In this document: piece after piece, positions 1-64,000 of the stretch
Layout of the letters: each line of letters begins with the position of its first letter
Position numbering within the stretch: the stretch's first letter is position 1
DNA from: Chloroflexia bacterium
Lineage (GTDB): Bacteria; Chloroflexota; Chloroflexia; QHBQ01; JAICKM01
DNA length: 64,000 nucleotides
NCBI GenBank assembly: GCA_050998805.1
Contig: JBPCPV010000029.1
Location: forward strand, 15,768 to 79,767
Direction: 5' to 3'
Notes under the pieces: generated by a model
What the model was told of the DNA's origin: nothing
Database searches by the model: none
The model's input: the letters and a program-made list of their open reading frames with translations, nothing else
Made by a program: the position numbers and the translations under genes

Positions 1-66
1 TGCTGCTCTTGCGCCCGGCCAGGCCCAGGCCGTTAATGCGCTGTTCGAGCGGTTCCCCGATTATCA

Positions 67-561
67 ATGGGATGTCCAGCAGAGCAGCAGCCTTCGTACC
101 GAGTTGTACAAGGCGCTGCGACCGTTGGTCGGCGCGGCCCACATGATCGAAATGACCAACACCCTTATGAAGTTGCAACGGGTATGAAGGCGGCCCCTCT
201 GCCCACCACCACGCCAGCCAACGGCAGCCGCTGGTACGATGCCGATGATCTACGTTGGGCGGCGGTCCACTGGGCGGCGCGCATCGGAGTACACACCCCG
301 CACATTCACCTGCGCGCCATGCGAACCAAGTGGGCTTCCCTGTCTACGGCGGGCCGCATGACGCTCAACACCGACCTGCTCGGCATACCCACAGACCTGG
401 CCGAGTTTGTGATTGTTCACGAACTGGTTCACCTGCTCGTGCCAAACCACGGCAAGGTGTTCAAGAGCTTCATGGCCGCGTACCTGCCTGATTGGGAAGC
501 GCGCGAGCAGCAGCTACGGACTTACACCGCCCAGCCCGAGAAACCGATAAGAGCACCATAG
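67..561 (+). CDS. YgjP/DUF45-like metal-dependent hydrolase (HExxH motif HELVHL); appears N-terminally short because an in-frame stop at 34-36 prevents upstream extension
   Basis: C-terminal motif ...EFVIVHELVHLLVPNHGKVFKSFMAAYLPDW... typical of DUF45/WLM zincin-like family; first ATG at 67. Confidence 0.5.
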   Translation: MGCPAEQQPSYRVVQGAATVGRRGPHDRNDQHPYEVATGMKAAPLPTTTPANGSRWYDADDLRWAAVHWAARIGVHTPHIHLRAMRTKWASLSTAGRMTLNTDLLGIPTDLAEFVIVHELVHLLVPNHGKVFKSFMAAYLPDWEAREQQLRTYTAQPEKPIRAP

Positions 562-570
562 GAGGCCCAG

Positions 571-1437
571 ATGCTGGCAGGAGCGATTTTCCCGCAGAAC
601 GAGATCGGCAGCGACCCGGTCGTGATCCGTGACTACGCGCAGGCAGCCGAAGGCATGGGCTATAACCACCTGCTTGCCTACGACCATGTCTTGGGAGCGG
701 GCACCGCGAACCGCCCCGGCTGGAGCGGCTACACCGACAAGGATCTTTTCCACGAGCCGTTCGTGCTCTTCGGCTACCTCGCGGGGCTGACCGAGCGGAT
801 CGAGTTCACGAGCGGCGTGATCATCCTGCCGCAGCGTCAGACGGCGCTCGTCGCCAAGCAGGCCGCCGAGGTGGACGTGTTGAGCGGCGGGCGGCTCCGC
901 CTCGGCGTCGGCGTCGGCTGGAACCGCGTCGAGTACCAGGCGCTCGGCCAGGACTTCCGCACACGCGGCAAGAGGTCCGAGGAGCAGATAGCCCTCCTGC
1001 GCCTGCTTTTCAGCCAGGAGTTGGTCACATACGAGGCCGGAGCGGAAAAGGTCCACGAGGCGGGGCTGAACCCGTTGCCGGTCCGCCGCTCGATCCCGAT
1101 CTGGCTCGGCGGCTCCGCAGATGCTCTCCTCCGCCGGGTCGTCGCGCTCGGCGACGGCTGGTTCCCGCAGATGCACCCCGAACCCGAAGGCAGGCTCGCC
1201 GTCGAACACCTGCGCGACCTCGCCCGCGCCGCAGGCCGCGACCCCGCGACCATCGGCATCGAAGCCCGGCTGAACCTCAAAGGCAACAACCTCGACGGCC
1301 TCGCCGAGCAGGCCAGCGCTTGGCAGGCGATCGGCGCGACCCACATCGGCGTCAACACGATGGGTGCGGGCCTCCCCTCGGTCGCCGCCCACACCGAGGC
1401 GCTTGCGCGTGTAAAGCAGATGCTCGACGCCCTCTAG
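571..1437 (+). CDS. LLM-class (luciferase-like) F420-dependent oxidoreductase
   Basis: 288 aa with luciferase-like monooxygenase fold signature (GYNHLLAYDHV..., GGRLRLGVGVGW...), RBS aggaggcccagATG. Confidence 0.75.
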   Translation: MLAGAIFPQNEIGSDPVVIRDYAQAAEGMGYNHLLAYDHVLGAGTANRPGWSGYTDKDLFHEPFVLFGYLAGLTERIEFTSGVIILPQRQTALVAKQAAEVDVLSGGRLRLGVGVGWNRVEYQALGQDFRTRGKRSEEQIALLRLLFSQELVTYEAGAEKVHEAGLNPLPVRRSIPIWLGGSADALLRRVVALGDGWFPQMHPEPEGRLAVEHLRDLARAAGRDPATIGIEARLNLKGNNLDGLAEQASAWQAIGATHIGVNTMGAGLPSVAAHTEALARVKQMLDAL

Positions 1438-1491
1438 CGCGGCACTGGCATCACTCCTGCTATACGATGGCGATACCACAGGAGGGACATA

Positions 1492-1779
1492 TTGCAGAAC
1501 GACGTTCCAGCCATTACTATGTACGGCACCGACTGGTGTTCGGACTCGCTCCGGTCGCGCAGGGTGCTCGAAGGCGAGGAAGTAGATTTCCGCTACGTTG
1601 ACATAGACCGGGACCGTGAGGGCGAAGCCATAGTCATGCGGACCAACCGCGGCAACCGTAGCGTCCCTACTATCTTCTTCCCAGATGGGGCCGTCTTCGT
1701 CGAGCCGGGGGGCGCACTCTTGCGCTCCAAGATCGCTGAACTCCGCGAACTCGGTCTGCTTGATCCTCCGAGAAGTTGA
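1492..1779 (+). CDS. glutaredoxin/NrdH-like small redox protein (mycoredoxin-like, CxxS active site)
   Basis: 95 aa, ...MYGTDWCSDS...VPTIFFPDG... thioredoxin-fold glutaredoxin pattern. Confidence 0.6.
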   Translation: MQNDVPAITMYGTDWCSDSLRSRRVLEGEEVDFRYVDIDRDREGEAIVMRTNRGNRSVPTIFFPDGAVFVEPGGALLRSKIAELRELGLLDPPRS

Positions 1780-1804
1780 CACTGCGGAGGCGTTGCGCTA
1801 TAGT
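1776..1804 (+). promoter_or_regulatory. sigma70-type promoter TTGACA-N17-TATAGT upstream of the Hcp-like gene (-35 overlaps the stop codon of the preceding gene)
   Basis: TTGACA at 1776-1781, 17-nt spacer, TATAGT at 1799-1804; strong RBS aaggagg 6 nt before ATG 1834. Confidence 0.5.
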
Positions 1805-1833
1805 GCCGGTACAACAAGTCAAGGAGGGAAACT

Positions 1834-2319
1834 ATGGCGCATCCTGTCTACCTCGTGCTGAGTGCCGCAGGCACTGAGATCCCAGGCGAAAGTACCGGCG
1901 CAGGCCCCGGCCCCGCAAATGCAATCGAGTGCATCTACTTTGAGCAAGCTGCGACCACCTCGCGCGAGTACGGCGCCGGCATGGCGACCGGTCGGCGCGA
2001 ATACCGCCCGCTCGTCATCCGCAAGCGCATAGACCGCGCCTCGCCCCTGCTCTGGAAGGCGCTCACCGAAGGCCAACCCATCGAGGGCAGCTTCAAGTTC
2101 TTCCGCTCTTCCAGCGAGGGCGTCACCGAGCATTTCTACACCATCGAGATCAAGCAGGCCCGCATCTCCTCCATCCGAGAGTACGTCCCCGACATACTCG
2201 ACCCCGCCACGAAGCATGAGCCTCCCCTGGAAGAGATCAACTTCGTCTTCCACACAAGTTCCTGGACCTACAAAGAGGGCAACATAACTTACCAAGACAC
2301 CTGGATCGCCAGCCCCTAG
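1834..2319 (+). CDS. hcp: Hcp/TssD-like protein (type VI secretion tube protein fold), orphan
   Basis: 161 aa; N-term MAHPVYLVLSAAGTEIPGES, central GRREYRPLVIRKRIDRASPLLWKALTEGQ and FYTIEIKQARISSI match the Hcp1 family pattern (ITKxIDKSSPxLxxAxxxG). Confidence 0.6.
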   Translation: MAHPVYLVLSAAGTEIPGESTGAGPGPANAIECIYFEQAATTSREYGAGMATGRREYRPLVIRKRIDRASPLLWKALTEGQPIEGSFKFFRSSSEGVTEHFYTIEIKQARISSIREYVPDILDPATKHEPPLEEINFVFHTSSWTYKEGNITYQDTWIASP

Positions 2320-2349
2320 ACGAGTTTTGAGTTGTGAGTTGGAGGAAGC

Positions 2350-3705
2350 ATGGCGGACGATTTCGCAGCCTATGATGCCTATATTGAGCGGAACTTCGAC
2401 GGGTTCGTGACCGAGCTGCGGGAGTTTTGCTCGCAGCCGGCGCTTGCCGGACAGAAGATAGGCCTTGCGGAGAGCGGCGATATGGTCCGCGGCAAGATCG
2501 AGGGCCTCGGCGGGCGTGTCGAGTTCGTGCCGGTCGAAGACGGCTCCCCGGTGATCCTCGGCGAGCTGGGCGCGGGCGAGAAGACGCTGCTGCTCTACAA
2601 CCACTACGATGTGCAGCCGCCCGAGCCGCTCGAGCTTTGGGACAGCCCGCCATACGCAGGCGAGGTGCGCGGCGGCCGCTTCTTCGCGCGCGGCGTCGCC
2701 GACGATAAGGGCGACCTGCTCGCCCGCGTGCAGGCGATACGCGCCTATCAAGAGACGGTCGGCCCGCTCCCGTTGCGCCTGCGCTGGCTGATCGAGGGCG
2801 AGGAAGAGATCGGCAGCCCCCACCTCGCACCGGTCGTCCGCGCCCATGCCGATGCCCTGCGCGCCGACTTCTGCGCCTGGGAGGGCGGCGGACGCGACGT
2901 GCATGGCCGTCCCCAGGTCGTTTGCGGCATGAAGGGGATGCTCTACATCGAGCTTCACGCCACGGGGCCGAGTCACGATGTCCACTCCGGCAACGGCGGC
3001 ATCATCCCCAACCCCTCCTGGCGGCTCGTGCAGGCGCTCGCCACGATCAAGGACGCGCACGACAACATCACCCTCGACGGCCTGCCGGACCTGATCGCCG
3101 AGCCGAGCCGGGCCGACCTGGCAGCTGCAGATGCGATGCCTTTTGACGAAGAGGCGCTCGCCCAATTGTACGGGGTGGACCACTGGCAGAGCGACCTGCG
3201 TGGCCGTGACGTGTTGAACACCTTGATGTTCAAGCCGACGGCCAACATAGCCGGCTTCACCAGCGGCTACGGCGGCCCCGGCTCGAAGACTATCGTGCCC
3301 AGCAAGGCCGTCGTCAAAATGGACTTCCGCCTCGTGCCCAACCAGACCCCGGCCAAGATGCTCGACCTGGTGCGTCGCCACCTCGCCCGCCGTGGCTTCA
3401 GCGATGTCGAAGTGGTGGAACTCGGCGGCCTCGAAGTCGGCAAGACGCCGGTGGACAGCCCCTTCGTGCAGACCGCGCTCTCCGTCTGGCACGGCCTGGT
3501 GCCGGGCGGTGCCAACCTCGTTCCGATGACCGGCGGTAGCGGGCCGATCTCGCTGGTAGCCAGCGACCTCGGCATCCCGACCGCGATGGTCTGCGGCCCC
3601 GGCTTCGCAGGCTCTGCGATCCACTCCCCGAACGAGTCGATCAAGCTGGAGGACTACCGGACGACGCTGCGCTACTGGGGGAGGCTGTTTGCACGGCTGG
3701 CGTAG
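2350..3705 (+). CDS. M20-family metallopeptidase / dipeptidase
   Basis: 451 aa; YNHYDVQPPEP...GVADDKG metal-binding motifs of M20/M25/M40 peptidases. Confidence 0.8.
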   Translation: MADDFAAYDAYIERNFDGFVTELREFCSQPALAGQKIGLAESGDMVRGKIEGLGGRVEFVPVEDGSPVILGELGAGEKTLLLYNHYDVQPPEPLELWDSPPYAGEVRGGRFFARGVADDKGDLLARVQAIRAYQETVGPLPLRLRWLIEGEEEIGSPHLAPVVRAHADALRADFCAWEGGGRDVHGRPQVVCGMKGMLYIELHATGPSHDVHSGNGGIIPNPSWRLVQALATIKDAHDNITLDGLPDLIAEPSRADLAAADAMPFDEEALAQLYGVDHWQSDLRGRDVLNTLMFKPTANIAGFTSGYGGPGSKTIVPSKAVVKMDFRLVPNQTPAKMLDLVRRHLARRGFSDVEVVELGGLEVGKTPVDSPFVQTALSVWHGLVPGGANLVPMTGGSGPISLVASDLGIPTAMVCGPGFAGSAIHSPNESIKLEDYRTTLRYWGRLFARLA

Positions 3706-3746
3706 TGCGTATGGGGTGCGGCTGGTAATCGCGAGGGATGATGGAG

Positions 3747-3777
3747 TTTGCACCCCACAGCCCATTTATGGTATAAT
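3747..3777 (+). promoter_or_regulatory. putative rpsF operon promoter with extended -10 (TTTGCA ... TGgTATAAT), followed by a ~130-nt leader
   Basis: TGgTATAAT at 3769-3777; -35-like TTTGCA/TTGCAC 18 nt upstream. Confidence 0.45.
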
Positions 3778-3910
3778 GCCCAACGGCGTATCTTGTGCGC
3801 CGAAAGATATACAAAGATGTTTTGACCTTTCTGCCCCGCGCGGCCCGGAGACATGCACACCCCTCCGTGGCGCGAGCGCAGGGTATGCCCGTAGAAAGGA
3901 GGTGTGTACT

Positions 3911-4213
3911 GTGTCCGATCTGCGCGAATATGAACTGGTCTATATCCTCAAGCCGACTATAGCCGACGATCAGATCCCTGCGTCCGTCGAAAAAGTCAAC
4001 GGCATGGTTTCGGCACGCGGCGGCGAAGTCTACGAAGTGGTGCAAACCCCGCCCTGGGGTAAGCGCCGGCTCGCCTACCCGATCGACCGCAATACAGACG
4101 GCTTCTATGTCCTCAACCACATGCGTATGGACGCTGCGAAGACCGACGATTTCGAGCGTATGCTCAAGATCAACGACGATGTGATGCGTCACATGCTCGT
4201 GCGCGTCAGCTAG
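3911..4213 (+). CDS. rpsF: 30S ribosomal protein S6
   Basis: GTG start after RBS aggaggtgtgtact; VSDLREYELVYILKP...DGFYVLNHM typical S6; the longer ORF in the track is an upstream over-extension. Confidence 0.9.
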   Translation: MSDLREYELVYILKPTIADDQIPASVEKVNGMVSARGGEVYEVVQTPPWGKRRLAYPIDRNTDGFYVLNHMRMDAAKTDDFERMLKINDDVMRHMLVRVS

Positions 4214-4239
4214 CAGCTCGAAAATAGGAGGGCTTTTCC

Positions 4240-4671
4240 ATGGCCGGTCGTGGTCTAAACAAAGTTATGATAATCGGGAACCTCGGCAAAGATCCCGACA
4301 TGAAATATACCAGCAGCGGCAAGCCGATCACAACCTTCTCCGTCGCCGTGGGGCGGGTGACCCGTACCCCCGAAGGCGAGAACAAGGAAGAGACCGAGTG
4401 GTTCCGTGTCGTTGCCTGGGAGAAGCTGGCCGAAACCTGCCACCAGTACCTACACAAAGGCAGCAAGGTCTATATCGAAGGCCGACTGCAAACGCGCACC
4501 TGGAAGGACAACAACGGCCAGGATCACTACATGACCGAAGTGATCGCCAATGAGATGATCATGCTCGACAGCCGCCAGGGGGGCGGCGAGTACCAGGGAG
4601 GCCAGTCGTCACGGGGCGGGCAAGATGTGCCGCCTCCCGATAACGACGTAGACGACGACATCCCATTCTAA
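4240..4671 (+). CDS. ssb: single-stranded DNA-binding protein
   Basis: OB-fold SSB N-terminus, Gly-rich tail ending DDDIPF; canonical rpsF-ssb-rpsR order. Confidence 0.9.
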   Translation: MAGRGLNKVMIIGNLGKDPDMKYTSSGKPITTFSVAVGRVTRTPEGENKEETEWFRVVAWEKLAETCHQYLHKGSKVYIEGRLQTRTWKDNNGQDHYMTEVIANEMIMLDSRQGGGEYQGGQSSRGGQDVPPPDNDVDDDIPF

Positions 4672-4691
4672 CTTAGGAGGAAGAACGATCT

Positions 4692-5090
4692 GTGGATCCA
4701 GTAAGACAAGACGGCCCCAACCGCAATAGCGGCGGGGGCGATGACTCGCAGGGCGGAGGCGGGGGCTACCGCCCATACGGTAGCCGTCCCGAAGGCGGCT
4801 ACCGCAGCGGGCCGAGCGGCCCCGGCGGGCGACCGACCGGCCCGCGCCGCCCACGCTCGAAGGACCGCTTCGTGCCCCGCCGCAAAGTCTGCGGCTTCTG
4901 CGTCGAAAAGCTGCCCTACATTGACTACAAAGACGTGCCGCGCCTGCGGCGCTACCTGTCGGATCGCGGCAAGATCGAGCCACGCCGCAAGACCGGCACC
5001 TGTGCGCGCCACCAGCGCGCTCTGACCGTTGCCCTCAAGCGGGCACGCCACCTCGCGCTGCTGCCCTACTCGGGGCTGCACGCCCGCTAG
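4692..5090 (+). CDS. rpsR: 30S ribosomal protein S18 with Gly/Arg-rich N-terminal extension
   Basis: GTG start after aggaggaag; C-terminal half [45 protein letters not shown] is canonical S18. Confidence 0.85.
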
Positions 5091-5105
5091 AGAGCATACC
5101 GCCAC

Positions 5106-6704
5106 ATGGCTACGAACAAAAAAGGCAACAACCCCGTGCAGGCCCCCCGCCAGATGACGCGGGGCCAGCTCTCGCATCACCAGCGCGAGCTACAGCAGAT
5201 ACGCCGACTCTATATAGGCATGGGCGCGGTCATCCTGCTGATCCTCATTGTCCTCGGCAGCGCGCTGCTTAACGTCTTCGTGCTCCGCCCCAACGAGGAG
5301 ATGGGCAAGGTCAACGGCCAGTCCATCACCCGGAGCATGTACAACAAGTACCGAGCCTGGGTAGTCTTCAACCAGATGCGTACCTACGATTTCTACACCC
5401 AGCAAACAACCGACCAGACCCAGATCACCCAGTACCAGACCCAGATCACGTCTCTACAGCAAGAACTCCAGAATCTAGACAACTGGCCGACGATAGATTC
5501 GGCAACTCTTGGGCAGATCGTGGAGAACCTGATCATCGAGCAGAAGGCACCCTCTCTTCAGGTGAGCGTCTCACAAGCCGATATTCTGGCCGACGCGCAA
5601 AACAACTTCTTGCCGACGCCGACAGCCGTGCCCGGCCCGACCGACACGCCCGGCCCGACCAATACGCCCGGCCCACCGACGCCGACCGGCACCCCGCCGA
5701 CCGCGACCACCGCACCCACCGGCACCCCGCCGACCAGCACCCCGCCCCCGTCGCGCACGCCGACCCACACCCCGACGCCCGGCCCCAGCCCGACCTCCAG
5801 CCGCACGCCGACGATCACGCCCACGCCTCTGCCGGTGCCTGGCGCGCAACAGACGGCAGTTTCCACCTACGACAGCTTCATCGGTGCGCTCTCAGGTAGC
5901 TCCAAGCCGGGAACCGGTTACTGCGCGCTCGGCTGCCCCAGCCTCTCGGTTGACGATTACCTGAACCTCGTCGCAAAGCCCCAGACGCTCTCGAAGAAGA
6001 TCACCGATAAGCTCGGCGAGTCGATCCCGAAAACGCAAGACGAGGTCCACGTCCAACATATCCTCGTGAAGACCGAGGCCGAGGCTAAGGACATCAAGGC
6101 GAAGCTCGACAAGGGCGCGAACTTCGCGGACCTCGCCTCCCAGTACTCGATAGACACCTCGAACAAAGACACCGGAGGCGACCTCGGCTGGTTCCTGCCG
6201 ACCGCAAAGGGCGGGCCGATGGTCAAGGAGTTCTCCGACGCGGCCTTCCTACTCACCAAGCCCGGCCAGATCAGCGACCCGGTACACAGCCAATTCGGCT
6301 GGCACATCATCCGCCTCGTCGAGCGCGCCTCACGCGCGTTGACCGACCAGGAACTCACCACCGCCAAGACAAAGGCATACGACGACTGGCTCCAGAAGCA
6401 GAAAGACAGCTCCACCATCACCAACCTCAAGGTGGCGCTGCCGACGCCGACGCCGACCCCAGGCCCGGCGGTCTTGCCGACCGACGTGCCTTCCGTCCCG
6501 ATAACGAACACCGGCACACTCACCGGCACCGGCACGACAACCGGCACCGGCACACTGACGAACACCGGCACACTGACGAACACCGGCACCATCACCGGCA
6601 CGGGCCTCCCGCCCGCCCCGACCCGCGCCGTCACGCCCCCGGCCTCCCCTCCACCTCAGGCGACCACATCGCCCCAGCCTGGAGCCACAGCCACAACAAA
6701 GTAA
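5106..6704 (+). CDS. membrane-anchored PpiC/parvulin-type peptidyl-prolyl cis-trans isomerase (SurA/PrsA-like) with Pro/Thr-rich linkers
   Basis: N-terminal TM helix, parvulin domain (HVQHILVKTEAEAK...GGDLGWF...GWHIIRL), long PT-rich low-complexity segments. Confidence 0.75.
   Translation: MATNKKGNNPVQAPRQMTRGQLSHHQRELQQIRRLYIGMGAVILLILIVLGSALLNVFVLRPNEEMGKVNGQSITRSMYNKYRAWVVFNQMRTYDFYTQQTTDQTQITQYQTQITSLQQELQNLDNWPTIDSATLGQIVENLIIEQKAPSLQVSVSQADILADAQNNFLPTPTAVPGPTDTPGPTNTPGPPTPTGTPPTATTAPTGTPPTSTPPPSRTPTHTPTPGPSPTSSRTPTITPTPLPVPGAQQTAVSTYDSFIGALSGSSKPGTGYCALGCPSLSVDDYLNLVAKPQTLSKKITDKLGESIPKTQDEVHVQHILVKTEAEAKDIKAKLDKGANFADLASQYSIDTSNKDTGGDLGWFLPTAKGGPMVKEFSDAAFLLTKPGQISDPVHSQFGWHIIRLVERASRALTDQELTTAKTKAYDDWLQKQKDSSTITNLKVALPTPTPTPGPAVLPTDVPSVPITNTGTLTGTGTTTGTGTLTNTGTLTNTGTITGTGLPPAPTRAVTPPASPPPQATTSPQPGATATTK
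6487..6600 (+). repeat. in-frame 18-bp coding tandem repeat (caccggcacactgacgaa-like units) encoding TGTLTN repeats at the C-terminus of the PPIase
   Basis: consecutive near-identical 18-mers visible in the sequence. Confidence 0.6.
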
Positions 6705-6719
6705 CCGAAGCAGACCCAC

Positions 6720-6752
6720 GAGAGGGAGCCGCAAGGCTCCCTCGTTTGCTTG
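6720..6752 (+). terminator. rho-independent terminator after the rpsF-ssb-rpsR-PPIase operon
   Basis: stem GAGGGAGCC / GGCTCCCTC with GCAA loop followed by GTTTGCTTG. Confidence 0.55.
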
Positions 6753-6778
6753 CCTCCTGCCCAGCTTTGCGGTACAAT
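6750..6778 (+). promoter_or_regulatory. putative promoter TTGCCT-N17-TACAAT for the GH38 gene
   Basis: -35 at 6750-6755, -10 at 6773-6778. Confidence 0.4.
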
Positions 6779-6822
6779 GCCTGAACATCGTAGTGACCCA
6801 GCTCATTCCAGGAGGAACCAGA

Positions 6823-9800
6823 TGCAAGTACTCGTGGACGAGGATGTCGCCGGAGCAACCATTCCTGCCGCCGAAACCGAGACCGAAACCGAGGCGGGCA
6901 CGCCCCTGACAATGTACGTCGTCAGCCACACTCACTGGGACCGCGAGTGGTATCTGCCATTCCAGCTTTTTCGGGCGAAGCTCGTCCGGCTGGTAGACAA
7001 GCTCCTCGCCATCCTCGACAGCGATCCCGACTTCGAGTATTTCACGCTCGATGGGCAGACGGTCGTGCTCGAAGACTACCTCGAAATCCGCCCTGAGCGC
7101 GCCGACGAGATCCGCGCCTATGTGGAGAGCGGACGTGTCCTCGTCGGCCCCTGGTACATCCTGCCCGACGAGTTCCTGGTGGACGGCGAGTCGATCATCC
7201 GCAACTTCCTGCGGGGGCGCGCCATAGCCGAGGACTTCGGCGCTTCGATGAACGTCGGCTACATCCCCGACCCGTTCGGCCACATCAGCCAGATGCCCCA
7301 GATATTGCGCGGCTTCGGGATCGACTGGGCCGTCTTCTGGCGCGGCATCGGCACCGACATCCCCGCCACCGAGTTCACCTGGGAAGCGCCCGACGGCAGC
7401 ATGGTGCTTGCCACCCGCCTGATCAGCGGCTACTCCAACGGCCTCCCGCTCTCATTCTCCCTCGCCGCCGCCCGCCGCCAGGTCGCCTGGCTCCGCGAGA
7501 CCCAGGTTCCGCTTTCCTCAACAAATGCCCTGCTTGTCCTCAACGGCGACGACCATATCCCGCCGAGCGAGCACCTCTCCACGATCCTGGCGACCCTCAA
7601 CACCGAGCTGGAGGGCAGCGGCGTCCGCCTCCTCCACACCACCATGCTGGCCTACCGCGAGGCGATCATCAGGGGCCTACAAGGCCGGACCCTGCCGAAC
7701 CACCTCGGCGAGTTCCGCGAGGCCGCCCACGCGAACCTCCTGCCGGGCGTACTTTCGACCCGCATCTGGATCAAGCAGGCGAACTACGCCGCCGAGACCC
7801 TCCTCGAACGCTGGGTCGAACCCTGGGAGGCGATGCTCTGGGCGCTCGCGGTCGCCCACGGCCCTGCCGACATGGACCAGGCGATCAGGATAGACTCGGC
7901 CGCACCCCTGCGCCAGACCGCCTGGAAGTACCTCCTCCAGAATCAGCCGCACGACAGCGTTTGCGGCTGCTCGGTGGACGCCGTGCATGACGAGATGCGG
8001 ACCCGGTACGCAGCCGTCGAGCAGATCGGCGGCGCGCTCCGCGACGAGTCCCTGGCCGGAGTCGCCGGTTTCGTGAATACCGCCGCCGCCGGGGCCGACG
8101 GCCGGCTGGCCGTCGTCGTCTACAACCCGCTCGGCAGCCCTCGCACCGACGTGGTGCAGGTGATTGTCGAATCCACCGCCAGCCTCCTCGGCTTCCGCCT
8201 GCTCGACGAGCGCGGCGAAGAAGTCCCCTACGAGGTGGTCGAGCGGCGCGCGCAGCAAGTCGCTTCCTTCGATCTCGAGCCTCCGGCGCTCGAGACCGCC
8301 CTCGCGATGGCGACCGATGGGCGGGTGATGGGCATGGCCGTGCTCGATGTCTTCATGCACCGCGCCGACGAAGCCGGGGTGATCGATGTTGACGTGACCG
8401 TGGCCGAGGCAGGCGAGCCGGATCTGCTTGCCGTGCAGACCGCCGCCGATGCCGCCCGCCGCCTCGTCTCTGCCGGGCAGGTGCGGATTTTCCGGCTGCG
8501 CGGGCACCACGCGGGGCAGCTTCTCGTCCGCTTTGTCGCCCACGACGTGCCCGGCCTCGGCTACCGCACCTACACCATCGCCCCCGCCTTCGCTGACCTC
8601 GCAGCCCCCCCCGAAACCGGCCTCGAGCAGAGCGCAGAAGAACCGCCTACGTCCATCCCTGCCGAGGCCGCGCCCCGCCCCTCCGCGCTATTCCAGCCGC
8701 AACCCCCGCTCAACCCCGAGCCGCCGGAGGCCACAGGCCCCGGCCCGCTCCACCCGGAGGTTGCCACAGTCGCATCCGCCGGCGCGCCCCAGGGTTATCT
8801 GATCGAAAACGAGTGGCTGCGTATACAGGTTGACGCCGACGGCTCTCTCAGCCTGAGCGACAAGCAGGCAGGGGTGATAGTGCGCCGTGGAAACATCTTC
8901 GTGGATACCGGCGACGCCGGCGACGAGTACAACTACAGCCCGCCGACCACTGACCAGGTGATCGAGGGCTTCGGCGGCCCGCCGCAGATCGAGGTTCGCC
9001 GCGACCACCTCGGCAGCATGATCGTGATCGAAGGCGAACTTGTGCTCCCAGCCTCGTTGAGCGAGGATCGCCTCGCTCGCAGCGCCGCCATCGTCCGATG
9101 TGCGGTCCGCTCCACAATACGCCTCTGGGACGGCGTTCGCCGCGCCGACATCACGACCACGGTTGACAACCTCGCCGCCGACCACCGCCTGCGCGTGCTG
9201 TTCGACGTGCCGGTGCAGACCGACCACTCCGACGCCGAGGGCAGCTTCGACGTGGTGCGCCGCCCCGCCGGTGTCTACCCAGGCAGCGAGGACTGGTTCG
9301 AGCCGCCGGTCCCGGAGTACCCGCAGAAGAGCTTCGTCGCCGTCGGCGACGGGCGGCGCGGCCTGCTGTTGGCTAACCGCGGCCTCCCCGAGTTCGAGGC
9401 CCGGACCGGCGGCGACGGCACGCTGCTCGCCCTCACCCTGCTCCGCTCGGTCGGCTGGCTCTCCCGCGAAGACCTGGCGGTACGCCCTGCCGGTCATGCA
9501 GGCCCCGGAGTGCCCTCGCCCGGCGGCCAGACCCCCGGCGTGCATACCTTCGAGTACTCGCTGGTGCCCTATGCCGGGGACTGGCTCGGTTCCGGCGCGT
9601 ACCGCCAGGCCCACAGCTTCGCGGTGCCACTGCACGCCGTTGCAGAGCAGCTTCACGACGGCCCTCTGCCCCAGACCGGCGCGTTGCTCGCCTGCGAGCC
9701 GCCTGAACTGATCCTCAGCGCCCTCAAGCGCAGCGAAGACGGCACCCGGCTGATCTTGCGCGCCTGGAACATCGCCGACCGCCCGCTCAGCGCCCGCATC

Positions 9801-9968
9801 ACCCTGCCGGCCTTCGTCAAGTCGGCTGAGGTAGTTCGCCTCGACGAGACCGCCGACCCCGATGCGGCGGCGCTGACCTGGGAGGCAGGCCCCCCGCCGC
9901 GCGTTTCGGTCGAGGTCGGCGCGAGCCGGATACTCACCCTCAGCCTCGCGGTGCAGGATGGCCGCTAG
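6823..9968 (+). CDS. glycoside hydrolase family 38 alpha-mannosidase
   Basis: VVSHTHWDREWYLPF, GGWYILPDEFL, IPDPFGH motifs of GH38; likely start ATG 6823 after RBS ggaggaacc (track ORF begins earlier at 6750). Confidence 0.85.
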
Positions 9969-10716
9969 CGGCAGCCCGACTACCGGCCTCTGGCACCCCG
10001 TCGGGTTTCCGTCGAGCGCGGCGCGGGGCGACCCCCCGGTGATGCTCGAAGGCAAGCTCGCCGGCTTCGACGACGGCCGGCAGCACCCCGTGCTGCTGCT
10101 GCACCACCCGAACCCGGCGGGCGGCGGCTCGATGGACAGCAAGATCCTCCGCGCGGTCGCCGATGCGCTCTACCCGCTCGGCGTCGGCGCGCTCCGCTAC
10201 AACTCGCGAGGCGTTGGGCGCAGCGGCGGAGAGTACCAGCTTGTGCCCGAATCGCGCGGCTGGGTAGAAGGCTCCCATGAGACGGAGGATGTGGGCGCGG
10301 CGCTCCACTTCCTGTCGGCCCAGCCCTGGGCCGATTCGCGGCGGCTGGCGCTCGTCGGCTTCAGCTTCGGCGCGCGCATGATCCTCAGCTACCTGCGTCT
10401 GCACCCGACCGACGAGCGCGTGAAGGCGGCTGTGATGATCGGCTTCCCGGTCGCCGCCTGGGATCTGACCCACCTCGGCTACTGGTTCGGCCCGAAGCTC
10501 TTCATCTCGGCTGAGGGCGACACATACTCCCCGCCCGACCGGCTGCTGTCCTTCGTAGACCGCCTGCCGCCGCCGATACAGACCGCGATCATACCCGGCA
10601 GCACCCACTTCCTGCCGGGCAAAGAAGCCGAGGCGGGGCGGTTGGCGGCTGCGTTCCTCGCCCCGCTCCTCGGCGCGCCGCGCACTAGCGAACCAGCGTC
10701 TGCGCGAACTCCATGA
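9958..10716 (+). CDS. alpha/beta-fold hydrolase (dienelactone-hydrolase-like)
   Basis: 252 aa, nucleophile elbow GFSFGA, overlaps the GH38 stop by 11 nt. Confidence 0.55.
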   Translation: MAASGSPTTGLWHPVGFPSSAARGDPPVMLEGKLAGFDDGRQHPVLLLHHPNPAGGGSMDSKILRAVADALYPLGVGALRYNSRGVGRSGGEYQLVPESRGWVEGSHETEDVGAALHFLSAQPWADSRRLALVGFSFGARMILSYLRLHPTDERVKAAVMIGFPVAAWDLTHLGYWFGPKLFISAEGDTYSPPDRLLSFVDRLPPPIQTAIIPGSTHFLPGKEAEAGRLAAAFLAPLLGAPRTSEPASARTP

Positions 10717-12073
10717 AGTGGTAAACATCGGCGAAGTTCGACGCCAGGCCGACGGAGGCACGCACCGCTCCGGCCTCGTCGCTGTCAACAACCGCGAGGA
10801 ACTGCTGGAAGGTCATCCGCTCCTCGTTCTTGAAGCAATCGCTCATCGCCTGTTTGGTGATGCCGTGGGCGAGTTCGCCCGCGCCGGGATTGCAGAAGCA
10901 GCCTGTGCGGATCGAAATCCCCGCCCGGTTCGCCATCTCCTCGATCTCCCGGAAGTCGATCGTGCGCCCGTCGGGGCCGACGAAGTTGATCGTCACCGTG
11001 CCGCCGCGCGTTTCGGTTGTGAGCGGCCCGTAGATCCGTATCATCGCCATCCCGTTGCTGTGGCGCAGCTCTTGCAGGTTTTCGAGCAGCCACCCCGTCA
11101 GGCAGATCACCCGCGTGTGGATCGTCTCGATGCCGATCTCGGCAATGTATTTCAGCCCGATCTCGACGGCGGGGATCGTCAGGTAGTTGATCGTGCCGTC
11201 CTCGAACGCTGCCTCACCCTCCGCCAGGTAGTAGCCGTCGCCCTGCACTGAGGCGATTGTGATCGTGCCTCCGGCGAACCAGGGGCGGTGCAGCTTGGCG
11301 AGCGCGGACTTGCGGGCCAGCAGACAGCCGATGCCGGTCGGGTAGCCGAAGATCTTGTAGAACGACAGCGCCACGAAGTCGGGATGTATCCGGCTGAGGT
11401 CGAGGCGGTTGGTCGGCGTGAAAGCCGCGGCGTCGAGCAGCACATCCCAGCCCTGCTCTTGCGCCCTCGCGATCCATTCGAGCGGATGCTGCACGCCGGA
11501 GAAGTTCGACTGGGCGGGGTACGCGAAGAGGTTCGCCCGCCCGCGCGGAGCAGCTCTCAGAGCATCCTCCAGCTGTGCCTCGTCTATACGCAGGTCCGGC
11601 GGCACCACTGGTACATAATGGATCGTCGCGCCCTTTAGGCGGGCGAACTCCCGTATCCCGTTCACCGAGTTGTGGTTGTCGAACGTCAGCAGATATTGGC
11701 TGCCTGGGCAGAACGGGTAGGCTTCGCCGACCAGCTTCAGCGCCCCGCTCGCATTCATAGTGAAGATCACCGCGTATTCGTCGTGCGAGGCGTTGAAGTA
11801 GTCGAGCACATAGGCTCGCGCCCCCTCCACCCGGTGCGTCATCGCCTGCGAAGTCGGGTTGGCCGAGTGCGGGTTGCCGAAGACACCTCCCCTCAGCATC
11901 TCGAGGTGGTCGCGTAGCTGCGACTCGGCGTAGAGGCCGCCGCCTGTGTAGTCGAGGTAAACCTGCCCCTGGGCGTCGAGGCGCGCATACTCGGTCGCGC
12001 GTAACTCGTCCAGCTTGCGGGTGCTTTCGTACTCCGGGTACTCGCGCTGGAACGCGGCATAAGCAGCATCCAT
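10685..12073 (-). CDS. aminotransferase class V-fold PLP-dependent enzyme (MOCOS N-terminal / cysteine desulfurase-like)
   Basis: 462 aa; SFYKIFGYPTGIGCLLARK PLP-lysine region and overall similarity to the molybdenum cofactor sulfurase N-domain family. Confidence 0.7.
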   Translation of the reverse strand: MDAAYAAFQREYPEYESTRKLDELRATEYARLDAQGQVYLDYTGGGLYAESQLRDHLEMLRGGVFGNPHSANPTSQAMTHRVEGARAYVLDYFNASHDEYAVIFTMNASGALKLVGEAYPFCPGSQYLLTFDNHNSVNGIREFARLKGATIHYVPVVPPDLRIDEAQLEDALRAAPRGRANLFAYPAQSNFSGVQHPLEWIARAQEQGWDVLLDAAAFTPTNRLDLSRIHPDFVALSFYKIFGYPTGIGCLLARKSALAKLHRPWFAGGTITIASVQGDGYYLAEGEAAFEDGTINYLTIPAVEIGLKYIAEIGIETIHTRVICLTGWLLENLQELRHSNGMAMIRIYGPLTTETRGGTVTINFVGPDGRTIDFREIEEMANRAGISIRTGCFCNPGAGELAHGITKQAMSDCFKNEERMTFQQFLAVVDSDEAGAVRASVGLASNFADVYHFMEFAQTLVR

Positions 12074-12084
12074 CTTGCCCCTCC

Positions 12085-13767
12085 TTACTCCGTTACCTCC
12101 TCGGAGATCCCCTCATCTGCGCGAATCCTCTCCAGGACCGCCACCGTCTCGATGTGGTATGTCTGCGGGAACATATCCACAACCTGCGCGCTCCTGAGCC
12201 TGTAGCCGGGTGCGAGGGTGCGTACATCGCGGGCGAGCGTGCTCGGGTCGCACGAAACGTAGATCAGCAGCTGCGCGGGCCGCTTGAGCAGGTGTTGCAG
12301 CAGGGCCGGAGCGCAGCCTGCGCGCGGCGGGTCGAGCAACACCACATCCGGAGACAGATCGAGGCGCGGCAGCACGTACTCGACTCGCCCACCCTCGATC
12401 TCCAACTCCGGCGGGCCGACGCCGCGCAGCGCCGCCGTCCAGCGTGCGCTCTCTACTGCCGCCCAATCGCTCTCAATGGCGACGACGCGCTTTGCCTGCA
12501 CACCGGCGAGCAGCGCCATCCCGAACGCGCCCGCGCCGCTATATGCGTCCACCAGCAAGGCGACGGGCGCGGGCAACGCCGCCCGGATCAACTCCAAGAT
12601 CACCTCAGCCTGGAGGTTGTTCACCTGGAAGAACGCCTGCGGGGCCAGCCGGTAGCTCACCCCGCCGAGGCTCTGGCGCACCACGCCCGGCGGCGCTTCC
12701 GGCTGGTCGGTCGCGTCGCGCGCGGCTCGCCTGCTGCCGCTGACCAGCCCCGGCACCGTCAGCTCTGAGGCATCCTCCGCGCTCGCCGCCCCCGCCGCTT
12801 GCGTCTCTCCGATCAGCTCGAGTGAGCCGTCCTGCCTGAGTTCGACCACGCTCACCAGCCCGCCCAGCCCGCCGATCCACTTGCGGAGCGCCCGCCGGTT
12901 AAGCGCAACAGCCATTCGCGGCGTCTCGTCCTCGCCGCGCCCGCGCCCTGTTCGGGCAGGAGGAGCTTCCCCGTTCAGGCTGTGGAGCACGACCACCATC
13001 TGGCGCCCCGCCCAGGGCGCGTCGGCCGGCGTTTCCCCCTGCGGTGGCGCGCCGGTGCGGACCGTGACCTGCCAGATCGGGATGCCGCTGATCTTGCGCT
13101 CGCGCACCGAGATCGGCATCTGCCCGCGCCGGACGGCTTCCACGTCGAGTTCGTCGAGGTTCGGCGGCAGGTCGCCCGGGGCCTGGCTATGCTCCTCGAA
13201 AAGCTGCTGTAGCGGCACCAGCAGCGCGTTGATGCCGGGGTCGCTGATCGGGCAGACGGCGACCGGCACTACGCTGTGGCTGCCACGGCGGAAGTAGCCG
13301 AGCTGACGGCTCGCCGGGTCTACCCGGAAGTGGGCAACGTTGCGGTACTGCCAGGGGTCGTCCATGCCTGCGGCCGGCCGCAGAAGCCCGTCCAATTGCC
13401 CCGCATCCAGGCCGCCGGAACGGCGCAGCTGTTCGCGCAGAATCTCGGTCTTGAAGTCGAGCTGGCCGGCGTAGTCAATATGCTGCCACTGGCAGCCGCC
13501 GCACGGCCCGAAGTAGGGACAGGGCGGCGCGACGCGGTGCGGCGAGGCGGTCTCAACCCCGGTGACCGTCGCCCAGGCGAGCTCCCGCTTCACGCGGTCC
13601 ACCCGCGCCCGCACCCGCTCCCCGGTGATGCCGCCCCAGGTGAAGACCACGTTGCCGCCGGCCCGCCCCACCGCATCGCCGCCGTAGGCCATGTCGCTGA
13701 GGTCGAGTTCCACCTCGGCACCGGGCGCGAGGGTCTCGGCGGTCTCCCTTTCGGTCCGGCTGCTCAT
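12085..13767 (-). CDS. RlmD/RumA-like 23S rRNA (uracil-C5)-methyltransferase with TRAM domain and Fe-S cluster, carrying an internal insertion
   Basis: TRAM-like N-term, CPYFGPCGGCQWQH cluster, SAM-MTase motifs (LVDAYSGAGAFG, DPPRAG). Confidence 0.75.
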   Translation of the reverse strand: MSSRTERETAETLAPGAEVELDLSDMAYGGDAVGRAGGNVVFTWGGITGERVRARVDRVKRELAWATVTGVETASPHRVAPPCPYFGPCGGCQWQHIDYAGQLDFKTEILREQLRRSGGLDAGQLDGLLRPAAGMDDPWQYRNVAHFRVDPASRQLGYFRRGSHSVVPVAVCPISDPGINALLVPLQQLFEEHSQAPGDLPPNLDELDVEAVRRGQMPISVRERKISGIPIWQVTVRTGAPPQGETPADAPWAGRQMVVVLHSLNGEAPPARTGRGRGEDETPRMAVALNRRALRKWIGGLGGLVSVVELRQDGSLELIGETQAAGAASAEDASELTVPGLVSGSRRAARDATDQPEAPPGVVRQSLGGVSYRLAPQAFFQVNNLQAEVILELIRAALPAPVALLVDAYSGAGAFGMALLAGVQAKRVVAIESDWAAVESARWTAALRGVGPPELEIEGGRVEYVLPRLDLSPDVVLLDPPRAGCAPALLQHLLKRPAQLLIYVSCDPSTLARDVRTLAPGYRLRSAQVVDMFPQTYHIETVAVLERIRADEGISEEVTE

Positions 13768-14051
13768 AATTGGAACGACTCCGTGAGCGGCAGCACGAAG
13801 ACCGCGCCCCGGCCTGTGGACTCGCCGCTGGAGGCCGGGGGCCGTCCTGTTGCGTGCGCCACTGTCTCACGCAGCAGGCGGATCAGTGGGTCTATCTGGG
13901 CGTCCTCCGTGCCCACGATCAGCGTGGTGTTGCCCTCGCGCAGGAAGCCGCCGGTGCTGGCTAGGCGGGTCGCTCTGTATCCGGCCTCCGTCAGCGCATC
14001 AAGCACGAGGTCGGTGTGCGCCTTCTGTATGACCGCGAGCGCGAGTTTCAT
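13764..14051 (-). CDS. darA: PII-like c-di-AMP receptor protein (DarA/PstA, DUF970 family)
   Basis: MKLALAVIQKAHTDLVLDALTEAGYRATRLASTGGFLREGNTTLIVG closely follows the DarA consensus; start overlaps the RlmD-like gene (ATGA). Confidence 0.7.
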   Translation of the reverse strand: MKLALAVIQKAHTDLVLDALTEAGYRATRLASTGGFLREGNTTLIVGTEDAQIDPLIRLLRETVAHATGRPPASSGESTGRGAVFVLPLTESFQL

Positions 14052-14072
14052 GGCATCTCTCCTGCGTCCTGT

Positions 14073-14759
14073 CTACCGCCCGGTCGTCGGTGTCGGCGTG
14101 TTTTGCTGTATACCCCCGCCGAAATGCTGCACGAAGTCGGTGACCGAGTTCTTGTCGAAGCCCGCCAGGTACTCCAAATGCTGCCACGCGCCGAGCGCGA
14201 TCACCGCGTGGTTCGGCAGGCTTGCTCGCGGCATGACATAGACGTGGTAGAAAGCGCCCGCCGGCAGGGATGTGCCCACGCCTACCAGCCCATCGTGGAT
14301 AGCGGTGCAGTCCGGCCCCGGCGGGCAATTGTACCACATGATGATGTTGCCGTGCTCCATCAGGTGGACCGAAACCTCGTCGTCGAGCGGCTTTTCGAGG
14401 TCAACGGCACCGGAGTTCTGTGGAAACTCCTCGCGGTGCCAGCCGGATGTGGGCGGGTCGCTGTTGTAGGTCGGGTGGGGGGTGGCGACGCCGATGTGGG
14501 TGTGGCCCTGGTCGGTATATGCAAGAACCTGCCCGCAAGCGGAGCATTGGTTGAACGGGTTGAAGATCAGCAGCGCCGCGACCGCCAGCGCGCCGAGCAG
14601 CAGCGCCGCCGCTATCCCGGTCGCCACCGCCCGCGAGCCGGAAAGCCCCCTCGCCGCCTTTACGGGAGGAGCCGGGACAGGGGAGGGTAGGGGGCGTGGG
14701 TCTCCCACGCGGCGAACCGGCAGGGGCGGGAGCGGTTTGTGGTCGGCGTTCTCAGACAT
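14073..14759 (-). CDS. DUF3105 family membrane-anchored protein
   Basis: PT-rich N-term, TM helix, C-terminal GHTHI...PPTSGWH...HLMEHGNIIMWYNCP typical of DUF3105. Confidence 0.6.
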   Translation of the reverse strand: MSENADHKPLPPLPVRRVGDPRPLPSPVPAPPVKAARGLSGSRAVATGIAAALLLGALAVAALLIFNPFNQCSACGQVLAYTDQGHTHIGVATPHPTYNSDPPTSGWHREEFPQNSGAVDLEKPLDDEVSVHLMEHGNIIMWYNCPPGPDCTAIHDGLVGVGTSLPAGAFYHVYVMPRASLPNHAVIALGAWQHLEYLAGFDKNSVTDFVQHFGGGIQQNTPTPTTGR

Positions 14760-14777
14760 CGTCCTCCTCAGTATCCC

Positions 14778-15200
14778 CTACTTGGATTGCCGGCGGAATA
14801 TGCCCCGCAACCGATCCACCAGGCCGCCGGCCGGGGCCTCAGCCTCCTCTTCGCCGAGTGCTGTGGCATCGGGGTCGTCGGCGATGGTCAGCCGCAGCCC
14901 CTCGCAGAGCTTGTCCACGACGGCGCGCGCTGTCGCGTAGTCGTCCTGGCCGGCGTAGCGGTCGAAGTCCACCGAGATGAACTCTGGCGGCTCGCACGGG
15001 TCCACGTGTATGCGGATATGCGGCCCGCCCTGCGGCTCGGTGATATAGCCTTCACCGTCAGGGCCGGGGTGCAACTCCGGCATCTCCCCGGCCACCTGGC
15101 GGATCTGCTCCCGTGAGATGGGCTGCGGCCCCGCGTCCAACGCCTCCTGCCCAGGCTGCGTCGGATGGGGGAAGCGCATCAACAAGAACTCGAAGGGCAT
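14778..15200 (-). CDS. hypothetical acidic protein
   Basis: 140-aa ORF with RBS ggagga upstream, sense-oriented in an operon with the aldehyde dehydrogenase; no recognised domain. Confidence 0.35.
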   Translation of the reverse strand: MPFEFLLMRFPHPTQPGQEALDAGPQPISREQIRQVAGEMPELHPGPDGEGYITEPQGGPHIRIHVDPCEPPEFISVDFDRYAGQDDYATARAVVDKLCEGLRLTIADDPDATALGEEEAEAPAGGLVDRLRGIFRRQSK

Positions 15201-15202
15201 GG

Positions 15203-16765
15203 CTAGCTAGCAGGATCCTCCGCGAGGTCGATCTGCGCGCGCTGTAGCTTGCCGCTGTAGTCAACGTAGATCGTCTTCCACTCGGTGAAGGTGTCGAGGC
15301 CGGCCTGCCCGGCTTCGCGGTGGCCGTTGCCGGTGCCGCGCGTGCCGCCGAACGGTACCTGTATCTCAGCGCCGATGGTGCCTGCGTTGATGTAGACGAT
15401 GCCGGTCGTGATGTCGCGGATCGCCGTGAAGGCTCTGTTCACGTCGGCGGTGTAGATAGAGCTGGACAGCCCGTATTTCGTGGAGTTGTTCACCTTGATC
15501 GCCTCGGCGAGGTTCTCCACCGGGATCAGCGTCGTCACCGGGCCGAAGATCTCTTCCTGCGAGACCATCGCGTCCGGTGCCGCGTCGCTGAAGAGCGTCG
15601 GCTCGTAGAACGCGCCCTTGCCGAGGGCACCCTCCGAGGCGATTTTGCCGCCGACGACCAGCCGCGTTCCGGCCTTCTGCCCTTCCTGCACCATGCCGTG
15701 GATGCGCGATAGCTGGTTCCTGTTGATCACCGGGCCGATGTCGGTGGCGGCGTCGAGGCCGTTGCCGAGCCGGAGCTTCTTGATGCGGTCTTGGAGCATA
15801 TCCTCCAGCTTCTGCTTGACGGCCCGATGCACGATGACGCGGCTCGCGGCGGTGCAACGCTGGCCGCTGGTGCCGAACGCGCTCCATAGTATCCCTTCGA
15901 GCGCGAGGTCGAGGTCCGCATCGTCCATCACGATGATCGCGTTCTTGCCGCCCATTTCGAGCGAGACGCGCTTCAGGCGGCGGGCTGCCTCAACGGCCAC
16001 TGCGTTGCCGGCGTCGGTCGAGCCGGTGAAGGAGATAAGCGCCACGTCGGGGTTTTCGATCAGCGCGGTGCCGACCGTAGAGCCAGGCCCCATCACGAAG
16101 TTGAGCACGCCCGCCGGTAGCCCCGCCTCCTGGAGGATATTGACGAGCGAGAGCGCGCAGAGCGGCGTGTCGCTGGCGGGCTTGATCACGACGGTGTTTC
16201 CGGTGACAAGCGCGGGCATGATCTTCCAGCTAGGGATCGCGACGGGGAAGTTCCACGGCGTGATCGCCGCGACTACGCCGATTGGATCGCGGGTCGTCAT
16301 AGCCCACTTGTTCGGCAACTCGCTCGGCACGACCTCCCCGCGCATCCGCCGCCCCTCTCCGGCCATGTAGAAGGTCATGTCAATCGCTTCCTGCACGTCG
16401 CCCCGTGCTTCGGCGAGGACTTTGCCCATCTCCTGGGTCATCAGGCGGGCCATTTCCTCTTTGCGCTCGGTGAGCAATTGGCCTGCGCGATAGAGTATCT
16501 CGCCCCGCTTGGGAGCCGGGGTGAGTCGCCAGCCGTCGAACGCAGCCTTCGCTGCGGCCACGGCGCGGTTCGCGTCCTCGGCACCGCCCTCGCTGAGTTC
16601 GGCAAGCGTCTCGCCGGTGGCGGGGTTCGTGGAAGTGAAAGTCTTGCCCTTAGCGGATTCGACCCAGCGCCCCCCGATAAAGTGCTTGACAAGTTTGCCG
16701 GTTTCGATGCCGAGGCCGTGGCCGTCGGTGCCCGCGCGCTGCGCTCCGGCGGTTGTTGTTACCAT
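15203..16765 (-). CDS. NAD(P)-dependent aldehyde dehydrogenase
   Basis: 520 aa with canonical ALDH motifs (catalytic Cys region GQRCTA, ELGGK). Confidence 0.85.
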   Translation of the reverse strand: MVTTTAGAQRAGTDGHGLGIETGKLVKHFIGGRWVESAKGKTFTSTNPATGETLAELSEGGAEDANRAVAAAKAAFDGWRLTPAPKRGEILYRAGQLLTERKEEMARLMTQEMGKVLAEARGDVQEAIDMTFYMAGEGRRMRGEVVPSELPNKWAMTTRDPIGVVAAITPWNFPVAIPSWKIMPALVTGNTVVIKPASDTPLCALSLVNILQEAGLPAGVLNFVMGPGSTVGTALIENPDVALISFTGSTDAGNAVAVEAARRLKRVSLEMGGKNAIIVMDDADLDLALEGILWSAFGTSGQRCTAASRVIVHRAVKQKLEDMLQDRIKKLRLGNGLDAATDIGPVINRNQLSRIHGMVQEGQKAGTRLVVGGKIASEGALGKGAFYEPTLFSDAAPDAMVSQEEIFGPVTTLIPVENLAEAIKVNNSTKYGLSSSIYTADVNRAFTAIRDITTGIVYINAGTIGAEIQVPFGGTRGTGNGHREAGQAGLDTFTEWKTIYVDYSGKLQRAQIDLAEDPAS

Positions 16766-16892
16766 AGTTTAGCTGCTCCTCTCAGGTGAGCCGGACGCCT
16801 GTTTGGCCCGGCGATATAAGCTATATTCGTCTGTAATTCAGCACACAGAGATACCGATACAGCCGAAAGTGTATCACAAGCACGCCGAGGTG

Positions 16893-17285
16893 TCAAACTT
16901 CGCGGGTGTACCAGTATGCCCAGGCGATCAGTACGAACTGGAGGGGGAGGCGCCCCCAGGCCGCCCAAACTGGGATGCCGGGCATGGCGGGGTGGTCGCC
17001 GCCGGCGGAGGTTGCGCCGTAGATGTTCGCGGGGAAGATGGCGATCAGCGTCAGGATCAGCGCCCAGGCCGCGAACCGCCGGGTGCGCGGGATCAGCAGC
17101 ATCGCCCCCAGGCTGCCCTCGATTGCTCCGCTGAGGTAGACTAGTTGGAGAGGCGCGGGCAGCATCGGCGGCATAAGCCGCACATAGGGTGTGCTGTCCG
17201 TGAAGTGCAATATCCCGCTTCCGATGAACAGAGCCGCCAGAGGCAGGACCAAGATAGCTTTAAGTCGTTTCATGGATCGCATCAC
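16893..17285 (-). CDS. DoxX-like small integral membrane protein
   Basis: four predicted TM helices, DoxX/DUF-like pattern; start uncertain (several Met). Confidence 0.45.
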   Translation of the reverse strand: MMRSMKRLKAILVLPLAALFIGSGILHFTDSTPYVRLMPPMLPAPLQLVYLSGAIEGSLGAMLLIPRTRRFAAWALILTLIAIFPANIYGATSAGGDHPAMPGIPVWAAWGRLPLQFVLIAWAYWYTREV

Positions 17286-18865
17286 TTGTTCAGCTCATAT
17301 CGCCACTCGAAGTAGTGTTGGCCGACGTTGCCCTGCTGAATGCGCCAGGTGGGGGCGAAGTCGGGGACGTAAGTGAGGACACGGCGCTGGTACGCCTGGA
17401 TCATCACAGAGAGGTCGCGCCCGCTCACGCGCATCTGGGTCCAATATCCCTCGGTGATCGGGTATCCCAGGACGTATGTCCAATCGAAGCCGTAGGTAGG
17501 CTGCATGTCCTGCAAGTAGTGCCAAAAGAGGTCGGGGATGTTGTGGCCGGTCTGGGTCACGAAGGCGGCGTAGTGGGAGAGACCGGAGTGGACTATGTCT
17601 GTGTAGACCCCGCCCCCAGTGTCGAGGGCATCGCTGACCGGCTGACCGACGCGGTTGGGTGCTTGGTGTTCGCCGTGCAGGCTGGCAACGCCGGCCAGGG
17701 AATTGTAATCGGGCGCGATCGGGTTGTCCTTTCGCGGGTCTCCGACCACGGGGAGTATGCATGGCACAGTCTCGTGGATCGAGGAGGTGTTGCCGGTCTG
17801 GATGTCGCCGCTGATCATCTCGACGGTCAGCAGGCCGTTAGTCACGTAGTATGGACTGTTCGGGTCGGCGCTTGGGTCGTTGACCTCCATGCGGGCCTTG
17901 TCGTAGTACTCCACATCGTGCCTGCCGCCCGGTCTCTGGGCATAAGCCTCGGCGGCACGGTACAGGAGGGTCGGACCCCAAAGCCAGGAGCGTGGGGCCG
18001 TTCCGGCGGCCACGGCCGCGTCGGCCTTCGACCAGACGCGCCCGAAGGCGGGGTCGGGGGCACCGAGCCAGACGAGGTGAATTAAATTCTTGCTGTATAG
18101 GTATTGGGGAGGAAGGGACTCATCCAGCACATAGACCAGTGCATCGCCGGATGTCGCCAACCTCTCTACACGCCCGTGACCCCCTGCTGGGACACGCAGA
18201 AGCACTTTCTCGGTGCTGCGGTCGGCTATCCTGAACGTACCCGCCAAGTCGGGGTCGGCTGCCGGCTCGACGGAGACATCGTAGGGGGAAGGCGGATCGG
18301 GCGCGAGGTCGCCGCCGGTCCAGGGGCCGCCATGGTTGGCAGCAGGGTCGAAGTAGCAGCGGTCGCAGGCTAGGGTGCCGCGCAGGAAGTACTCATATTG
18401 ACAGGGCGCTTGGGTCGGCTGGGTCCAAAGCAGACGAGGCCCGTTATGCGTGTCGCCGTTCGGGCAGTTGCAGGCGAACTCGAAACCATCGGCAGCGGGG
18501 GGATCTCCTCCGCAGCTGTCGTCCTCTGTAATCATCGCCATCTGGAGAGTTATCGTGCGCTGATCAATCAGGTTTTTGAGAGTGATCGTCCCGACTGGAG
18601 GCGCACAGTGCCCGCAGGCACTCACGAGCTTTGCGTAGGCGGCCCAATCTCCGCTCACCTGTAGCCAACTCACGGCAGAGACGAAGCTGACCTGGCCGGC
18701 GTCGTCAAGAGTGAGCGGGATGAAGGGCAAGGGAGCAGGTGCTTGAGCCGCGATGCGGGCGGCGACCGGCGCGCCCCCGCCGGGGAGCAGGCCGAGCGCA
18801 GCTACAAGCAGCAAGACAGCCGCAAAAAACAGTCGGGCGGTCGCAGGTGTGCGTCTCATTCCCAT
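17282..18865 (-). CDS. secreted Cys-rich protein with a C-terminal LGFP-like repeat domain (paralog of 53199-54350)
   Basis: signal peptide, C-terminal block RSWLWGP...YYDKARMEVNDP...FVTNGLL...LGYPITEGYW...IQAYQRRVLTYVP shared with the 53199-54350 protein. Confidence 0.5.
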   Translation of the reverse strand: MGMRRTPATARLFFAAVLLLVAALGLLPGGGAPVAARIAAQAPAPLPFIPLTLDDAGQVSFVSAVSWLQVSGDWAAYAKLVSACGHCAPPVGTITLKNLIDQRTITLQMAMITEDDSCGGDPPAADGFEFACNCPNGDTHNGPRLLWTQPTQAPCQYEYFLRGTLACDRCYFDPAANHGGPWTGGDLAPDPPSPYDVSVEPAADPDLAGTFRIADRSTEKVLLRVPAGGHGRVERLATSGDALVYVLDESLPPQYLYSKNLIHLVWLGAPDPAFGRVWSKADAAVAAGTAPRSWLWGPTLLYRAAEAYAQRPGGRHDVEYYDKARMEVNDPSADPNSPYYVTNGLLTVEMISGDIQTGNTSSIHETVPCILPVVGDPRKDNPIAPDYNSLAGVASLHGEHQAPNRVGQPVSDALDTGGGVYTDIVHSGLSHYAAFVTQTGHNIPDLFWHYLQDMQPTYGFDWTYVLGYPITEGYWTQMRVSGRDLSVMIQAYQRRVLTYVPDFAPTWRIQQGNVGQHYFEWRYELNK

Positions 18866-18877
18866 ACTCCTTGTAGC

Positions 18878-18912
18878 GGTCAGTGGTCGGTGGTTGGTGG
18901 TCAGTGGTCAGC
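18878..18912. repeat. heptanucleotide tandem repeats (GGTCAGT/GGTCGGT/GGTTGGT, 5 units) in the 5' leader of the 17282-18865 gene
   Basis: direct reading of the sequence; located 13-47 nt upstream of the start codon on the minus strand. Confidence 0.7.
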
Positions 18913-19083
18913 CATAAGGTGAAGTGCTTCACCTATATAGACGAACTGAGCGGCGTGGAGTTACGCGGGGCCGGAGATTAGCCACAGCCACGGCAACGGG
19001 GTAGTGCTCGGCGCGCTCGATGTGCTTGCGGGAAGAAGCCGTCCACGAATACGGGGCCACGAATAGACGAATGATCAGCGATG

Positions 19084-19857
19084 TCAGCCGAGTAAAATCG
19101 TCCCGGTCGCCAAACGGCGCTCACCTTGCGGTGTGGAGACGATCAGCGTGCCGTCCCGCTCGACCCTGATCGCCATTCCCTCCACCCGTCCATCACCTGT
19201 ATCAACCCGCACTTCGGAGCCGAGCGTGGCGAGCCTATCGCGCCACTCTTGCCAGATGCCGAGGTAATTCCCCTGTTGCCACCGTATGTAGCGCGCCTCG
19301 GCCTCGCAGAGGATGCTGTTCAGCAAGTCTTGGCGACTCGGCAATGCGCCCGCCACCTCGAGTCTGAGGCTGGTCGCCGCTTCGCTGAGGCCGTAAGCTG
19401 CGGGGTCAAAGTCAATGTTGACGCCGAATCCCGCTATCACGAAATCCGAAACTCCGCCGGACATCGCCAGCTCGCAGAGAATCCCGGCTATTTTGAGCCC
19501 GCGGCAGAGCACATCGTTCGGCCACTTCAACGCCGCAGGCGCTCCCGCGCCCGCGAGGGCGGCGCGTACAGCCAGGCCGAGGATCATTACCGGCGCGAAG
19601 ACCTCGCCGGCCGGACGTTGTGGCCGCAGCAGCAGCGAGGCGAGGATCGCGCCCCCCGGCGGGGCAAGCCAGCTTCGACCGTGGCTGCCCCGGCCTGCCG
19701 TCTGCTCATCGGCGACCACGAGCAGGCCCTCCCGCGCTCCCGCCCGCGCCAGCTCCCGCACGCGGTCGTTCGTAGACCCGATCTGGGGGTAGTATTCGAG
19801 GCTGCGACCAAACCGTTCAGTAGTCAGTCCGCCAGGGGAAAAAGGCTGTTCGTTCAT
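19084..19857 (-). CDS. birA: biotin-[acetyl-CoA-carboxylase] ligase
   Basis: GRGSHGRSW, KWPNDV, GIGVN-like motifs of BirA catalytic domain; likely start MNEQPF at 19857. Confidence 0.8.
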   Translation of the reverse strand: MNEQPFSPGGLTTERFGRSLEYYPQIGSTNDRVRELARAGAREGLLVVADEQTAGRGSHGRSWLAPPGGAILASLLLRPQRPAGEVFAPVMILGLAVRAALAGAGAPAALKWPNDVLCRGLKIAGILCELAMSGGVSDFVIAGFGVNIDFDPAAYGLSEAATSLRLEVAGALPSRQDLLNSILCEAEARYIRWQQGNYLGIWQEWRDRLATLGSEVRVDTGDGRVEGMAIRVERDGTLIVSTPQGERRLATGTILLG

Positions 19858-20019
19858 TCCGATAACAGTATAGAGTACGCTCCGGCTGAGTACAAGCCGC
19901 CATAGGGCACGAATCCCGCGCCTGTAAGACACGGCTCCGCCCGTGGACCCTGGCCGGGCCTGGTGCGTCTGTGGGAGAGCGGCTCTGCCCTCGATTGGTT
20001 CGCCCTACCTCGTTGCTCG

Positions 20020-20063
20020 CACTCCGCACCCGTCAATCCGCACTCCGCACTCCGCACTCCGCC
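20020..20063. repeat. heptanucleotide tandem repeats CGCACTC (about 5 units)
   Basis: cgcactccgcacccgtcaatccgcactccgcactccgcactccgcc immediately upstream of a TTGACA box and the tRNA-Sec candidate. Confidence 0.7.
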
Positions 20064-20123
20064 TTGACAGACCCCGGCCCGGTCAGTTATCCTAGATGCA
20101 CGCCGCGCCGCGAGGCGCAGCGG

Positions 20124-20218
20124 GGGGGTGGTTGGGTCCCGGTGGGCTCCGCAGTCTTCAAAACTGTCCGGGTGTCGCTAAGAACGGCATCGGTGGGTTC
20201 GACTCCCATGCACTCCCG
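20124..20218 (+). tRNA. selC: selenocysteine tRNA candidate (anticodon UCA), 95 nt
   Basis: hand-folded: 8-nt acceptor 20124-20131 pairs with 20210-20217 (7 of 8, one G-U); 6-bp D-stem with 4-nt loop (20134-20149); anticodon stem GCAGT/ACTGT with loop CTTCAAA (anticodon TCA 20158-20160); long variable arm (7-bp stem, 20171-20191); T-arm GTGGG-TTCGACT-CCCAT; discriminator G 20218. Confidence 0.6.
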
Positions 20219-20248
20219 CCCCCTAAGAACAATGCAAAGGACAAGAAA

Positions 20249-21016
20249 ATGAATGAGGAAGAAAAGCATTTCGACTATGAGGGGCTGGGCAAGAAACTGC
20301 TGGCATACTGCCGGAAGTATTCTATACCCCCGCAGCACATCTTCGATATCCTCAATGACCAAAAAGTGATCCCCATGCTGCGCGGCAAAGGGTTGGAATA
20401 CAGCCTTAGTCTAGTTCTACCTACAGTCCTCGATGCGGCTGCCTGGCAAGTAAACAAACTGAACCGCAATGCCCAGCCGGGCATACCAGACGAGGATCTC
20501 GAAGTTATTCACAAGCGCACTGGGATCCGGCTCGTGGTCGAGTCTAAAAGTGCAGTGCGCGGCTCAATGACGCTGGGCACTCGTTCTCGGACCCACAAAG
20601 TGCCTCACTTCAAGGTCAAATGCCATCGGAGCCGGAGCAACAAGAAGCTCGAAACAAATGACCGCTACGCGGAGACGGCTTTTGATGTGCTGGTGAGCAA
20701 TCCCACAAACGCTCTCTATGCTGGCGCAACAATCGGGGAAGAACTGGAGCTAATAGACGATGCTGCGCTTATCGAAGCACTCATGCAGTACTACAATGCA
20801 GCAGGTACGTCAACTCTAGTGGAAGCTGCTGCTGCTGATTGGCGCTTCGTGCTCCCGCCTCGAATTGCTGTGGACGGGTTCATCCCGCGGACACCGGTTG
20901 TTCTGCTGACCGGCGACCCGAACTGGCAACCGCTAAATCAGCTGGAAACCCAACTAACGGCAGTTGTACAGCAACAGGCTGATGCGCGACGGCGGCCGGG
21001 TCATAGCTCAAAATAA
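20249..21016 (+). CDS. putative type II restriction endonuclease (PD-(D/E)xK-like) partner of the Dam-family MTase
   Basis: 256 aa in a low-GC segment, convergent with and overlapping the MTase 3' end; candidate motif ...PDEDLEV...VVESK; no strong family match recognisable by eye. Confidence 0.4.
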   Translation: MNEEEKHFDYEGLGKKLLAYCRKYSIPPQHIFDILNDQKVIPMLRGKGLEYSLSLVLPTVLDAAAWQVNKLNRNAQPGIPDEDLEVIHKRTGIRLVVESKSAVRGSMTLGTRSRTHKVPHFKVKCHRSRSNKKLETNDRYAETAFDVLVSNPTNALYAGATIGEELELIDDAALIEALMQYYNAAGTSTLVEAAAADWRFVLPPRIAVDGFIPRTPVVLLTGDPNWQPLNQLETQLTAVVQQQADARRRPGHSSK

Positions 21017-21848
21017 ACACTTCCCGCCCCATGTAACGTTTGCCTCGGTCGGTCGTCTTTTTGGTCTGATCATCCGTCCGGTTGATCGTGTAGTTCCACT
21101 CTTTGTCCAGCATGGCCGCCGCCCACTGATACAAGGCGCGGACTTCGGGGCTGTTGTCATACGTAAGCAGGAAGGAGAGGCGGTGGCTGTGCGTGTGCAA
21201 AACCTCAGCCAGACGCAGATGATCTGCGCGTGTGAAGCTGTAAGTGTAAAACTTGTCCTGATCCGCATTAAAGTAGGGCGGGTCTACGAACAAGAACGCT
21301 CCGTCAGGAGCCTGCTCGATGGTTTGGGCGAAATCCGCACAGGTGATCTGCACATCCTGTAACTTGGCCGAGCAGCGCCGTAGATGACCCGGCCAATTCT
21401 TCGGCTGCATACTGTAAATGTCACCATACCCCCAATAGCAGTTAGGCGCGTTCATAATCCCCGAATAGCTGGTCCGGTTAAGATAGTACCACCGAAAGGC
21501 GCGTTCAAGTTCGTTCGTCGGCCTATACACATTCTTGTAGTAAGTATGATTTTCTTTACTGGCCCCGATCCCATCCAGCAAGGCAATCAATTCCTCCACA
21601 TGATCCCTTATGTGGATATAGCAATTGACGAGTTCGGGATCTGCGTCGTTTAGGAGGTTTGTTGCAGCCTTGCTTTTGGCGAAAAAGATCGAACCGCCCC
21701 CGGCAAATGGCTCTGCATAGTAGCTGTGCGGAATCATTTGCTCCAAAATTAGCTTACGAGCGTAGAACTTACCGCCCGCGTAGCGAAACGGCGAATTGAT
21801 AGGCACCCTATCAACGGTTGCTCCCTTAGGCTGGGTTCCGATCGGCAT
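20880..21848 (-). CDS. Dam-family (D12 class) N6-adenine DNA methyltransferase
   Basis: FRYAGGK, EPFAGGGS (SAM binding) and DPPY catalytic motif; the GC-rich C-terminal ~40 codons are probably read-through past the real C-terminus. Confidence 0.8.
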   Translation of the reverse strand: MPIGTQPKGATVDRVPINSPFRYAGGKFYARKLILEQMIPHSYYAEPFAGGGSIFFAKSKAATNLLNDADPELVNCYIHIRDHVEELIALLDGIGASKENHTYYKNVYRPTNELERAFRWYYLNRTSYSGIMNAPNCYWGYGDIYSMQPKNWPGHLRRCSAKLQDVQITCADFAQTIEQAPDGAFLFVDPPYFNADQDKFYTYSFTRADHLRLAEVLHTHSHRLSFLLTYDNSPEVRALYQWAAAMLDKEWNYTINRTDDQTKKTTDRGKRYMGREVFILSYDPAAVAHQPVAVQLPLVGFPADLAVASSGRRSAEQPVSAG

Positions 21849-21871
21849 CGTTGTGTACTCCCGGACGATCT

Positions 21872-22135
21872 TTAGCGTTGAGTACTTGTAGCGTTAGCAG
21901 GCTCGATTACCTCGCCCAAACTGTAAACTGGGCTAAGTTCCTTTAGCACGGAAGCAAAATCCTGGCGCTGTGTCTCGTTATTGAGCAACTCTATGAAGTC
22001 CTCGAAACTCAGCACAACAGCCTGCGGTGTGCCGCGCCGTTTGACAATGTAGCGCGTGCGCGTACGCACCACATCATCGAGGACCTGCCCGAAGTTGTTC
22101 TGTGCATCAGTTGAGCTGACAGTCTTGGTAGCCAT
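21872..22135 (-). CDS. Phd/YefM-family antitoxin-like protein (orphan, no toxin gene adjacent)
   Basis: 87 aa; TDAQNNFGQVLDDVV...IVKRRGTPQAVVLSFEDFIELLN matches the YefM/Phd pattern; sits directly upstream of the MTase. Confidence 0.65.
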   Translation of the reverse strand: MATKTVSSTDAQNNFGQVLDDVVRTRTRYIVKRRGTPQAVVLSFEDFIELLNNETQRQDFASVLKELSPVYSLGEVIEPANATSTQR

Positions 22136-22225
22136 CCATCTTATCCAATCTAGCTAACTTAGCTATATTATAGCAGACGTTAGGCGTTCTGTCAATACCT
22201 TTCTCCCGGCAAAACAGCTCGCCCT

Positions 22226-23773
22226 CTACTTGTGTACCGGCGTGAAGAGGTCGGCCAGCCGGTGCGCTGTGAGATTTCTCCCTTCCGACACGATCAGCCA
22301 ATCACCGGCGATTGCCACTCTCCTATAGCCGCCAGCCCTCGGTCCTAACAGCCGCATCGGAATGCGATCAGTCAGTTTCATTCCCCAGACTTCTCCATTG
22401 AGACCCCCAGCGTAAGCCGTCCAAACGACGGTGTTACCACGGATCGCTGCGCTGGATCCCTTCCCGCCGGGCAGAGGCGTTGTAGCCCCGGTGTCGAGGT
22501 TGATGAGCAGAGTAGGGTTGGGAGAGTCAGCCCACACCAAATAATGGCCCGAGAGTATGGAAGACCCGAAAAGAGCGCACTGGCCTGTCGTTTGCTGCGC
22601 GGCGGTTTGTACCTGGCCGGTCGAGCGCCTTAGGTAATGGAGGTCGCAATCCAGTCCAGCACCGTATTCAGTCCAGGCAAAGTATTCATCACTGACAGCA
22701 ATGCCGTATCCAGCTGGCCGAGCAGAAGCGACGACGCTGGTCGTATTGGTATCAAGGTCTTTCATAACCAAGCGGGTATTTGGTCCGCTGTCCTCAAACC
22801 ACGCGACGGTTCTGCCGACGATAGTAGGGGCGAAATCCCCCAAAGCGATGGTGAAGGTAATCCCGGTGTCGAGGTCTTCCCCCAGGACGGCACCATTTCC
22901 ATCTGCCCAGACGATTGTAGAGCCTGAAACCGAGTAAGAGAGATATACAACCGACCGGTTAGCAGCTATGGGTTTGGTGTGCTGGCTATTACGAACGTCT
23001 ACAGCGTAGAGTTTCTCATTCGGATGCTCGCTGTATGGAGAGTCTTCTATCCAAGCCAAATAGGTGTTCGACCCGACAGGCCCGCCCTGTGCCAGCCCCT
23101 GTTCCGCCGGCGGCGGAAGCGTCACCGTGCCGTAGCGTGTGCGCTGCTGGTACGTGCCGAGCTGGGTCAGCAGCACTTCGTATGGCGTGCCGGCGTTTTC
23201 GGGGTGTAGCTCGAACGCGGCGCGCTCGAAATATTGTACGGTGTAGGGCTTGTTGTCGAGGTCGCTGACCTCGGTGAACTCATCGGAGATCGGGTAGCCC
23301 TGCTGGGCGAGTCCGCCGTGAGCCTCCCAGTAGCGCCGGAAGAAGCCGCCGACGGTGTGGCCAGTCTGTGGGAAGTAGCGCGGTGCCTCGGACGATGCGT
23401 GCTGGTCGGGAGCGCCGTCGGGACCGTAGTACTCTCGGTAGCGGTAGTCGCCAAGCAGCGACGGCAGTACCTCGAACGGGGTGCCTGCGTTCTCAGGGTG
23501 GGATTCGAGGACGGCGCGCTCGAAGTACTGGACGGTGTAAGGCTGTCCGTCAGTATCCGAGGTTTCGATGAGGGGGTCGCTGATGGGGTAGCCGAGTTGG
23601 GTGAGGCCGCCGTGGGACTGCCAGAAGGAGAGGAAGCTGCCTGAGACTGTGTGGCCGGTTTCGGGGAAGGTGCGGGAGGCAGGTTGGGCCGTAGCCGGAG
23701 GGACCGAGGCCGGTGGGAGCGCCAACAGCGCGAGCAGCAGCAACGTTCTCGTACGGCCAAAGCAAAGAGCCAT
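22226..23773 (-). CDS. secreted protein with two LGFP-like repeats and a C-terminal beta-propeller-like repeat region
   Basis: signal peptide MALCFGRTRTLLLLALLAL (RBS aaggagg); duplicated ~70-aa unit ...FWQSHGGLTQLGYPISD...YTVQYFERAVLE...; start set at the signal-peptide Met rather than the longer track ORF. Confidence 0.5.
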   Translation of the reverse strand: MALCFGRTRTLLLLALLALPPASVPPATAQPASRTFPETGHTVSGSFLSFWQSHGGLTQLGYPISDPLIETSDTDGQPYTVQYFERAVLESHPENAGTPFEVLPSLLGDYRYREYYGPDGAPDQHASSEAPRYFPQTGHTVGGFFRRYWEAHGGLAQQGYPISDEFTEVSDLDNKPYTVQYFERAAFELHPENAGTPYEVLLTQLGTYQQRTRYGTVTLPPPAEQGLAQGGPVGSNTYLAWIEDSPYSEHPNEKLYAVDVRNSQHTKPIAANRSVVYLSYSVSGSTIVWADGNGAVLGEDLDTGITFTIALGDFAPTIVGRTVAWFEDSGPNTRLVMKDLDTNTTSVVASARPAGYGIAVSDEYFAWTEYGAGLDCDLHYLRRSTGQVQTAAQQTTGQCALFGSSILSGHYLVWADSPNPTLLINLDTGATTPLPGGKGSSAAIRGNTVVWTAYAGGLNGEVWGMKLTDRIPMRLLGPRAGGYRRVAIAGDWLIVSEGRNLTAHRLADLFTPVHK

Positions 23774-23825
23774 ATCCAACCGAGGGCCTCCTTGCCTAAT
23801 AATACCCCCATAGCCGCACGCGGGT

Positions 23826-24740
23826 TCACAGCCCCGCGAACAGATCGCGCTCCCGCTTGCGTCCAGACGGCGGCAGGGCACGGGTGAACTGCTCGCGGCC
23901 CATCAGCAGGCGGCGCATCGGGCGCGGCAGCCGCATCAACCCCGCCATGCCCCCCAACTGGCTCGCGTGACAGAGGCGAGCGCGGTCCATCTGCTCGGTC
24001 CACGCGCCGCAGGCGACGACCGCCGTCACCGGCGTCGCCTCCTCCACCACGCGCACGAGGTCCACATCTGCGTTCTCTCCGAACCGTCGCGGGTCGCGCC
24101 TCAGCAGGCGCATCATGGCGACTGAGAGCCGAAGGAAGCCTGTGCCGAGCGTCGAGTAGTAGAGCTTGGCTGGTCGCCAGGGGGATAGTCCGGCGGCGAT
24201 CTGTTCGGGATAGAGCACGGGGTCTGCGGCGGCGTCGAAGGCCGGGCCGACAGCCTGGTGGATATAGATGTGGTCCGGGTGGCCGTAGCCGCCGTATGGA
24301 GGGAAGGTGAGCACGACCTGCGGCCGCAGCGCGCGTATCAGCGCGACCACCTGCCCCGTGACCTGCCGGAGAGGTGCCTGCACCAGCGCGGCAGGGTTGG
24401 CGTTGTCGGGAGAACCCGGCATGCCCGAGTCGCGGTAGCCGAGGTAATGCACCGCCCGCAGCCCTAGCGCCCGCGCCGCGCAGTCCAGCTCCGCCGTCCG
24501 CAGCGCGCCTATGTCGGCATGGCCTTCGAGGAAGCCGGGTGCCACGGTGCCGCACTCGCCGCGTGTGGCGCAAGCGTAATGCACGTCCACGCCCTCCGCC
24601 GCATAGCGGGCGATGGTCCCCGCGTTGCCGAAGCTCTCGTCGTCAGGGTGCGCGTACACGACGAGCAGCCTCAGCTCCGCTGCCGGTTCGCCGAACCAAT
24701 GCGATTCGATGCCGTACTCTGAGAAGTCGGGTCTGTTCAT
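23826..24740 (-). CDS. PIG-L/LmbE-family N-acetylglucosaminyl deacetylase
   Basis: VVYAHPDDESFG and HPDH motifs of the PIG-L family. Confidence 0.75.
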   Translation of the reverse strand: MNRPDFSEYGIESHWFGEPAAELRLLVVYAHPDDESFGNAGTIARYAAEGVDVHYACATRGECGTVAPGFLEGHADIGALRTAELDCAARALGLRAVHYLGYRDSGMPGSPDNANPAALVQAPLRQVTGQVVALIRALRPQVVLTFPPYGGYGHPDHIYIHQAVGPAFDAAADPVLYPEQIAAGLSPWRPAKLYYSTLGTGFLRLSVAMMRLLRRDPRRFGENADVDLVRVVEEATPVTAVVACGAWTEQMDRARLCHASQLGGMAGLMRLPRPMRRLLMGREQFTRALPPSGRKRERDLFAGL

Positions 24741-24868
24741 GGGCGTATTATAGCACGGGCGCGAGCTTTCAGCTTTCGTGTTTTTCGTGGATCGGCTTAA
24801 TACGGCTGTGGACCGATGTGGAGAGGCGCTCGGATCGGGTAGTATATAGATAAGGAGGGTGAGATTAA

Positions 24869-26614
24869 GTGCAGATCAGCGTAAAACAGCAAGGCTCATT
24901 GCTCGTCACGTACCTGCGCCCGCAGAAGCGCAAGGTCGGGCTGCTGGCTGCGCTGCTTTTCGGCAACATCGGCCTACAGCTCGTCAACCCGCAGATATTG
25001 CGCGGCTTCCTCGACGCCGCCCTCGCCGGCAGGCCGCTCGATGCGCTGGTCTGGGCGGGCGTGGCCTTCGTGGTCATCGCGCTGCTCGCGCAGTTGGCCG
25101 CGGTGGCCGAGACCTACGTCGCTGAGGATGTCGGCTGGACGGCCACGAACCGGCTGCGGGCCGACCTGACCGCCCACCTCCTGCGGCTCGATATGGGCTT
25201 CCACAACGCCCGCACCCCCGGCGAACTCCTCGAACGGGTGGACGGCGACGTGACCGCGCTATCGAACTTCCTCTCCCGCTTTGTGCTCATGCTGGCCGGC
25301 AACCTGCTGCTGCTGATCGGCGTGCTCGTCTTACTCTTCCGCGAAGATTGGCGCGCTGGCCTCGGCATGTCGGCCTTCGCGTGCGTCGCCGTTTTCGTCT
25401 TGAGCCGCAGTAGGCGGATCGGGGTCGAAGCCGCCGCCGGTGAGCGCCAGGCGAGCGCGGTGCTCTACGGCTTCATCGAGGAGCGGCTCTCCGGCCTCAA
25501 CGACATCCGCGCCAACGGTGCCGTGAACTATGTGATGCGCCGCCTCTATGAGCCGATGCGCGAGGTCTACAACAAGGGCCGCCGCGCCTTCATGTTGGAA
25601 TCGGTCATGGTGGTGATCAGCGTCGGCCTCTGGACCTTCGGCTACATGTTCGCACTGGCGATCGGCGCGTACCTCTACAAGGCCGGTGCCATCAGCCTCG
25701 GCACCGTCTACCTGCTCATCGCCTACACCGAGACACTGCGCCGCCCGCTCGACCAGATCACCGACCAGCTAAAGGAGTTCCAGAAGGCGACGGCAGGCAC
25801 GGCGCGCATCCAGGAGTTATACGCCACGACCAGCGCGATCAACGATGGGCCGGGGGCCGACCTGCCGTGCGGCCCGTTGTCGGTCGCGTTCGAGGATGTG
25901 GGCTTCGGCTACAAGGCCGGTGAGCCGGTGCTGCACGATGTCGGCTTCGCGCTCGGCGAGGGCCGTGTGCTTGGCGTTGTCGGGCGCACCGGCTCCGGCA
26001 AGACGACCCTCAGCCGCCTGCTGCTCCGCCTCTACGAGCCGACCTCCGGGCGGATCACCCTCGGCGGCGTGGACATACGCAGACTGAAGCTCGACTACCT
26101 GCGCGAGCATATCGGCGTGGTGACCCAAGATGTGCAGCTCTTCCGCGCCAGCGTCCGCGACAACCTCACGCTCTTCGACGACAGGATCGACGACGGGCGG
26201 ATAATCGCCGTCCTCTACGACCTCGGCCTCGGACGCTGGTATGAGCGCCTGCCCGACGGACTCGACAGCGAACTCGAGGCCGGGGGAGGAGGGCTGTCTG
26301 CCGGACAGGCCCAGCTGCTCGCCTTCGCCCGTGTCTTCTTGCGCGACCCCGGCCTGGTCATCCTCGACGAGGCTTCCTCGCGGCTCGACCCTGCGACCGA
26401 GCGACTGATCGAGCACGCTGTGGACCGGCTGCTCGACGGACGCACCGCGATCATCATCGCCCATCGCCTCGGCACGCTGGACCGCGCCGACGAGATACTC
26501 GTGCTCGACGGGGGGCGAATCCAGGAGTACGGCAGCCGCGCCGACTTCGTGCGCGACCCCGGCTCGCGCTTCTACCAACTGCTGCGGACCGCGCTCGAGG
26601 AGGTGGCGTCATGA
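24869..26614 (+). CDS. ABC transporter, fused permease/ATP-binding protein (type I exporter)
   Basis: six TM region + Walker [10 protein letters not shown], signature [13 protein letters not shown], Walker B ILDEASS; GTG start after aaggaggg. Confidence 0.85.
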
Positions 26615-28413
26615 GCACCGGACGCTTGAGCTGGCGGCTAGCAGGCTACCGGCCCTGGATCTACCTGGTGAACCACATACTCTGGGCACTCTTCTTCATC
26701 GTGCCCCTGGCCTACGGCCTCGTGCTGAAGACCTTCTTCGACGTGCTCGCCGGGAAAGGGCCGTCTGGCTGGGATGTCTGGACGCTGATCGGGATTTTCC
26801 TGCTCGCCGAGGCTGTGCGTATGACCTCGTTCTGCGTGTCGCTCTACACGTTCGGTTTTTTCTGGTTCTCGGTGCAGTCGCTCTTGCGGAAGAACCTGCT
26901 GGCGCGGATCGTCGGTGGGCGTCACGCGCTGCCGGAATCGCCGGGCCAGGTGGTGAGCCGCTTCCGTGACGATGTGGAGGACGTAGCCGGCTACCTCGAT
27001 GTCTGGATCGACACGGTCTCGCAGGTGGTCTTCGCGGTCTTGGCGCTGATCGTTATGGTGCAGATCAACGCCTGGGTAGCGTTCGGCGTCTTCCTACCGC
27101 TCGTCACGGTGATCACCCTGGTGAACGCCTTCAGCGGGCGGATCAAGCGGCTCCGCTCCGACAGCCGCAAGGCAGGGGCGCGCGTTACCGGCTTCCTCGC
27201 CGAAATCTTCGGTGGGGTGCAGGCTGTCAAGATCGCAGGGGCCGAGAGCCGCACGGTCGGCCACTTTGCCGGCATCAACGAGGCCCGCCGCAGGGCTGCG
27301 CTCCGCGACAGCCTCTTCACCCAGATGCTCGAAACCTTCAACATGAACACCGCGAACCTGGCGACCGGCGCGGTCCTGATCCTCGCCGCAGGCAGCATGA
27401 GGAGCGGCGCGTTCAGCGTCGGCGACTTCGCTCTCTTCGTGAGCTACCTGACGACGAGCATGAGCCTGCCGCGCATCACGGGGCGGATGCTGGCCCGCCA
27501 CAAGCAGGCCGGAGTTGCCTTCGACCGCATGGCTATGCTCATCGGCGGCGCACCGGCGACCGCGCTGGTCGAGCACGGCCCCGTCTACTCCAGAGGCCCC
27601 TACCCCGAAGTGCCCTACACGCCTAAGACCGAGGCCGACCGCCTGTACAGCCTCGAAGCTGCCAGCCTTTCCTACCGCTACCCAGGCAGCACGCACGGAG
27701 TAGAAGGGATAGATCTGCGGGTGGGGCGTGGGCAGTTCGTGGTGATCACCGGGCGCGTGGGAGCGGGCAAGACCACGCTCTTGCAGACCCTGCTCGGCCT
27801 GCTCCCCTCTGACGCGGGCGAGATCCGCTGGAACGGCGAGGCGGTGAACGACCCTGCGGCCCTGCTAGTGCCTCCGCGCTGCGCCTACACTCCCCAGGTG
27901 CCCCGCCTGTTCAGCGAGTCGCTGCGGGACAACGTCCTCATGGGCCTGCCCGAAGATCGAGCCTCGCTCGATTTGGCGCTTTCCCTGGCGGTGCTCGACC
28001 GCGACGTGGCCGAAATGGAGCAAGGGCCGTCCACGCTGGTCGGCCCGCGCGGGGTGCGGCTCTCCGGCGGGCAGATGCAGCGGGTGGCGGCGGCGCGCAT
28101 GTTCGTCCGCGACCCCGAGCTGATAGTCTGCGACGACCTCTCCAGCGCCCTCGATGTGGAGACCGAGCGAATACTCTGGGAGGGGCTTTTCGCGCACGGC
28201 GAGGCGACCTGCCTGGTGGTTTCCCACCGCCGCGCCGCCCTGCGCCGGGCCGACCGGATCATCGTCCTGAAAGACGGGCGGATCGAAGCCGAAGGCAAGC
28301 TGGACGATCTGCTTGCTGGCTGCGAGGAGATGCGGCGGCTCTGGGCCGGCGAGACCGAGCCGGATGCCGAGGCCGAAGAGTTGCGGGTGCCTGAGGCTTA
28401 CGCCGTTCGCTGA
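26611..28413 (+). CDS. ABC transporter, fused permease/ATP-binding protein (heterodimer partner)
   Basis: TM domain + [31 protein letters not shown]; start overlaps the upstream stop (ATGA). Confidence 0.85.
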
Positions 28414-28420
28414 TCTGGTG

Positions 28421-28483
28421 TATAATGGGGCATCCGGCTGGGCAATATGAAGCCTGCCGGGTGCTTTTCATTTTCTTTTGAGA
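28421..28483 (+). promoter_or_regulatory. extended -10 promoter-like element (TGtTATAAT) followed by an imperfect GC hairpin and a U-rich tract in front of the NERD gene; either the ABC-operon terminator or a leader/attenuator
   Basis: tgtataat at 28419-28426; hairpin ccggctgg...cctgccgg then tgcttttcattttctttt. Confidence 0.35.
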
Positions 28484-28493
28484 GAGGACGGCT

Positions 28494-29990
28494 ATGGCTA
28501 AGATATACATCGGCAACTATGAAGCCGCCGATAAGGGTTTGTTGGAGGCGCTTCGTCGCTTGGGAGACTCGTATCACGTTTTTGTCGAGTTTCAGATACC
28601 GAACCCGCGCGGGCAGCGCCAGGTTGACTTCCTGGTTATCCGAGAGGACCAGGCGCGGCCCTGCATCTTCATGCTCGAGGTGAAGAATGAGCGCCACCGG
28701 CTACGCGGCACGATCAACGGGCCGTGGGAGTATGAAGAGACGGCGGGCGCGTGGCGGCCGCTGCCTGCGTCGAACCCGCGCGACCAGAACCCGATTCAAC
28801 AGGCGTATAACACCGCCCGCGCCATGCAGGCGTGGTTGAGTAGTATGCGCTCGCTGATCCAGGACGGCGACAACCTCTGGCCCGACATCCCCACGGTCTT
28901 CCCGCGCCTTGTCCTGCCGGTTGCCCACGGCGACAATCAGTTGCAGACCGACAGCTTCACCTGGCGCTTCGACAGCTATGAGCGTTGTGTGGAGAGCCTG
29001 AACAACTTCGTCGCGCGCGACCCGGTCTACCTGCGGCCGAGCGAGATCGAGCGGATGGCACATTACCTCGGCGTGCAGCGTCAGCCGGACGCCCCGGCGG
29101 TCGAGGAGCCGGAGATCGGCGAATGGCTGCGGACCCACTACGAGAAGCTCATGGACGAGATCACAGCCTTGCGGCAGGAGGTGCGAGAGCTACGCGCGCT
29201 GGTGAGCAACCGCCCTCCGGCCATTCAGATGCATCAGCGCGTCATCGGCCACTCCGCGCGGTTGTTCGGCCCGCCGCCGGAGCCGACCAGCGACCTGGGC
29301 CAGGCTTACAGGGCGCTCGCCGATGTGGTACACGACCTGGCTGCCGTAGGCCGCAAACTGGTCTTTCCGAACGTGCAGGAGGGTCTGTGGCGGCGGCTTG
29401 GCGAGTTCAACGTCGAGCAGTACGGCTTTTTCAAGTTCAAGGAGTTTCTCCAAGAGGCTGAGAGACGCGGTGTCGTCAGCCTCAGCATGGTGGACGGCGT
29501 GGACTATGTGTCGCTGCCCGGTGAGCAGCCGCAGGCGCTTCCGGGCAGCGCGCCGATCAGCCTCGAAGACCTCACGCCCCAGGAGCGCAACCTCTTCTTG
29601 GAGTCCACCGCCGAGCTGGAGGCGCGTAGCGCCTACATGATCCGCTCGTTCATTGCTCGGCACCTGACTGTGGCCGCGATCTTGCCGCTGCCGATGTATG
29701 AGATACGCGCGCTGGTGAACGATGCCGTGAACCGAGGGCTGTTCCATCGGGGCACGCGCCCCTTCCGCCACCCGACCACCGGTGAGATGCAGAGCCTCGA
29801 AACCCTGACTCTGGACCGCAACCACCCCTGGGTGGCCGAGGCGCTCGGCGAACAGCCGTTGCCCGACGCCGAGAACGAGGACGCCGAACAGGATGCGAAC
29901 CTGCGGCTCGACTCCGGTGGCTGGGACGCTGATTACGGAGCGGAGAACGGCCATGTCCGCGACATCTACGCCGACCCGCACGCCTTCTAG
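28494..29990 (+). CDS. NERD (nuclease-related domain) protein with C-terminal OST-HTH/LOTUS-like RNA-binding domain
   Basis: N-term YHVFVEFQIPNPRGQRQVDFLVIREDQARPCIFMLEVKN fits NERD; central coiled coil; C-terminal ...LWRRLGEFNVEQYGFFKFKEFLQEAERRGVVSL resembles OST-HTH. Confidence 0.55.
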   Translation: MAKIYIGNYEAADKGLLEALRRLGDSYHVFVEFQIPNPRGQRQVDFLVIREDQARPCIFMLEVKNERHRLRGTINGPWEYEETAGAWRPLPASNPRDQNPIQQAYNTARAMQAWLSSMRSLIQDGDNLWPDIPTVFPRLVLPVAHGDNQLQTDSFTWRFDSYERCVESLNNFVARDPVYLRPSEIERMAHYLGVQRQPDAPAVEEPEIGEWLRTHYEKLMDEITALRQEVRELRALVSNRPPAIQMHQRVIGHSARLFGPPPEPTSDLGQAYRALADVVHDLAAVGRKLVFPNVQEGLWRRLGEFNVEQYGFFKFKEFLQEAERRGVVSLSMVDGVDYVSLPGEQPQALPGSAPISLEDLTPQERNLFLESTAELEARSAYMIRSFIARHLTVAAILPLPMYEIRALVNDAVNRGLFHRGTRPFRHPTTGEMQSLETLTLDRNHPWVAEALGEQPLPDAENEDAEQDANLRLDSGGWDADYGAENGHVRDIYADPHAF

Positions 29991-29998
29991 CCCGTCCG

Positions 29999-30784
29999 AT
30001 GCTGCGAACCGTAACGGCGACCCGCTATGACACGCCCCTGCGGGAGGGCGGCTCGCTTCCGGCCATCGTCGAAGCCGACGACGACGGGATGTATGTCGTC
30101 AAGTTCCGGGGTGCCGGACAAGGCCCGAAGGCGCTTATCGCGGAATTGGTCGCCGGAGAAATCGGGCGCGCCATCGGCCTGCCCGTGCCTGAGATCGTCT
30201 TTGTGGAGTTGGACCCGGTGCTGGGACGAACCGAGCCTGACCCCGAGATACAGTCGCTTATGGAGGCGAGCGCGGGGCTGAACATCGGCCTCGACTACCT
30301 CCCGGGGTCGCGGATCTTCGACCCGCTGACCGCGCCCCGGCCCGATGCCGCGCTCGCCTCGGCGGTCGTCTGGCTCGACGCCTACGTTACCAACGTGGAC
30401 CGCACCGCCCGGAACACAAACATGCTGCTCTGGCACAACCAGCTCTGGCTGATCGACCACGGTGCCGCTCTCTACTTCCACCACCGGACAGGCTGGTGGA
30501 CGGACTACGCCGAGCGCAGCCGTAGCCGCTTCCCTGCCATCCGCGAGCATGTGCTACTGCCCTTCGCCGATGCGCTCGAGGAGGCCGACCTGGTGCTGCG
30601 TTCGATGCTGACGCTGGATAAGATCGCCGAGATCGTCGCCGACATACCCGGCTCATGGCTCGATCACGACTCGCCGCCCGACCGGAGCGAGCATCGTGCT
30701 GCATATGTCGGCTACCTGACGGATCGGCTAGCCTCGGCCGGCTTCGTGGAGGAGGCTATAGGTGCCCGCGAAAGCATCGTTTAA
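29999..30784 (+). CDS. HipA-like kinase-fold protein (short, C-terminal HipA-type catalytic region)
   Basis: 261 aa; VKFRGAGQGPKAL..., VTNVDRTARNTNMLLW..LWLIDHGAALYF resembles the HipA_C catalytic loop/DxG region. Confidence 0.5.
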   Translation: MLRTVTATRYDTPLREGGSLPAIVEADDDGMYVVKFRGAGQGPKALIAELVAGEIGRAIGLPVPEIVFVELDPVLGRTEPDPEIQSLMEASAGLNIGLDYLPGSRIFDPLTAPRPDAALASAVVWLDAYVTNVDRTARNTNMLLWHNQLWLIDHGAALYFHHRTGWWTDYAERSRSRFPAIREHVLLPFADALEEADLVLRSMLTLDKIAEIVADIPGSWLDHDSPPDRSEHRAAYVGYLTDRLASAGFVEEAIGARESIV

Positions 30785-31166
30785 CTACGCCATAATCCGC
30801 GTAGTGCCGCGTGTAGAACGTGGCGAGTTCGCGAACGTCGGGGCGATCTTGTTCTGCCGGACGCGCCGCTTCCTGGAAGCCCGGATCGATGCGGACCTTC
30901 GGCGGCTGGCCGCGCTCGACCCCGATCTGGACCTCGCTGAAGTCGCCAGGCAGCTGGAGGCGATCCCGCGGGTCTGCGCCGGGGGGGATGCCGCAGGGCC
31001 GATCGGGCGGCTTCCACAGGCCGAACGCTTCGGCTGGCTCACCGCGCCGCGCAGCACAGTGATCCAGACATCGCCGGTCCATTCCGGCATCTGCGATGAC
31101 CCGGCAGCCGCCCTTGAGCGGCTCATAGAGACAATGGTTAAGAGACCAACAGATAAGGAGATATAA
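30762..31166 (+). CDS. DUF3037 domain protein
   Basis: 134 aa; NYAIIRVVPRVERGEFANVGAILFCR matches the DUF3037 N-terminal signature; overlaps the upstream gene by 23 nt. Confidence 0.6.
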   Translation: MPAKASFNYAIIRVVPRVERGEFANVGAILFCRTRRFLEARIDADLRRLAALDPDLDLAEVARQLEAIPRVCAGGDAAGPIGRLPQAERFGWLTAPRSTVIQTSPVHSGICDDPAAALERLIETMVKRPTDKEI

Positions 31167-31170
31167 GATT

Positions 31171-33072
31171 ATGCCACGCATCGAATCGCTGCTCTCGGCC
31201 CGACTGTTCATCAGCCCGCAACTCGTGGGGGATCGGCTCTACTTCGTCAGCAACATGAGCGGACAACTCAGCCTGTATGCTATGGACGCGACCGGCAGCG
31301 TGCCCGAGCCTCTGCTGCCCGCGCAAATAGCCCTCCCCAACCCGCACCTGATCGGCGGCCTCCCCTTCTATGCCTTCCCGAAGCTCGGCAAGATCATGCT
31401 GATGCTCGACGACGACGGCGACGAGAACTACCAGCCGGTGGTGCTCCCCATCGAGGGCGGCGAGCCGGTGCCCGCCTTCGGCGACTTCTTCGCAAACGCC
31501 CGTGTCCACTGCGCTCACTGCGACCCGGAGACGAACACCGTCTACCTCTGGTCGGAATCGCGCAGCGAGCAGCTCGTGACGACCTACAAGGGGCACCTCG
31601 ACACCGGGGCGCTGGAGAAGCTGGGAGAGAGCGCCTGGGGCAGCTACCCCGACGGGGTGAACGCCGCCCAGAGCCGGGGTATCCTGACGGACGGCTACAC
31701 CGTCGGCGACCAGGTGCTCTATGAGTGGGTCGAAGGCGGCAACGGCGAGCGCAAGCTGCTCTACGGCGTGCCCCTGGAGGAGCGCGCCGAGGAACAAGAT
31801 GTGCCGCTCAACAGCATCGTCCAGTGCTGGTGGACGCCCGGCGATAAGGGCCTGCTGTTCAGCACGTCGCTCTTCACCGACAGCTACGGACCCGGCTATA
31901 TGCCGCTCGACCCGCCCCGCGAGATCGAGCCGGTCGCTGTCGTCGGCCAGGTACACTCAGGGGCCGGAGAGATGGACAAGCTCGAGCAGCTTGACGACGA
32001 TCGCTACATCGTCGGCTACAACATTGACGGCTGCTCCTGGCTCTACGAGGCCCGCTTCGACGAGGCTGCCCGGACGCTCCATCTGGAGCGGGCGCTGGTC
32101 GGCGAGGGAGAGTTGGCCGGCGGAGAAATGGAGTCGGTCTACTACGACAAACCCGGCGACCGCTTCACGCTGGCCCTGGCTACGGCAACTTCTCCGACGC
32201 AGATCTATGTGATAAACAAAGACCGCAGCTTGCGTGCGCTCACGCGGGAGAAGATCCTCGGCGTGCCCGCAGAGCATCTCTCGCCCGGCGAGGATGCTTC
32301 GTTCACCTCATTCGACGGGCTGCGGATTTCTGCGCGGCTCTATATGCCCTCACCCGCGCTTGGCTTCGAGGGGCCGCGCCCCCTGGTCTACTACATCCAC
32401 GGCGGGCCGCAGGGCCAGGAGCGCCCGAACTACGCCTGGTTTTCGATGCCCCTGATCCAGTTCCTCGCTCTCAACGGCTTCGCGGTCTTCGTGCCGAACG
32501 TGCGCGGCAGCACCGGCTACGGCCTCAGCTACACGAAGCACATTGACCGCGACTGGGGCGGCCAGGACCGGCTCGACCATGTGGAAGCGATGCGCCGGCT
32601 CGCCGAAGACCCACGGCTCGACACCAAGCGTGCGGGCGTGATGGGCCGCTCCTACGGCGGCTACATGACGCTCACCCAGGCCACGCGCCACCCCGAGCTC
32701 TGGGCGGCTGCCGTCGAGATGTTCGGGCCATACGACCTGACTACCTTCGTGGCCCGTGTGCCCGAGACCTGGAAGCCGTACTTCGATCTTGCCGTCGGCC
32801 ACCACGAGCGGGATCGCGACCTCCTCCTCGAACGCTCGCCGCGCACCTACATCAACGACCTCCGCTGCCCAATGCTGGTGATCCAGGGGCAGAACGACCC
32901 CCGCGTCATTGAGCGCGAGTCCCGCGACGTGGTGGAGCAGCTACGGGCGGCGGGCAAGCAGGTTGAATACCTTGTCTTCGCGGATGAGGGCCACGACGTG
33001 CTGAAGTTCCCGAACCGCGTGGTCTGCTACAACGCGATCACCGACTTCTTCAAGCAACATCTGTGCCCGTGA
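31171..33072 (+). CDS. S9-family (prolyl oligopeptidase) serine peptidase with N-terminal beta-propeller
   Basis: GRSYGGYM nucleophile elbow, YIHGGPQG, C-terminal DEGH; starts 4 nt after the DUF3037 stop. Confidence 0.8.
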   Translation: MPRIESLLSARLFISPQLVGDRLYFVSNMSGQLSLYAMDATGSVPEPLLPAQIALPNPHLIGGLPFYAFPKLGKIMLMLDDDGDENYQPVVLPIEGGEPVPAFGDFFANARVHCAHCDPETNTVYLWSESRSEQLVTTYKGHLDTGALEKLGESAWGSYPDGVNAAQSRGILTDGYTVGDQVLYEWVEGGNGERKLLYGVPLEERAEEQDVPLNSIVQCWWTPGDKGLLFSTSLFTDSYGPGYMPLDPPREIEPVAVVGQVHSGAGEMDKLEQLDDDRYIVGYNIDGCSWLYEARFDEAARTLHLERALVGEGELAGGEMESVYYDKPGDRFTLALATATSPTQIYVINKDRSLRALTREKILGVPAEHLSPGEDASFTSFDGLRISARLYMPSPALGFEGPRPLVYYIHGGPQGQERPNYAWFSMPLIQFLALNGFAVFVPNVRGSTGYGLSYTKHIDRDWGGQDRLDHVEAMRRLAEDPRLDTKRAGVMGRSYGGYMTLTQATRHPELWAAAVEMFGPYDLTTFVARVPETWKPYFDLAVGHHERDRDLLLERSPRTYINDLRCPMLVIQGQNDPRVIERESRDVVEQLRAAGKQVEYLVFADEGHDVLKFPNRVVCYNAITDFFKQHLCP

Positions 33073-33077
33073 AGCGA

Positions 33078-33887
33078 TCAGTGCGCCGCAACCGGGTACT
33101 CATTGTAGCCCTCGGCGATGGTTAGGATCTTAGCGAACTGGCTGCGTGTTACCGGATTGTCGCCCCGGAAATAGAGCCTGCGGCGATCATCGCAGGGTTC
33201 CTCCGGCCCACCGCAGCCATAGCCGCTGATCAATATATGGGCTACTGCCTGCTCGACGGGACGGTAGTAGGAAGAGGCCGGGGGTATATCGGTGAAGGTC
33301 TGGACCGTCGGATCTTCATCGTAGCCCTTCGCCGCGACCATAATTTGAATCGCGTGGAGGCGGCTCACGCTACGCTCCGGATGTATGTAGGGTCGGTGGG
33401 CGGAGTCGCACGGCTCCTGGGGACCGCCGCACGGAGTGCCGATGAGAACGCCTCGGTGCGCGAGCGTGATTTGCGCTACGCTGCGATAGAGAGGTGAGGA
33501 CGGCGGCACGTCGCTGAAGGTCTGAGATGCAGGTGGGTCACCATAGCCGCCGGCAGCGGCAAGAGCTTGTACAACATCTCCCAAGGACATGTTCTGCGCC
33601 CAGCGAAAGTATGGTCGGCGCTGAGTATCGCACGGTTCACCGGCAGTCCCGCATGGATAACCCCCCATCACTGCGTGCTCGGAGGCACGCTCAACCGGCA
33701 GCCAAAACGTATGGGTCGGCGGCACATCGGCAAAGGTCTGCCTCGGCATAACAATCGGCCCGGCTTTGTATGCCACGCCTGGAAAGAGTGCCGAACTATT
33801 TGCCCAGAGGACCGTCAGCACAATCCCGGCGACGCACAAGAGTGCAACATTGTCGGCCTTTCGCATATCGGGCCTACTCGTACGCAT
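33078..33887 (-). CDS. cell-surface protein with three SLH-like repeats, each containing a CxxxxxxC pair
   Basis: three ~65-aa repeats F(T/S)D(V/I)PP...Y(Y)R.V.......GY.CGGP.EPCD...R.Y.....TR.Q.AKIL; start uncertain (33887 or 33914). Confidence 0.5.
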   Translation of the reverse strand: MRTSRPDMRKADNVALLCVAGIVLTVLWANSSALFPGVAYKAGPIVMPRQTFADVPPTHTFWLPVERASEHAVMGGYPCGTAGEPCDTQRRPYFRWAQNMSLGDVVQALAAAGGYGDPPASQTFSDVPPSSPLYRSVAQITLAHRGVLIGTPCGGPQEPCDSAHRPYIHPERSVSRLHAIQIMVAAKGYDEDPTVQTFTDIPPASSYYRPVEQAVAHILISGYGCGGPEEPCDDRRRLYFRGDNPVTRSQFAKILTIAEGYNEYPVAAH

Positions 33888-33888
33888 C

Positions 33889-35208
33889 TTAAAACACCCA
33901 GTACCAGTTGGCAAAGAGAGCCGTGTAGACGCCCAGCAGCAGGAGGCTGGTCATCAAAATGAGCTGATGCCAATATCGATTTGCTCCGAGTTTCGCCAGC
34001 AGAAAGAACAATGGGAAGACCGCCAGTGAGTATCGCTGCATTGATTGCAGAGGCCACTCTGGGATAGTCAGCAACAGCAGCAAGATAAGTGATCCGCTGC
34101 AATAAATCGCATAGATCCGGGGTAGCGCCCACCAAGCAACGATACAGGCTTCGAGCAAGAGCAGCGTGGCGATCAGATCGGCGGTGTTGACCGTGCGGGC
34201 GAAAGGCGAGAGAGTTGGGTCGCCAAGCCGGCGGATCGCAGAGATCAGGGTGTCCCAGGGCATAGACACCTCACGCCAGAACGGAGGCAGCGTTCGGCTG
34301 TGAAGGATAGCAAGCATGTCGCCGGTGAGCCAGGCTAAATAGCCGGCAAACAGCAGCCAACCGAGTGGGGCAGCGCCAATCCCGAGTAGATAGCGCAGGC
34401 TAACGAGCCGTTTCAGGGTCGGCAGGCGAAGGGTATGCCCCGCCTGGCACCATGCCTCGTAGACAAGCGGCAAAACCAGCACGATGGCTGTGGGCCGGGC
34501 AAGCCCTGCCAGCAGAGCTGCAGACCCGGCGAAAGCCCAGCGCCTCCGCCTTGCATAATAAAAAGCCGCGAGTGTGACCGCCAGAAAGACCGATTCGGTA
34601 TAGACCGCGAACAGGAATAGGGCCATAGGGTAGGCGGCCATATAGAGGATAGACCGCCCGGCGACCTCCTCGCCGAACTCCCATGCTGCCAGCTTGAACA
34701 TATAGAACAGGGCGATGAAGCAAGCAACACTTGACACGAGTATCCCGGCCAGTACATAATCCCCGCCCGTAAGCGGTGCCGCCCCTGCCAGCAGCATCGG
34801 GTATAACGGGAAGAAGACTGCGAGTTGGGGCCGCGTCGAGTAACCTTGCTCTGCAATATCGAGGTAGTACTCCGAGTCCCAACGGGACCACGCATCGAGT
34901 TGGGGATTTGTGCTGCGTTGGTAAGTCGAGTGCTGCCCGGTTTGCATTGGCAACATACCGATACTTAGGCCGGCTACTACACTGAGAAGCAACCGCAGGC
35001 TAAGAAAGACGAAGAAAGCCTGCGTGACGGCGACTCGGTTAAGCGTCCACCAGCGAGCTATATATGGCATGATCTTGGCACCGGCTGCCATTCCTGGGGC
35101 GGCTATCTCCTCAGCCGGGTGTGCGATGGTCTGGGTATCGAGGGCTACGCCCTCCGGGTGCCCATCGGACCAGGGATCTTCAGGATGTGATCGAGCCAGC
35201 TTCACCAT
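33889..35208 (-). CDS. GT-C fold integral membrane glycosyltransferase (PIG-V / mannosyltransferase-like)
   Basis: multi-TM protein with W..D..YYLDIAEQGY...FFPLYP motif typical of GPI-mannosyltransferase-2-like bacterial GT-C enzymes. Confidence 0.5.
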   Translation of the reverse strand: MVKLARSHPEDPWSDGHPEGVALDTQTIAHPAEEIAAPGMAAGAKIMPYIARWWTLNRVAVTQAFFVFLSLRLLLSVVAGLSIGMLPMQTGQHSTYQRSTNPQLDAWSRWDSEYYLDIAEQGYSTRPQLAVFFPLYPMLLAGAAPLTGGDYVLAGILVSSVACFIALFYMFKLAAWEFGEEVAGRSILYMAAYPMALFLFAVYTESVFLAVTLAAFYYARRRRWAFAGSAALLAGLARPTAIVLVLPLVYEAWCQAGHTLRLPTLKRLVSLRYLLGIGAAPLGWLLFAGYLAWLTGDMLAILHSRTLPPFWREVSMPWDTLISAIRRLGDPTLSPFARTVNTADLIATLLLLEACIVAWWALPRIYAIYCSGSLILLLLLTIPEWPLQSMQRYSLAVFPLFFLLAKLGANRYWHQLILMTSLLLLGVYTALFANWYWVF

Positions 35209-35397
35209 GTGCTCCTATCGAATCGAACTCTACTATTCCCGCATAAAGCACAGGAACTACCAAGCATAACATAAACCGAGATCTTCGTCTAGCGAGCGCG
35301 GCTGTGGGCAAGCTGTCTGTCAACAGACCACGCCTGCGCCATACTGCGGAATACTACCGCCGTTATCCTTGCCGAGACGAGTGCTTTCGGGCCGGCG

Positions 35398-38349
35398 TCA
35401 GGGGCCGCACTCCTGCTCTGATAAGCCAGCGGCCTGGTCGAGCGTCGGCCTCCAGGTCGTTTCCGGCAGGAGGTTAGCGAACGGCCATAGGAAGGCCGAG
35501 GGGATAATCGAGCGGGTATAGCCTGGAGGAGTCCAGTAGAGGTGCATATAGGAAGCGGCGGGCTTGTCGCTGTCCTGCATGAGCAGGCGGATCTGGTGCC
35601 AACCGGCAGCTAGGCGAAGCTGGGCCTCACCGAGCCTGCCCGACACCACGTTGCGTATGACTAGTTCCCCATCCAGATAGAGGCGGAATTTGCCCGTCTG
35701 TTTGCCGGCGAAACCGTAGGTGCCGGTCATCGGTATGTAGAGTTGTCCGATCCACTCGGCGGTATAGGGCAGGGGCAATGGCGGTGCGTCCGCCGTGAAA
35801 CAGTCGTCTACCTGTGTATCGATCCGCTGGGCCGCGACCGGCACACCGAAACTGATGCCGTTGCGGAACAGGACGGTCAGTCCACTCGGCTCGACCCTGC
35901 GTGGGTCGAAGAGGTTTGCTGTCGGTATCGCTTCGGATCGGCCCCCGTGTGAAGTATCGGCTGGTGTCCTGACCAACTGAGAGATGCCGATCGCCGTCTT
36001 CACAGTGTCGGTGACGATGATGCTGTGCAGGCCGGTTGCCAGCCAGATAGGGATGCCTGGGGGTCGGCTATAGCCGTCGAGCAGGAAGCCGGAGGAGTCG
36101 GCTGTCCCGCCGGCCGGCTGCCACTCATAAGTGTAACCGGCCCACTCGTCCACCCGTAGTGTCGCAGTGAGATAGACTGTGCCTGGACCGGCGATTTCCC
36201 GGCTCCAATCGAACTCGAGGCCGGGTATCTTCAACTCCTCGCGGGGTTGAGCGGCCCCCGGAGCGTAGACGGCCGCATGGACGCCTTGCGCGGCTTCGAT
36301 GTCGGCTGCCGGTATAGAGACGGTGTAGAGCATAGGTCGCGGATCATGTGGCACCAACAGGAGATCCACCGTCGCGTGCGGATAGAGTCGTGTAAGGGTG
36401 GGCACCTCGCGCTCAGAGACAGGGTGGAGCAGGACTGTGGCATCGCGATTCCCGTTTAGCGGGATTGTGTGTTTCCACTCGACGACCTGGGCACCGGGTG
36501 CCAAGTAGGCGACGGCAGCCGGATAGCGTCCGACTTCCTTGTAGTAGTAAGGCAAATCAACGTAAATATCGCGGGTCGCGGAGTAATGCGCTAGATAGTG
36601 TCCTATTTCGGCTAATGGGCTGTTCATTTCCCAGGCGACCGTGCGGTCATTGACCTGTAGCACGAAGTATCGGTAGAGCGTCATGCTGCCTGCCCCGGCC
36701 ACCACCACGAATATGCCGATCGCGCTCACCAGTCCGGCGAACTGTGCCGACCGGCGCGGGTCCGCCATGCTCCTTGCCCGTATACGCAGCCGAGCGAGCG
36801 CGCTGCTTACTATCTTTAAGACATCGCCGAGGAAGATGCCGGCGACCAGAACAGTGACCACACTGTTTTCTATAGTGCGTTGTGAATGGGGAGCATCCTT
36901 CGAGAATACCCCCCCGACCATAGAGAAAAGCAGCCAGATCACCGGGAAGAAATACTGCTTCTGCCTGGCCCGCAACAAACAACTGCCGATGCCGGCGAGG
37001 AAGAGCGCCGCCGTCACCCAATCGAGCATCGGTGCCAAAGGCAGGTTCTGCTTGGGGTTGTCGTCGCCGACCCAGTTGAACATCAGTAGGTGCTTGGCGA
37101 TGTTTGTCTGTAGGATGTCGGGCTGTGCTGCCTGAATATCGGGGCGGAAGATCGAAACCGTGCCAATGCGGGTGTTGAATATGTCAGGCTTCTCGCCGGC
37201 AAAGAGCGCGACCGGCAAAAAGCTGAGCAGCGCCCCCAGGAGAAAGAACCCGGCACCTGCGCGCAGCGCCGGAAGCAGGTGTCTTCGCTCGGTAATGAAC
37301 ATATGCACTAACATGACCAGCAACACCATCGGCACCAACATGCCGATATAGTACATTTGCAAGACCAGGCCGAGGAGGACTCCCGCGCCCGCGAAATATC
37401 CGAGCCGCCCGGTACGCAGAGCTTGGAACACGCAGAGATAGATAGCCACATCAAGTGCAACAGTCGGCACGGTGTCTACACCGTAGCGGCTGAAGGTGAT
37501 GTTCCAGGCAGACACAGAGAGCAGGCCGGCGGCGGCCAGCCCGGTTCGCTGGCCGTAGAGCCTCGCGCCGATTAAGTAGATCAGAGGGGCGAGTGCCGCG
37601 CCGGCCAGGGCGGGCAGCAGGCGCACCGGCCAGGCCAGGTTCCCGAAGAGCCTCACTGCGAGGCCGACGAAGTAGAAGAAGAGTGCGCCCATCTGGGTGT
37701 AACCGCTGATGAAGGTGAGATGCGCGCCGCCGGGCGCGACCAGTTGCCGGGCCACGATGCCGTTCTGCGCTTCATCGAACCAAAGCCCCGGGGGTGCCTG
37801 CTCCAGGTTGACTACGCGCAGCAACAATGCAAAGACGAATAACCCCGCGATCAGCGCCCATTCGCGGCGGCGCGGCAGGCGGTCTGCCGGCGGGTCAGCC
37901 TCGTTACCCTCAACCGGAGCCGGGGTGTTGCGCTCCCAGACGACGAAGGCAAGTGCAAAGAGCAGCAACGACACCAAATAGAGGAGCCAGGAGCCATCGT
38001 TCACCGCCCAGCTTGCTGCGACGGTCTGCGGGTCAGCCGCGTTCAGCATCCAAAATAGCGGTGCTGAGGCTGCGGCGCAAACGCAGGCACTCGTCAGGCA
38101 GCCAACGAAGAGCGTACGGTGCCGCATCTCCCGGACGCGGGATAGCAAGGGGGCCACGCCGGCCGGCACGAGACGCGGAGTCGGCCCCGCAGCGATTACC
38201 AACAGGATCGCCGCCAGGCCGAAGAGCAGCCAACTGGCGACAGGAGGGACAGAAAGCCCCTGGATGCGTGCGGCCTCAACGATGCCTTGCGCCAGGAAGG
38301 CCAACCCCAACGCGGATACCGCAAGTAGCCAGTTAGACGATTTCCACAC
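35398..38349 (-). CDS. GT-C family glycosyltransferase (PMT/ArnT-like, GT39/GT83) fused to a C-terminal PA14 domain
   Basis: many TM helices, first-loop WFDEAQN (DE motif); C-terminal ...YTAEWIGQLYIPMTGTYGF...FRLYLDGELV...WHQIRLLM...LYW PA14-like. Confidence 0.7.
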   Translation of the reverse strand: MWKSSNWLLAVSALGLAFLAQGIVEAARIQGLSVPPVASWLLFGLAAILLVIAAGPTPRLVPAGVAPLLSRVREMRHRTLFVGCLTSACVCAAASAPLFWMLNAADPQTVAASWAVNDGSWLLYLVSLLLFALAFVVWERNTPAPVEGNEADPPADRLPRRREWALIAGLFVFALLLRVVNLEQAPPGLWFDEAQNGIVARQLVAPGGAHLTFISGYTQMGALFFYFVGLAVRLFGNLAWPVRLLPALAGAALAPLIYLIGARLYGQRTGLAAAGLLSVSAWNITFSRYGVDTVPTVALDVAIYLCVFQALRTGRLGYFAGAGVLLGLVLQMYYIGMLVPMVLLVMLVHMFITERRHLLPALRAGAGFFLLGALLSFLPVALFAGEKPDIFNTRIGTVSIFRPDIQAAQPDILQTNIAKHLLMFNWVGDDNPKQNLPLAPMLDWVTAALFLAGIGSCLLRARQKQYFFPVIWLLFSMVGGVFSKDAPHSQRTIENSVVTVLVAGIFLGDVLKIVSSALARLRIRARSMADPRRSAQFAGLVSAIGIFVVVAGAGSMTLYRYFVLQVNDRTVAWEMNSPLAEIGHYLAHYSATRDIYVDLPYYYKEVGRYPAAVAYLAPGAQVVEWKHTIPLNGNRDATVLLHPVSEREVPTLTRLYPHATVDLLLVPHDPRPMLYTVSIPAADIEAAQGVHAAVYAPGAAQPREELKIPGLEFDWSREIAGPGTVYLTATLRVDEWAGYTYEWQPAGGTADSSGFLLDGYSRPPGIPIWLATGLHSIIVTDTVKTAIGISQLVRTPADTSHGGRSEAIPTANLFDPRRVEPSGLTVLFRNGISFGVPVAAQRIDTQVDDCFTADAPPLPLPYTAEWIGQLYIPMTGTYGFAGKQTGKFRLYLDGELVIRNVVSGRLGEAQLRLAAGWHQIRLLMQDSDKPAASYMHLYWTPPGYTRSIIPSAFLWPFANLLPETTWRPTLDQAAGLSEQECGP

Positions 38350-38419
38350 GTGCTATTTATATCGCAGGTCGGCTTGTATTGTCAACGGCAGGCCGCGAGC
38401 GGGAAGGGGCAGCCCTTGT

Positions 38420-38449
38420 TTGACAGACGCCTACACCCAGCGCTATACT
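38420..38449 (+). promoter_or_regulatory. putative promoter TTGACA-N18-TATACT for the CvpA/CAP gene
   Basis: -35 38420-38425, -10 38444-38449; implies the real CDS starts downstream of the track ORF start. Confidence 0.45.
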
Positions 38450-38511
38450 GGCCCAACGAACGCGGAGTAGCTGATTGGCGTTGGGGTTGTTTGGGGGCTT
38501 TCTTGGCTGGA

Positions 38512-39474
38512 TTGAACTGGGTAGATTGGGCGCTGCTCGTGATGGTCGGCCTGACGGCAGCGGCAGCCACCGGCCGGGGCTTTTTGCAGGTCTCCGCGGG
38601 GTTGTTCGGCTTCTTGTTGAGCCTGGGCACCGCCCTCCTCTTCACCACGCCTGTCGCCGCATGGCTCGCCGGACACACAGGCTTGCCCGAACCCTGGACC
38701 CCGCCTGTCGCCTTCTTCGCCAGCTGGCTCGGCACCCAGATAGTCTACACCGCCGTCTCGCGGATACTGCTCGGGCGCAGCCTCTACAGGGCCGCCCGTT
38801 CGCCGCTGAACAGGTGGCTCGCGCTGTTGCCCGGCGCGCTCCAGGGTCTGCTCGTCGGCGGGCTGCTGCTGACGCTGCTCGCGCTCGCGCCGATCCCCGG
38901 CCTGCCCCACCAGGCGATCCTCGACTCGGAGATCGGGGGGCGGCTGGTGAGCGCGGCAGTGGACCTGGAGCGCCCGCTCGAAACCATCTTCGGCCCTGCC
39001 CTCCAGCAGACGCTCGGCTTCCTCACCGTCAAGCCCGAGATCGGGCCGGGGGAGACGGTTGCTCTCAAGTTCGAGGTGAGCGCGCCGACGACCGACGCGG
39101 ACGCCGAAGAGCAGATGTTGAGCATGGTCAACGCGGAGCGCAGCAAGGCCGGTCTCCCGCCGTTGGCGATGGACCCACCGCTGCGCGACTTGGCGCGGGC
39201 GCACGGAGCCGACATGTTCCGGCAGGGCTACTTTTCGCACACTGGGCGCGATGGCCGCTCTCCGTTCGACCGTATGCGCGACGCAAACATCACCTACACC
39301 GCCGCAGGTGAGAACCTCGCGCTCGCGATCAGCACGGCGCGCGCCCACCAGGGGCTTATGAACAGCCCCGGCCACCGCGCGAACATCCTCAACCCCGCCT
39401 TCCGCCGAGTCGGCATCGGCGTGATGGACGGCGGCATCTACGGCAAGATGTTCGTCCAGGAGTTCACCGATTAG
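38512..39474 (+). CDS. CvpA-family membrane protein fused to a C-terminal CAP (SCP/PR1-like) domain
   Basis: N-term LNWVDWALLVMVGL (CvpA-like start, TTG), C-term YFSHT...NSPGHRANIL...FRRVGIG CAP motifs; the 38350 track start is probably an over-extension. Confidence 0.55.
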   Translation: MNWVDWALLVMVGLTAAAATGRGFLQVSAGLFGFLLSLGTALLFTTPVAAWLAGHTGLPEPWTPPVAFFASWLGTQIVYTAVSRILLGRSLYRAARSPLNRWLALLPGALQGLLVGGLLLTLLALAPIPGLPHQAILDSEIGGRLVSAAVDLERPLETIFGPALQQTLGFLTVKPEIGPGETVALKFEVSAPTTDADAEEQMLSMVNAERSKAGLPPLAMDPPLRDLARAHGADMFRQGYFSHTGRDGRSPFDRMRDANITYTAAGENLALAISTARAHQGLMNSPGHRANILNPAFRRVGIGVMDGGIYGKMFVQEFTD

Positions 39475-42400
39475 TGGCTTTCGACCCGAACGACAGGGAG
39501 CAACTCCTGGCGGCGTTCCGTGCGCGCTATCCCTTCGCGCTCGACGACTTCCAGGAGGAGGCGATAGGTCGCCTCGCAGACGGCGAGTCTGTGATGGTCG
39601 CCGCGCCGACCGGCACCGGCAAGACTGTGGTGGCCGAGTTCGGCGTCTTCCGCGCCCATGCTCGCGGCTGGCGTGTCATCTACACCACGCCGATCAAGGC
39701 GTTGAGCAACCAGAAGTTCCGCGACCTGCGGGTGCAGTACGGCGACGCCGTCGGCCTGCTCACCGGCGACATCGTGGAGAACCGCACCGGCTCGATCCTG
39801 ATTATGACCACCGAGGTGCTGCGGAACATGCTCCTCCAGACCCCCTCCGAACTCTGGGGCGTCGGCTGCATCGTCTTCGACGAGATCCACTACCTCGCCG
39901 ACAAAGAGCGCGGCACCACCTGGGAAGAGTCGATCATCATGTGCCCGCCCGACATCCAGCTTGCCTGTCTCTCCGCCACCGTCAGCAACGCCGGTGAGGT
40001 CGCCGGCTGGATCAGCCGCACCCACAGCCTCATTCACCTCGTGACCCACTTCGAGCGGTCGGTGCCCTTGAACTATTACTACTACCTCGACGGCGAGCCG
40101 AACCTGGTGATCAACGCGGCCGGAGTGCAGGTGGCGAACTTTAAGGGCGTCGGCGGCGAGGTGCGGCTGAAGATGCGCGGCCCCGGAAGCTGGACCGCCG
40201 ACGACGACGAGGACAACCGCCGCGCCCGCGAGCGCCCCGAGCCGACCCCGCGCGAGATCGTCGAGTCGCTCGAACGCCGCGACATGCTGCCGGCGATCTT
40301 CTTCCTGTTCAGCCGCCGCGACTGCGAGGCAGCCGCCGAGGTCTGCGCGATGATGCGCTTCCAGGCGTCCCACGAGCCTGCCGCCCGCAAGCGGATCGAG
40401 GCGGTGCTCACAAGCTACCTCAACAGGCTCGACCCCGAAGATCGCAGCCTCGAACAGGTCAAGACGGTGTTATATTTAGCCCGGCGCGGCCTCGGCTTCC
40501 ACCATGCCGGTCTGCTGCCGATACTCAAGCAGCTGGTCGAGGAGCTGTTCAGCGCGGGGCTAATGCGGGTCGTCTTCGCCACAGACACGCTCGCGCTCGG
40601 CATCAACATGCCGGCCCGCAGCGTCGTGATCGGGCGGATGTCGAAGTGGGACGGTGTGTCCCGCCGCCCGCTGATCCCGAACGAGTTCCAGCAGATGGCT
40701 GGCCGCGCGGGGCGCAGGGGGATCGACAAGCAGGGCCATGTGATAATCCCGTACAGCCCCTGGGTCTCGTTCACCGACGCCCTCGCGATCGCAACGGGGC
40801 CGTTGCTGCCGGTCGAGAGCGCGTTCACGGTTCGCTACAACACCATCCTCAACCTCTGGGACGCCCCGCGCGGCGACCGCGTGCTCGCCGTGATGCGCCA
40901 TAGCCTCTTGCAGTTCCAGCAATCGCGCCGCCTCTTCGACGTGGAGGCGTCCGTCGCCGAGTGGGACGCGGCACTCGAAGCCAACCCGACCGGCTGCCTG
41001 ATCGGGCTACCCGCCGGAGAGGATCTGCTCGACGAGTACGAGGCTCTGGGCCGAGCGGTACAGACCGGGCGCGACAGGTCGCGCAAACTCAGTGCCGCCC
41101 GTGAGCGGCTCGAAGCCAAGCGCACCTCGCTCCCCTGGCCCCGCCCCGACCGGGAGACGCTGCGCCGCCTATTTCGCGTCTTCCCGAAGGGCGGGCTTGT
41201 CCACATCGAAAACCGGGGCTGGGCCGTCTACCTGGCCTCGCGCCTCGGAGTTGCCGGCCTCTTTTGGTTGGGAGACAGGGTGATCGCCGTCCCGAACTAC
41301 AGCAGCATTGACTACATCCCGCCCGCCCGCCCCCAGATTGCCCTACCGACCGAGTTGAGCGACCTGGCTGAAGCCGGCACCGCCATGCCGGTCGGCGAGG
41401 GCATCCCAGTCAGCCACGAGGCGCGGGAGTGGATGGCCGAGCAGTTGGCCGGTATAGATCTGCCGGACCTCGAGCAGTGGATCGCCGACCACCAGCAGCA
41501 GCAGAGCGTCGAACTTGACGCGCAGCTCGCGCAGTTCGACACCCAGGTGGCCGGGGCCGGAGAGTACCTGCGCCGGGTTGTCGCGGAGGAGCGGGTGCAT
41601 CCCTGCCATACCTGCCCTGTTCGGAAGCAGCACCGAAGCCGCAGACGGGAGCGAGCGCGCATCGAGGCGGGGCGGCAGCAGGCGGTGGACTTCCTCGACG
41701 CCAGGCGGAACTATGAGGACACACGCCTCCAAACTCTGCTCGACGGGCTGATCGGCGTGCTTCAACGCTTCTACTACCTCGACGCCGAGGGCCGCACCAC
41801 CGACAAAGCGCCCCGCCTGATGGACCTCTTCGACACCAACTCGCTGATGATCTGCGAACTGCTCGAAGCAAGCTACCTCGACGGCCTGCACCCCGCCGAT
41901 CTGGCAGAGGTTTTCTCCTGGTTCGCCTACGACCGCGATGTGGACTTCCGCAACCGCAATTTGCTGCCCGGCCAGCTTGTCAACCTGCGGCGGAGGCTCG
42001 ACGAATTGCAGCGGGAGATCTTCTTCATCGAGCGCCGCCACGGGCTGATGATCACCACCGGCTACAACTCGTATTTCTTCGGCACGGTGCGCGCCTGGTG
42101 CCGGGGGGCCGACATGGCAAGCCTGCTTGCGAAGGTCGAGTTGAGCGAGGGCGACATCGTGATGACGATGACCAAGACGCTCGACCTGATGCGCCAGGTG
42201 CGCGAGATGCTGGTGCGCCACGAGCCTGACGCGCCCCTCGTCGTCGCCCTCCGCGAGGCCGACCACCTGTTGCGCCGGGGCGTTGTCCAGCTCGTGAACA
42301 GCCTCGGCTTCGTCGAGAGCACGCCCGCCTCAGAGACCGCCGCCTCCACAGCGCCCGCAAGCCCGGACACTCCGCCGACAGCCCTTGCCGCCCGCGCCGA

Positions 42401-42533
42401 CACCGGCTTCGCCGACATAGACCGTATGCTCAACCGCCTCGCAGACCCGAAGTTGGCCCCACCCCTTATCCCGCCCCGCGACGCCGACCTACAGCACCCA
42501 GCGCGCCGCCCGCCTAAGCGCGGCAAGAGGTAG
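39474..42533 (+). CDS. Ski2-like DEAD/DEAH-box helicase (HelY/Mtr4-like)
   Basis: Walker A AAPTGTGKT, DEIH box, SAT, helicase C motifs (QMAGRAGRRG), long C-terminal arch/DSHCT-like region; GTG start overlapping the upstream stop. Confidence 0.8.
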   Translation: MAFDPNDREQLLAAFRARYPFALDDFQEEAIGRLADGESVMVAAPTGTGKTVVAEFGVFRAHARGWRVIYTTPIKALSNQKFRDLRVQYGDAVGLLTGDIVENRTGSILIMTTEVLRNMLLQTPSELWGVGCIVFDEIHYLADKERGTTWEESIIMCPPDIQLACLSATVSNAGEVAGWISRTHSLIHLVTHFERSVPLNYYYYLDGEPNLVINAAGVQVANFKGVGGEVRLKMRGPGSWTADDDEDNRRARERPEPTPREIVESLERRDMLPAIFFLFSRRDCEAAAEVCAMMRFQASHEPAARKRIEAVLTSYLNRLDPEDRSLEQVKTVLYLARRGLGFHHAGLLPILKQLVEELFSAGLMRVVFATDTLALGINMPARSVVIGRMSKWDGVSRRPLIPNEFQQMAGRAGRRGIDKQGHVIIPYSPWVSFTDALAIATGPLLPVESAFTVRYNTILNLWDAPRGDRVLAVMRHSLLQFQQSRRLFDVEASVAEWDAALEANPTGCLIGLPAGEDLLDEYEALGRAVQTGRDRSRKLSAARERLEAKRTSLPWPRPDRETLRRLFRVFPKGGLVHIENRGWAVYLASRLGVAGLFWLGDRVIAVPNYSSIDYIPPARPQIALPTELSDLAEAGTAMPVGEGIPVSHEAREWMAEQLAGIDLPDLEQWIADHQQQQSVELDAQLAQFDTQVAGAGEYLRRVVAEERVHPCHTCPVRKQHRSRRRERARIEAGRQQAVDFLDARRNYEDTRLQTLLDGLIGVLQRFYYLDAEGRTTDKAPRLMDLFDTNSLMICELLEASYLDGLHPADLAEVFSWFAYDRDVDFRNRNLLPGQLVNLRRRLDELQREIFFIERRHGLMITTGYNSYFFGTVRAWCRGADMASLLAKVELSEGDIVMTMTKTLDLMRQVREMLVRHEPDAPLVVALREADHLLRRGVVQLVNSLGFVESTPASETAASTAPASPDTPPTALAARADTGFADIDRMLNRLADPKLAPPLIPPRDADLQHPARRPPKRGKR

Positions 42534-42548
42534 AAGGCGGACGAGTTG

Positions 42549-42590
42549 TCAGCCGTCAGCGTTCAGCCGTCAGCTTATCAGTGATCTATC
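42549..42590. repeat. heptanucleotide tandem repeats (TCAGCCG/TCAGCGT units) at the start of a structured low-GC intergenic region
   Basis: cagccgtcagcgttcagccgtcagcttatcag... Confidence 0.6.
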
Positions 42591-43015
42591 AGCTTTCGAG
42601 GGCTGCGCCAGGCACGTCGGGCGACCTCCAGCTTGTAGTTCGTGCCTGGGGGCTTATTATAGATAGCATTTCGCGCAATCATCTTCTCAGGCACACAATG
42701 GCCCACTATTTTTCCTCTTCATGCCGAAATATACTCCGATCGGAGTATTTTTGGAAAACCGGGCAAAACCCGCGGGCAAGTCTTCCGGCGCGGCCCCGCG
42801 CCATTCTGTTTTCAGGCACGGATTAGGGCGTTTTCGCCCCGCTATTTTTACCCTCTCACTTTATATATCCATTTCGGGGGCCATTTACTGCAAGATTTTG
42901 CCCCTAAAACGGGAGGCGGGGCGAAAGATACTCCAAATGGAGTAGGCCGATGGCGGAAGCAGGGCGGGGACGAGGAGGTGTGCAATGTGGACTATTGACG
43001 GCACCTACTGTCTAT

Positions 43016-44194
43016 CTATGGGACTACAGGCGCAGGAGTCGGCGAAGGAGGGCGGGGCGTCGAGGTAGAATGAGCGGCGGTTGCCGTGGGGTCCGCCGCC
43101 GTTGGGGTTGCGGCGTGTGGTGTCGCTGTTGAGGCGGGCTGGGTTGGCGTGGACGGTAGCTGGGTTGCGGTCGGCTGCGCCAGGGTCGGGGTTGGAGGCA
43201 GCGGTGTTGCCGTCGAGGGTTGCTGGGTCGGGGTTGGAGGCAGCGGTGTTGCCGTCGGGGGTTGCTGGGTCGGGGTGGACGGCAACGCAGTCGCAGTTGG
43301 GGCCAGCTGGGTTGGCGGGACCGGCAACTGAGTTGCGGTCGCGGGCGGCTGGGTTAATGTCGGTGGTGCCTGCGTTGCTGTCGGCTGCGCGGCGGTCGGG
43401 GTTGCGGTTGGTGTGAACGGAGCCGCGGTGTTTGTCGGCCCCGGCGTGGGCGTGCTCGTCGCCTGCGGCCCCTGAGTTCGCGTCGGCTCCGCTGCCGGCG
43501 TAGGTGTGGCAAGCTGGGGAGGGACGGGTGTGGCAGTGGCCTCTGGGGTCGGCACCTCGGTGGGCTGCGGCGGCTCAGTCGGCAGGGGCGGCTCCGTCGG
43601 CGACGGCTCCGGTGGAGCTGCTGTGGCACTCGGCTCGGCAGCCGGCAGCGAAGTCTGCGTCGAGCGAGAGGGCGGTGCCGGGGCTGTCGGCAGTTCAGAC
43701 GGCGCGACCGGCGGGCTGGTCACCGTCGGGGGCGGCGGACCGATGGGCGCACCCGGCAGCGGCGTCACTGTAGCGAGCGGCGGCAGCGTCGGATAGCCCG
43801 ACGGAAGCCCGGTCGGCGTGTCGTCGGTGGCGCTGGGAGCGGGGCGGTGGGTTGGCGTGACTACGCTCGTCAGAGAAACAGGAGCGGTCGCAAAAGACAG
43901 GACGGGAGTCGGGGAGGCAGGCGTTATGGCCGGCAGGCCGGACCGCGCTTTCCAGGGCTGCCAGACGGCGAGCAGTGCGCCCGCCGCGACCAGCAGAACC
44001 GCCGCCGCAAAGTACGCGCCTCCGGCAGGCGTGAGGCCAAACCGGCGGGGTCGCGGCTCCGAGGACGGCCAGCCGCCCCGGGCGTCGTCTGTGAACTCGG
44101 GGTAGGTGCCTGCCACTCGCGCGCGCTGGTCGGTAGCCTCCGGCTCCGAGCCTGTCTCGAATCCCCCCTCGTTACCGTGATACGGCTCAGACAT
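43016..44194 (-). CDS. single-pass membrane protein with long Pro/Thr-rich repetitive extracellular region
   Basis: cytoplasmic N-term, TM helix AYFAAAVLLVAAGALLAVW, then ~300 aa of PT-rich repeats. Confidence 0.5.
   Translation of the reverse strand: MSEPYHGNEGGFETGSEPEATDQRARVAGTYPEFTDDARGGWPSSEPRPRRFGLTPAGGAYFAAAVLLVAAGALLAVWQPWKARSGLPAITPASPTPVLSFATAPVSLTSVVTPTHRPAPSATDDTPTGLPSGYPTLPPLATVTPLPGAPIGPPPPTVTSPPVAPSELPTAPAPPSRSTQTSLPAAEPSATAAPPEPSPTEPPLPTEPPQPTEVPTPEATATPVPPQLATPTPAAEPTRTQGPQATSTPTPGPTNTAAPFTPTATPTAAQPTATQAPPTLTQPPATATQLPVPPTQLAPTATALPSTPTQQPPTATPLPPTPTQQPSTATPLPPTPTLAQPTATQLPSTPTQPASTATPHAATPTAADPTATAAHSTSTPRPPSPTPAPVVP
43183..43275. repeat. ~45-bp coding tandem repeat (2 near-identical units) inside the PT-rich protein gene
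   Basis: ttggaggcagcggtgttgccgtcg(a/g)gggttgctgggtcgggg repeated. Confidence 0.6.
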
Positions 44195-44222
44195 CCCTGC
44201 TCCCTCGGCGCCCCGCTTGCCT

Positions 44223-46559
<2,337 letters not shown>

Positions 46560-46560
46560 C

Positions 46561-47355
46561 ATGGCCGATGCCGATGCCGACCCCGCAAGCCGGGTGACCC
46601 GCCCCCTCACCATGGAAGGCGTAGAGCCGTTCTTCTACCCTCGCGGGGAGACCGGCTGCCTATTGGTCCACGGCTTATCGTCCTCGCCGTTCACAATGCG
46701 GGAGATGGGGGCACGGCTGGCGGCCTCCGGCGTCAGCGTGGCCGCGCCGCTCCTCGCCGGGCATGGCACCTCGCCCGAAGACCTCCGCAACAAGACCTGG
46801 GGCGACTGGGTCACTTCCGCCGAGGTCGGGCTGGAGCAGTTGCGCGCACACGGCTGCCGGCGGATCTACCTGACGGGGCTGTCGCTCGGCGGGGCGATCT
46901 GCCTCTACCTGGCAGCACGCGACCCGCAGGCATACGCGGGCATGATCACCATGAGCGCACCGGTTTGGATACCGACCGTGCTGCGTGTTCCGCTGAACGC
47001 CGCCGGCCGCCGGCTGCCCTACCTCGCCACGTTCACCAGCGACATCGCCGACCCGGCTGCCCACCGGCTCTGGCTGACATATGACCGTCTGCCGTTAGCG
47101 ACCTGCGTGACCCTGATCGATCTGCTGGCGCAGGTTCGTGAGGGGCTGGACCGCATCACGCTGCCGAGCCTGATCATATATGCCCGCCACGACCATCTGG
47201 TTCACCCGATGAACTCGATGCACATCTACAGCCGGATCTCCTCGTCCGACAAGCGTCTGGCGGTGCTGCATCACGGCTACCATATCGTGACGGTGGATCG
47301 CGACAAGGAGCGTGTGTTCGCGCTCGCTGACGAGTTTATAGGCAGAACCCGTTAG
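46561..47355 (+). CDS. alpha/beta hydrolase (esterase/lysophospholipase-like)
   Basis: HGLSSSP..., GLSLGGAI nucleophile elbow, C-terminal His. Confidence 0.65.
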   Translation: MADADADPASRVTRPLTMEGVEPFFYPRGETGCLLVHGLSSSPFTMREMGARLAASGVSVAAPLLAGHGTSPEDLRNKTWGDWVTSAEVGLEQLRAHGCRRIYLTGLSLGGAICLYLAARDPQAYAGMITMSAPVWIPTVLRVPLNAAGRRLPYLATFTSDIADPAAHRLWLTYDRLPLATCVTLIDLLAQVREGLDRITLPSLIIYARHDHLVHPMNSMHIYSRISSSDKRLAVLHHGYHIVTVDRDKERVFALADEFIGRTR

Positions 47356-48782
47356 CGCCGGTAGACCAGCCCTCTGACCGCCGCGCCCGGTTCAAGGTCG
47401 GATGCGTAGAGCGTGCGGATCTTGCGGTTGAACACCAAGTTGCCGAGCGCGATTAGCGTGATCGCCGCGCCCGAGGTCACGAACAAGATGCCCGGTCCTA
47501 GCTGCTGGGCAACGAGGCCGCCGATCGCGATTGAGATCGGCTGTATGCCCCAGGCGATGGTCCGCCGGGCCGCGAAGATCCGGCCTCGCTCGGAGTCCGG
47601 AGTGTAGGACATCCAGATTGTCTGGCTCGGTATGTTGCAGAGCGGAACATCTATGCCCAAGAAAAACGCTGCAACCAACGTCAGCACCACAGAAGTCGAG
47701 AGGCCGAAACTGAGCAGCGCAATCCCGCCGACCGCCCAACCGATGCAGACGCCCCAGGCCATTGGCTTGATAGCGTAGCCGCGGGTGAAGAAGAGCGCGC
47801 CGATCAGCGCGCCGATAGCCATCGCGGCGCTCACCAGGCCGAAGATGAACGCTCCATCCATGCCGAGCGATGCGCCATTCGCCGCGAGCTGGTTCTTGAT
47901 GACCAGCGCCTCGAGCGGGTAGGTCGGGGCGATCAGGAAGTTGCAGACCGTGAAGATCAGCAGCAAGTAGAGGATCGCCCTCCGCTTCCAGATCCAGCGG
48001 TAGCCGTAGGTCGCATCGTCTACCAGGCGGGCGAACGCGCTTTTGCCGGCCTCTGCCTGCACCCGCGGCGACGGTATGCGCGCCAGCAGCGTCGCCACGG
48101 TCGCCACCCAAAAGCTGGTCGCGTTGATGAACATCGTCAGGGGCAGGCCGATCAGACCCACCAGGGTGCCTCCGAGCAACGGGCCTGCGATGTTGCTCAC
48201 GCTCTGCGAAGTTGCGTACAGGCCATTCGCCCGCGAGAGCGCGGCTGCCGGCACCAGGTTCGGGATCGAGGAGTCGAGAGCGGGGTTCTGGAGCGCAGAG
48301 CAGGCGGCCAGGACGACCGCCCCGGCATACACATGCCAGAGCTGCATGTTGCCTGTGCCCAACAGCACGGCGAGCGCGGTGACTGCGAGGCCCTGCAAGC
48401 CGTCCATCGCGCTTATCACGATCTTGCGGTTGGAACGGTCGATCAGGGAGCCGGCGAGGAACGGCAGCGTCACACTCGGTATGAACCAGCAGAGCGCGTA
48501 ACCGGCGAGCGCCGTCGCCGAACCCAGCGTCTGCGTGATCCACCATGCGAGGGCGATGCCGTACAGCCCGTCGCCGATCATCGAGACGCTCTGCCCTGTC
48601 CAGACGAGCCAGAAGTCGCGCGCCCCACGCAGCGATGCGCCGCCCGCGTCCTCGCCTCCAGCCGGGGCTGTGGTTTCGGTCGCCGTCGCCTCAGCTATTT
48701 CGGTCCCCCCAAGCATCGGGATCGCGGCGTTGGCATCGCTATGTTCTGCCTTTTCAACTTCCTCGACGGTCGTTCTGCTCAT
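47352..48782 (-). CDS. MFS transporter
   Basis: 12 TM organisation, MFS loop motifs. Confidence 0.8.
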   Translation of the reverse strand: MSRTTVEEVEKAEHSDANAAIPMLGGTEIAEATATETTAPAGGEDAGGASLRGARDFWLVWTGQSVSMIGDGLYGIALAWWITQTLGSATALAGYALCWFIPSVTLPFLAGSLIDRSNRKIVISAMDGLQGLAVTALAVLLGTGNMQLWHVYAGAVVLAACSALQNPALDSSIPNLVPAAALSRANGLYATSQSVSNIAGPLLGGTLVGLIGLPLTMFINATSFWVATVATLLARIPSPRVQAEAGKSAFARLVDDATYGYRWIWKRRAILYLLLIFTVCNFLIAPTYPLEALVIKNQLAANGASLGMDGAFIFGLVSAAMAIGALIGALFFTRGYAIKPMAWGVCIGWAVGGIALLSFGLSTSVVLTLVAAFFLGIDVPLCNIPSQTIWMSYTPDSERGRIFAARRTIAWGIQPISIAIGGLVAQQLGPGILFVTSGAAITLIALGNLVFNRKIRTLYASDLEPGAAVRGLVYRR

Positions 48783-48793
48783 ATGGCGTCTCC

Positions 48794-49783
48794 CTACAAG
48801 TCCTTGTGGTATGTGGCCGTCCTGTCCGTGACCTCGAAGCCGACCGACTCGTAGAGCCGTAGCGCGCCCGTAGGGTTCTCAGCGTCTACGTTCAGCACCG
48901 CCGTCTCGATGGCCTGTGACTTGAGCCAGAGCATCCCGGCGAGCAGCATAGCTCGGCCCAGGCCGATCTTGCGGTGCCCACGCCGCGTACCAAGCGCGTC
49001 GATCCAGCCCTCGTTGCGGCCCATCTTCGCGTTGTCCTCGCCAATGATCTCGCACCGGCAGAAGGCGGCTATTGTACCGTCCTCGGCCACCGCGATCAGG
49101 TCGCCATCGTCTTGGTGGTTGGGGTTGTTCACCCAATGTTCGTGCTGCTCCGGCGTCAGTGGGTGGTGGTTCCAGTGGTCAATGAACGACCAGTTGAATG
49201 TATCCACCCATTTGTCGTGTTCGTGCTTCTCCAGGCGGCGGAGCGTGTAACCGGGCGCGAATTGAGGCTCCGGCATCGGCTCGTTGAGCGGGCGGGCCAT
49301 TTTATAGCCATAGCGCACAGGGCGAAAGCCGAGCGCCTCGAGCGCACCTTGCCTGTAGGCGATATACTCAGGCGTCGTCAGGTGCAACCCAGCCCGCAGG
49401 TGGGCCTTCTGCCCGCGCTCCCGCGCCACAGCCCGCACCCTCTCTTCGGCCCAGCCCACGATCTCGCGCTCCAGTCCCACGTCCCGCGTGGCGGGGTGGA
49501 CACGGAAGAACAAGTGAGCATCAACTACCTGCTCTTCGTCGGACGGCTCGATGTGGGTTTCTCCGTAGCCGATCACACGCCCGGCCCGGTCCATCCAGAG
49601 CCGCACATCTAGGGCGTTATCCAGGCCCGGCTCGTCCAGCATCTGCCCCATGCTCTCGACCGTCACATAAGGTTCACCGAGCAGTTTGTCGGTCGTGAGG
49701 CAGGTGTTGAGTAGATCGCAGATCGCCGGCAAATCCTCTTCGCCCCCGTAGGGACGAGCCTCGAACGTTGTCTCAGTGGTCAT
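48794..49783 (-). CDS. tandem-GNAT N-acetyltransferase (MshD-like architecture)
   Basis: two acetyltransferase halves, second with (R/Q)xxGxG/A-like motif RRGHRKIGLGRAML. Confidence 0.65.
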   Translation of the reverse strand: MTTETTFEARPYGGEEDLPAICDLLNTCLTTDKLLGEPYVTVESMGQMLDEPGLDNALDVRLWMDRAGRVIGYGETHIEPSDEEQVVDAHLFFRVHPATRDVGLEREIVGWAEERVRAVARERGQKAHLRAGLHLTTPEYIAYRQGALEALGFRPVRYGYKMARPLNEPMPEPQFAPGYTLRRLEKHEHDKWVDTFNWSFIDHWNHHPLTPEQHEHWVNNPNHQDDGDLIAVAEDGTIAAFCRCEIIGEDNAKMGRNEGWIDALGTRRGHRKIGLGRAMLLAGMLWLKSQAIETAVLNVDAENPTGALRLYESVGFEVTDRTATYHKDL

Positions 49784-49792
49784 ACTATCCTC

Positions 49793-50995
49793 TCAGTCCA
49801 CTTGGACTATGATCGCGTCTCCCTGCGCCGTGCCGGAGCAGATCGCCGCGAGGCCGATGCCGCCTCCCCGCCGCCGGAGTTCGTAGATCAGCGTCATCAG
49901 GATGCGTGCGCCGCTCGCACCGATCGGATGGCCGAGCGCGACCGCGCCGCCGTTCACGTTGACTATCTCGGTGTCGAGGTGGAGGCGGCGGCTGCTGATG
50001 ATTGTGACGCTCGTGAAGGCCTCGTTGATCTCCACGAGGTCAATATCGTTCGTCGTCAGCCCGAGGTGTTTGAGGGCGTTGTGCGCGGCCATCGCCGGAG
50101 TGTAGGCCAGGTAGGGGGTGTCCCATGCGGCCTCGCCGTAGCCGAGGATGCGGGCCAGCGGCTTGAGTCCGTGTGCTTTTGCGTATACTGCCGAGGCGAC
50201 GACCAGTGCGCCCGCGCCATCGCTGAGGCCGGGCGCATTACCGGCAGTGATCGTGCCGTCGGCTCCGAAGACCGGCTTGAGCTTCGCCAGACCCTCCGGC
50301 GTCGTGTCGCGGCGTATAGCCTCGTCTTTGTCCACGATGATCGGCTCGCCCTTCTTCTGCGGTATCCGCACCCCTACGATCTCGTCGGCGAAGCGGCCCT
50401 CGTCCTGGGCGGCAGCCGCGCGCTGGTGGCTCCTGTAGGCCCATGCGTCCTGCTCCTCGCGGCTCACGTGCTCTTCCGCCGCGACCGTCGAGCCGTGCTC
50501 GCCCATGTGGACCTTGAGCATCGGGTCGGTCAGGCCGTCATACACAACGCCGTCTATCATCTCGCCGTTGCCCATCCGCTGCCCCCAGCGCGCCCCCATG
50601 AGGTAGTAGGGGGCGTTGCTCATGCTCTCCATGCCGCCGGCCACGATCAGGTCGTGCCTGCCGAGCCGGATCAGGTCTCCGGCCAGAGTGACGGCACGCA
50701 TACCACTCGCACATACCCGGTTGATCGTGTCCGAGGTGACTTCGCGCCCCAGCCCCGCCTTGAACGCCGCCTGGCGCGACGGCACCTGGCCGAGGCCGGC
50801 CTGCACCACGCAGCCCATGATGTTGTGCGTAATGTCTTCCTTCGGCACATCCGCCCGCCGGACCGCCTCGCCCATCACGCAGGCCCCCAACTCCACCGCA
50901 GACAACGGCAGTAAGCTGCCGCCGAACTTGCCGAACGGAGTGCGGACTGCGCTCAGAATTACCGGGTCTTGATCGTTCGCCATTTTGTTGCTCAC
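49793..50995 (-). CDS. acetyl-CoA C-acetyltransferase (thiolase II)
   Basis: catalytic Cys ([10 protein letters not shown]), C-terminal [14 protein letters not shown] thiolase signatures. Confidence 0.9.
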
Positions 50996-51178
50996 TTTCT
51001 AAAAGCTCGTAAGCTATCAGCCGTCAGCCGTCAGGCTCCATCTGTCCACGCCGTAGTGTACCACCGGCGAAGGCGGTTGTGCAACTCAAAAGCATCGGTC
51101 TTTAGACGGATCTTTGGGGGCTTTGTATGTCGCTTGGTCTCGGCGTGTGCTATAATGGGGGCGAGGAAGGGACAGCGA

Positions 51179-52234
51179 ATGGAAATCCAGAGCATACACC
51201 ACATCACACTTGTCTGCGCGGACGCCCAGCGCACCGCCGATTTCTATGCGCGGCTGCTCGGCATCCGCATGGTCAAGAAGACCGTGAACTTCGACAGGCC
51301 GACGACATACCACCTCTACTTCGGCGACGACGCGGCGCGGCCCGGCACATTAGTCACGTTCTTCGAGTGGCCTGACGCCGCACGGGGCCGCACCGGCATC
51401 GGCGGCACCCACCACTTCGCGCTCATCGTCGAAAGCACGAACGCCCAATTCAAGTGGAAGCGCTACCTGGCGGATCGCGGCATCGCGGTGGATGGGCCGT
51501 ATGACCGGGGCTACTTCTACTCGCTCTACTTCCGCGACCCCGATGGCTGCCGCGTCGAGATCGCCACCCGCTGGCCGGGCATGGCCGCCGACGAGGACGA
51601 GGAGGACCTCGGCACCCGCATACAGCTTCCGGCCCGCGAACTGACGAAAGAGGGCCGCGACGAGGCCGCGATCCGCGCGCAGACCTGGCCGGAGCCGGTC
51701 GCCGCGGTCACCGACGACATGCGGCTCACGGGGCTGCATCACATCAGCGCGGTCAGCAGCGACATCGAGCGCACAGCCGCCTTCTACACCGGCCTCCTCG
51801 GTATGCAGATCGTCAAGAAGACCGTCAACTACGATGACCTCAGCATCCCCCACTGGTACTTCGCGCCCGAAGGCGGCGCACCTGGCGGCCTCATCACCTA
51901 CTTCGAGTATAAGCCCGGCGCAATGCGCCCCGCCCGCATCGGCCAGGGCCAGACCCACCACTTCGCGCTCTGCATCGAAGACGAGGCCGAGCAGGTGGAG
52001 TGGCGCGCCCGCCTGCTGTCCGCCGGTCTCGACGTAACCCCTATCTTGGACCGCAAGTACTTCCGCTCGATCTATTTCAACGACCCCGACGGTCACATCC
52101 TCGAACTCGCCACGCGCGGCCCCGGCTTCCTGGTGGACGAGCCTGCCGACGGCCTCGGAGAGAGCCTCTCGCTGCCGCCCTGGCTCGAAGACGAGCGCGA
52201 GGTGATCACGGCAGGGCTGAGGCCGATCAGCTGA
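51179..52234 (+). CDS. VOC-family (glyoxalase/extradiol dioxygenase-like) two-domain protein
   Basis: duplicated HH...LYF..DPDG..E modules; start MEIQSIHH after RBS gaggaaggg; TATAAT at 51151-51156 upstream. Confidence 0.7.
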   Translation: MEIQSIHHITLVCADAQRTADFYARLLGIRMVKKTVNFDRPTTYHLYFGDDAARPGTLVTFFEWPDAARGRTGIGGTHHFALIVESTNAQFKWKRYLADRGIAVDGPYDRGYFYSLYFRDPDGCRVEIATRWPGMAADEDEEDLGTRIQLPARELTKEGRDEAAIRAQTWPEPVAAVTDDMRLTGLHHISAVSSDIERTAAFYTGLLGMQIVKKTVNYDDLSIPHWYFAPEGGAPGGLITYFEYKPGAMRPARIGQGQTHHFALCIEDEAEQVEWRARLLSAGLDVTPILDRKYFRSIYFNDPDGHILELATRGPGFLVDEPADGLGESLSLPPWLEDEREVITAGLRPIS

Positions 52235-52866
52235 TGCCCGACCAGACGCTTCTATTGGCGACGACCAACGCCCACAAAATCGCCGAGTTCCGCGCCATAC
52301 TCGCGGGCCTGCCCCACCGCCTGCTCACGCTCGCCGATCTCGGCATCAGCGACGATGTGGAGGAGACCGGCGACAGCTTCGAGGCGAACGCACGGCTCAA
52401 GGCGCGTGCCTACTGGTCGTTGGTGCGGGAGCGGGGGATGCGGGCCTGGGTGCTGGCCGACGACAGCGGCCTCGAAGTGGATGCGCTCGGCGGAGGGCCG
52501 GGTGTGATGAGCACCCGTTGGGCAGGCCCAAACACCACCGCAGACGAACGCAATAGCCTGCTCCTCGCCCGCCTGCGCGACGTGCCCCCGGCGGAGCGCA
52601 CCGCGCGCTACCGATGCGTCATCGTGTTGCTCGACCCCGACGGCGCGGAGTTTGTGGGCGTGGGCAGCCTCGAAGGCCGGATCGCCGCCGCGCCCAGGCA
52701 GCGCCACGGCTACGGCTTCGGCTACGACCCGATCTTCGAGCTACCCGAGCGCGGCCTCACCGTCGGCGAAATCCCTCCCGGCGAAAAGGACGCGATCAGC
52801 CACCGTGGGCAGGCTGGGCGGCAAGTACGGGCTGTGCTCGGTAAGGCGGTTTCGAGTTGTGACTGA
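52234..52866 (+). CDS. rdgB: non-canonical purine NTP pyrophosphatase (RdgB/HAM1)
   Basis: LATTNAHK...E.G.SFE.NA..KA, DDSGLEVDALGGGPGV, FGYDPIF motifs; start overlaps the upstream stop (ATGA). Confidence 0.85.
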   Translation: MPDQTLLLATTNAHKIAEFRAILAGLPHRLLTLADLGISDDVEETGDSFEANARLKARAYWSLVRERGMRAWVLADDSGLEVDALGGGPGVMSTRWAGPNTTADERNSLLLARLRDVPPAERTARYRCVIVLLDPDGAEFVGVGSLEGRIAAAPRQRHGYGFGYDPIFELPERGLTVGEIPPGEKDAISHRGQAGRQVRAVLGKAVSSCD

Positions 52867-53137
52867 TCATTCGGGCAAATGGGGAGGCAACTTTGGGGCG
52901 CGTGAGCCAAGCGCGAGTAGAAGTCGGCTGGCCGACCCAACAATGCGAGGATCTGCTGCGTCATGTCTAACGCCGTCATGTGACCTTGCCTCTGCCCTCC
53001 GTCCGCTCGCCGGCGCGTCAACACCCACACCAACCTCGCGATCCGCACCTCGTCACGCATATACACCGGCCGGATATGCACCGCCGTGCCTGACGCCGCC
53101 CCTGAAAGCCGATAGGACTCCGGGCGGGCTGAAAAAC

Positions 53138-53178
53138 GCCTCTGTAGGAGCCGGTTTCAAACCGGCCCCTACAGAGGC
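53138..53178 (-). terminator. long near-perfect palindrome (11-bp outer arms around an inner CCGGTTT/AAACCGG palindrome) followed on the minus strand by GCGTTTTTCAG; terminator of the 53199-54350 gene, possibly bidirectional
   Basis: gcctctgtagg agccggtttcaaaccggc ccctacagaggc. Confidence 0.5.
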
Positions 53179-53198
53179 TGAAAACTGAAAGCTAACCG

Positions 53199-54350
53199 CT
53201 ACCGTGCTGCCGCATGGGTAGCCGTAGGCGTGTTCGTCGGCACCGGCGTGTACGTCGGGCAGGCGAGGCACGGCGGCACCGGGCCGGGGGTGCTCGTCGC
53301 AGACGGGAGGGCTGTACTGCTCGGTACGGCTGTGCCGCTCGGCACGGCTGTCCCGCTCGGCACCGCAGTGGTCGTCGGCGCGAAGGTAGGCGTGCCGCCG
53401 CTCACCGGCGTGAAGGTGCTGCCCGGCGGCTGGCCCTGGAAGCCGTAGCGCCAGTTGTAGTAGTGCTGGCCGATGTTGCCCATCTCGACCCGGAACGCCT
53501 CGGGGTTCGTCGGCACATAAGTCAGCACGCGGCGCTCATAAGCCTGGATTAGCACGTCGGTGGTGTGCCCCTTGATGGTCGCCTTAGCCCAGTAGGCTTC
53601 GCTGATCGGCAGGCCGGTCGCGTAGAACCACGGGCTGCTGATCGGCTCACGCACGACATGGCCCTGGTCCACCACATCGCCGACCTGGTTCAGGAAGTCC
53701 CAGAACGCCTTCGGGATGTTGTGCTTTGTGCGCGATTCGTAGTAGATTACCTGCGTCAGCGGGTCCGATCCCTTCGACGGGTCGTTCCCGACGTTGCCGG
53801 TGCGGTCGATCGTCGCGGTGACGTTCGTGCCGCGCGAGTCCGGGGCGGGGTGGTCGCCGAGGCGGCTGTTCGAGACCTTCGCGAAGGCCGCATAGGTCGG
53901 CGCGAGATGGTCGCCGAAGTCTCCGCTCATCGGGATGTATGCCGAGTACCGCTGCTCGCCGCACGGCGACGCGATGCTGGTCTGGATGCAGCCGCCGATC
54001 AGTTCGACCGCCAACAGGCCGTTGGTAACGAAGAACGCATCGTTCGGGTTGCCATTGGGGTTGTTCAACTCCATGCGGCTCTTGTCGAAGTACTGCACGA
54101 GGCGTTGGCCCGATCCGCCAGGGGCGTCGGTCAGTTTCTCATAGATGCCCGGCGTGTTCGGGTGCGGTCCCCAGTACCAGCTCCGGGGCACCCGTCCCTG
54201 GGCCACCAGAGAGTCGGTGCGTGTCCAGACGACCTCGAACGCCGGGTGGGCGAACGGGGGGAACTCCTGCGCGCCTGCGACCGCCATGCCGAGTAGGGAG
54301 ACCCCCAGGCCGACGAACGCGATCAGGCTTAAGATAATCCGAGTTTTCAT
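53199..54350 (-). CDS. secreted protein with LGFP-like C-terminal domain and Pro/Thr/Ser-rich tail (paralog of 17282-18865)
   Basis: signal peptide MKTRIILSLIAFVGLGVSLLG; shared block RSWYWGP...YFDKSRMELNNP...FVTNGLL...GLPISEAYW...IQAYERRVLTYVP. Confidence 0.5.
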   Translation of the reverse strand: MKTRIILSLIAFVGLGVSLLGMAVAGAQEFPPFAHPAFEVVWTRTDSLVAQGRVPRSWYWGPHPNTPGIYEKLTDAPGGSGQRLVQYFDKSRMELNNPNGNPNDAFFVTNGLLAVELIGGCIQTSIASPCGEQRYSAYIPMSGDFGDHLAPTYAAFAKVSNSRLGDHPAPDSRGTNVTATIDRTGNVGNDPSKGSDPLTQVIYYESRTKHNIPKAFWDFLNQVGDVVDQGHVVREPISSPWFYATGLPISEAYWAKATIKGHTTDVLIQAYERRVLTYVPTNPEAFRVEMGNIGQHYYNWRYGFQGQPPGSTFTPVSGGTPTFAPTTTAVPSGTAVPSGTAVPSSTALPSATSTPGPVPPCLACPTYTPVPTNTPTATHAAAR

Positions 54351-54535
54351 AATCTATCTCCTTCTATATGTGTTCCAAATGTCTTTGCCAGCAGAGTCTA
54401 TGCCGACAGGCTGCGGACGGTGCCGGCCCAGAGGCACGCTATGCGAGGCCGGACCACCCACAGCCCGTGGGTCTACTACAATCAACGAGCCGGGGGCACG
54501 GAGGTTGCATGTGCCATGCATGAGGGGACAAACGT

Positions 54536-54827
54536 TATGGGCGGCAAAAGCAACAGCGAGTACGAAAAGACACTTCTCCTCGAAGACATGGAGAGCCTTG
54601 CCGAGGAGATGGACGAGATCGGCGTCGCAGGCAGCTATGAGGTGATGCGCTGGCTGGCTGTGCCCCGAACCGACGAGCGCCTCGGCGTGCCCGGCACCGC
54701 TGATGAGGTTGCGCTCAAGACGATACTCGATATGATGGAAGAACTCGGCATATCCACCCGCGCCGAGCTAGCAAACCGCATCCGCGCCTTGCAGGAGGAA
54801 CTGGATTGGCCGGACGACGATGCGTAG
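54536..54827 (+). CDS. hypothetical small acidic protein
   Basis: ~97-aa ORF with no recognised domain; start ambiguous (track ORF from 54420). Confidence 0.25.
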
Positions 54828-55113
54828 CGATTTTCACTGTTATTCCGGCACTCACATTGTGCCTTGTGGTTGGCATGAGCCTCGCCGGCTGCGGTAGCGC
54901 GTCTTCCTCCTAAACCACGCGCAATCTGACGATAGTATTCAGAGGTTGAACGGTCAGCCCTTGTGGAAGGTCAGTTACCGGTACACAGTCGTAACAACAA
55001 ACTCGGGATCAATGGCAACTAACAGTTACCGGAGCAGCCCTCTAAACGGTTTGCTGAACGAGATCCAACAAGCCACCCATCGCTAGGTAGCTACCGTGAG
55101 GCAATTCGCGTCA

Positions 55114-55142
55114 TTGACGCCGTGCTCCGAAACGGGTATACT
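55114..55142 (+). promoter_or_regulatory. sigma70-type promoter TTGACG-N17-TATACT for the rpsP-KH-rimM operon
   Basis: -35 55114-55119, -10 55137-55142, ~85-nt leader, RBS aggaga. Confidence 0.55.
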
Positions 55143-55226
55143 ATGGCGCACACTATACGCGCTATGGGGATGGGCCTCTGTCCTGAGAGTCACGCCCGTC
55201 ACTGCCGCATTTATCTAGGAGAAGCA

Positions 55227-55619
55227 ATGCTCAAGATCCGGTTGCGCCGCACGGGCGCTAAGTTCCAACCGCACTATCGCGTGGTCGTCGCAGACGCACG
55301 CGCACCCCGCGACGGCCGCTTCGTGACGATCCTCGGCCACTACGACCCCCGGACCGATCCGCCGACCGTCAACCTCGACGGCGCGAAGCTCGAAGAGTGG
55401 GTCAAGAAAGGCGCGCAGCCGACCGAGGCGGTGATCGGCCTGCTCCGGCTGACGAAACTCGCCCCGGGAGTAGTCGAGGCTTACGGCCGCAAGAACAAAG
55501 CAAGCTCCGCGAACGCGCCGATGTGGGGAGAGGCCGCAGCATCGGTGCCTGCCGCCGACGCCGAGGCCGCAGAGGCCGCTCCCGCCGGCGATGCAGATGC
55601 CGAGGCACCGGAGGCATGA
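55227..55619 (+). CDS. rpsP: 30S ribosomal protein S16 with Ala/Glu-rich C-terminal extension
   Basis: [32 protein letters not shown]...GHYDP canonical S16. Confidence 0.9.
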
Positions 55620-55843
55620 AAGACCTCGTCGAGTACATCGCCAAGACGCTCGTCGAGTACCCCGACGACGTCGAAGTCCGCGAGGTCCGCACCGAGCGCA
55701 CGGTGATGATCGAGCTGACCGTGAACCCCGAAGAGAAGGGCAAAGTCATCGGGCGCGACGGCAAGATCGCCCGCGCGATACGTGCCCTGGTGAGCATGTC
55801 GGCCCAGCGCGAAGGCAAGCGCGGCATCCTCGAAATCATGTAG
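55616..55843 (+). CDS. KH-domain RNA-binding protein (UPF0109/YlqC family)
   Basis: [17 protein letters not shown] GxxG KH motif; conserved position between rpsP and rimM; ATGA overlap with the rpsP stop. Confidence 0.8.
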
Positions 55844-55844
55844 G

Positions 55845-56492
55845 GTGGCGGCCCCCGACTTCATCACGATAGGTCAAGTTATCGCGGCGCACGGCGTGCG
55901 GGGCGAGCTGCGAGTGAGCATACTCAGCGACTTCCCGCAACGCTTCCTCGCGCTGCAACACGTCTATCTCTGCCCGCCGCCTCTCATAAAGGGCGGGCGT
56001 CCTACAGAGGCAGCGTCCGCCGCGCCCCAGGAGTACAAGGTGATGACCGCCCGGCTGCTCGGCGGAGGCAACAAGCGGCTCTTCCCTCTGGCCGACCCTG
56101 CGGACGCCGAGCGGAGCGGTCCCTGGGCAGGGCAGGTCCATGAGGCGCTCGTCAAGCTGGCGGGGGTAAACGACCCTGAGACCGCCACAGCCCTGCGGCG
56201 CTACCTGCTCCAACTCCCCGCTGCCGAAGCCTGGCCCCTGCCGCCCGACACCTTCTACTCATTCCAGATCGAGGGCCTGCCGGTCCTTGCACCCGACGGG
56301 CGCAGCCTCGGCGTCGTCGAGGAGCTGCTTGCGACCGGTAGCAACGACGTGTACGTGGTCCGCACGCCGTCCGGCAAAGAGCTGCTGGTTCCGGCGATCC
56401 GAGATGTCGTCCTCGAGATAGACCCGCAGGCCGGATATATCCGTATCCGCGACACCGCCGAGTGGAGCGATGAAGAAGCTGCGCGGGAGTAG
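55845..56492 (+). CDS. rimM: 16S rRNA processing protein RimM
   Basis: ITIGQVIAAHGVRGELRV N-terminal RimM domain + PRC barrel; GTG start. Confidence 0.85.
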   Translation: MAAPDFITIGQVIAAHGVRGELRVSILSDFPQRFLALQHVYLCPPPLIKGGRPTEAASAAPQEYKVMTARLLGGGNKRLFPLADPADAERSGPWAGQVHEALVKLAGVNDPETATALRRYLLQLPAAEAWPLPPDTFYSFQIEGLPVLAPDGRSLGVVEELLATGSNDVYVVRTPSGKELLVPAIRDVVLEIDPQAGYIRIRDTAEWSDEEAARE

Positions 56493-57834
56493 CCCCCGCC
56501 TCCGCCGACCCCGATTAAGCGAAGCCAAGAACCGCATCACGCCGACCTTCCGCATCCTGCCGGCAGTCCCCGAAGAACCGGCCGGCGGCCTCTTGCCCTC
56601 GCAGGTGCAGACCGGGATGCGCTGGTCTATCTTCGAGGGCGGCTTTGCCCAGGTCTTCCTCAACACCACCACCGGCTCGTTCGTGACCGCGCTCACGCTC
56701 TTCCTGGGGGCGAGTGACTTCGTGCTTGGGCTGGTGACTTCGCTGCCGGTCTTGACGCAGCTCGTGCAGCTCCCCGCCGCCTGGATGGTCGAGCATCGCG
56801 GCAACAGGCGTGCGCTCACAGTCTGGTCGAGCCTCGGTCGGCTCTTCTGGCTCGTGCCGGTGGTGCTGCTCTTTGTGCCGATGGACCCGGTCTTGAGGCT
56901 CTGGCTCGTCGTGGCCGCGATCGCCCTCGCATGGAGCCTGCTCGCGATCAGCAGCAACGCCTGGCTCTCCTGGATGAGCGACCTGATCCCGCCGACGCTG
57001 CGGGGGCGGTTCTTCGGCACCCGCAACACGGTGCTGGCGCTGGTCGGCCTCGTGGTGATCTTCGGCGGCGGCAGCCTGCTCGACTTCGCCCGCCAGAACG
57101 GGCACCCCGAGGTAGGTTTCGCGGTCCTTTACGGAGCCGCCTGCGTCGCCGGGCTGTTGAGCACCGTCTTCATCAGCCGCCAGCCGGAGCCTAAGCTGGT
57201 TCGCGTGCCCGGCGGCATGGGCTTCGGTCAGATGTTGCAGGCGCCGTTGCGCGACAAGTCTTTCCGGGCGTTCATCTTGACTATGACGATCTGGGGCATC
57301 GGGGTGAACCTCGGCGTGCCGTTTTTCAGCGCCCAGGCGCTCAAGAACCTCCACGTCAGCTACCAGCAGCTAGCGACACTCGACATGACCACGGTCGCAG
57401 TCGGCATTCTTACCGCGCCGCTCTGGGGCCGGTGGGCCGACAGGGCGGGGCACCGCCTCGCCCTCACCGTCAGTATGATCGGCGCGTCCCCGCTCGCGCT
57501 CACCTGGCTCTTTGTCACCCCGGCGAACATCTGGCTGCTATATTGTAACAACATCATGTCGGGGATCTTCTGGACCGGCGTCAACCTCGCGCTGAACAAC
57601 CGCCTGATGGAGCGCGCGCCTGCCGCCGGGCGGTCCGGCTACCTGGCGCTCTACTCGGCGATCACCGGCGTGGCCGCCTTCGCGGCCTCGCTCATCGGCG
57701 GCATCATCGCAAATGCGCTCGCCGGGGGCAACTACTCGCTCGGCCCGCTGCCGATCAACAACTACCAGGCGATCTTCCTGATCGCCGGCCTCACTCGCAT
57801 CGGCGTCGTCGTCTTCCGCCGCCGAACGCTCTGA
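56470..57834 (+). CDS. MFS transporter
   Basis: 12-TM protein; start uncertain (alternative Met or GTG near 56606-56617). Confidence 0.7.
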   Translation: MKKLRGSSPRLRRPRLSEAKNRITPTFRILPAVPEEPAGGLLPSQVQTGMRWSIFEGGFAQVFLNTTTGSFVTALTLFLGASDFVLGLVTSLPVLTQLVQLPAAWMVEHRGNRRALTVWSSLGRLFWLVPVVLLFVPMDPVLRLWLVVAAIALAWSLLAISSNAWLSWMSDLIPPTLRGRFFGTRNTVLALVGLVVIFGGGSLLDFARQNGHPEVGFAVLYGAACVAGLLSTVFISRQPEPKLVRVPGGMGFGQMLQAPLRDKSFRAFILTMTIWGIGVNLGVPFFSAQALKNLHVSYQQLATLDMTTVAVGILTAPLWGRWADRAGHRLALTVSMIGASPLALTWLFVTPANIWLLYCNNIMSGIFWTGVNLALNNRLMERAPAAGRSGYLALYSAITGVAAFAASLIGGIIANALAGGNYSLGPLPINNYQAIFLIAGLTRIGVVVFRRRTL

Positions 57835-57931
57835 GCCGTCGCGGAACCCGCCGCGCCCCTCTTACGTTGTATTCTGTAGCGGGCGGCGCTGTGCCAACCT
57901 CTGGTCCTGTATTTGGAAAGGTGAATTAAGA

Positions 57932-59404
57932 ATGAGCCACATTTCTTACACTCCCCGCCGTGCCGGGCTGCTCGGCCTGCTGATGCTTGCGCTCTTGCCG
58001 GCGCTTGCCGGCTGCGACATCGCAGCGCCCACCGGCACGCCGATCCCCGCCACCACCACTGCGACCGAGTTGCCGCCGACCTCGCTCCCGCCGACACAGC
58101 CTCCGGCCATAGACACCGCCGCGCCCCAGGCCCCGGCCACCGACACCGCCTCGCCGCCTACGGCTGCCCCGACTGATACGCCGCTCGCCCCGCCGCCGAC
58201 CGCCGCGCCGAGCGATACCGTTCCTGCGCCGACGGTCCCTGAGCCGACCGCGACGAACATACCCGACCTGGCGACCGTCACCCCTGTGCCGCCTGCCGAG
58301 ACGCCGACAACCGCGCCGCCCGTTCCGACAGCCCCGCCCGTCACCCCGACGCCTCCACCCTCGTCGGGCACAGGCCGGATCGTCTTCGTGCTCGACAATG
58401 AGCTGGCTGTGGTGAACTCCGACGGCTCGGGGCTGACCCGCCTCGGCGTGAAGGGCGACATCACCTCGCCCCGATGGTCGCCCGACAAGACACGCATCGT
58501 TTACCTGCTTGGCTACGGGGTCGCCGCCGACCTTTGGGTGGTACATGGCGACGGCAGTTCGCTGCACCGCCTGACTAATACCCCCGGGATCGGCGAGTCC
58601 GAACCCCAATGGTCGCCTGACGGACGGACGCTCGCCTATACCCGCACCGCCGACACGAACGGCGACAAGCAGCTCGACACCCGTGACACGAGCGCGGTCT
58701 GGCTGATCGGCGCGGATGGCACCAGCCCCCACCGCCTCGCCGACGGTATGGACCCCGCCTGGGCACCCGACGGCAAACGCCTCGCCTTCGCGACCGCCGG
58801 CAAGCGGACAGCCGACAACCCCTACGGTTCAGGCAACACGATAGATATGATCAACGCACAGGGGCAGAACCGATGGAGTCCGATCAAGATACCGAACATC
58901 CCGCAGGACACCAGCCTCGTGAACCCCGAAGCGAAGTTCAACGCAGGCACCAACTTCCTGCGCTACCCCGCCTGGGCACCCGGCAATCACAGCGTCGCCT
59001 TCATGGCAGAGGGCCACAGCGGGCTGATCGTCACCACGACCGACAAGGGTGCCCAACCGACACTGCACGACTTCGATTACGAGGGCAGCTACGGCCGAGT
59101 CTTCTGGTCGCCCGACGGCGGGAAGCTGGCATATGAGGTTCTCCCGCCGAGCGGGATCGCTCAGGTCGCGGTGCTTAACCTGGGCAGCGGGAACCGCACT
59201 GCGTTCGGCAACCCCCACGAGGGCAGCGCCGCCTCCAACCCAAGCTGGGGGCCGGACAGCTCCGGCATCGCCTACATACAGGCGATCCCGAGCGCCGAAA
59301 CCCCTGCGGTCCCTGTCGGTGCGCTGATGGTCGCCGACTTCCTACACCCTGAGAGCGCCCATGCGATAGTGCCGAGCGGGGCGTCCGAGCCGGATTGGAG
59401 GTAG
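57932..59404 (+). CDS. lipoprotein with PT-rich linker and TolB-like (PD40/WD40-type) beta-propeller
   Basis: lipobox LAGC; repeated SPDG(K/R)xLA(F/Y) PD40-like blades. Confidence 0.6.
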   Translation: MSHISYTPRRAGLLGLLMLALLPALAGCDIAAPTGTPIPATTTATELPPTSLPPTQPPAIDTAAPQAPATDTASPPTAAPTDTPLAPPPTAAPSDTVPAPTVPEPTATNIPDLATVTPVPPAETPTTAPPVPTAPPVTPTPPPSSGTGRIVFVLDNELAVVNSDGSGLTRLGVKGDITSPRWSPDKTRIVYLLGYGVAADLWVVHGDGSSLHRLTNTPGIGESEPQWSPDGRTLAYTRTADTNGDKQLDTRDTSAVWLIGADGTSPHRLADGMDPAWAPDGKRLAFATAGKRTADNPYGSGNTIDMINAQGQNRWSPIKIPNIPQDTSLVNPEAKFNAGTNFLRYPAWAPGNHSVAFMAEGHSGLIVTTTDKGAQPTLHDFDYEGSYGRVFWSPDGGKLAYEVLPPSGIAQVAVLNLGSGNRTAFGNPHEGSAASNPSWGPDSSGIAYIQAIPSAETPAVPVGALMVADFLHPESAHAIVPSGASEPDWR

Positions 59405-59411
59405 GCCGGAG

Positions 59412-59894
59412 CTACTTGATCTCCGGGAGGCTCGTCCAGTCATAGCCGATCTCGGCGTCGTCGTGGGAGATGCGGCCTTCCTCGGCAGGGTCGTAGGTCT
59501 TCGAGGTGACGTAGAACAGGTGACTGAGGGCGAGGGCGCGGCAGCCGTGGGCGACGCCGGGCGGGATCTTGAGCACATTCTGAGGGTAATTCTCGCCCAT
59601 GAACAGTTCCATAGTCACCCCATGCGTCGGGGCGTCGGGGCGTGTGTCGTAGAGGGCTACTTTGAGCGCGCCGAGCGGCACATACCACCAGTCAACCTGG
59701 GTCTTGTGGATGTGCCAGGCTTTGCCCACGCCGGGGTGCATCATCGAGTGGCTGAGTTGGGCGAAGCCCTCTCCGAAGAACGGGTCGGTGACGCGGATGA
59801 TCTCGCGGAAGTAGCCGCGTTCGTCGGGGTGGGTGGTCAGGTCTTTGATCACCACGCCTTCAATCGCGGGCTTCGTAATCCTGGTATCGGCCAT
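59412..59894 (-). CDS. dTDP-4-dehydrorhamnose 3,5-epimerase-like cupin (RmlC family)
   Basis: DERGYFRE..., HIHK... RmlC-like motifs; start MADTRITKP after trimming the over-extended track ORF. Confidence 0.7.
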   Translation of the reverse strand: MADTRITKPAIEGVVIKDLTTHPDERGYFREIIRVTDPFFGEGFAQLSHSMMHPGVGKAWHIHKTQVDWWYVPLGALKVALYDTRPDAPTHGVTMELFMGENYPQNVLKIPPGVAHGCRALALSHLFYVTSKTYDPAEEGRISHDDAEIGYDWTSLPEIK

Positions 59895-60010
59895 GCGACG
59901 GGTCTCCTCTGTGCCGGCTGTGTCGGGTAATCGCAGCCCCATTCTACCACAGTCCGCCGGCCGCGCGCAAACATTGCCCATGCCGCGCAGCTGTGTTATG
60001 ATACAGGAGT

Positions 60011-61210
60011 ATGGAGACGATCCACTTCACGGCGCGCACAAAGATTGTGCTGATCTGGGCGGGAATCGGGCTGGCGCTCGTGTTCCTCTACTCGGTCGGC
60101 TCGATTGTCACGCCCTTCATCTGGGCGTTCGTCACGGCTTTTATCCTGAACGCTCTGGTCGGCTTTGCCGTACGCCGCATCGGGGGGCCGCGTGCTCTCT
60201 GGGTGGTGCTGATCTACTTCGGCCTGCTCGCCGCGTTGGCCTGGGGGCTGACGGTCATGGTGCCTGTGATGGGCAGGCAGGCTCACCAGCTTGCCAACGA
60301 CGTGCCGCTCTATACCCAGCAGGTCGAGAACTTCATCAGGAGCAACAACCTTCGCATAGGCGACATCCGGATTTCGACACCGCAAATGGGCGATGCGATC
60401 CGCCAGGCGGCCGACAACTTCATCAGCGGGCTGCGGACGCAGGTGCCCCAGCTCGTGCGCGACCTAGCCGACCGGCTGCTCAAGCTGCTGCTCTACCTGA
60501 TCGCCACATTCTACTTCCTGCTGCAAGCCGATAAGATCGTCAGCAACTTCCGTGGGATGTTTTCGCCCGGCGTGCTGACTGAACTTGACCCCTGGTTCAA
60601 GCGGATCAACTCGACGCTCGGTGCCTACCTGCGGGGGCAGGCGCTGCTGATCGTCCTCATCAGCACGGCGACTTTCGTCGGCCTCCAGATACTCGGCGTG
60701 CGCTTCCCGCTGGTGCTCGGCATCATGAGCGGGCTGGTCGAGACGATACCCTACATCGGCCCCTATGCCGCCGGTGCAGTCGCCACACTCGTCGCTCTCA
60801 CCCAGCCTGAGACGAACACATTCAGCCTCCAACCCCTGATGCTCGGCGTCGCCGTCGCGCTGATGTACACCGTGATCCGCCAGGTCGAGGACAACCTGAT
60901 CATGCCGTTCGTCATCGGGCGGACGGTGGAGTTGCACCCCCTGACGGTGCTGTTTGTCGTGCTGGCGGGGGCGAGCTTGGCCGGCATCCTCGGCCTGCTG
61001 CTCGCGGTTCCGGCCGCGGCCACGCTCAAGATCATCATTGAGTTCCTCTGGAAGAAGATCCGGGAACCCGACCGCCCCGAGGAGGTCGTCGAGGTCGAGG
61101 CCGCGCCCGATGGGCCTCTCGCCCCGCCCGGTCCAACGCCGATGCCCGGCCCTGCCACGCCCGATCCATCGGCACGCCGCTCTGCGATCCTCGGCCCTGC
61201 GGAAGAATGA
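60011..61210 (+). CDS. AI-2E family transporter (PerM/UPF0118)
   Basis: 8-TM organisation with characteristic ...LV.LFYFL... and C-terminal cytoplasmic tail. Confidence 0.8.
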   Translation: METIHFTARTKIVLIWAGIGLALVFLYSVGSIVTPFIWAFVTAFILNALVGFAVRRIGGPRALWVVLIYFGLLAALAWGLTVMVPVMGRQAHQLANDVPLYTQQVENFIRSNNLRIGDIRISTPQMGDAIRQAADNFISGLRTQVPQLVRDLADRLLKLLLYLIATFYFLLQADKIVSNFRGMFSPGVLTELDPWFKRINSTLGAYLRGQALLIVLISTATFVGLQILGVRFPLVLGIMSGLVETIPYIGPYAAGAVATLVALTQPETNTFSLQPLMLGVAVALMYTVIRQVEDNLIMPFVIGRTVELHPLTVLFVVLAGASLAGILGLLLAVPAAATLKIIIEFLWKKIREPDRPEEVVEVEAAPDGPLAPPGPTPMPGPATPDPSARRSAILGPAEE

Positions 61211-61881
61211 GCGTCGAGGTGCGCCTGGGTGGCCCCCGCGCGAGGCTTGCCTGCCTCGCGCTTGACGACGGCTACACCACCGCCCGCATGTGGCAAGCTG
61301 CCACGCATAGCTCGGACGACCCCGCGCTCGGCCTTGCCTCGTTGGAGAGCGGCACCCCCGATGCCCCATTCAGCGTCAGCTTCCAGCAGGTGCGCCTGCC
61401 CCGGCCGGTTGAGGTGCCCGGCATCTGCGGCCTGCGCCCCCCGGAGGCCCGTCTCGCCGCCTGGGAAGCCGCAGGTTGCCTGCTGGTCGCCTGCCCGCCG
61501 CAACCGGCTCTCAACCCACCGCCGGGCGACGCCGATGCCGAGCCGGACCCTGCCGAGATCCCGGTCGAGGTCTGGGGCTACGTCTCCCTGAGCGCGGTTC
61601 CCGACGCGCACCTCGCCTGGGTCGCCGAGCTTGTGGTAGACCCCGAGCACCGGAGGCAGGGGTTGGGCAGCACGCTGCTCGACGCCGCCCGCGCCTGGGC
61701 GGCCGCTCCCGTGGAGGACGGCGGCGGCGGCAGGCTGTCGGCGCTCGGCCTCGAACTCGCGCCCCGCAACTACCCGGCGATCTCCTTCTGCCGCCGCGCT
61801 GGCTTCACCTTCACCGGCTACACCGACTACACGGCGGCCGGCGGCGACCTGCGGCTGTTCTTCGTCTTGCGTATCGCCTGA
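61207..61881 (+). CDS. GNAT-family N-acetyltransferase
   Basis: C-terminal VDPEHRRQGLGSTLL acetyl-CoA binding motif; ATGA overlap with the upstream gene. Confidence 0.5.
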   Translation: MSVEVRLGGPRARLACLALDDGYTTARMWQAATHSSDDPALGLASLESGTPDAPFSVSFQQVRLPRPVEVPGICGLRPPEARLAAWEAAGCLLVACPPQPALNPPPGDADAEPDPAEIPVEVWGYVSLSAVPDAHLAWVAELVVDPEHRRQGLGSTLLDAARAWAAAPVEDGGGGRLSALGLELAPRNYPAISFCRRAGFTFTGYTDYTAAGGDLRLFFVLRIA

Positions 61882-61888
61882 CGGGCTA

Positions 61889-63796
61889 CTATCTCCACCC
61901 AAGCCGCCCCGCTGTCTCCTCTGCCGCCTTGCCGACGGCAGTGGGCGTGGCGTGGGGCAGGTAGAGATAGCGCGCGGCGAGGGTCTGGGCCAGGGCAGGG
62001 GCCTCGCCCGCAGATAGGTAGCGGAGGCGGGTGTCGATCACCAGCGTTGCGGCTGCCCCGCGAGCCGAGAGCGTAGCCCAGCGTCCCGCGAGCGCAACGA
62101 CCTCGGCGGCGATGCCTTGGGGCGTGGGCGGGGCAGCCAACGGCACATTCGCCCGCCCGTCGGTCAGCAGCACAAGTAGCGTGTGCCCATAGCCGCCGGG
62201 GCCTGCCCGCACTGCCACCTCCAGGCCGAGCGCCAGCGCCGAAGCCAGCGGTGTGCCGCCCCCTGCAGGCAGGCTCTCCAGCAGGCGGCGGGCGCGCGCA
62301 GACGAGCGCGTCGGCGGAAGCAGCAGCCCCGCCTCCGGCCCCCGTATGCCGATCAGCGCCACCCGATCGCGCCGGAGGTAGGCGCGTTCGAGCAGCAGCA
62401 ACGCAGCTCCCTTCGCCGGTCCCAGCCGGTTGCGCGCCATCGAGCCGCTCGCGTCCACCGCCAGCACAAACAGCACTCCCGCCGGTGCCTCCGGCGTCCG
62501 CCACCGCAGATCCTCGGCCCGCAGGACGAACTTACCTCCATCCTCCGATTGCGGAGTGCGGAGTGCGGATTGCGGAGTACGAGGTCCCACGTCCCAGGCG
62601 CTAATCGATGCGTAGTCTGCACTCCGCAATCCGCGATCCGCAATCCGCCAAGCCGCCGCCTCCAACGTCGCCGACACGTCGAGTGTCGCCCCCCGGGGCC
62701 GGCGTCTATCTGCCCGAGCCGGCCCCGGCCTGCCGTGCCGCGCCGGCAGTAGCCTCCGCTCCCCGGCCATCCGCCCCGCGCCGACCTCGCCTGTCCACCC
62801 GCCGTTCCGCCTCCCCGCCGGGTTCGGCAAAGCATCCCTCGGCAGAAGCGCCGCCTGCGCCCCGATCAGCCGCTCGACGAGTGCGGAGTGCGGAGTGCGG
62901 AGTGCGGAGTCACCCTCGCTGTCATTCTGAGCGCCGCCACTGTCATTCTGAGCGTAGCGAAGAATCTCCGCCGACGGTTGACGGTTGACGGCTGACGGCT
63001 GACCGCCTGCGCGCGGCGCGAGGACGAAGGCGACCGCCAGATCGAGGTCCACGTCCTCGACAACGGCGCGGCCGGCCAGCGTGGCGACGGCGCGGGCGGC
63101 GCGGGCCGCGAGGTAATCCGCGCGCAGCCCCGTCACGCCGAGGCGCATGGCTACGGCGGCGAGCACGGCGATCTGGTCGTCGGCGATTGCTGCGTAGTGC
63201 GTAGTGCGTAGTGCGTAGTGCGGATTGAGGGGCACTGACGGCTGCTCGCTAACGGCTGCTCGCTGACGGCTGCTCGCTGATTGCTGAATGCGCCCGTCGC
63301 CATATTCCGCACTCCGCACTCCGCACTCCGCAATCGGTAGCCAGAGTCCGGCCTGCTCGAGCAGCGAAGGGTAGCGGGACGGCGCGGCTGTGAGCAGGAG
63401 GAGGCGGGTGGGGTGCCGGGCGCTCAGGCCGTCGCGCTCTAGCTGAACAGCGCCGTGCCGGAGGGCGGCGGTGAGCGGGGCCACGATTTCGGTCGGCAGG
63501 AGATCCGGGTCGGGCAGCCATAGCACGCCGCCGTCGTGGGCCGCGAGCAGGCCGGGGCGGACGACGCGCCGTCCCTGCCGGAGCGTGGCGTCGAGGTCGA
63601 GGCCGCCGAGCATCTGGTCGGGTGCGATGCCCACGGGCAGGCGCAAGACGCGGGCTTGAGGGCCGAGGGCAGCCGCGAGGCTGGCGGCGGCTTCGCCCAG
63701 CTCCCAGCCGTCGCCGCCGAGCAGGGCAAGTCCGCCGAGGGCGGGGTCGAGCGCGAGCATGGCGAGGGCGGTTTCGAGCGAGAGGTCGGGCGTCAT
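61889..63796 (-). CDS. Mg-chelatase subunit D-like protein (degenerate AAA+ N-domain + C-terminal VWA domain) carrying three in-frame heptamer-repeat insertions
   Basis: N-term AAA-like, lid helix GLRADYLAARAARAVATLAGR..., C-terminal VLFVLAVDASGSMA...GGTPLASAL...LTDGRAN VWA/MIDAS; translationally coupled (ATGA) to the upstream chlI/bchI-like gene. Confidence 0.7.
   Translation of the reverse strand: MTPDLSLETALAMLALDPALGGLALLGGDGWELGEAAASLAAALGPQARVLRLPVGIAPDQMLGGLDLDATLRQGRRVVRPGLLAAHDGGVLWLPDPDLLPTEIVAPLTAALRHGAVQLERDGLSARHPTRLLLLTAAPSRYPSLLEQAGLWLPIAECGVRSAEYGDGRIQQSASSRQRAAVSEQPSVPLNPHYALRTTHYAAIADDQIAVLAAVAMRLGVTGLRADYLAARAARAVATLAGRAVVEDVDLDLAVAFVLAPRAGGQPSAVNRQPSAEILRYAQNDSGGAQNDSEGDSALRTPHSALVERLIGAQAALLPRDALPNPAGRRNGGWTGEVGAGRMAGERRLLPARHGRPGPARADRRRPRGATLDVSATLEAAAWRIADRGLRSADYASISAWDVGPRTPQSALRTPQSEDGGKFVLRAEDLRWRTPEAPAGVLFVLAVDASGSMARNRLGPAKGAALLLLERAYLRRDRVALIGIRGPEAGLLLPPTRSSARARRLLESLPAGGGTPLASALALGLEVAVRAGPGGYGHTLLVLLTDGRANVPLAAPPTPQGIAAEVVALAGRWATLSARGAAATLVIDTRLRYLSAGEAPALAQTLAARYLYLPHATPTAVGKAAEETAGRLGWR
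62556..62658. repeat. composite heptamer-repeat block with inverted arms (GATTGCG/GAGTGCG x5 ... GCACTCC/GCAATCC x4) inside the chelatase-D-like ORF
   Basis: direct reading; arms are reverse complements, giving hairpin potential. Confidence 0.7.
62878..63004. repeat. composite repeat block (GAGTGCG x4; 14-nt direct repeat tgtcattctgagcg x2; GACGGTT/GACGGCT x4) inside the chelatase-D-like ORF
   Basis: direct reading of the sequence. Confidence 0.7.
63186..63340. repeat. composite repeat block (GCGTAGT x4; 14-mer gacggctgctcgct x3; CCGCACT x3) inside the chelatase-D-like ORF, splitting the AAA core from its lid
   Basis: direct reading of the sequence. Confidence 0.7.
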
Positions 63797-64000
63797 GGCG
63801 AGAAGATGCCGTCCAGCATTTCGGCCACCCGCTCCCCGCCGTCAAGCGGGTCGAGCGGTCCACGGCGCAGGCGGTGGCGGAGCGCCGGAACCGCGACGCG
63901 CCGCACATCGGTGGCTTCGGCTTCTCTGCGGCCTTCGAGCGCGGCCATGGCGCAACCGGCGCGCGCGATCGTGATCTCGCCGCGGTGCCCGTCCACGCCG
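63793..64000 (-). CDS. Mg-chelatase ATPase subunit I-like protein (ChlI/BchI family), 3' end only (gene continues beyond the window)
   Basis: C-terminal lid ITIARAGCAMAALEGRREAEATDVRRVAVPALRHRLRRGPLDPLD matches ChlI/BchI C-termini. Confidence 0.65.
   Translation of the reverse strand, partial: GVDGHRGEITIARAGCAMAALEGRREAEATDVRRVAVPALRHRLRRGPLDPLDGGERVAEMLDGIFSP

What the first reader, a model, noticed from the sequence alone, without database searches (positions are those of the whole stretch)
1776..2319. Orphan Hcp/TssD-like gene with a near-consensus promoter and no T6SS neighbours
A 161-aa protein matching the Hcp1 pattern sits between a glutaredoxin-like gene and an M20 peptidase. It has its own TTGACA-N17-TATAGT promoter and strong RBS, and no TssB/C/VgrG/ClpV-like genes lie anywhere in 64 kb. 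A lone, apparently highly expressed Hcp in a lineage not known for T6SS could be a structural or chaperone homolog, or part of a distant or novel contractile or secretion apparatus.
Basis: partly seen in the sequence, partly recalled or inferred. Interest (0 to 1): 0.55.

Follow-up and report, generated by a model that had tools for sequence, protein, structure and literature searches.

The report
Lone conserved Hcp gene in Chloroflexota
A real gene for Hcp, the tube protein of the bacterial type VI secretion "harpoon", sits alone among housekeeping genes in a Chloroflexia genome; two related lineages keep it the same way, so either these single-membrane bacteria hide an unreported secretion machine or they use the ring protein for something else.

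Summary
ORF 1834-2319 (+) encodes a 161-aa Hcp/TssD: above the Pfam and TIGRFAM cut-offs, about 57% identical to the Myxococcus xanthus T6SS Hcp, with an Hcp fold in an AlphaFold model. It lies between a mycoredoxin-like glutaredoxin and an M20 peptidase. It has TTGACA-N17-TATAGT and an AAGGAGGG ribosome-binding site. No T6SS or phage-tail gene lies in the 64 kb.

New here: the window comes from a Chloroflexia MAG, and NCBI already names the protein TssD. The protein belongs to a very small clade of three 90%-identity clusters among 5.8 billion proteins. That clade branches off Myxococcota-type Hcps, most of which sit inside tssBC-hcp-tssEFG-clpV clusters. Every member of the clade is an orphan among housekeeping genes.

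The promoter is the only conserved part of the upstream spacer across the three lineages. The glutaredoxin neighbour recurs in a second lineage. dN/dS is 0.03-0.09. Twenty-one positions that are near-invariant in cluster-embedded Hcps are replaced, including the ring-stacking loop.

Most likely this is a well-expressed, selectively kept stand-alone Hcp ring protein. I could not check whether a T6SS lies elsewhere in the genome, and that decides between the two leading readings.

The parts
1776..1804 (+). Sigma-70-type promoter: -35 TTGACA (1776-1781), 17-nt spacer, -10 TATAGT (1799-1804). The -35 hexamer overlaps the glutaredoxin stop codon.
   Evidence: It matches 11 of 12 consensus positions, and the specific pattern occurs in none of 100 shuffles. 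The same TTGACAC-N16/17-GCTATA(C/G)TGC block is the only conserved part of the upstream spacer in L014, L016, L063 and L069, whose Hcps are 51-55% identical to this one. Transcription itself was not measured.
1821..1828 (+). Shine-Dalgarno sequence AAGGAGGG, with 5 nt between it and the ATG
   Evidence: Read directly from the sequence. AAGGGGGA is conserved at the same place in L014, L016 and L063.
1834..2319 (+). hcp/tssD, 161 aa, with no signal peptide and no C-terminal extension
   Evidence: Pfam and TIGRFAM matches above their cut-offs. 5URW Hcp at 8.7e-48. AlphaFold2 pLDDT 89 and Foldseek TM 0.75-0.88 to Hcp crystal structures. dN/dS 0.07 against L070 and L071. GC3 0.80, like its neighbours.
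1492..1779 (+). Glutaredoxin-like gene, 95 aa, TTG start behind AGGAGGG, mycoredoxin-like with a C-x-x-S motif (WCSDS). It is the conserved upstream neighbour of hcp.
   Evidence: PF00462 6.3e-10. TIGR02200 mycoredoxin 7.4e-16, below its cut-off. A 66%-identical ortholog lies directly upstream of hcp in L014 and L015.
2350..3705 (+). M20/M25/M40 metallopeptidase gene, 30 nt downstream of hcp with its own GGAGGAAG ribosome-binding site. It is probably co-transcribed with hcp.
   Evidence: PF01546 and PF07687. No terminator-like site between hcp and this gene. The adjacency is kept in L070 but not in the other Hcp lineages.

Best explanation
SHOWN. This is an intact, selectively maintained gene for an Hcp/TssD-fold protein in a Chloroflexia genome. 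It belongs to a small clade: the 161-aa window lineage, a 158-aa lineage named 'Chloroflexota bacterium' and a 159-aa lineage of unnamed origin. The clade branches, on a long stem, from Myxococcota-type T6SS-i tube proteins. In every lineage the gene is a single gene among housekeeping genes and carries the same near-consensus sigma-70 promoter and a strong ribosome-binding site. In two lineages it lies directly behind the same mycoredoxin-like glutaredoxin.

INFERRED. An ancestor of these Chloroflexota acquired hcp alone, or kept only hcp, from a T6SS-i cluster, and the gene has been inherited vertically since. The hydrophobic core and the helix that glues subunits into the hexamer are conserved, so the protein most likely still forms a ring of six. 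The elements that stack rings into a tube (loop L4,5 and the C-terminus), the N-terminal strand and the 22-30 loop have been rewritten. I therefore think it most likely works as an abundant cytoplasmic ring protein outside a canonical T6SS, for example binding or chaperoning small proteins in its lumen as Hcp does for T6SS effectors. It may be functionally coupled to the thiol-redox protein next to it.

The T6SS-independent step is the weakest, because the rest of the genome could not be inspected.
For: Identity and fold.

Host: exact proteins of the window are named 'MAG... [Chloroflexia bacterium]' on a 99,688-bp contig. The same strain appears in five independent assemblies with 100% identical DNA.

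Clade: a profile of the clade against 5.8 billion proteins finds only three clusters above 290 bits, then a gap to 230 bits or less. An NJ tree gives clade monophyly with bootstrap 0.82. The mean distance to cluster-embedded Hcps is 0.69-0.94, against 0.31 among those Hcps and 0.32 for Myxococcota orphans.

Context: relatives at 53-58% identity mostly lie in tssB-tssC-hcp-tssE-tssF-tssG-clpV clusters. No clade member has a T6SS gene in its flanks: the window (62 kb downstream), L014 (10 kb on each side), L016, L069 and L070.

Selection: dN/dS is 0.070 and 0.069 in the window lineage and 0.026-0.095 in the 158-aa lineage. The neighbouring M20 gene gives 0.116.

Promoter footprint.

Glutaredoxin pairing: 66% identity, with the same order and orientation.

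Rewritten positions: 21 positions that are at least 85% conserved in cluster-embedded Hcps are replaced in all clade members. They include loop 91-100, which aligns with EAEC Hcp1 loop L4,5. That loop, with the C-terminus, forms the hexamer-hexamer interface (PMC3925092).

Background: Chloroflexota are described as monoderm (PMC12488501), and monoderm genomes lacked T6SS loci in one survey (PMC4793230).
Against: The whole genome was not searched. Orphan hcp genes far from the main cluster are common in T6SS-positive bacteria: PMC4793230 reports TssD/Hcp and VgrG encoded away from the main locus in 35% of T6SS-encoding replicons.

The tight purifying selection is in the same range as the closest pairs of cluster-embedded Hcps (0.065-0.2). 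A strong promoter is also what a tube subunit needed in thousands of copies would have.

A preprint mentions soil Chloroflexota MAGs with tube, sheath and spike hits to T6SS HMMs (10.1101/2024.12.19.629468).

The rewritten stacking loop could equally be co-adaptation to a divergent partner set. No T6SS-independent role of a cytoplasmic Hcp has been demonstrated in any organism, to my knowledge. Ring formation, expression and the link to the glutaredoxin are inferred, not measured.
Confidence: 0.45

Rival explanations
1. It is an ordinary tube subunit. A T6SS, or a T6SS-like contractile apparatus adapted to the Chloroflexota envelope, is encoded elsewhere in the genome without its own hcp, and this strongly expressed orphan supplies the tube.
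For: The protein is full-length and canonical, 57% identical to a T6SS Hcp. It is under strong purifying selection, comparable with the closest cluster-embedded pairs. A consensus promoter suits a protein needed in high copy number. hcp is often encoded away from the main locus (PMC4793230). A preprint reports Chloroflexota MAGs with tube, sheath and spike hits.
Against: No clade member in any of three lineages lies next to a T6SS gene, a vgrG, a PAAR gene or an effector-immunity pair. No second, cluster-embedded copy of the clade type turned up in 5.8 billion proteins or in the metagenome scan. The clade sits on a stem at least twice as long as the spread of all cluster-embedded relatives, and positions those relatives keep invariant are rewritten. 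The host phylum is described as monoderm, and no T6SS has been characterised in it (my knowledge; no paper found).
Confidence: 0.35
2. It serves as an extra or replacement tube or adaptor for the eCIS-like cytoplasmic contractile injection systems known in Chloroflexota.
For: Roseiflexus and other Chloroflexota make cytoplasmic CIS particles (PMC12998442). Hcp and CIS tube proteins share ancestry (established knowledge).
Against: CIS clusters of this kind encode their own tube proteins, which belong to another family (my knowledge). No CIS gene (sheath, baseplate J, gp25-like) lies in the window or in the flanks of relatives. The protein is closest to T6SS-i Hcp, not to CIS tubes.
Confidence: 0.05
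3. It is a decaying or neutral relic of a horizontally transferred T6SS fragment, with no present function.
For: It is a single gene with no partners, in a phylum without a known T6SS.
Against: The reading frame is intact in three lineages. dN/dS is 0.03-0.09, lower than for the neighbouring peptidase. Promoter and ribosome-binding site are conserved while the rest of the spacer has diverged. GC3 and codon usage match the host.
Confidence: 0.03
4. It is an artefact: a mis-binned contig or a chimeric assembly that joins a proteobacterial or myxobacterial hcp to Chloroflexia DNA.
For: The source is a metagenome-assembled genome.
Against: Glutaredoxin-hcp-M20 occurs with 100% identical DNA in five independent assemblies. 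The gene lies inside a contig with rpsF-ssb-rpsR, rpsP-rimM and other host genes of the same composition. Diverged relatives keep glutaredoxin-hcp and the promoter.
Confidence: 0.02

Closest known systems
Hcp/TssD of Myxococcota-type T6SS-i clusters (for example M. xanthus Hcp in PDB 5URW, or the Myxococcus eversor locus L007)
   Same: Same family and fold, and about the same length. The window protein is 53-60% identical over the whole protein. The hexamer-forming helix, the core residues, the single IEC cysteine and the GxATGRRxYxP hairpin are all kept.
   Different: Most of those genes sit between tssC and tssE in complete clusters, whereas this one is alone. Here 21 of their near-invariant positions are replaced, and loop L4,5 is two residues shorter in the window lineage. 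The host is Chloroflexia, not Myxococcota.
Orphan or auxiliary hcp genes of T6SS-positive bacteria (hcp or hcp-vgrG islands; Myxococcota orphans L031-L033, L036)
   Same: A single hcp far from any T6SS cluster, with its own promoter.
   Different: Known orphans sit in genomes with a T6SS and are often linked to vgrG, PAAR or effector genes (PMC4793230). Myxococcota orphans stay as close to cluster-embedded Hcps as those are to each other (0.32 against 0.31). This clade is at 0.69-0.94 and its neighbours are housekeeping genes.
EAEC Hcp1 (PDB 4HKH), the reference for tube stacking
   Same: Superimposable fold (TM 0.82-0.88). The alignment runs over residues 1-157 with only a few small gaps, so loop L4,5 (91-96) and the C-terminus can be mapped.
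   Different: The residues that make the head-to-tail interface in EAEC (N93, G96, S158; PMC3925092) fall in the segment that is rewritten in the Chloroflexota clade. Only G96 is kept.
Cytoplasmic contractile injection systems of Chloroflexota (Roseiflexus CIS, clade IId)
   Same: Same phylum, and a related tube-and-sheath principle.
   Different: These are a different gene family set, encoded as a cluster with its own tube. None of those genes lies near this hcp.

Membership tests
Hcp/TssD protein family (PF05638, TIGR03344) | Profile match above the curated thresholds | tested here: met
   PF05638 scores 71.6 bits against a cut-off of 23.5. TIGR03344 scores 99.1 bits against a cut-off of 58.9.
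Hcp/TssD protein family (PF05638, TIGR03344) | Hcp fold: a compact beta-barrel with one flanking helix and a long beta-hairpin | tested here: met
   The AlphaFold2 model has pLDDT 89 and pTM 0.83, with one helix at 69-78 and the rest strands. All top Foldseek PDB hits are Hcp proteins, TM 0.75-0.88.
Hcp/TssD protein family (PF05638, TIGR03344) | Assembly into hexameric rings | not testable with these tools
   Only a monomer could be modelled. The hexamer-interface helix and the core residues are conserved, which is indirect support.
Hcp/TssD protein family (PF05638, TIGR03344) | Head-to-tail stacking of rings into a tube through loop L4,5 and the C-terminus | tested here: inconclusive
   Both elements are rewritten relative to cluster-embedded relatives (interface definition from PMC3925092). 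Sequence change alone does not show loss of stacking.
Type VI secretion system, subtype i (TXSScan definition) | A locus with most of the 14 core components (quorum 11; PMC4793230) | tested here: not met
   Only 1 of 14 components is present in the 64-kb window. The same holds in the flanks of L014, L016, L069 and L070. The rest of the genome was not searchable.
Type VI secretion system, subtype i (TXSScan definition) | T6SS-dependent export of Hcp | not testable with these tools
   This needs a culture or proteomics. The protein has no signal peptide, and the ORF cannot extend upstream.
eCIS/cCIS or phage contractile tail | A tube protein of another family together with sheath and baseplate genes nearby | tested here: not met
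   The protein matched no Pfam family other than T6SS_HCP. No sheath or baseplate genes lie in the window or in related loci.
Mycoredoxin (TIGR02200), for the neighbouring glutaredoxin | Profile match above the cut-off and a C-x-x-C active site | tested here: not met
   The score is 58.3 bits against a cut-off of 89.5. The motif is C-S-D-S in the window and C-P-D-S in L014. It is therefore mycoredoxin-like and monothiol, not a confirmed member.

The most novel reading that the evidence does not exclude
Whichever way the open question falls, the result is new. The bolder reading is that these presumably single-membrane Chloroflexota run a T6SS-like contractile machine that uses this diverged Hcp as its tube. 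That would be the first such machine characterised in the phylum and in a monoderm envelope. The alternative, my best explanation, is the first Hcp domesticated for a T6SS-independent cytoplasmic role.
Probability: 0.2. Interest if true: 0.85.

Novelty: new variant of a known kind. Interest (0 to 1): 0.55.

Why it matters
Hcp is treated as a hallmark of type VI secretion, and automatic pipelines name it so. That includes the window protein and a member of the 158-aa lineage. Here a small Chloroflexota clade has kept hcp alone, with a conserved strong promoter, under tight selection, and with the tube-stacking surface rewritten.

If no T6SS exists in these genomes, this is a natural experiment on what an Hcp ring does by itself. 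It would also be a warning against inferring T6SS from hcp hits in metagenomes. If a T6SS does exist, it would extend the system to a phylum described as monoderm, which bears on how such machines cross different envelopes. Either way, one genome-wide search and one protein preparation would settle the matter.

Tried and rejected
1. The single genome-contig scan with the Hcp returned 8 loci and no Chloroflexota. It relies on exact 8-residue patterns, so it says little about absence.

2. A search with a Myxococcota TssC, meant to spot Chloroflexota-named sheath proteins, listed only the best 120 of 7,978 hits. All named hits among them were Myxococcota or 'Deltaproteobacteria', so it was uninformative.

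3. The exhaustive search of 50%-identity representatives with the clade profile did not separate the clade, because its members are merged with 163-aa Hcps at that level.

4. Contigs L001-L005 were hoped to show synonymous variation. They are 100% identical to the window, the same strain, so selection was measured on L070, L071 and the 158-aa lineage instead.

5. Comparing dN/dS with cluster-embedded Hcps is confounded by the extreme GC3 of Myxococcota, which compresses dS. Only the closest pairs are usable, and they overlap the clade's values. I therefore make no claim of relaxed or tightened constraint today.

6. Codon usage resembling the ribosomal-protein genes (rank 5 of 51) rests on about 480 reference codons and is weak evidence.

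7. Literature searches for T6SS or Hcp in Chloroflexi/Chloroflexota found no dedicated study.

8. I considered the downstream M20 peptidase as an Hcp-carried effector and rejected it. It is a 451-aa housekeeping-type enzyme, far larger than the small effectors known to be carried in the Hcp lumen (my knowledge), and it is not conserved next to hcp in the other lineages.

Full report
**What is there**

Window 1834-2319 (+) is an intact 161-codon ORF. Its product matches Pfam T6SS_HCP at 9.4e-20, 71.6 bits against a cut-off of 23.5. It matches TIGR03344 'type VI secretion system tube protein TssD' at 2.4e-28, 99.1 bits against a cut-off of 58.9. Among solved structures the best sequence match is the Hcp chain of 5URW, the extended Myxococcus xanthus T6SS sheath-tube model, at E 8.7e-48 over residues 1-158. 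An AlphaFold2 model has mean pLDDT 89 and pTM 0.83. In a Foldseek search of the PDB it is matched first by Hcp proteins only, with TM 0.75-0.88. The protein is therefore an Hcp, not a look-alike.

**The locus**

The upstream gene (1492-1779) is a 95-aa glutaredoxin-fold protein. It is closest to mycoredoxin but below that model's cut-off, and it has a C-x-x-S motif. The downstream gene (2350-3705) is an M20 peptidase.

TTGACA (1776-1781), a 17-nt spacer and TATAGT (1799-1804) match 11 of 12 consensus positions. This is the best promoter-like site in the first 6 kb, and the specific pattern never occurs in shuffled sequence. Its -35 hexamer overlaps the glutaredoxin stop codon. AAGGAGGG lies at 1821-1828, with 5 nt between it and the ATG. 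No terminator-like site separates hcp from the peptidase gene 30 nt downstream, so the two are probably co-transcribed (inference).

**No secretion or tail genes nearby**

I scanned about 50 ORFs covering the window against Pfam. I found housekeeping and accessory genes: rpsF-ssb-rpsR, rpsP-rimM, IMPDH, thiolase, aldehyde dehydrogenase, ABC and MFS transporters, a GH38 mannosidase, SLH and PMT_2 envelope proteins and others. No T6SS, phage-tail or CIS family appeared. A tblastn with Pfam-verified TssL, M, A, B, C, E, F, G and ClpV from a Myxococcus eversor locus also found nothing in the window.

**Whose genome it is**

Six window proteins exist verbatim in NCBI as products of a 'Chloroflexia bacterium' MAG on a 99,688-bp contig. 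The Hcp is MGI8587814.1, already named 'type VI secretion system tube protein TssD'. The same glutaredoxin-hcp-M20 stretch occurs with 100% identical DNA on five contigs from four Logan runs and one JGI metagenome. The gene's GC3 (0.80) and codon usage fit its neighbours. Mis-assembly or recent transfer is therefore very unlikely.

**Relatives**

A search of 5.8 billion proteins found one 96%-identical cluster. Identity then jumps to 60% or less: 163-aa Hcps, with named hits from Myxococcota, 'Candidatus Eisenbacteria' and 'Deltaproteobacteria' MAGs. Two further clusters share derived motifs with the window protein, such as TTSREYGAGMATGRREY and SPLLWKAL. They are P0046 (158 aa, including MDQ2809171.1 'Chloroflexota bacterium') and P0044 (159 aa).

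A profile of these three lineages scores them at 292-314 bits and everything else at 230 bits or less. The clade is thus tiny: three 90%-identity clusters with 14 member sequences. In a neighbour-joining tree of 67 sequences the three lineages form one clade (bootstrap 0.82). Each sub-lineage has bootstrap 1.00. The clade sits on a long stem. Its mean distance to cluster-embedded Hcps is 0.69-0.94, against 0.31 among those Hcps and 0.32 for Myxococcota orphan copies.

**Context across lineages**

Most of the 53-58% relatives recovered from metagenomes and genomes lie in canonical tssB-tssC-hcp-tssE-tssF-tssG-clpV clusters. None of the clade members does.

- In L014, from a 74-kb contig of GCA_038228295.1, hcp is flanked by leuS, a methyltransferase, PIG-L, glutaredoxin, a cupredoxin-like gene, 2-oxoacid dehydrogenase E1 and glycogen phosphorylase.
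- L016 is similar.
- In L069, hcp sits between a response regulator and purN-purM.
- In L070 it is again followed by the M20 gene.

In L014 and L015 the gene immediately upstream is a glutaredoxin 66% identical to the window's, in the same orientation, although the Hcps are only 54% identical and the other neighbours differ. That adjacency suggests functional coupling but does not prove it. Retention by descent is the alternative.

**Signs of function**

The upstream spacers of the window, L014, L016, L063 and L069 have diverged beyond alignment except for two blocks. One is (C)TTGACAC-N16/17-GCTATA(C/G)TGC. The other is the ribosome-binding site and start codon.

Nei-Gojobori dN/dS is 0.070 and 0.069 for the window against L070 and L071. 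It is 0.026-0.095 within the 158-aa lineage. The neighbouring M20 gene gives 0.116. The closest pairs of cluster-embedded Hcps give 0.065-0.2. More distant pairs are unusable, because GC3 above 0.9 compresses dS. The gene is therefore kept by selection about as strongly as a working tube gene.

**What changed**

Twenty-one alignment positions that are at least 85% conserved in 27 cluster-embedded Hcps are replaced in every clade member. They fall into these groups:

- the N-terminal strand (E3, T4, H6, K10);
- the 22-30 loop (TQxSLGRxxS becomes Gly/Pro/Ala-rich);
- A43S, S48A, Q56E and K68R;
- the loop RPNPTGDGTTEQ (91-100), which is two residues shorter and re-written in the window lineage;
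- G109A, G150N and H153Y/Q, plus a different C-terminal tail.

The HMMER alignment to EAEC Hcp1 puts window residues 91-96 opposite EAEC loop L4,5 (Ile91-Gly96). Together with the C-terminus (Ser158), that loop forms the head-to-tail hexamer-hexamer interface. N93W/S158W abolish tube formation and G96C/S158C cross-link tubes (PMC3925092). By contrast, about 50 positions conserved in cluster-embedded Hcps are unchanged in the clade. They include much of the helix that packs against the adjacent subunit in the ring (PMC3925092). My inference is that the ring is kept and the stacking and outer surfaces are remodelled.

**Interpretation**

Two readings survive. In the first (confidence about 0.45), the gene is a domesticated stand-alone Hcp ring protein that is abundant and cytoplasmic. 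It has no signal peptide, and the ORF cannot be extended upstream. It would act outside a canonical T6SS, perhaps by binding small proteins in its lumen, and perhaps coupled to the adjacent thiol-redox protein.

In the second (confidence about 0.35), it is the tube subunit of a T6SS or T6SS-like machine encoded elsewhere.

Every clade member is an orphan. No cluster-embedded copy of the clade type exists in very large databases. The stem is long and family-invariant surfaces are rewritten. The phylum's envelope is described as monoderm (PMC12488501), and a survey found monoderm genomes to lack T6SS loci (PMC4793230).

Three points favour the second. Orphan hcp genes are common in T6SS-positive genomes. 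The selection strength and the strong promoter are typical of a tube gene. One preprint mentions soil Chloroflexota MAGs with tube, sheath and spike hits to T6SS HMMs.

I could not inspect the rest of any carrier genome, and that is the decisive gap. The data argue against a relic, an assembly artefact, or a role in the eCIS-like cytoplasmic CIS of Chloroflexota (PMC12998442). Combined confidence in those three is about 0.1.

**Novelty and score**

The protein is a member of a known family and is already labelled TssD in GenBank. I found no paper describing the following features in the literature held here:

- a Chloroflexota-restricted clade in which every copy is an orphan;
- a conserved promoter;
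- a recurrent glutaredoxin partner;
- a rewritten stacking interface.

I rate it a new variant of a known kind, with interest 0.55. Both surviving explanations would be new, and a single genome-wide search would discriminate between them.

Noticed in passing
P0090-P0095, P0099, P0100, P0106; L065:9827-10459 and L064: Several Hcp-domain proteins related to this subfamily carry N-terminal extensions that look like Sec signal peptides or membrane anchors. P0093 from a Fimbriimonadaceae MAG, HRK23000.1, is an example. Others carry twin-arginine-like signals preceded by a coiled coil (P0090, P0095). In L065 there is no T6SS gene within 10 kb on either side. These may be Hcp domains exported without a T6SS.
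   Followed up: partly
window 20124-23900: A tRNA-Sec gene (20124-20220; ARAGORN and Rfam) is followed by a low-GC stretch (52-57% against 65% for the window). That stretch holds a D12-class adenine methyltransferase (20883-21848, minus strand) and a 551-aa protein with only a weak beta-propeller repeat hit. It looks like an island inserted next to the tRNA gene.
   Followed up: no
window 28494-31166: A NERD-domain protein (28494-29990) is followed by a HipA_2-type kinase (29999-30784) and a DUF3037 protein (30762-31166) whose genes overlap. This may be a toxin-antitoxin or defence-like module.
   Followed up: no
window 1-561 and L002:1-1692: A YgjP-like metallopeptidase-domain gene lies at the window start and is preceded, in L002, by the C-terminal part of a type I restriction HsdR gene. 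hcp therefore lies about 1.3 kb from a restriction-modification locus.
   Followed up: partly
L016, L017, L018, L063, L070, L071 (first 13-192 bases): Six independent metagenome contigs that carry clade-type hcp genes all end 12-191 bases upstream of the start codon, inside or just before the promoter region. This points to strain-level variability or a repeat immediately upstream that breaks assemblies.
   Followed up: no
window 38420-38450: A second exact match to TTGACA-N16-18-TATASTG lies inside the 5' part of ORF 38350-39474 (Colicin V production and CAP domains). The real start of that gene may be further downstream.
   Followed up: no
window 43016-44194 (minus strand): A 392-aa ORF lies in a stretch with unusual composition (GC 72%, GC skew +0.28). 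It matches no Pfam or NCBIfam family.
   Followed up: no
L014:7901-9124: In the 158-aa lineage a PIG-L family deacetylase lies directly upstream of the glutaredoxin. PIG-L is the family of the mycothiol and bacillithiol biosynthesis deacetylases (my knowledge). This hints that the glutaredoxin works with a low-molecular-weight thiol. The window has a PIG-L gene at 23826-24740, about 20 kb away.
   Followed up: no

Follow-up and report, generated by a model that had tools for sequence, protein, structure and literature searches.

Tandem repeats with a period of 7 bases are an already known class in bacteria. The cyanobacterial repeats STRR1-3, with units CCCCAGT, TTGGTCA, and CAACAGT, were reportedly described by Mazel et al. 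in 1990, and Elhai et al. are said to have reported in 2008 that small dispersed repeats (SDRs) of Nostoc are embedded in tandem heptameric repeats. Rickettsia palindromic elements (RPE) lie in-frame in protein genes and form a family whose conserved consensus is some 100-150 bp long. A published hypothesis would put the preference for 7 nt down to polymerase-DNA contact. In the 2007 survey by Mrazek, as summarized in PMC4679880, heptamers are the most abundant long simple-sequence repeat (SSR) in most genomes, and slippage is proposed. The GGGAATC repeats of Xanthomonas (Rehm et al. 2015, PMC4692102) form arrays of about 4 units, and each genome holds 70-75 stem-loop-capable convergent pairs that are G-rich on the plus strand and then G-rich on the minus strand. 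The length of these repeats and of the Nostoc GGGGA(C/T)T repeats varies between close species, with no IS association (PMC4692102). TAACTGA direct repeats are present in marine Beggiatoaceae, cyanobacteria, and Bacteroidetes as 2-6 copies directly upstream of start codons, with a few inside ORFs, and the unit occurs in distant phyla with no evident transfer mechanism (MacGregor 2015, PMC4679880). For other bacteria, then, the literature already holds both heptamer over-representation and convergent pairs (PMC4679880, PMC4692102).

The window, by which we mean the whole stretch of DNA analyzed, is 64 kb of one contig from a Chloroflexia MAG with 65% G+C. It contains 11 heptamer-based arrays at five loci, as called by TRF, with a median length of about 30 nt and a strict 7-base period. 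Four of the loci, and the gene that hosts the fifth, are as follows:

17282-18865, minus strand: ORF with an array in its 5' leader
18878-18911, minus strand (GGTCAGT on plus): 4.9 copies of ACTGACC (TRF 85% matches, score 47)
20018-20062, plus strand: 6.4 copies of ACTCCGC/CGCACTC with one interruption (TRF score 67)
20064-20093: promoter-like site, TTGACA-18-TATCCT
20124-20220: tRNA-Sec
39474-42533, plus strand: DEAD/DSHCT helicase gene
42548-42574, plus strand: 3.9 copies of GTCAGCC, with degenerate copies to about 42590 (TRF, pattern enrichment)
50983, minus strand: thiolase ATG
51017-51038 (TRF call to 51034), plus strand: 2.6-3 copies of TCAGCCG (TRF 100% matches)
61889-63796, minus strand: host gene of the BchD/ChlD family (Mg-chelatase subunit D-like, VWA), 635 aa

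Every array named in an earlier sequence-only reading of this DNA is present, none displaced by more than 1-2 bases when TRF and the sequence are consulted. The units fall into three families, ACTCCGC (variants AATCCGC and ACTACGC), TCAGCCG, and GGTCAGT. The GAGTGCG core does occur in both orientations, as had been claimed, in GAGTGCG and CGCACTC arrays, and GACGGCT of the chelatase gene likewise matches the TCAGCCG arrays on the opposite strand. Some arrays are solitary, and others form convergent pairs in which a G-rich arm, a spacer, and a C-rich arm fold into long hairpins. The proposed enrichment over shuffled sequence is borne out within the window, where six near-perfect period-7 arrays of at least three copies compare with 0.00 expected from 30 dinucleotide-preserving shuffles, and the same count gives no array of at least three copies for periods 5, 6, and 8-15. 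With up to 2 mismatches allowed, ACTCCGCACTCCGC has 21 matches in the window and TCAGCCGTCAGCCG has 10, each against 1.39 expected. Array settings in the window are mixed and include a 5' leader, a promoter-upstream position, a 3' end, and coding sequence.

In being scattered tandem heptamers of several families within one genome, the arrays resemble cyanobacterial STRR1-3, and the description of an STRR-like heptanucleotide family holds for this window and for a second Chloroflexia MAG (L003, 66.9% G+C), in which at least 12 distinct heptamer arrays lie within 7.3 kb and the units include CTGACCA and TCCGCAC, as in the window. The likeness is one of class and not of units: the phylum and the main units are different, and none of the three STRR units is present as an array in the window. 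The closest approach is TGACCAC, a rotation of ACTGACC, which is one base off the complement of STRR2 (TGACCAA). As with the long SSRs of Mrazek, Guo, and Shah (2007; as summarized in PMC4679880 and PMC4692102), the arrays have a strict period of 7, the commonest among units of 5-11 nt, and they are usually short and dispersed, have a patchy phylogenetic distribution, and are proposed to be driven by slippage; unlike that survey as summarized, there is paired polarity here, and there are composite cassettes inside genes. Arrays of about 4 heptamers and convergent pairs are shared with the Xanthomonas and Nostoc repeats, but those units have G-tracts that form G-quadruplexes (PMC4692102), and no unit of the window has a GGG run. 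Of those arrays, 89-93% are intergenic and closely follow ORFs (PMC4692102); in the window, both convergent pairs are inside coding sequence. Placement upstream of a start codon (18878-18911), occasional location in ORFs, occurrence of the unit in distant phyla, and the core ACTGA are common to the TAACTGA repeats, although the TAACTGA genome has one dominant unit, almost always forward to the downstream gene, and one inverted pair, where the window has several units in several contexts (PMC4679880).

We put the probability at roughly 0.6 that the arrays are heptanucleotide SSRs of the STRR or "long SSR" class, shaped by slippage or local conversion. They are neither genes nor a transposon family, and the majority of copies are probably passengers, neutral or selfish. 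A two-copy seed would grow, shrink, and homogenize in 7-base steps via replication slippage or local conversion, with each arm of a pair changing independently, and content would turn over much faster than the flanks because arrays and hairpins destabilize the site. Selection would then filter the outcomes, so that arrays would last in untranslated regions and, within coding sequence, only if their net length is divisible by three, no stop falls on the coding strand, and the protein can do without the segment. The earlier suggestion of slippage or recombination hotspots gains support from two comparisons. Two contigs, L130 and L160, share 98% identity along 10 kb, yet their sequence differs completely exactly at the array. 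Two Pyrinomonadaceae species (L019 and L023) carry an orthologous hairpin cassette at the same site with the same left arm, while in the right arm each unit has changed from AATCCGC to CATTCCG, and arm complementarity is not maintained in L023. Across pairs, arm lengths are uncorrelated (rho 0.12).

Arrays of the window units (ACTCCGC/AATCCGC, TCAGCCG, GGTCAGT) are also found across many phyla and viral contigs, far more often than chance predicts, and the exact 3-copy unit of the 18878-18911 array is found in 59 IMG/VR stretches. This recurrence counts against the slippage reading and hints at a shared source, or at a constraint on expandable units. Among 3.0 Mb of loci already known to bear such arrays, 666 arrays have period 7 and at most 39 have any other period from 4 to 12. 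At loci picked solely by an unrelated 25-nt motif, period 7 reaches 10.3 arrays per 100 kb as compared with 0.4-4.1 for other periods, and the 85 arrays there have 57 different units. Taken together, the excess at motif-picked loci and the variety of units indicate that the period, not the sequence, is constant.

It is possible, but unlikely, that the arrays are selected cis-regulatory elements, kept for function as binding platforms or structures. The 18878-18911 array, in the 5' leader, ends a few bases upstream of an AAGGAG Shine-Dalgarno sequence and ATG and is predicted to be unpaired in the RNA fold. Such a leader array could serve ribosomes as a standby site or be a site of the S1/Csp/CsrA type. 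The placement of the 18878-18911 array matches that of TAACTGA arrays in Beggiatoaceae (PMC4679880), and heptamers have been reported near Nostoc start codons (bioRxiv 10.1101/2022.06.06.494920). An upstream promoter element would suit the 20018-20062 array, which lies about 90 nt upstream of a divergent birA-like gene and stops 1 base before TTGACA, the -35 box of the sigma-70-like site for tRNA-Sec, where the promoter-like box proposed earlier is real as a consensus match. A hairpin could serve as an mRNA stabilizer or processing site, and coding arrays as a phase-variation switch like the neuO heptanucleotide repeats. The 42548 array, which decays into TATCAGT/GATCTATCAGC copies, begins 15 nt past the helicase stop codon; in Xanthomonas the mean distance of the repeats from the ORF upstream is 28 nt (PMC4692102). 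Two Pyrinomonadaceae species have a hairpin cassette at one site, which also fits a kept function, but the arms of the cassette are no longer complementary in L023. Contexts in the window are heterogeneous (the 51017-51038 array lies in a divergent intergenic region, with the thiolase ATG about 33 nt downstream of it), array strand relative to transcription is inconsistent, syntenic relatives are without arrays in the one region that is comparable, and seven arrays in one biosynthetic gene are an unlikely switch design. As SSRs shaped by slippage, the arrays may have side effects on expression where the unstructured C-rich leader lies directly 5' of the ribosome-binding site, where an array abuts the -35 box, and where two predicted stems of about 30 bp fall within one mRNA.

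The seven arrays of the chelatase gene are arranged in three blocks, given here with the TRF calls:

62547-62648: block 3, convergent inverted pair, residues ~383-417
62547-62581: left arm, 4 copies of TGCGGAG/TGCGGAT, then a 29-nt spacer (TRF 62550-62578, TGCGGAG)
62611-62645(48): right arm, 4 copies of ACTCCGC/AATCCGC/GATCCGC (TRF 62619-62648, GCAATCC)
62879-63003: block 2, composite cassette with no hairpin, residues ~265-306
62879-62910: 4.6 copies of GAGTGCG (same TRF call)
62921 and 62942: motif piece GTCATTCTGAGCG
62956-62968: motif piece AGCGAAGAATCTC
62973-63003: 4.4 copies of GACGGTT/GACGGCT (same TRF call, GACGGCT)
63189-63341: block 1, convergent inverted pair with an internal array, residues ~152-203
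63189-63224: left arm, 4.6 copies of TGCGTAG (TRF 63191-63222)
63235-63280: 3.3 copies of CTGACGGCTGCTCG (same TRF call, a 14-mer equal to two heptamers)
63306-63341: right arm, 3.9 copies of TCCGCAC (TRF 63306-63332)

Beyond what had been claimed earlier, blocks 1 and 3 are, by their sequence, inverted array pairs, i.e., hairpins. Block 3 (inverted repeat I1) has 35-nt arms that are 83% complementary and an RNA fold of -59.4 kcal/mol (z=-5.4), block 1 (I2) has 36-nt arms that are 81% complementary and a fold of -64.8 kcal/mol (z=-3.8), and the fold of block 2 has z=-0.27. The protein has Pfam VWA_2 and AAA_lid_2 domains and scores 363 bits with NCBIfam BchD-ChlD, under the cut-off of 499.6. 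The 635-codon frame is open across all seven arrays, the coding (minus) strand is stop-free in each of the three arrays that read TGA or TAG on the plus strand, and translation and alignment show that the MIDAS DASGSM motif and other invariant residues are kept. All three blocks are missing from syntenic orthologues, where they align to gaps or replaced variable segments, and block 2 replaces a Pro/acidic linker. They are predicted to sit in disordered linkers between confident domains: pLDDT is below 50 at residues 391-421 (block 3) and 266-301 (block 2), and is 44-61 over residues 161-200 of block 1, with values below 50 at 159-164, 182-191, and 193-198. The region is syntenic with L121 and L122, in which there is no heptamer array of at least three copies. 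At the sequence level these comparisons show the arrays to be lineage-specific additions, and in the chelatase gene the arrays stand in for variable, disordered linker segments with the frame kept.

Absence from orthologues and inverted arms would also be expected of non-autonomous mobile hairpin cassettes (MITE-, REP/REPIN-, or Rickettsia-RPE-like) with heptamer-built arms, mobilized in trans by an enzyme whose gene lies elsewhere and able to insert in-frame into genes, an explanation we find just as doubtful as regulatory selection. The blocks resemble RPE in that palindromic repeats within ORFs lengthen a tolerant part of the protein by a peptide segment while the gene stays intact, and in-frame arrays are also found inside an Acidobacteriota hrpB-like gene; unlike RPE, they share just the 7-base period and unit family, with no full-length consensus. 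The core of block 2, between its arrays, holds one partial and one full copy of a conserved 25-nt motif, found in 92 unrelated IMG/VR stretches, often with an inverted partner and in some cases with inverted heptamer arrays on either side (L206, L209). This motif, with its own small hairpin and its dispersal among unrelated contigs, is like the Nostoc SDRs (SDR1-8) as described; the hosts differ, and its association with arrays is about 2-fold (8 vs 3.6 expected). The earlier idea of mobile-repeat footprints is not supported in the transposon sense. Target-site duplications do not exceed the displaced-flank control, ends are not fixed and the outer ends of arrays stop in variable phase, spacers differ between copies (3 of 854 pairs have an 11-mer in common), and a scan of 32 window ORFs gave no transposase, reverse transcriptase, or HUH gene. 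The diversity of units and the independent variation of arm lengths also argue against a cassette.

Complementary pairs have the G-rich arm 5' in 63 cases and the reverse in 4 (p=1e-14), and neighboring arrays with units neither alike nor complementary, which are unable to pair, follow the same polarity (25 vs 4, p=1e-4). Slippage alone does not account for the seeding of a new array or pair, for the 5' position of the G-rich arm, for the polarity shared by neighbors with unrelated units, or for whole composite blocks replacing resident gene sequence. These features would follow if the arrays were scars of break repair, with short-template synthesis in a 7-nt register on the two facing 3' ends of a double-strand break or gap, after which the ends are joined, sometimes with filler, and G-rich repeats run 5' to 3' to a common center on both strands, a layout likened to head-to-head telomere fusion. 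The arbitrary spacers, missing target-site duplications, uninvolved flanks, replacement instead of plain insertion, content swap between the 98%-identical relatives, and different units side by side (L003 and block 1) are consistent with such scars. However, no heptamer-adding enzyme was identified here and we know of none, block 2 violates the rule, one strand being G>C in both of its arms, heterotypic pairs may once have been complementary and have since diverged, about 84% of arrays in the array-bearing loci lie outside inverted homotypic pairs, and concerted evolution within arrays is explicable by slippage alone. We hold this origin to be improbable, slightly behind the two preceding ones.

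An assembly or sequencing artefact of metagenome-assembled genomes is very improbable: although most array-bearing records found are MAGs, the arrays are internal to the 64-kb contig in a homologous 635-codon frame that is open, the same array occurs in independent related contigs, arrays are found in isolate genomes too (Achromobacter, Burkholderia, Noviherbaspirillum), and finished Xanthomonas genomes have been reported with the same architecture (PMC4692102). The chelatase-like protein itself is 100% identical to P0001, "MAG: VWA domain-containing protein [Chloroflexia bacterium]", and the closest relative in the protein database shares only 59% identity with it.

TRF and direct reading of the sequence place a period-7 array at every site named in an earlier sequence-only reading. 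The arrays occupy five loci, the last of which is a chelatase gene (ORF 61889-63796, minus strand).

Heptamer arrays in the window, from TRF and direct sequence reading
18878-18911: GGTCAGT array
20018-20062: CGCACTC array
42548-42574: GTCAGCC array
51017-51034: TCAGCCG array
62550 to 63332: seven heptamer-based arrays, in the chelatase gene

Three unit families, A (ACTCCGC), B (TCAGCCG), and C (GGTCAGT), cover these arrays. Family A is present in both orientations and shows the array-wide variants AATCCGC and ACTACGC, and the GACGGCT array of the chelatase gene is the reverse complement of family B. A run-length scan of the window (65.2% G+C) found six period-7 arrays of at least three copies against 0.00 expected from dinucleotide-preserving shuffles, and zero arrays of at least three-copy length at periods 5, 6, and 8 to 15. 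Two-copy words of the two main units occur 21 and 10 times against 1.39 expected for each, a 15-fold and a 7-fold excess. The predicted excess over shuffled sequence is thus borne out in the window, and it is confirmed that the arrays, which are statistically robust, are not due to chance. The sequence-only reading was also correct to call them STRR-like, as the period is exactly 7 and the excess is specific to it.

The arrays extend well beyond this genome. A degenerate 25-nt pattern (3.6 copies of unit A) has at least 120 loci in 185,579 species genomes, where the chance expectation is estimated at less than 0.1; among the matches listed are Acidobacteriota, Planctomycetota, Verrucomicrobiota, Gemmatimonadota, Chloroflexota, Bacteroidota, and Armatimonadota, as well as a few isolates. 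The same pattern is found in 44 IMG/VR stretches, and exact three-copy arrays of families B and C are found in 36 and 59, respectively. A second Chloroflexia MAG (L003, 66.9% G+C) packs 12 or more distinct arrays into 7.3 kb, CTGACCA and TCCGCAC among them. Across 3.0 Mb of array-bearing loci there are 666 period-7 arrays of at least three copies (22 per 100 kb) and at most 39 arrays for any other period within 4 to 12. Period 7 also ranks first in loci chosen solely by a 25-nt motif that sits between two arrays in the chelatase gene (10.3 per 100 kb vs 0.4 to 4.1), and the 85 arrays in these loci use 57 different units. Because the excess persists in motif-chosen loci and across so many units, what stays constant is the 7-base period rather than the sequence. 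The recurrence of unit A across phyla is real, yet it is no evidence for one spreading element, and horizontal spread of such an element, as the shared unit might suggest, is weakened by the diversity of units in loci not chosen by unit. Freedom from stop codons was also rejected as the reason why certain heptamers expand, as 30 of the 85 arrays are stop-free in six frames compared with 50% of all heptamers.

The best-supported placement of the arrays is within the known heptanucleotide SSR or STRR-like class. They are not a new kind of system but extend a repeat class, catalogued for 35 years and never explained, to a Chloroflexia lineage of high G+C and to new unit families. Heptanucleotide repeats are described as the commonest long SSR class in most prokaryotic genomes, and polymerase slippage over a 7-nt contact was proposed as their origin (Mrazek 2007, as summarized in PMC4679880 and PMC4692102). 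Xanthomonas genomes carry about 185 GGGAATC arrays each, with 70 to 75 cases being convergent inverted pairs (Rehm et al. 2015, PMC4692102); these arrays are mostly intergenic just past ORFs, vary in length between species, and have no link to IS elements (PMC4692102). The same authors stated that a detailed literature on heptameric repeats did not exist (PMC4692102), and no later general treatment was found in the literature searched. In Beggiatoaceae, cyanobacteria, and Bacteroidetes, TAACTGA arrays immediately precede start codons, and no mechanism of transfer is evident (MacGregor 2015, PMC4679880); in Nostoc, heptamers near promoters and start codons are reported to affect reporter expression (bioRxiv 10.1101/2022.06.06.494920). 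String searches of the literature for the window units and heptamer arrays, the encoded peptides, and the 25-nt motif returned nothing relevant. Cyanobacterial STRR1 to STRR3 have the units CCCCAGT, TTGGTCA, and CAACAGT. The window units differ from all of these, the closest matching the complement of STRR2 at 6 of 7 positions, and the host is a Chloroflexia MAG rather than a (heterocystous) cyanobacterium.

Within the chelatase gene, the arrays are carried by three blocks.

Repeat blocks of the chelatase gene (ORF 61889-63796, minus strand), in window positions
62547-62648: block 3, inverted pair with arms of 35 nt, 83% complementary and 29 nt apart
62879-63003: block 2, A array and B array flanking one partial and one full copy of the 25-nt motif
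63189-63341: block 1, inverted pair with arms of 36 nt, 81% complementary and 81 nt apart

The product of this gene is 100% identical to an NCBI protein encoded on a 99.7-kb contig of a Chloroflexia MAG, and the cluster of that protein has one member. It belongs to the BchD/ChlD family, with VWA_2 and AAA_lid_2 domains and an NCBIfam BchD-ChlD score of 363 bits, under the cut-off of 499.6, and the gene is preceded by a ChlI-like gene. The RNA fold of block 3 reaches -59.4 kcal/mol (z=-5.4) and that of block 1, inside which a 14-mer array consists of two alternating heptamers, has z=-3.8. Block 2, where the 25-nt motif reads GTCATTCTGAGCG(T)AGCGAAGAATCTC, is not a hairpin (z=-0.27). When aligned with the closest homologues (53-59% identity) and with ordinary BchD proteins, the three blocks are insertions or replacements of variable segments, and the Pro/acidic linker is wholly replaced. 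Two homologues share the gene order chlI, chlD, GNAT, AI-2E transporter, dTDP-sugar isomerase, and the 21.8 kb and 13.6 kb of DNA around them contain no heptamer array of at least three copies.

The AlphaFold model of the chelatase protein (42-sequence alignment) has a mean pLDDT of 73.8, which falls below 50 at residues 159-164, 182-191, 193-198, 266-301, and 391-421. Blocks 1, 2, and 3 correspond to residues 152-203, 265-306, and 383-417 and coincide with the low-pLDDT segments, block 1 averaging 44-61 over residues 161-200. The only other such segment is the native linker at 316-355, and the flanking domains score 80-94. The 635-codon frame is intact and the MIDAS motif is present; the plus strand of three arrays includes TGA or TAG, and their orientation leaves the coding strand stop-free in every case. 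We infer that selection acts on the gene and that the protein tolerates the repeat-coded peptides as linker filler. Like the Xanthomonas pairs (PMC4692102), blocks 3 and 1 are close complementary arrays in which the G-rich strand comes first (5') on either strand. Unlike the G-quadruplex units of Xanthomonas, which have G-tracts, the units in the window never have three G in a row, and both window pairs lie inside an ORF rather than between genes; only the single array at 42548 has the Xanthomonas-like position shortly past an ORF.

Inverted pairs of complementary units account for approximately 16% of all arrays; their arms have a median length of 30 nt and their spacers one of 34 nt. Of these pairs, 63 carry the G-rich arm on the 5' side on both strands and 4 on the 3' side (p=1e-14), a polarity that is kept in units unrelated to family A (26 vs 4). 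Convergent polarity is also displayed by neighbouring arrays with neither similar nor complementary units (25 vs 4, p=1e-4), which were defined by at least 3/7 mismatches either way and for which hairpin formation is impossible. The exception is block 2 of the window, where both arms run G>C on one strand. In the literature searched, convergent orientation has been reported for same-unit pairs in Xanthomonas only. The generalized polarity rule, which slippage does not predict, adds to the known picture, as do the hairpin cassettes lying in frame within a conserved gene and the link to a widespread 25-nt motif. Arm lengths within pairs are uncorrelated (rho 0.12), the outer junctions of arrays fall in variable phase, and spacers from different genomes are unrelated, with 3 of 854 spacer pairs sharing an 11-mer. 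Fold-back copying, which would leave mirror-image arms, found no support, given the uncorrelated arm lengths, flanks that are not inverted copies, and the mismatched arms of L023, a Pyrinomonadaceae locus.

Closely related loci reveal how quickly array sites change. The IMG/VR contigs L130 and L160 share 98.4% identity across 10.4 kb and differ in an array segment of about 100 nt, which is a convergent ATTGCGG/AATCTGC pair in L130 (12990-13110) and an unrelated GC-rich palindrome with a CCGCAAT array in L160 (10360-10470). These two contigs illustrate clearly how rapidly the content of an array site can turn over. The loci L126 and L146 (94% identical) have retained the same array. Two Pyrinomonadaceae MAGs (L019 and L023, 77-90% identity) carry a hairpin cassette at a common site with an identical left arm, and in the right arm every unit differs, AATCCGC in the former being CATTCCG in the latter. 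Complementarity of the arms is broken by this change, which is concerted evolution.

Any mechanism must explain the invariance of the period, the polarity of pairs, and a turnover much faster than that of the flanks. The best account, to which we give a probability of roughly 0.6, is 7-base slippage or local conversion at unstable sites combined with selective retention. Slippage or local conversion would resize and homogenize arrays in 7-base steps, array sites would be unstable, and selection would retain arrays only in untranslated DNA or at dispensable, in-frame, stop-free coding positions. In this account, arrays may also influence expression locally. Slippage alone is insufficient for the seeding of arrays, their block-wise replacement, and the polarity rule.

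It is unlikely that the pairs are mobile hairpin cassettes. Their terminal inverted arms (35-36 nt, 81-83% complementary) are like those of MITE/REP-type elements, but there is no full-length consensus and there are no defined ends, and comparison of 49 pairs with displaced controls showed no target-site duplication or fixed target. The 15-nt flanks of these pairs share words no longer than those of the controls, with no excess of direct or inverted duplication, and no transposase or reverse transcriptase was found among 32 window ORFs scanned with Pfam. The features that define such cassettes and are open to test (i.e., target-site duplications, conserved spacers, and fixed ends) are all missing, and the mobile-repeat footprints proposed by the sequence-only reading are not supported in the transposon sense.

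That the arrays are selected regulatory elements or phase switches we consider improbable. Phase-variable coding SSRs of the neuO type change copy number within populations, which toggles the reading frame. The arrays outside the chelatase gene lie in varied positions. The one at 18878 reads (ACTGACC)5 on the minus strand, ends a few bases ahead of the AAGGAG-ATG of ORF 17282-18865, and is unpaired in the predicted leader fold. The 20018 array stops one base short of TTGACA in a promoter-like site (20064-20093) upstream of tRNA-Sec, and a BirA-type ligase gene diverges on its opposite side. The 42548 array begins 15 nt past the stop codon of a DEAD/DSHCT helicase gene, and the 51017 array lies between diverging thiolase and glyoxalase-family genes. 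Intrinsic terminators were rejected as the identity of the arrays: scans of 18700-20300 and 42400-43100, which include the arrays at 18878, 20018, and 42548, found no terminator-like site at an array, and two such sites near 42790-42840 lie apart from the 42548 array. No T-runs follow the paired arms, and the sole Rfam 15 match at gathering score in the whole window was tRNA-Sec, with none over arrays or hairpins.

A repair origin is a long shot, in which reiterated 7-nt synthesis would extend two converging 3' ends at a chromosome break before they are joined. It is just as doubtful that this would operate in bacteria of many phyla, with the polarity rule as the trace of the repair pathway, whatever the unit. 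Such repair accounts for polarity without pairing, for arbitrary spacers, and for target replacement, but no enzyme is known. If true, its products would be head-to-head "mini-telomere fusion" scars later reshaped by slippage, heptamer arrays would mark past breaks, and the question "why seven?" would reduce to the responsible enzyme. An artefact of assembly or sequencing is scarcely credible.

The arrays and the 25-nt motif also matter for annotation, as they create odd peptides (ALRTPHSAL, PQSAIRN-type, EILRYAQNDS) within real proteins and fill spurious ORFs in MAGs. Arrays can shift frames as well. In an Acidobacteriota MAG (L009, 7250-7900), an hrpB-like DEAH helicase gene contains four AATCCGC-type A arrays in frame, one of the four sites being an inverted pair, and the first array coincides with a reading-frame change that could be due to a pseudogene, an assembly error, or recoding. 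Chance words may yield false matches, as in the thiolase N-terminal coding sequence at 50935-50962 (…GTAATTCTGAGCGCAGTCCGCACTCCG…, VILSAVRTP), which is similar to the start of the 25-nt motif followed by unit A; because this is a conserved thiolase motif, the likeness is taken as a chance resemblance.

The 25-nt motif itself (GTCATTCTGAGCGNAGCGAAGAATC) occurs at 62921-62968 of the window and in 92 IMG/VR stretches (L167-L258), and its reverse complement encodes EILR[FY]AQNDS. An inverted partner (GAGATTCTTCG...CTCAGAATGAC) frequently lies 15-40 nt from it, and at times inverted heptamer arrays bracket it (L206, L209). A sequence-string search of the literature gave no match to it and the window copy has no Rfam match; the motif appears to be a distinct small palindromic repeat of wide occurrence.

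The hairpin cassettes of the two Pyrinomonadaceae MAGs (L019 3775-3836, L023 4480-4549) have a 22-25-nt spacer that contains GGGAGAG-N4-ATG on the minus strand. The peptide that follows the ATG is similar to the N-terminal end of a hydrogenase maturation protease, so the hairpin loop would hold both the ribosome-binding site and the start codon. In the window, a perfect 18-bp palindrome (AGGTGAAG-TG-CTTCACCT, 18917-18934) adjoins TATATA, with the heptamer array on one side and the region upstream of ORF 17282-18865 (minus strand) on the other. It forms the sole stem of the predicted leader fold and could serve as the operator of a dimeric regulator. The 3' acceptor end of tRNA-Sec (…GCACTCCCGCC, 20205-20220) is similar to the end of the upstream A array (…GCACTCCGCC, 20046-20062), probably by coincidence since the unit is only 7 nt. 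Directly after tRNA-Sec begins a segment of 52-57% G+C (20300-23300, compared with 63-68% around it) that encodes a D12-class N6-adenine methyltransferase (20880-21848, minus strand) and ORFs to which Pfam assigns no family. The segment may represent a small tRNA-associated island; a search for a second copy of the tRNA 3' end as an att site found none. Longer-period coding repeats unrelated to the heptamers are present at 43119-43355, 5619-5795, and 6502-6605. The first are 42/84-nt repeats within ORF 43016-44194 (minus strand), which has no family match, and the others are 15/18/36-nt repeats in the N-terminal and C-terminal parts of a PPIase/SurA-like gene (5106-6704).

Follow-up and report, generated by a model that had tools for sequence, protein, structure and literature searches.

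What does a small Phd/YefM-like gene do between a DNA methyltransferase gene and its promoter, in a low-GC islet that begins directly 3′ of a tRNA-Sec gene? The islet lies in a 64-kb stretch of Chloroflexota DNA (hereafter the window, in which all positions are counted) and contains, besides that gene, a restriction endonuclease (REase, R) and a methyltransferase (MTase, M) that converge on each other. A tRNA-Sec gene followed by a restriction–modification (R-M) islet is, by itself, ordinary. How the endonuclease is delayed relative to the MTase when there is no helix–turn–helix C protein is still open for most convergent Type II systems, and the Phd/YefM-like gene bears on that point.

The tRNA-Sec gene and its promoter

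The only tRNA called by ARAGORN in the 64 kb is a tRNA-SeC (tca) at 20124–20220 (+). It matches the Rfam covariance model RF01852 over the full model, scoring 62.4 bits (E 2.7e-10) where the gathering threshold is 47. The RF01852 alignment shows a UCA anticodon in a CUUCAAA loop, a D stem of 6 bp closed by a 4-nt loop, a long variable arm, and G as the discriminator base. The tRNA-Sec that an earlier note had folded by hand at 20124–20218 is therefore confirmed, with its end at 20220. In the 8/5 reading, the acceptor has seven standard pairs followed by a G.G mismatch at the eighth position, where the model has a gap; the same mismatch occurs in the nearest relatives (L084, L079, and L091). 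A promoter TTGACA-18-TATCCT, with 10 of 12 consensus matches, is present at 20064–20093 (+), and its layout is matched in the same three relatives. Judged from its sequence, the gene at 20124–20220 is a genuine, native tRNA-Sec with its own promoter. Searches by tblastn with the E. coli proteins SelA, SelB, and SelD gave nothing in the 64-kb window (best E 0.43), as the earlier note had stated for these genes; the same search finds matches in the positive controls L011, L021, and L063.

Composition and edges of the islet

The GC content of the islet (20221 to about 22205) is 0.527, compared with 0.651 ± 0.033 over all 2-kb windows, and is the minimum of the 64 kb. Along the sequence, the values are about 0.63–0.67 before position 20100 and 0.48–0.58 after it, so that the drop from about two-thirds to half GC over some 2 kb, stated in the earlier note, holds in windowed GC. 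On the left, the likeness to other tRNA-Sec loci stops about 6 nt past the tRNA. On the right, an 82% nucleotide identity to three other loci (L125–127) spans 20306–22202 and ends just upstream of the −35 box of the promoter described below. Between these edges (20221 to about 22205) lie the three genes, R, M, and phd-like, together with the promoter and the proposed operator that precede phd. In L125–127, the R, M, and phd-like trio recurs at 82% nucleotide identity between other neighbors and with no tRNA nearby; an identical cassette is present in the samples SRR33880238, SRR31090145, and JGI 3300009400. By composition and by the edges of similarity, the islet is a single conserved, horizontally acquired 2-kb cassette of Type II R-M genes, arranged in two converging transcription units.

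The low GC runs about 850 nt beyond 22225, into the 3′ half of the ORF 22226–23881 (−) (NCBI ACR2M0_09130, hypothetical), with a GC3 of 0.60 in its 3′ half versus 0.78 in its 5′ half. A mosaic origin of this ORF was sought by comparison with homologs, of which the best non-self one, at 48% identity, is too distant to show mosaicism. The 3′ half (22226–23053, −) has an islet-like composition and is absent from the DNA common to the window and L125; its membership in the imported DNA is uncertain.

The endonuclease and the methyltransferase

The first gene of the islet (20249–21016, +) encodes a Type II restriction endonuclease of 255 residues (PADLOC REase_II, 3.6e-19), and its ATG is 28 nt past the 3′ end of the tRNA-Sec. 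The predicted structure has the PD-(D/E)xK fold, and the catalytic-motif residues invariant in the family are D81/D83...E98-x-K100; a sequence search against solved structures gave no match. The gene on the opposite strand (20880–21848, −) encodes a D12/Dam-class (alpha) DNA amino-methyltransferase of 322 residues with FAGGGS and DPPY motifs (PF02086, 3e-33; TIGR00571, 4e-37; PADLOC MTase_II, 1.8e-79). The closest solved chains are those of M.CbeI of Caldicellulosiruptor bescii (7M6B, 1.5e-23), an m4C enzyme, and of DpnM (1.9e-18). M.CbeI and DpnM/Dam share with the MTase of the window the alpha-class D12 architecture and the DPPY motif, as distant relatives; M.CbeI modifies N4 of cytosine but DpnM/Dam N6 of adenine, so that membership in the D12 family fixes neither the modified base nor the target site. 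Of the description as a Dam-family N6-adenine MTase, the family assignment thus stands, while the N6-adenine label is uncertain, the nearest solved enzyme being an N4-cytosine MTase with the same DPPY motif. Avoidance of palindromes, either in the host DNA or in 54 pooled cassettes, as a guide to the recognition site returned only the generic signals CTAG, GGCC, and CATG, with no avoidance of GATC.

The 3′ ends of the two genes overlap by 137 nt (20880–21016). Overlaps of R and M 3′ ends are present in 57 of 79 loci of the family (median 17 nt), and synonymous divergence is lower inside the R/M overlap. The tail-to-tail pairing of R with M is found in about 76 of 80 related loci from metagenomes, that is, in all those long enough to show a convergent MTase homolog. 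Between the window and the L125-type copy, the dN/dS values of R, M, and Phd are 0.165, 0.094, and 0.082, respectively, with dS near 0.85. By gene identity, predicted fold, and linkage, 20249–21016 and 20880–21848 form a genuine R-M pair, and the suggestion that the convergent, 3′-overlapping PD-(D/E)xK ORF is the cognate REase is upheld by fold, motif, and conserved pairing. Across the 80 loci of the REase family, no small regulator is conserved upstream of M: phd is confined to the clade of the window, and one locus (L201) has an HTH-like ORF. Ahead of R, L125 has an HTH_31 gene and four direct repeats.

The Phd/YefM-like gene

The phd-like gene (21872–22135, −) encodes 87 residues matching PF02604 (3e-12) and TIGR01552. 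The gene opens the phd-M operon, separated by 23 nt from the MTase start, and its product is the proposed controller of the cassette. About 48 residues of the AF2 model can be superposed at 1.4–1.7 Å on the DNA-binding domains of Phd and YefM, operator-bound Phd (4ZM0/4ZM2) among them. Purifying selection on the gene is strong (dN/dS 0.08 for the whole gene and 0.03 for the N-terminal domain, at a dS of about 0.86).

In all 11 distinct clusters that were read, some of which come from related genomes, the gene next to the phd homolog (down to 48% identity) on its 3′ side encodes a DNA MTase, with gaps of −14 to +56 nt. These clusters span at least eight genomic contexts and at least four unrelated R-M types. 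The MTase that follows is of the D12 class in the clade of the window and an N6_N4 enzyme of 206 to 526 residues elsewhere; the gene convergent to phd-M belongs to the PD-(D/E)xK family of the window, to RE_Eco29kI, to RE_XcyI, or is an unknown ORF. We did not observe a toxin family next to the phd-like gene in the window or in any of the 11 clusters. Since the subfamily always sits before R-M MTase genes, it is probably their regulator.

The subfamily is recognized by the signature S-T-x-A-Q-N-N-F-G ... P-x-Y-x-L-G-E and contains 106 clusters at 90% identity, or about 43 representatives at 50% identity (E up to 1e-10), in environmental, mostly Chloroflexota-type genomes. No relatives were found on plasmids (tblastn) or viral contigs. 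Fusions of Phd to MTase were considered as additional evidence and rejected, the long matches being fusions to unrelated domains. At the C-terminus, the motif E-L-x-P-x-Y-x-L-G-E is invariant or nearly so (P69, Y71, and G74 are invariant), and the tail that carries it is disordered in the model.

Promoter and candidate operator of phd-M

Upstream of phd, a TTGACA-17-TATAAT promoter preceded by TG (22167–22195, −) matches the consensus at 12 of 12 positions. Directly after its −10 box is a perfect palindrome, TAGCTAA-N-TTAGCTA (22151–22165), unique in the window, which we propose as the operator. All 12 loci examined, three of which form the near-identical window/L125/L216 clade, have the TTGACA −35 box ahead of phd, and in most of them a -10-like hexamer follows about 17 nt on. 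In at least eight of these 12 loci, TTAGC(T/C)A half-sites, palindromic or quasi-palindromic, follow the −10 position; L215 and L221 have no exact match. The leader of about 40 nt that includes the operator shows zero mismatches to L125, although the coding dS is about 0.86 (about 50% divergence at synonymous sites). A second operator was found neither near the REase gene nor upstream of R genes in the other loci, so that any effect of Phd on R would have to be indirect.

A proposed mode of control

The reading that we consider likely is that of an R-M cassette placed after a native tRNA-Sec, in which a controller of the Phd fold represses its own phd-M operon and the REase is expressed by read-through from the tRNA. 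The first unit would be the REase gene, whose transcript would start at the tRNA-Sec promoter and be freed when the tRNA is processed. The tRNA-Sec promoter is the only promoter-like site 5′ of the REase gene in a sigma-70-type consensus scan, which is the basis for this part of the reading, and downstream of the tRNA there is no stable hairpin in the window (z −0.2); in L091, a 13-bp GC hairpin is present there (z −4.2). With no promoter of its own found for the REase gene and no terminator before it, read-through from the tRNA-Sec promoter is probable.

The second unit would consist of the phd-like gene and the MTase gene, transcribed from the perfect consensus promoter with the palindrome at once after it. 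Bound to the palindrome as a dimer, Phd would repress the operon that encodes it. Upon entry into a naive cell, the strong promoter, not yet repressed, would give an early burst of MTase, and this early phd-M transcription would also interfere with that of the REase, because the two units collide over their overlapping 3′ ends. As the repressor accumulates, the MTase would fall to a maintenance level and the interference on the REase would be relieved. By comparison with L125, a second regulator may have been lost from the copy of the cassette in the window, the REase of which may be poorly expressed or silent.

Could the Phd-like protein act otherwise? It might act after translation, with its tail binding the MTase or the REase and either neutralizing the enzyme or using it as a co-repressor. 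The order of phd and the next gene, with a short gap, is indeed the layout of an antitoxin–toxin operon, and the C-terminal motif is near-invariant and yet predicted to be disordered, as are the toxin-binding tails of Phd/YefM proteins. In the model, the invariant disordered tail looks like a partner-binding peptide, so that control may not be purely transcriptional. But the partner REases have unrelated folds (PD-(D/E)xK, Eco29kI type, and XcyI type) and the MTases are of various classes and sizes, a diversity that makes one common tail motif binding all of them hard to picture; moreover, the tightest constraint is on the DNA-binding domain and the operator. We regard an action after translation as unlikely. 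Much less credible still is that the gene is a decaying toxin–antitoxin remnant, a true orphan next to R-M genes by chance. It has no adjacent toxin gene, and NCBI labels the identical protein a Phd/YefM family antitoxin, both of which would suit a remnant. A dN/dS of 0.08 at a dS of 0.86, the inheritance of all three genes together in another genomic context (L125–127), the linkage to MTase genes in each of the 11 clusters read, and the conserved promoter and operator all argue against it. The phd-like gene is, on these comparisons, a selected and conserved part of the cassette and not the orphan antitoxin for which it had first been taken.

Repression of phd-M by the Phd-like protein remains the reading preferred here. 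A broader version is that a Phd/YefM lineage was captured as a portable promoter–operator–repressor module for MTase operons, with the tail binding the MTase, in the slot of the toxin, as a co-repressor, and with the level of MTase sensed by conditional cooperativity of the toxin–antitoxin type. This we offer as a speculation of low probability.

How the islet may have arrived

The earlier note had placed the islet at selC as an integration hotspot. Foreign DNA does lie directly 3′ of the tRNA; the integrase, the att repeat, and the empty site that would go with such a hotspot were not found. In a classic selC-type island, an integrase would have inserted DNA at the 3′ end of the tRNA-Sec and the islet would be the remainder. 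Consistent with this, the foreign DNA begins no more than about 6 nt past the tRNA; two other loci (L004 and L050) carry a duplicated 3′ part of the tRNA-Sec 1.1–1.8 kb downstream, with toxin–antitoxin-type cargo flanked by the duplication in L050; and a GC drop follows the tRNA-Sec in about eight of 77 scorable loci. On the other hand, there is no integrase in or beside the islet, in 17–26 kb around the site. A search of the downstream DNA for a direct copy of the tRNA 3′ end, with up to three mismatches allowed, found none, and the best local alignment was no better than those with shuffled controls. Duplications of the tRNA 3′ end are present in only two of 120 Chloroflexota loci, and when the 141 ORFs lying up to 3 kb 3′ of tRNA-Sec at 98 other Chloroflexota loci are sorted by family, integrases do not appear among the 25 commonest. 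The same cassette also occurs in L125–127 without a nearby tRNA. A classic island is thus decidedly improbable.

Homologous recombination with DNA from a lower-GC relative, anchored in the tRNA-Sec on the left and in the gene 22226–23881 on the right, is a possible route, if one on the improbable side. It would account for the missing integrase and att site. The 29-mer at the 3′ end of the tRNA-Sec, which at least 120 Chloroflexota genome contigs have in identical form, offers a ready block of homology, and the islet-like GC3 extends across the 3′ half of the gene 22226–23881 before becoming host-like. In L123, an identical tRNA and islet stand on a different tRNA-Sec promoter and leader, with a breakpoint 24 nt 5′ of the tRNA; L123 is, however, a 3.2-kb metagenome contig in which only 89 nt differ, and it may be chimeric. 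Against recombination, the flanking gene is without a close homolog, and neither a donor nor an empty site was found; none of the 120 Chloroflexota tRNA-Sec loci has the flanking genes of the window, and hence no insertion-free allele was recovered among them.

Implications

If the proposed control is correct, cassettes of this kind carry regulators of a second class, unrelated in structure to the helix–turn–helix C proteins, which would be a new solution to the timing of R and M, and the fields of R-M and toxin–antitoxin systems become linked by homologous parts. Should the co-repressor reading hold as well, the two kinds of system may share homologous regulatory hardware, beyond an analogous logic. 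For annotation, genes labeled Phd/YefM family antitoxin that precede an MTase gene should not be counted as orphan antitoxins. Because several of the convergent partners lack a family assignment, such genes can serve as markers for unannotated endonucleases. The subfamily is small (the 106 clusters at 90% identity), and its reach is accordingly limited unless other antitoxin folds play the same role.

Comparison with known systems

In the E. coli thrU-tyrU-glyT-thrT-tufB operon, a protein gene comes straight after a tRNA gene, and neither a promoter nor a terminator separates the two. Unlike in that operon, the arrangement described here was made by the insertion of foreign DNA, and co-transcription of the tRNA-Sec and the REase gene is suggested by the promoter scan. 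As in the selC islands of Enterobacteria (LEE, SHI-2, and others), foreign DNA of deviant composition lies directly 3′ of tRNA-Sec; those islands are tens of kilobases long, whereas here there are 2 kb, no integrase or flanking direct repeats, and a single defense cassette as cargo.

With the Phd-Doc and YefM-YoeB antitoxins, the Phd-like protein shares the Pfam family, the fold, the first position in a two-gene operon, a palindromic operator overlapping the promoter, and a disordered C-terminal tail. It differs from them in its distinct subfamily signature and in the downstream gene, which is a DNA methyltransferase and not Doc, YoeB, or RelE.

A further parallel is with the controller (C) proteins of Type II R-M systems (C.PvuII, C.Esp1396I, C.Kpn2I, and C.AhdI), two of which, C.Esp1396I and C.Kpn2I, likewise have effects on the M side (PMC3488213; PMC6237814). 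The reviews and the census of C proteins that we searched list no regulator of the Phd/YefM type (PMC3874152; PMC12707154; PMC2632904). In the open-access papers and preprints that we searched, there is no report of such an R-M regulator, an absence that is not proof. The folds differ: Phd/YefM (beta-alpha-alpha-beta-beta-alpha) here and an Xre-type helix–turn–helix in the C proteins. Unlike the genes for C proteins, phd always precedes M and never R, and no C-box-like sites occur at R. There are likenesses as well. Both are small proteins encoded within an R-M cassette, DNA-binding in the C proteins and predicted to be so in Phd; the gene is co-transcribed with that of an enzyme (for phd, as its place in the operon suggests) and has a palindromic operator at its own promoter; and both occur with many unrelated R and M families. 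The role proposed for both is to set the timing of the MTase relative to the endonuclease upon entry into a new host.

The restriction–modification pair

The low-GC islet directly 3′ of the tRNA-Sec gene contains three genes, two of them for enzymes. The methyltransferase M (20880–21848, − strand) is of the D12/Dam class (PF02086 3e-33, TIGR00571 4e-37, PADLOC MTase_II 1.8e-79) and has a DPPY motif. Among solved structures, M.CbeI (7M6B, E 1.5e-23) is the closest to it, before DpnM and Dam. According to its depositors, M.CbeI is an alpha-class N4-cytosine enzyme, also with a DPPY motif (PMC8616854); the title of the PDB entry 7M6B still says adenine-specific. The earlier note described M as a Dam-family N6-adenine methyltransferase: the class stands but, because M.CbeI is an N4-cytosine enzyme, "N6-adenine" is a family name and not a demonstrated specificity.

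The convergent ORF R (20249–21016, + strand), taken in that note as the putative cognate endonuclease, matches a PADLOC Type II endonuclease profile (3.6e-19) and has no match in Pfam, NCBIfam or PDB sequences. None of its 421 homologues is named; when 41 of these are aligned, there is no variation at D81, D83, E98, and K100. A convergent homologue of M accompanies the R relative in about 76 of 80 metagenome loci, that is, in all those long enough, and the R and M 3′ ends overlap in 57/79 loci (by 137 nt in the window). The profile match, the invariant residues, and the pairing with M support the assignment, and on these comparisons R and M appear to be a genuine two-enzyme Type II system.

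A Phd-like gene linked to methyltransferases

The third gene (21872–22135, − strand) encodes a Phd/YefM protein (PF02604 3e-12); the identical protein of a Chloroflexia MAG is labeled Phd/YefM family antitoxin at NCBI. The model superposes at 1.4–1.7 Å on the Phd and YefM DNA-binding domains, operator-bound Phd included. The family is narrow: the search yields only 106 clusters, each at least 46% identical, and among 1.84 billion representative proteins searched with a profile about 43 have E ≤ 1e-10, followed by ordinary Phd/YefM proteins. The subfamily signature is S-T-x-A-Q-N-N-F-G-x-V-L-D-D ... T-R-Y-I-V-K-R-R-G ... E-L-x-P-x-Y-x-L-G-E. Between the window and L125 (one of the contigs with a sister cassette), with a synonymous divergence of about 0.85, R, M, and Phd have dN/dS values of 0.165, 0.094, and 0.082, respectively (0.03 for the DNA-binding domain of Phd).

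The genomic context was read for 11 distinct clusters, with identities to the window Phd from 100% down to 48%. In 11/11, the next gene downstream from phd is a DNA methyltransferase on the same strand (gap of −14 to +56 nt); no classical toxin gene was observed in these contexts. The methyltransferase is of the D12 class in the window, L125, and L216, with the PD-(D/E)xK family of the window as convergent gene (the L216 contig ends before it). It is of the N6_N4 type in L215 (206 aa; convergent ORF of 223 aa, unknown), L219 (526 aa; no convergent gene called), L221 and L232 (454–457 aa; Eco29kI-type endonuclease, PADLOC REase_II 5e-75), L228–230 (438 aa; unknown convergent ORF of 271–273 aa), and L235 (463 aa; XcyI-type endonuclease). 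In L224, the methyltransferase has 507 aa and the contig ends on the convergent side; in L231, it is a split copy and the convergent gene a remnant. The Phd-like gene is, therefore, part of the R-M system and not the orphan Phd/YefM gene of the earlier note, a reading contradicted by its dN/dS and by the constant methyltransferase neighbor.

In the near-identical loci L228 and L229, the 273-aa convergent ORF beside the phd-M operon is present in one only, which suggests loss of the endonuclease with retention of regulator and methyltransferase. In L230, a second, truncated phd-like copy (6924–7252) lies directly 5′ of a second N6_N4 methyltransferase gene.

Promoter and candidate operator

The phd promoter, TTGACA-17-TATAAT with TG before the −10 box (22195–22167, − strand; 12/12 consensus), is directly followed by a perfect palindrome, TAGCTAA-G-TTAGCTA (22165–22151, − strand), unique in the window and a candidate operator. 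Between the −10 box and the start codon of phd, L125 differs from the window at three positions; the palindrome and its surroundings, about 40 nt, match fully, while synonymous sites are half diverged. A TTGACA −35 box is present at 12/12 phd loci, with a −10-like hexamer about 17 nt further on in most. Palindromes or quasi-palindromes built from TTAGC(T/C)A half-sites (e.g., CATATTAGCTAATATG, TGGCTAAACTAGCCA, GGTTAGCCAACTTAGCTAAGCTAGC) occur at at least eight of these 12 loci, three of which (window, L125, L216) form one near-identical clade. The exact half-site is absent at L215 and L221, and no site of this type was observed upstream of the endonuclease genes in the loci scanned. Judged by sequence, the shared promoter and candidate operator are the apparent signature of a portable, self-repressing module joined to varied methyltransferases.

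The tRNA-Sec gene and the borders of the islet

The single tRNA in the 64-kb window is a tRNA-SeC with anticodon tca (20124–20220, + strand; ARAGORN). The Rfam tRNA-Sec model aligns end to end with 20124–20217 (62.4 bits, E 2.7e-10; gathering score 47), so that both tools agree with the earlier call; no other Rfam family is above threshold in the window. The alignment displays a 6-bp D stem with a 4-nt loop, a CUUCAAA loop, and a long variable arm. If the acceptor and T stems are read as 8/5, pair eight of the acceptor is G.G, as in the closest relatives. As previously noted, SelA, SelB, and SelD homologues are absent from the window (tblastn, E. coli queries, best E 0.43); the positive control found all three genes in three Chloroflexota tRNA-Sec loci. 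Among 120 such loci (8 kb fetched per locus), only three (L011, L021, L063) contain all three homologues; gyrB and M50 peptidase genes are recurrent downstream neighbors.

The tRNA-Sec promoter is TTGACA-18-TATCCT (20064–20093). Just upstream, a CGCACTC short tandem of about four copies (20018–20059) coincides with the ends of two independent Logan contigs, L121 and L122 (at window 20033 and 20052). The 3.2-kb JGI metagenome contig L123 has the same tRNA-Sec and islet (99.87% identity to window 20100–23206) but, upstream of window 20100, its positions 1–89 hold another tRNA-Sec promoter and leader, TTGACA-17-TATGCT, as in L084 and L079. Strains may differ in the DNA to the left of the tRNA, or assembly breaks or chimeras may occur there.

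Right after the tRNA, the GC content falls from about 0.65 to 0.48–0.58. The drop reported earlier is confirmed by windowed values: 20250–22200 has 0.527, the minimum of the window, against 0.651 ± 0.033 over all 2-kb windows. Low GC extends to about 23050, within the 3′ half of the next gene (22226–23881, − strand), with GC3 of 0.60 in that half versus 0.78 in the 5′ half. This gene (NCBI ACR2M0_09130, hypothetical) is a member of a large family of paralogues in Chloroflexia; it has two internal repeats of 294 nt (23149–23674) and a best non-self match of 48% identity. Its product and that of 17282–18865 (− strand), both large, secreted-looking, and with no Pfam domain, share a repeat motif ...GYPIS/T...YFERA...; the two genes bracket BirA, the tRNA-Sec, and the islet.

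The tRNA-Sec and its promoter align with three Chloroflexia MAGs (L091, L084, L079) until about 6 nt past the tRNA. In L125–127, the same three islet genes occur in the same order (82% nucleotide identity across window 20306–22202) with different neighbors (HTH_31 and DUF72 genes) and no tRNA; on the phd side, identity ends a few bases upstream of the −35 box. Since similarity stops at the tRNA end and at the phd end, the mobile unit is about 20221–22205; its GC is about 50%–53% in both hosts, each high-GC.

Origin of the islet

The earlier note viewed selC as an integration hotspot. Foreign DNA is indeed present at the tRNA 3′ end, and duplicated 3′ parts of tRNA-Sec bound 1.1–1.8-kb islets in two other loci, L004 and L050, as expected for an integrase-made genomic island. 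The copies lie 1142 and 1776 nt downstream in L050 (5611–6790) and L004 (97–1901), with 38–39 nt exact and more when imperfect matches are counted; in L050, they enclose a nucleotidyltransferase/HEPN pair, after which come one more nucleotidyltransferase gene and a Phd-YoeB pair of canonical type. In the window, however, there is no integrase gene in or beside the islet, the suggested repeat of the tRNA 3′ end gave nothing above shuffled controls, and no empty site was found in related genomes (none of the 120 tRNA-Sec loci has the window's flanking genes). Within 3 kb downstream from tRNA-Sec in about 98 other Chloroflexota loci, the genes are mostly housekeeping, and integrase families fall outside the 25 commonest. 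With duplications in L004 and L050 only and integrases not common, tRNA-Sec is an occasional, not a general, target in Chloroflexota, and integration is a weak explanation here. Alternatively, the islet could have been imported by homologous recombination, anchored in the invariant tRNA and the flanking gene, which fits the lack of an att site, the change of composition partway through the flanking gene, and the identical tRNA and islet joined to another tRNA-Sec promoter in L123.

Proposed working of the cassette

The ATG of R is 28 nt 3′ of the tRNA, with no promoter-like site between them and no hairpin after the tRNA (z −0.2); in L091, a 13-bp GC hairpin follows the tRNA-Sec (z −4.2). With neither promoter nor hairpin before it, R is probably expressed by read-through from tRNA-Sec transcription. 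In L125 (766–1267), an HTH_31/HTH_3 gene of 98 aa and a set of four direct repeats (GGGACAATAAC[T/C][G/A]TG, ~30-nt spacing), both absent from the window, precede R; they may represent a C protein of the conventional type and its boxes, and the window cassette may have lost this second regulator.

A Phd-like dimer would bind the palindrome and repress the phd-M operon. The consensus promoter would be unrepressed in a naive cell and the methyltransferase made first; phd-M transcription would meet the endonuclease gene head-on, since the 3′ ends overlap with no terminator between. As repressor builds up, M expression would fall and the interference be relieved. The gene parts used in this scheme, their conservation, and their linkage are observed. 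A rival reading is that Phd acts after translation too, not on DNA alone: P-x-Y-x-L-G-E is invariant in a tail left disordered by the model, and such a motif suggests a protein partner.

Comparison with known regulators

The tRNA-Sec, the D12 methyltransferase, and the PD-(D/E)xK endonuclease are of kinds already known; the proposed Phd-type controller adds to the interest of the tRNA and islet, although the subfamily is small. In the R-M regulation reviews (PMC3874152, PMC12707154), the systematic C-protein census (PMC2632904), the toxin–antitoxin census (PMC2701414), and the paper on the NetFlax network (PMC10440598), the regulators listed are C proteins of the helix–turn–helix type, repressors fused to methyltransferases, and antisense RNAs; neither a Phd/YefM-type regulator nor a Phd-methyltransferase pair is among them. 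In the open-access literature and preprints searched, the subfamily thus appears from its sequences to be a new version of the R-M controller idea. It has neither the fold that defines C proteins nor the toxin partner that defines Phd/YefM antitoxins, and its class would, therefore, be that of a protein with the build of an antitoxin and the proposed working of a C protein. The proposed scheme resembles the action of C.Esp1396I and C.Kpn2I on the M side (PMC3488213, PMC6237814); Phd differs from them by its antitoxin fold.
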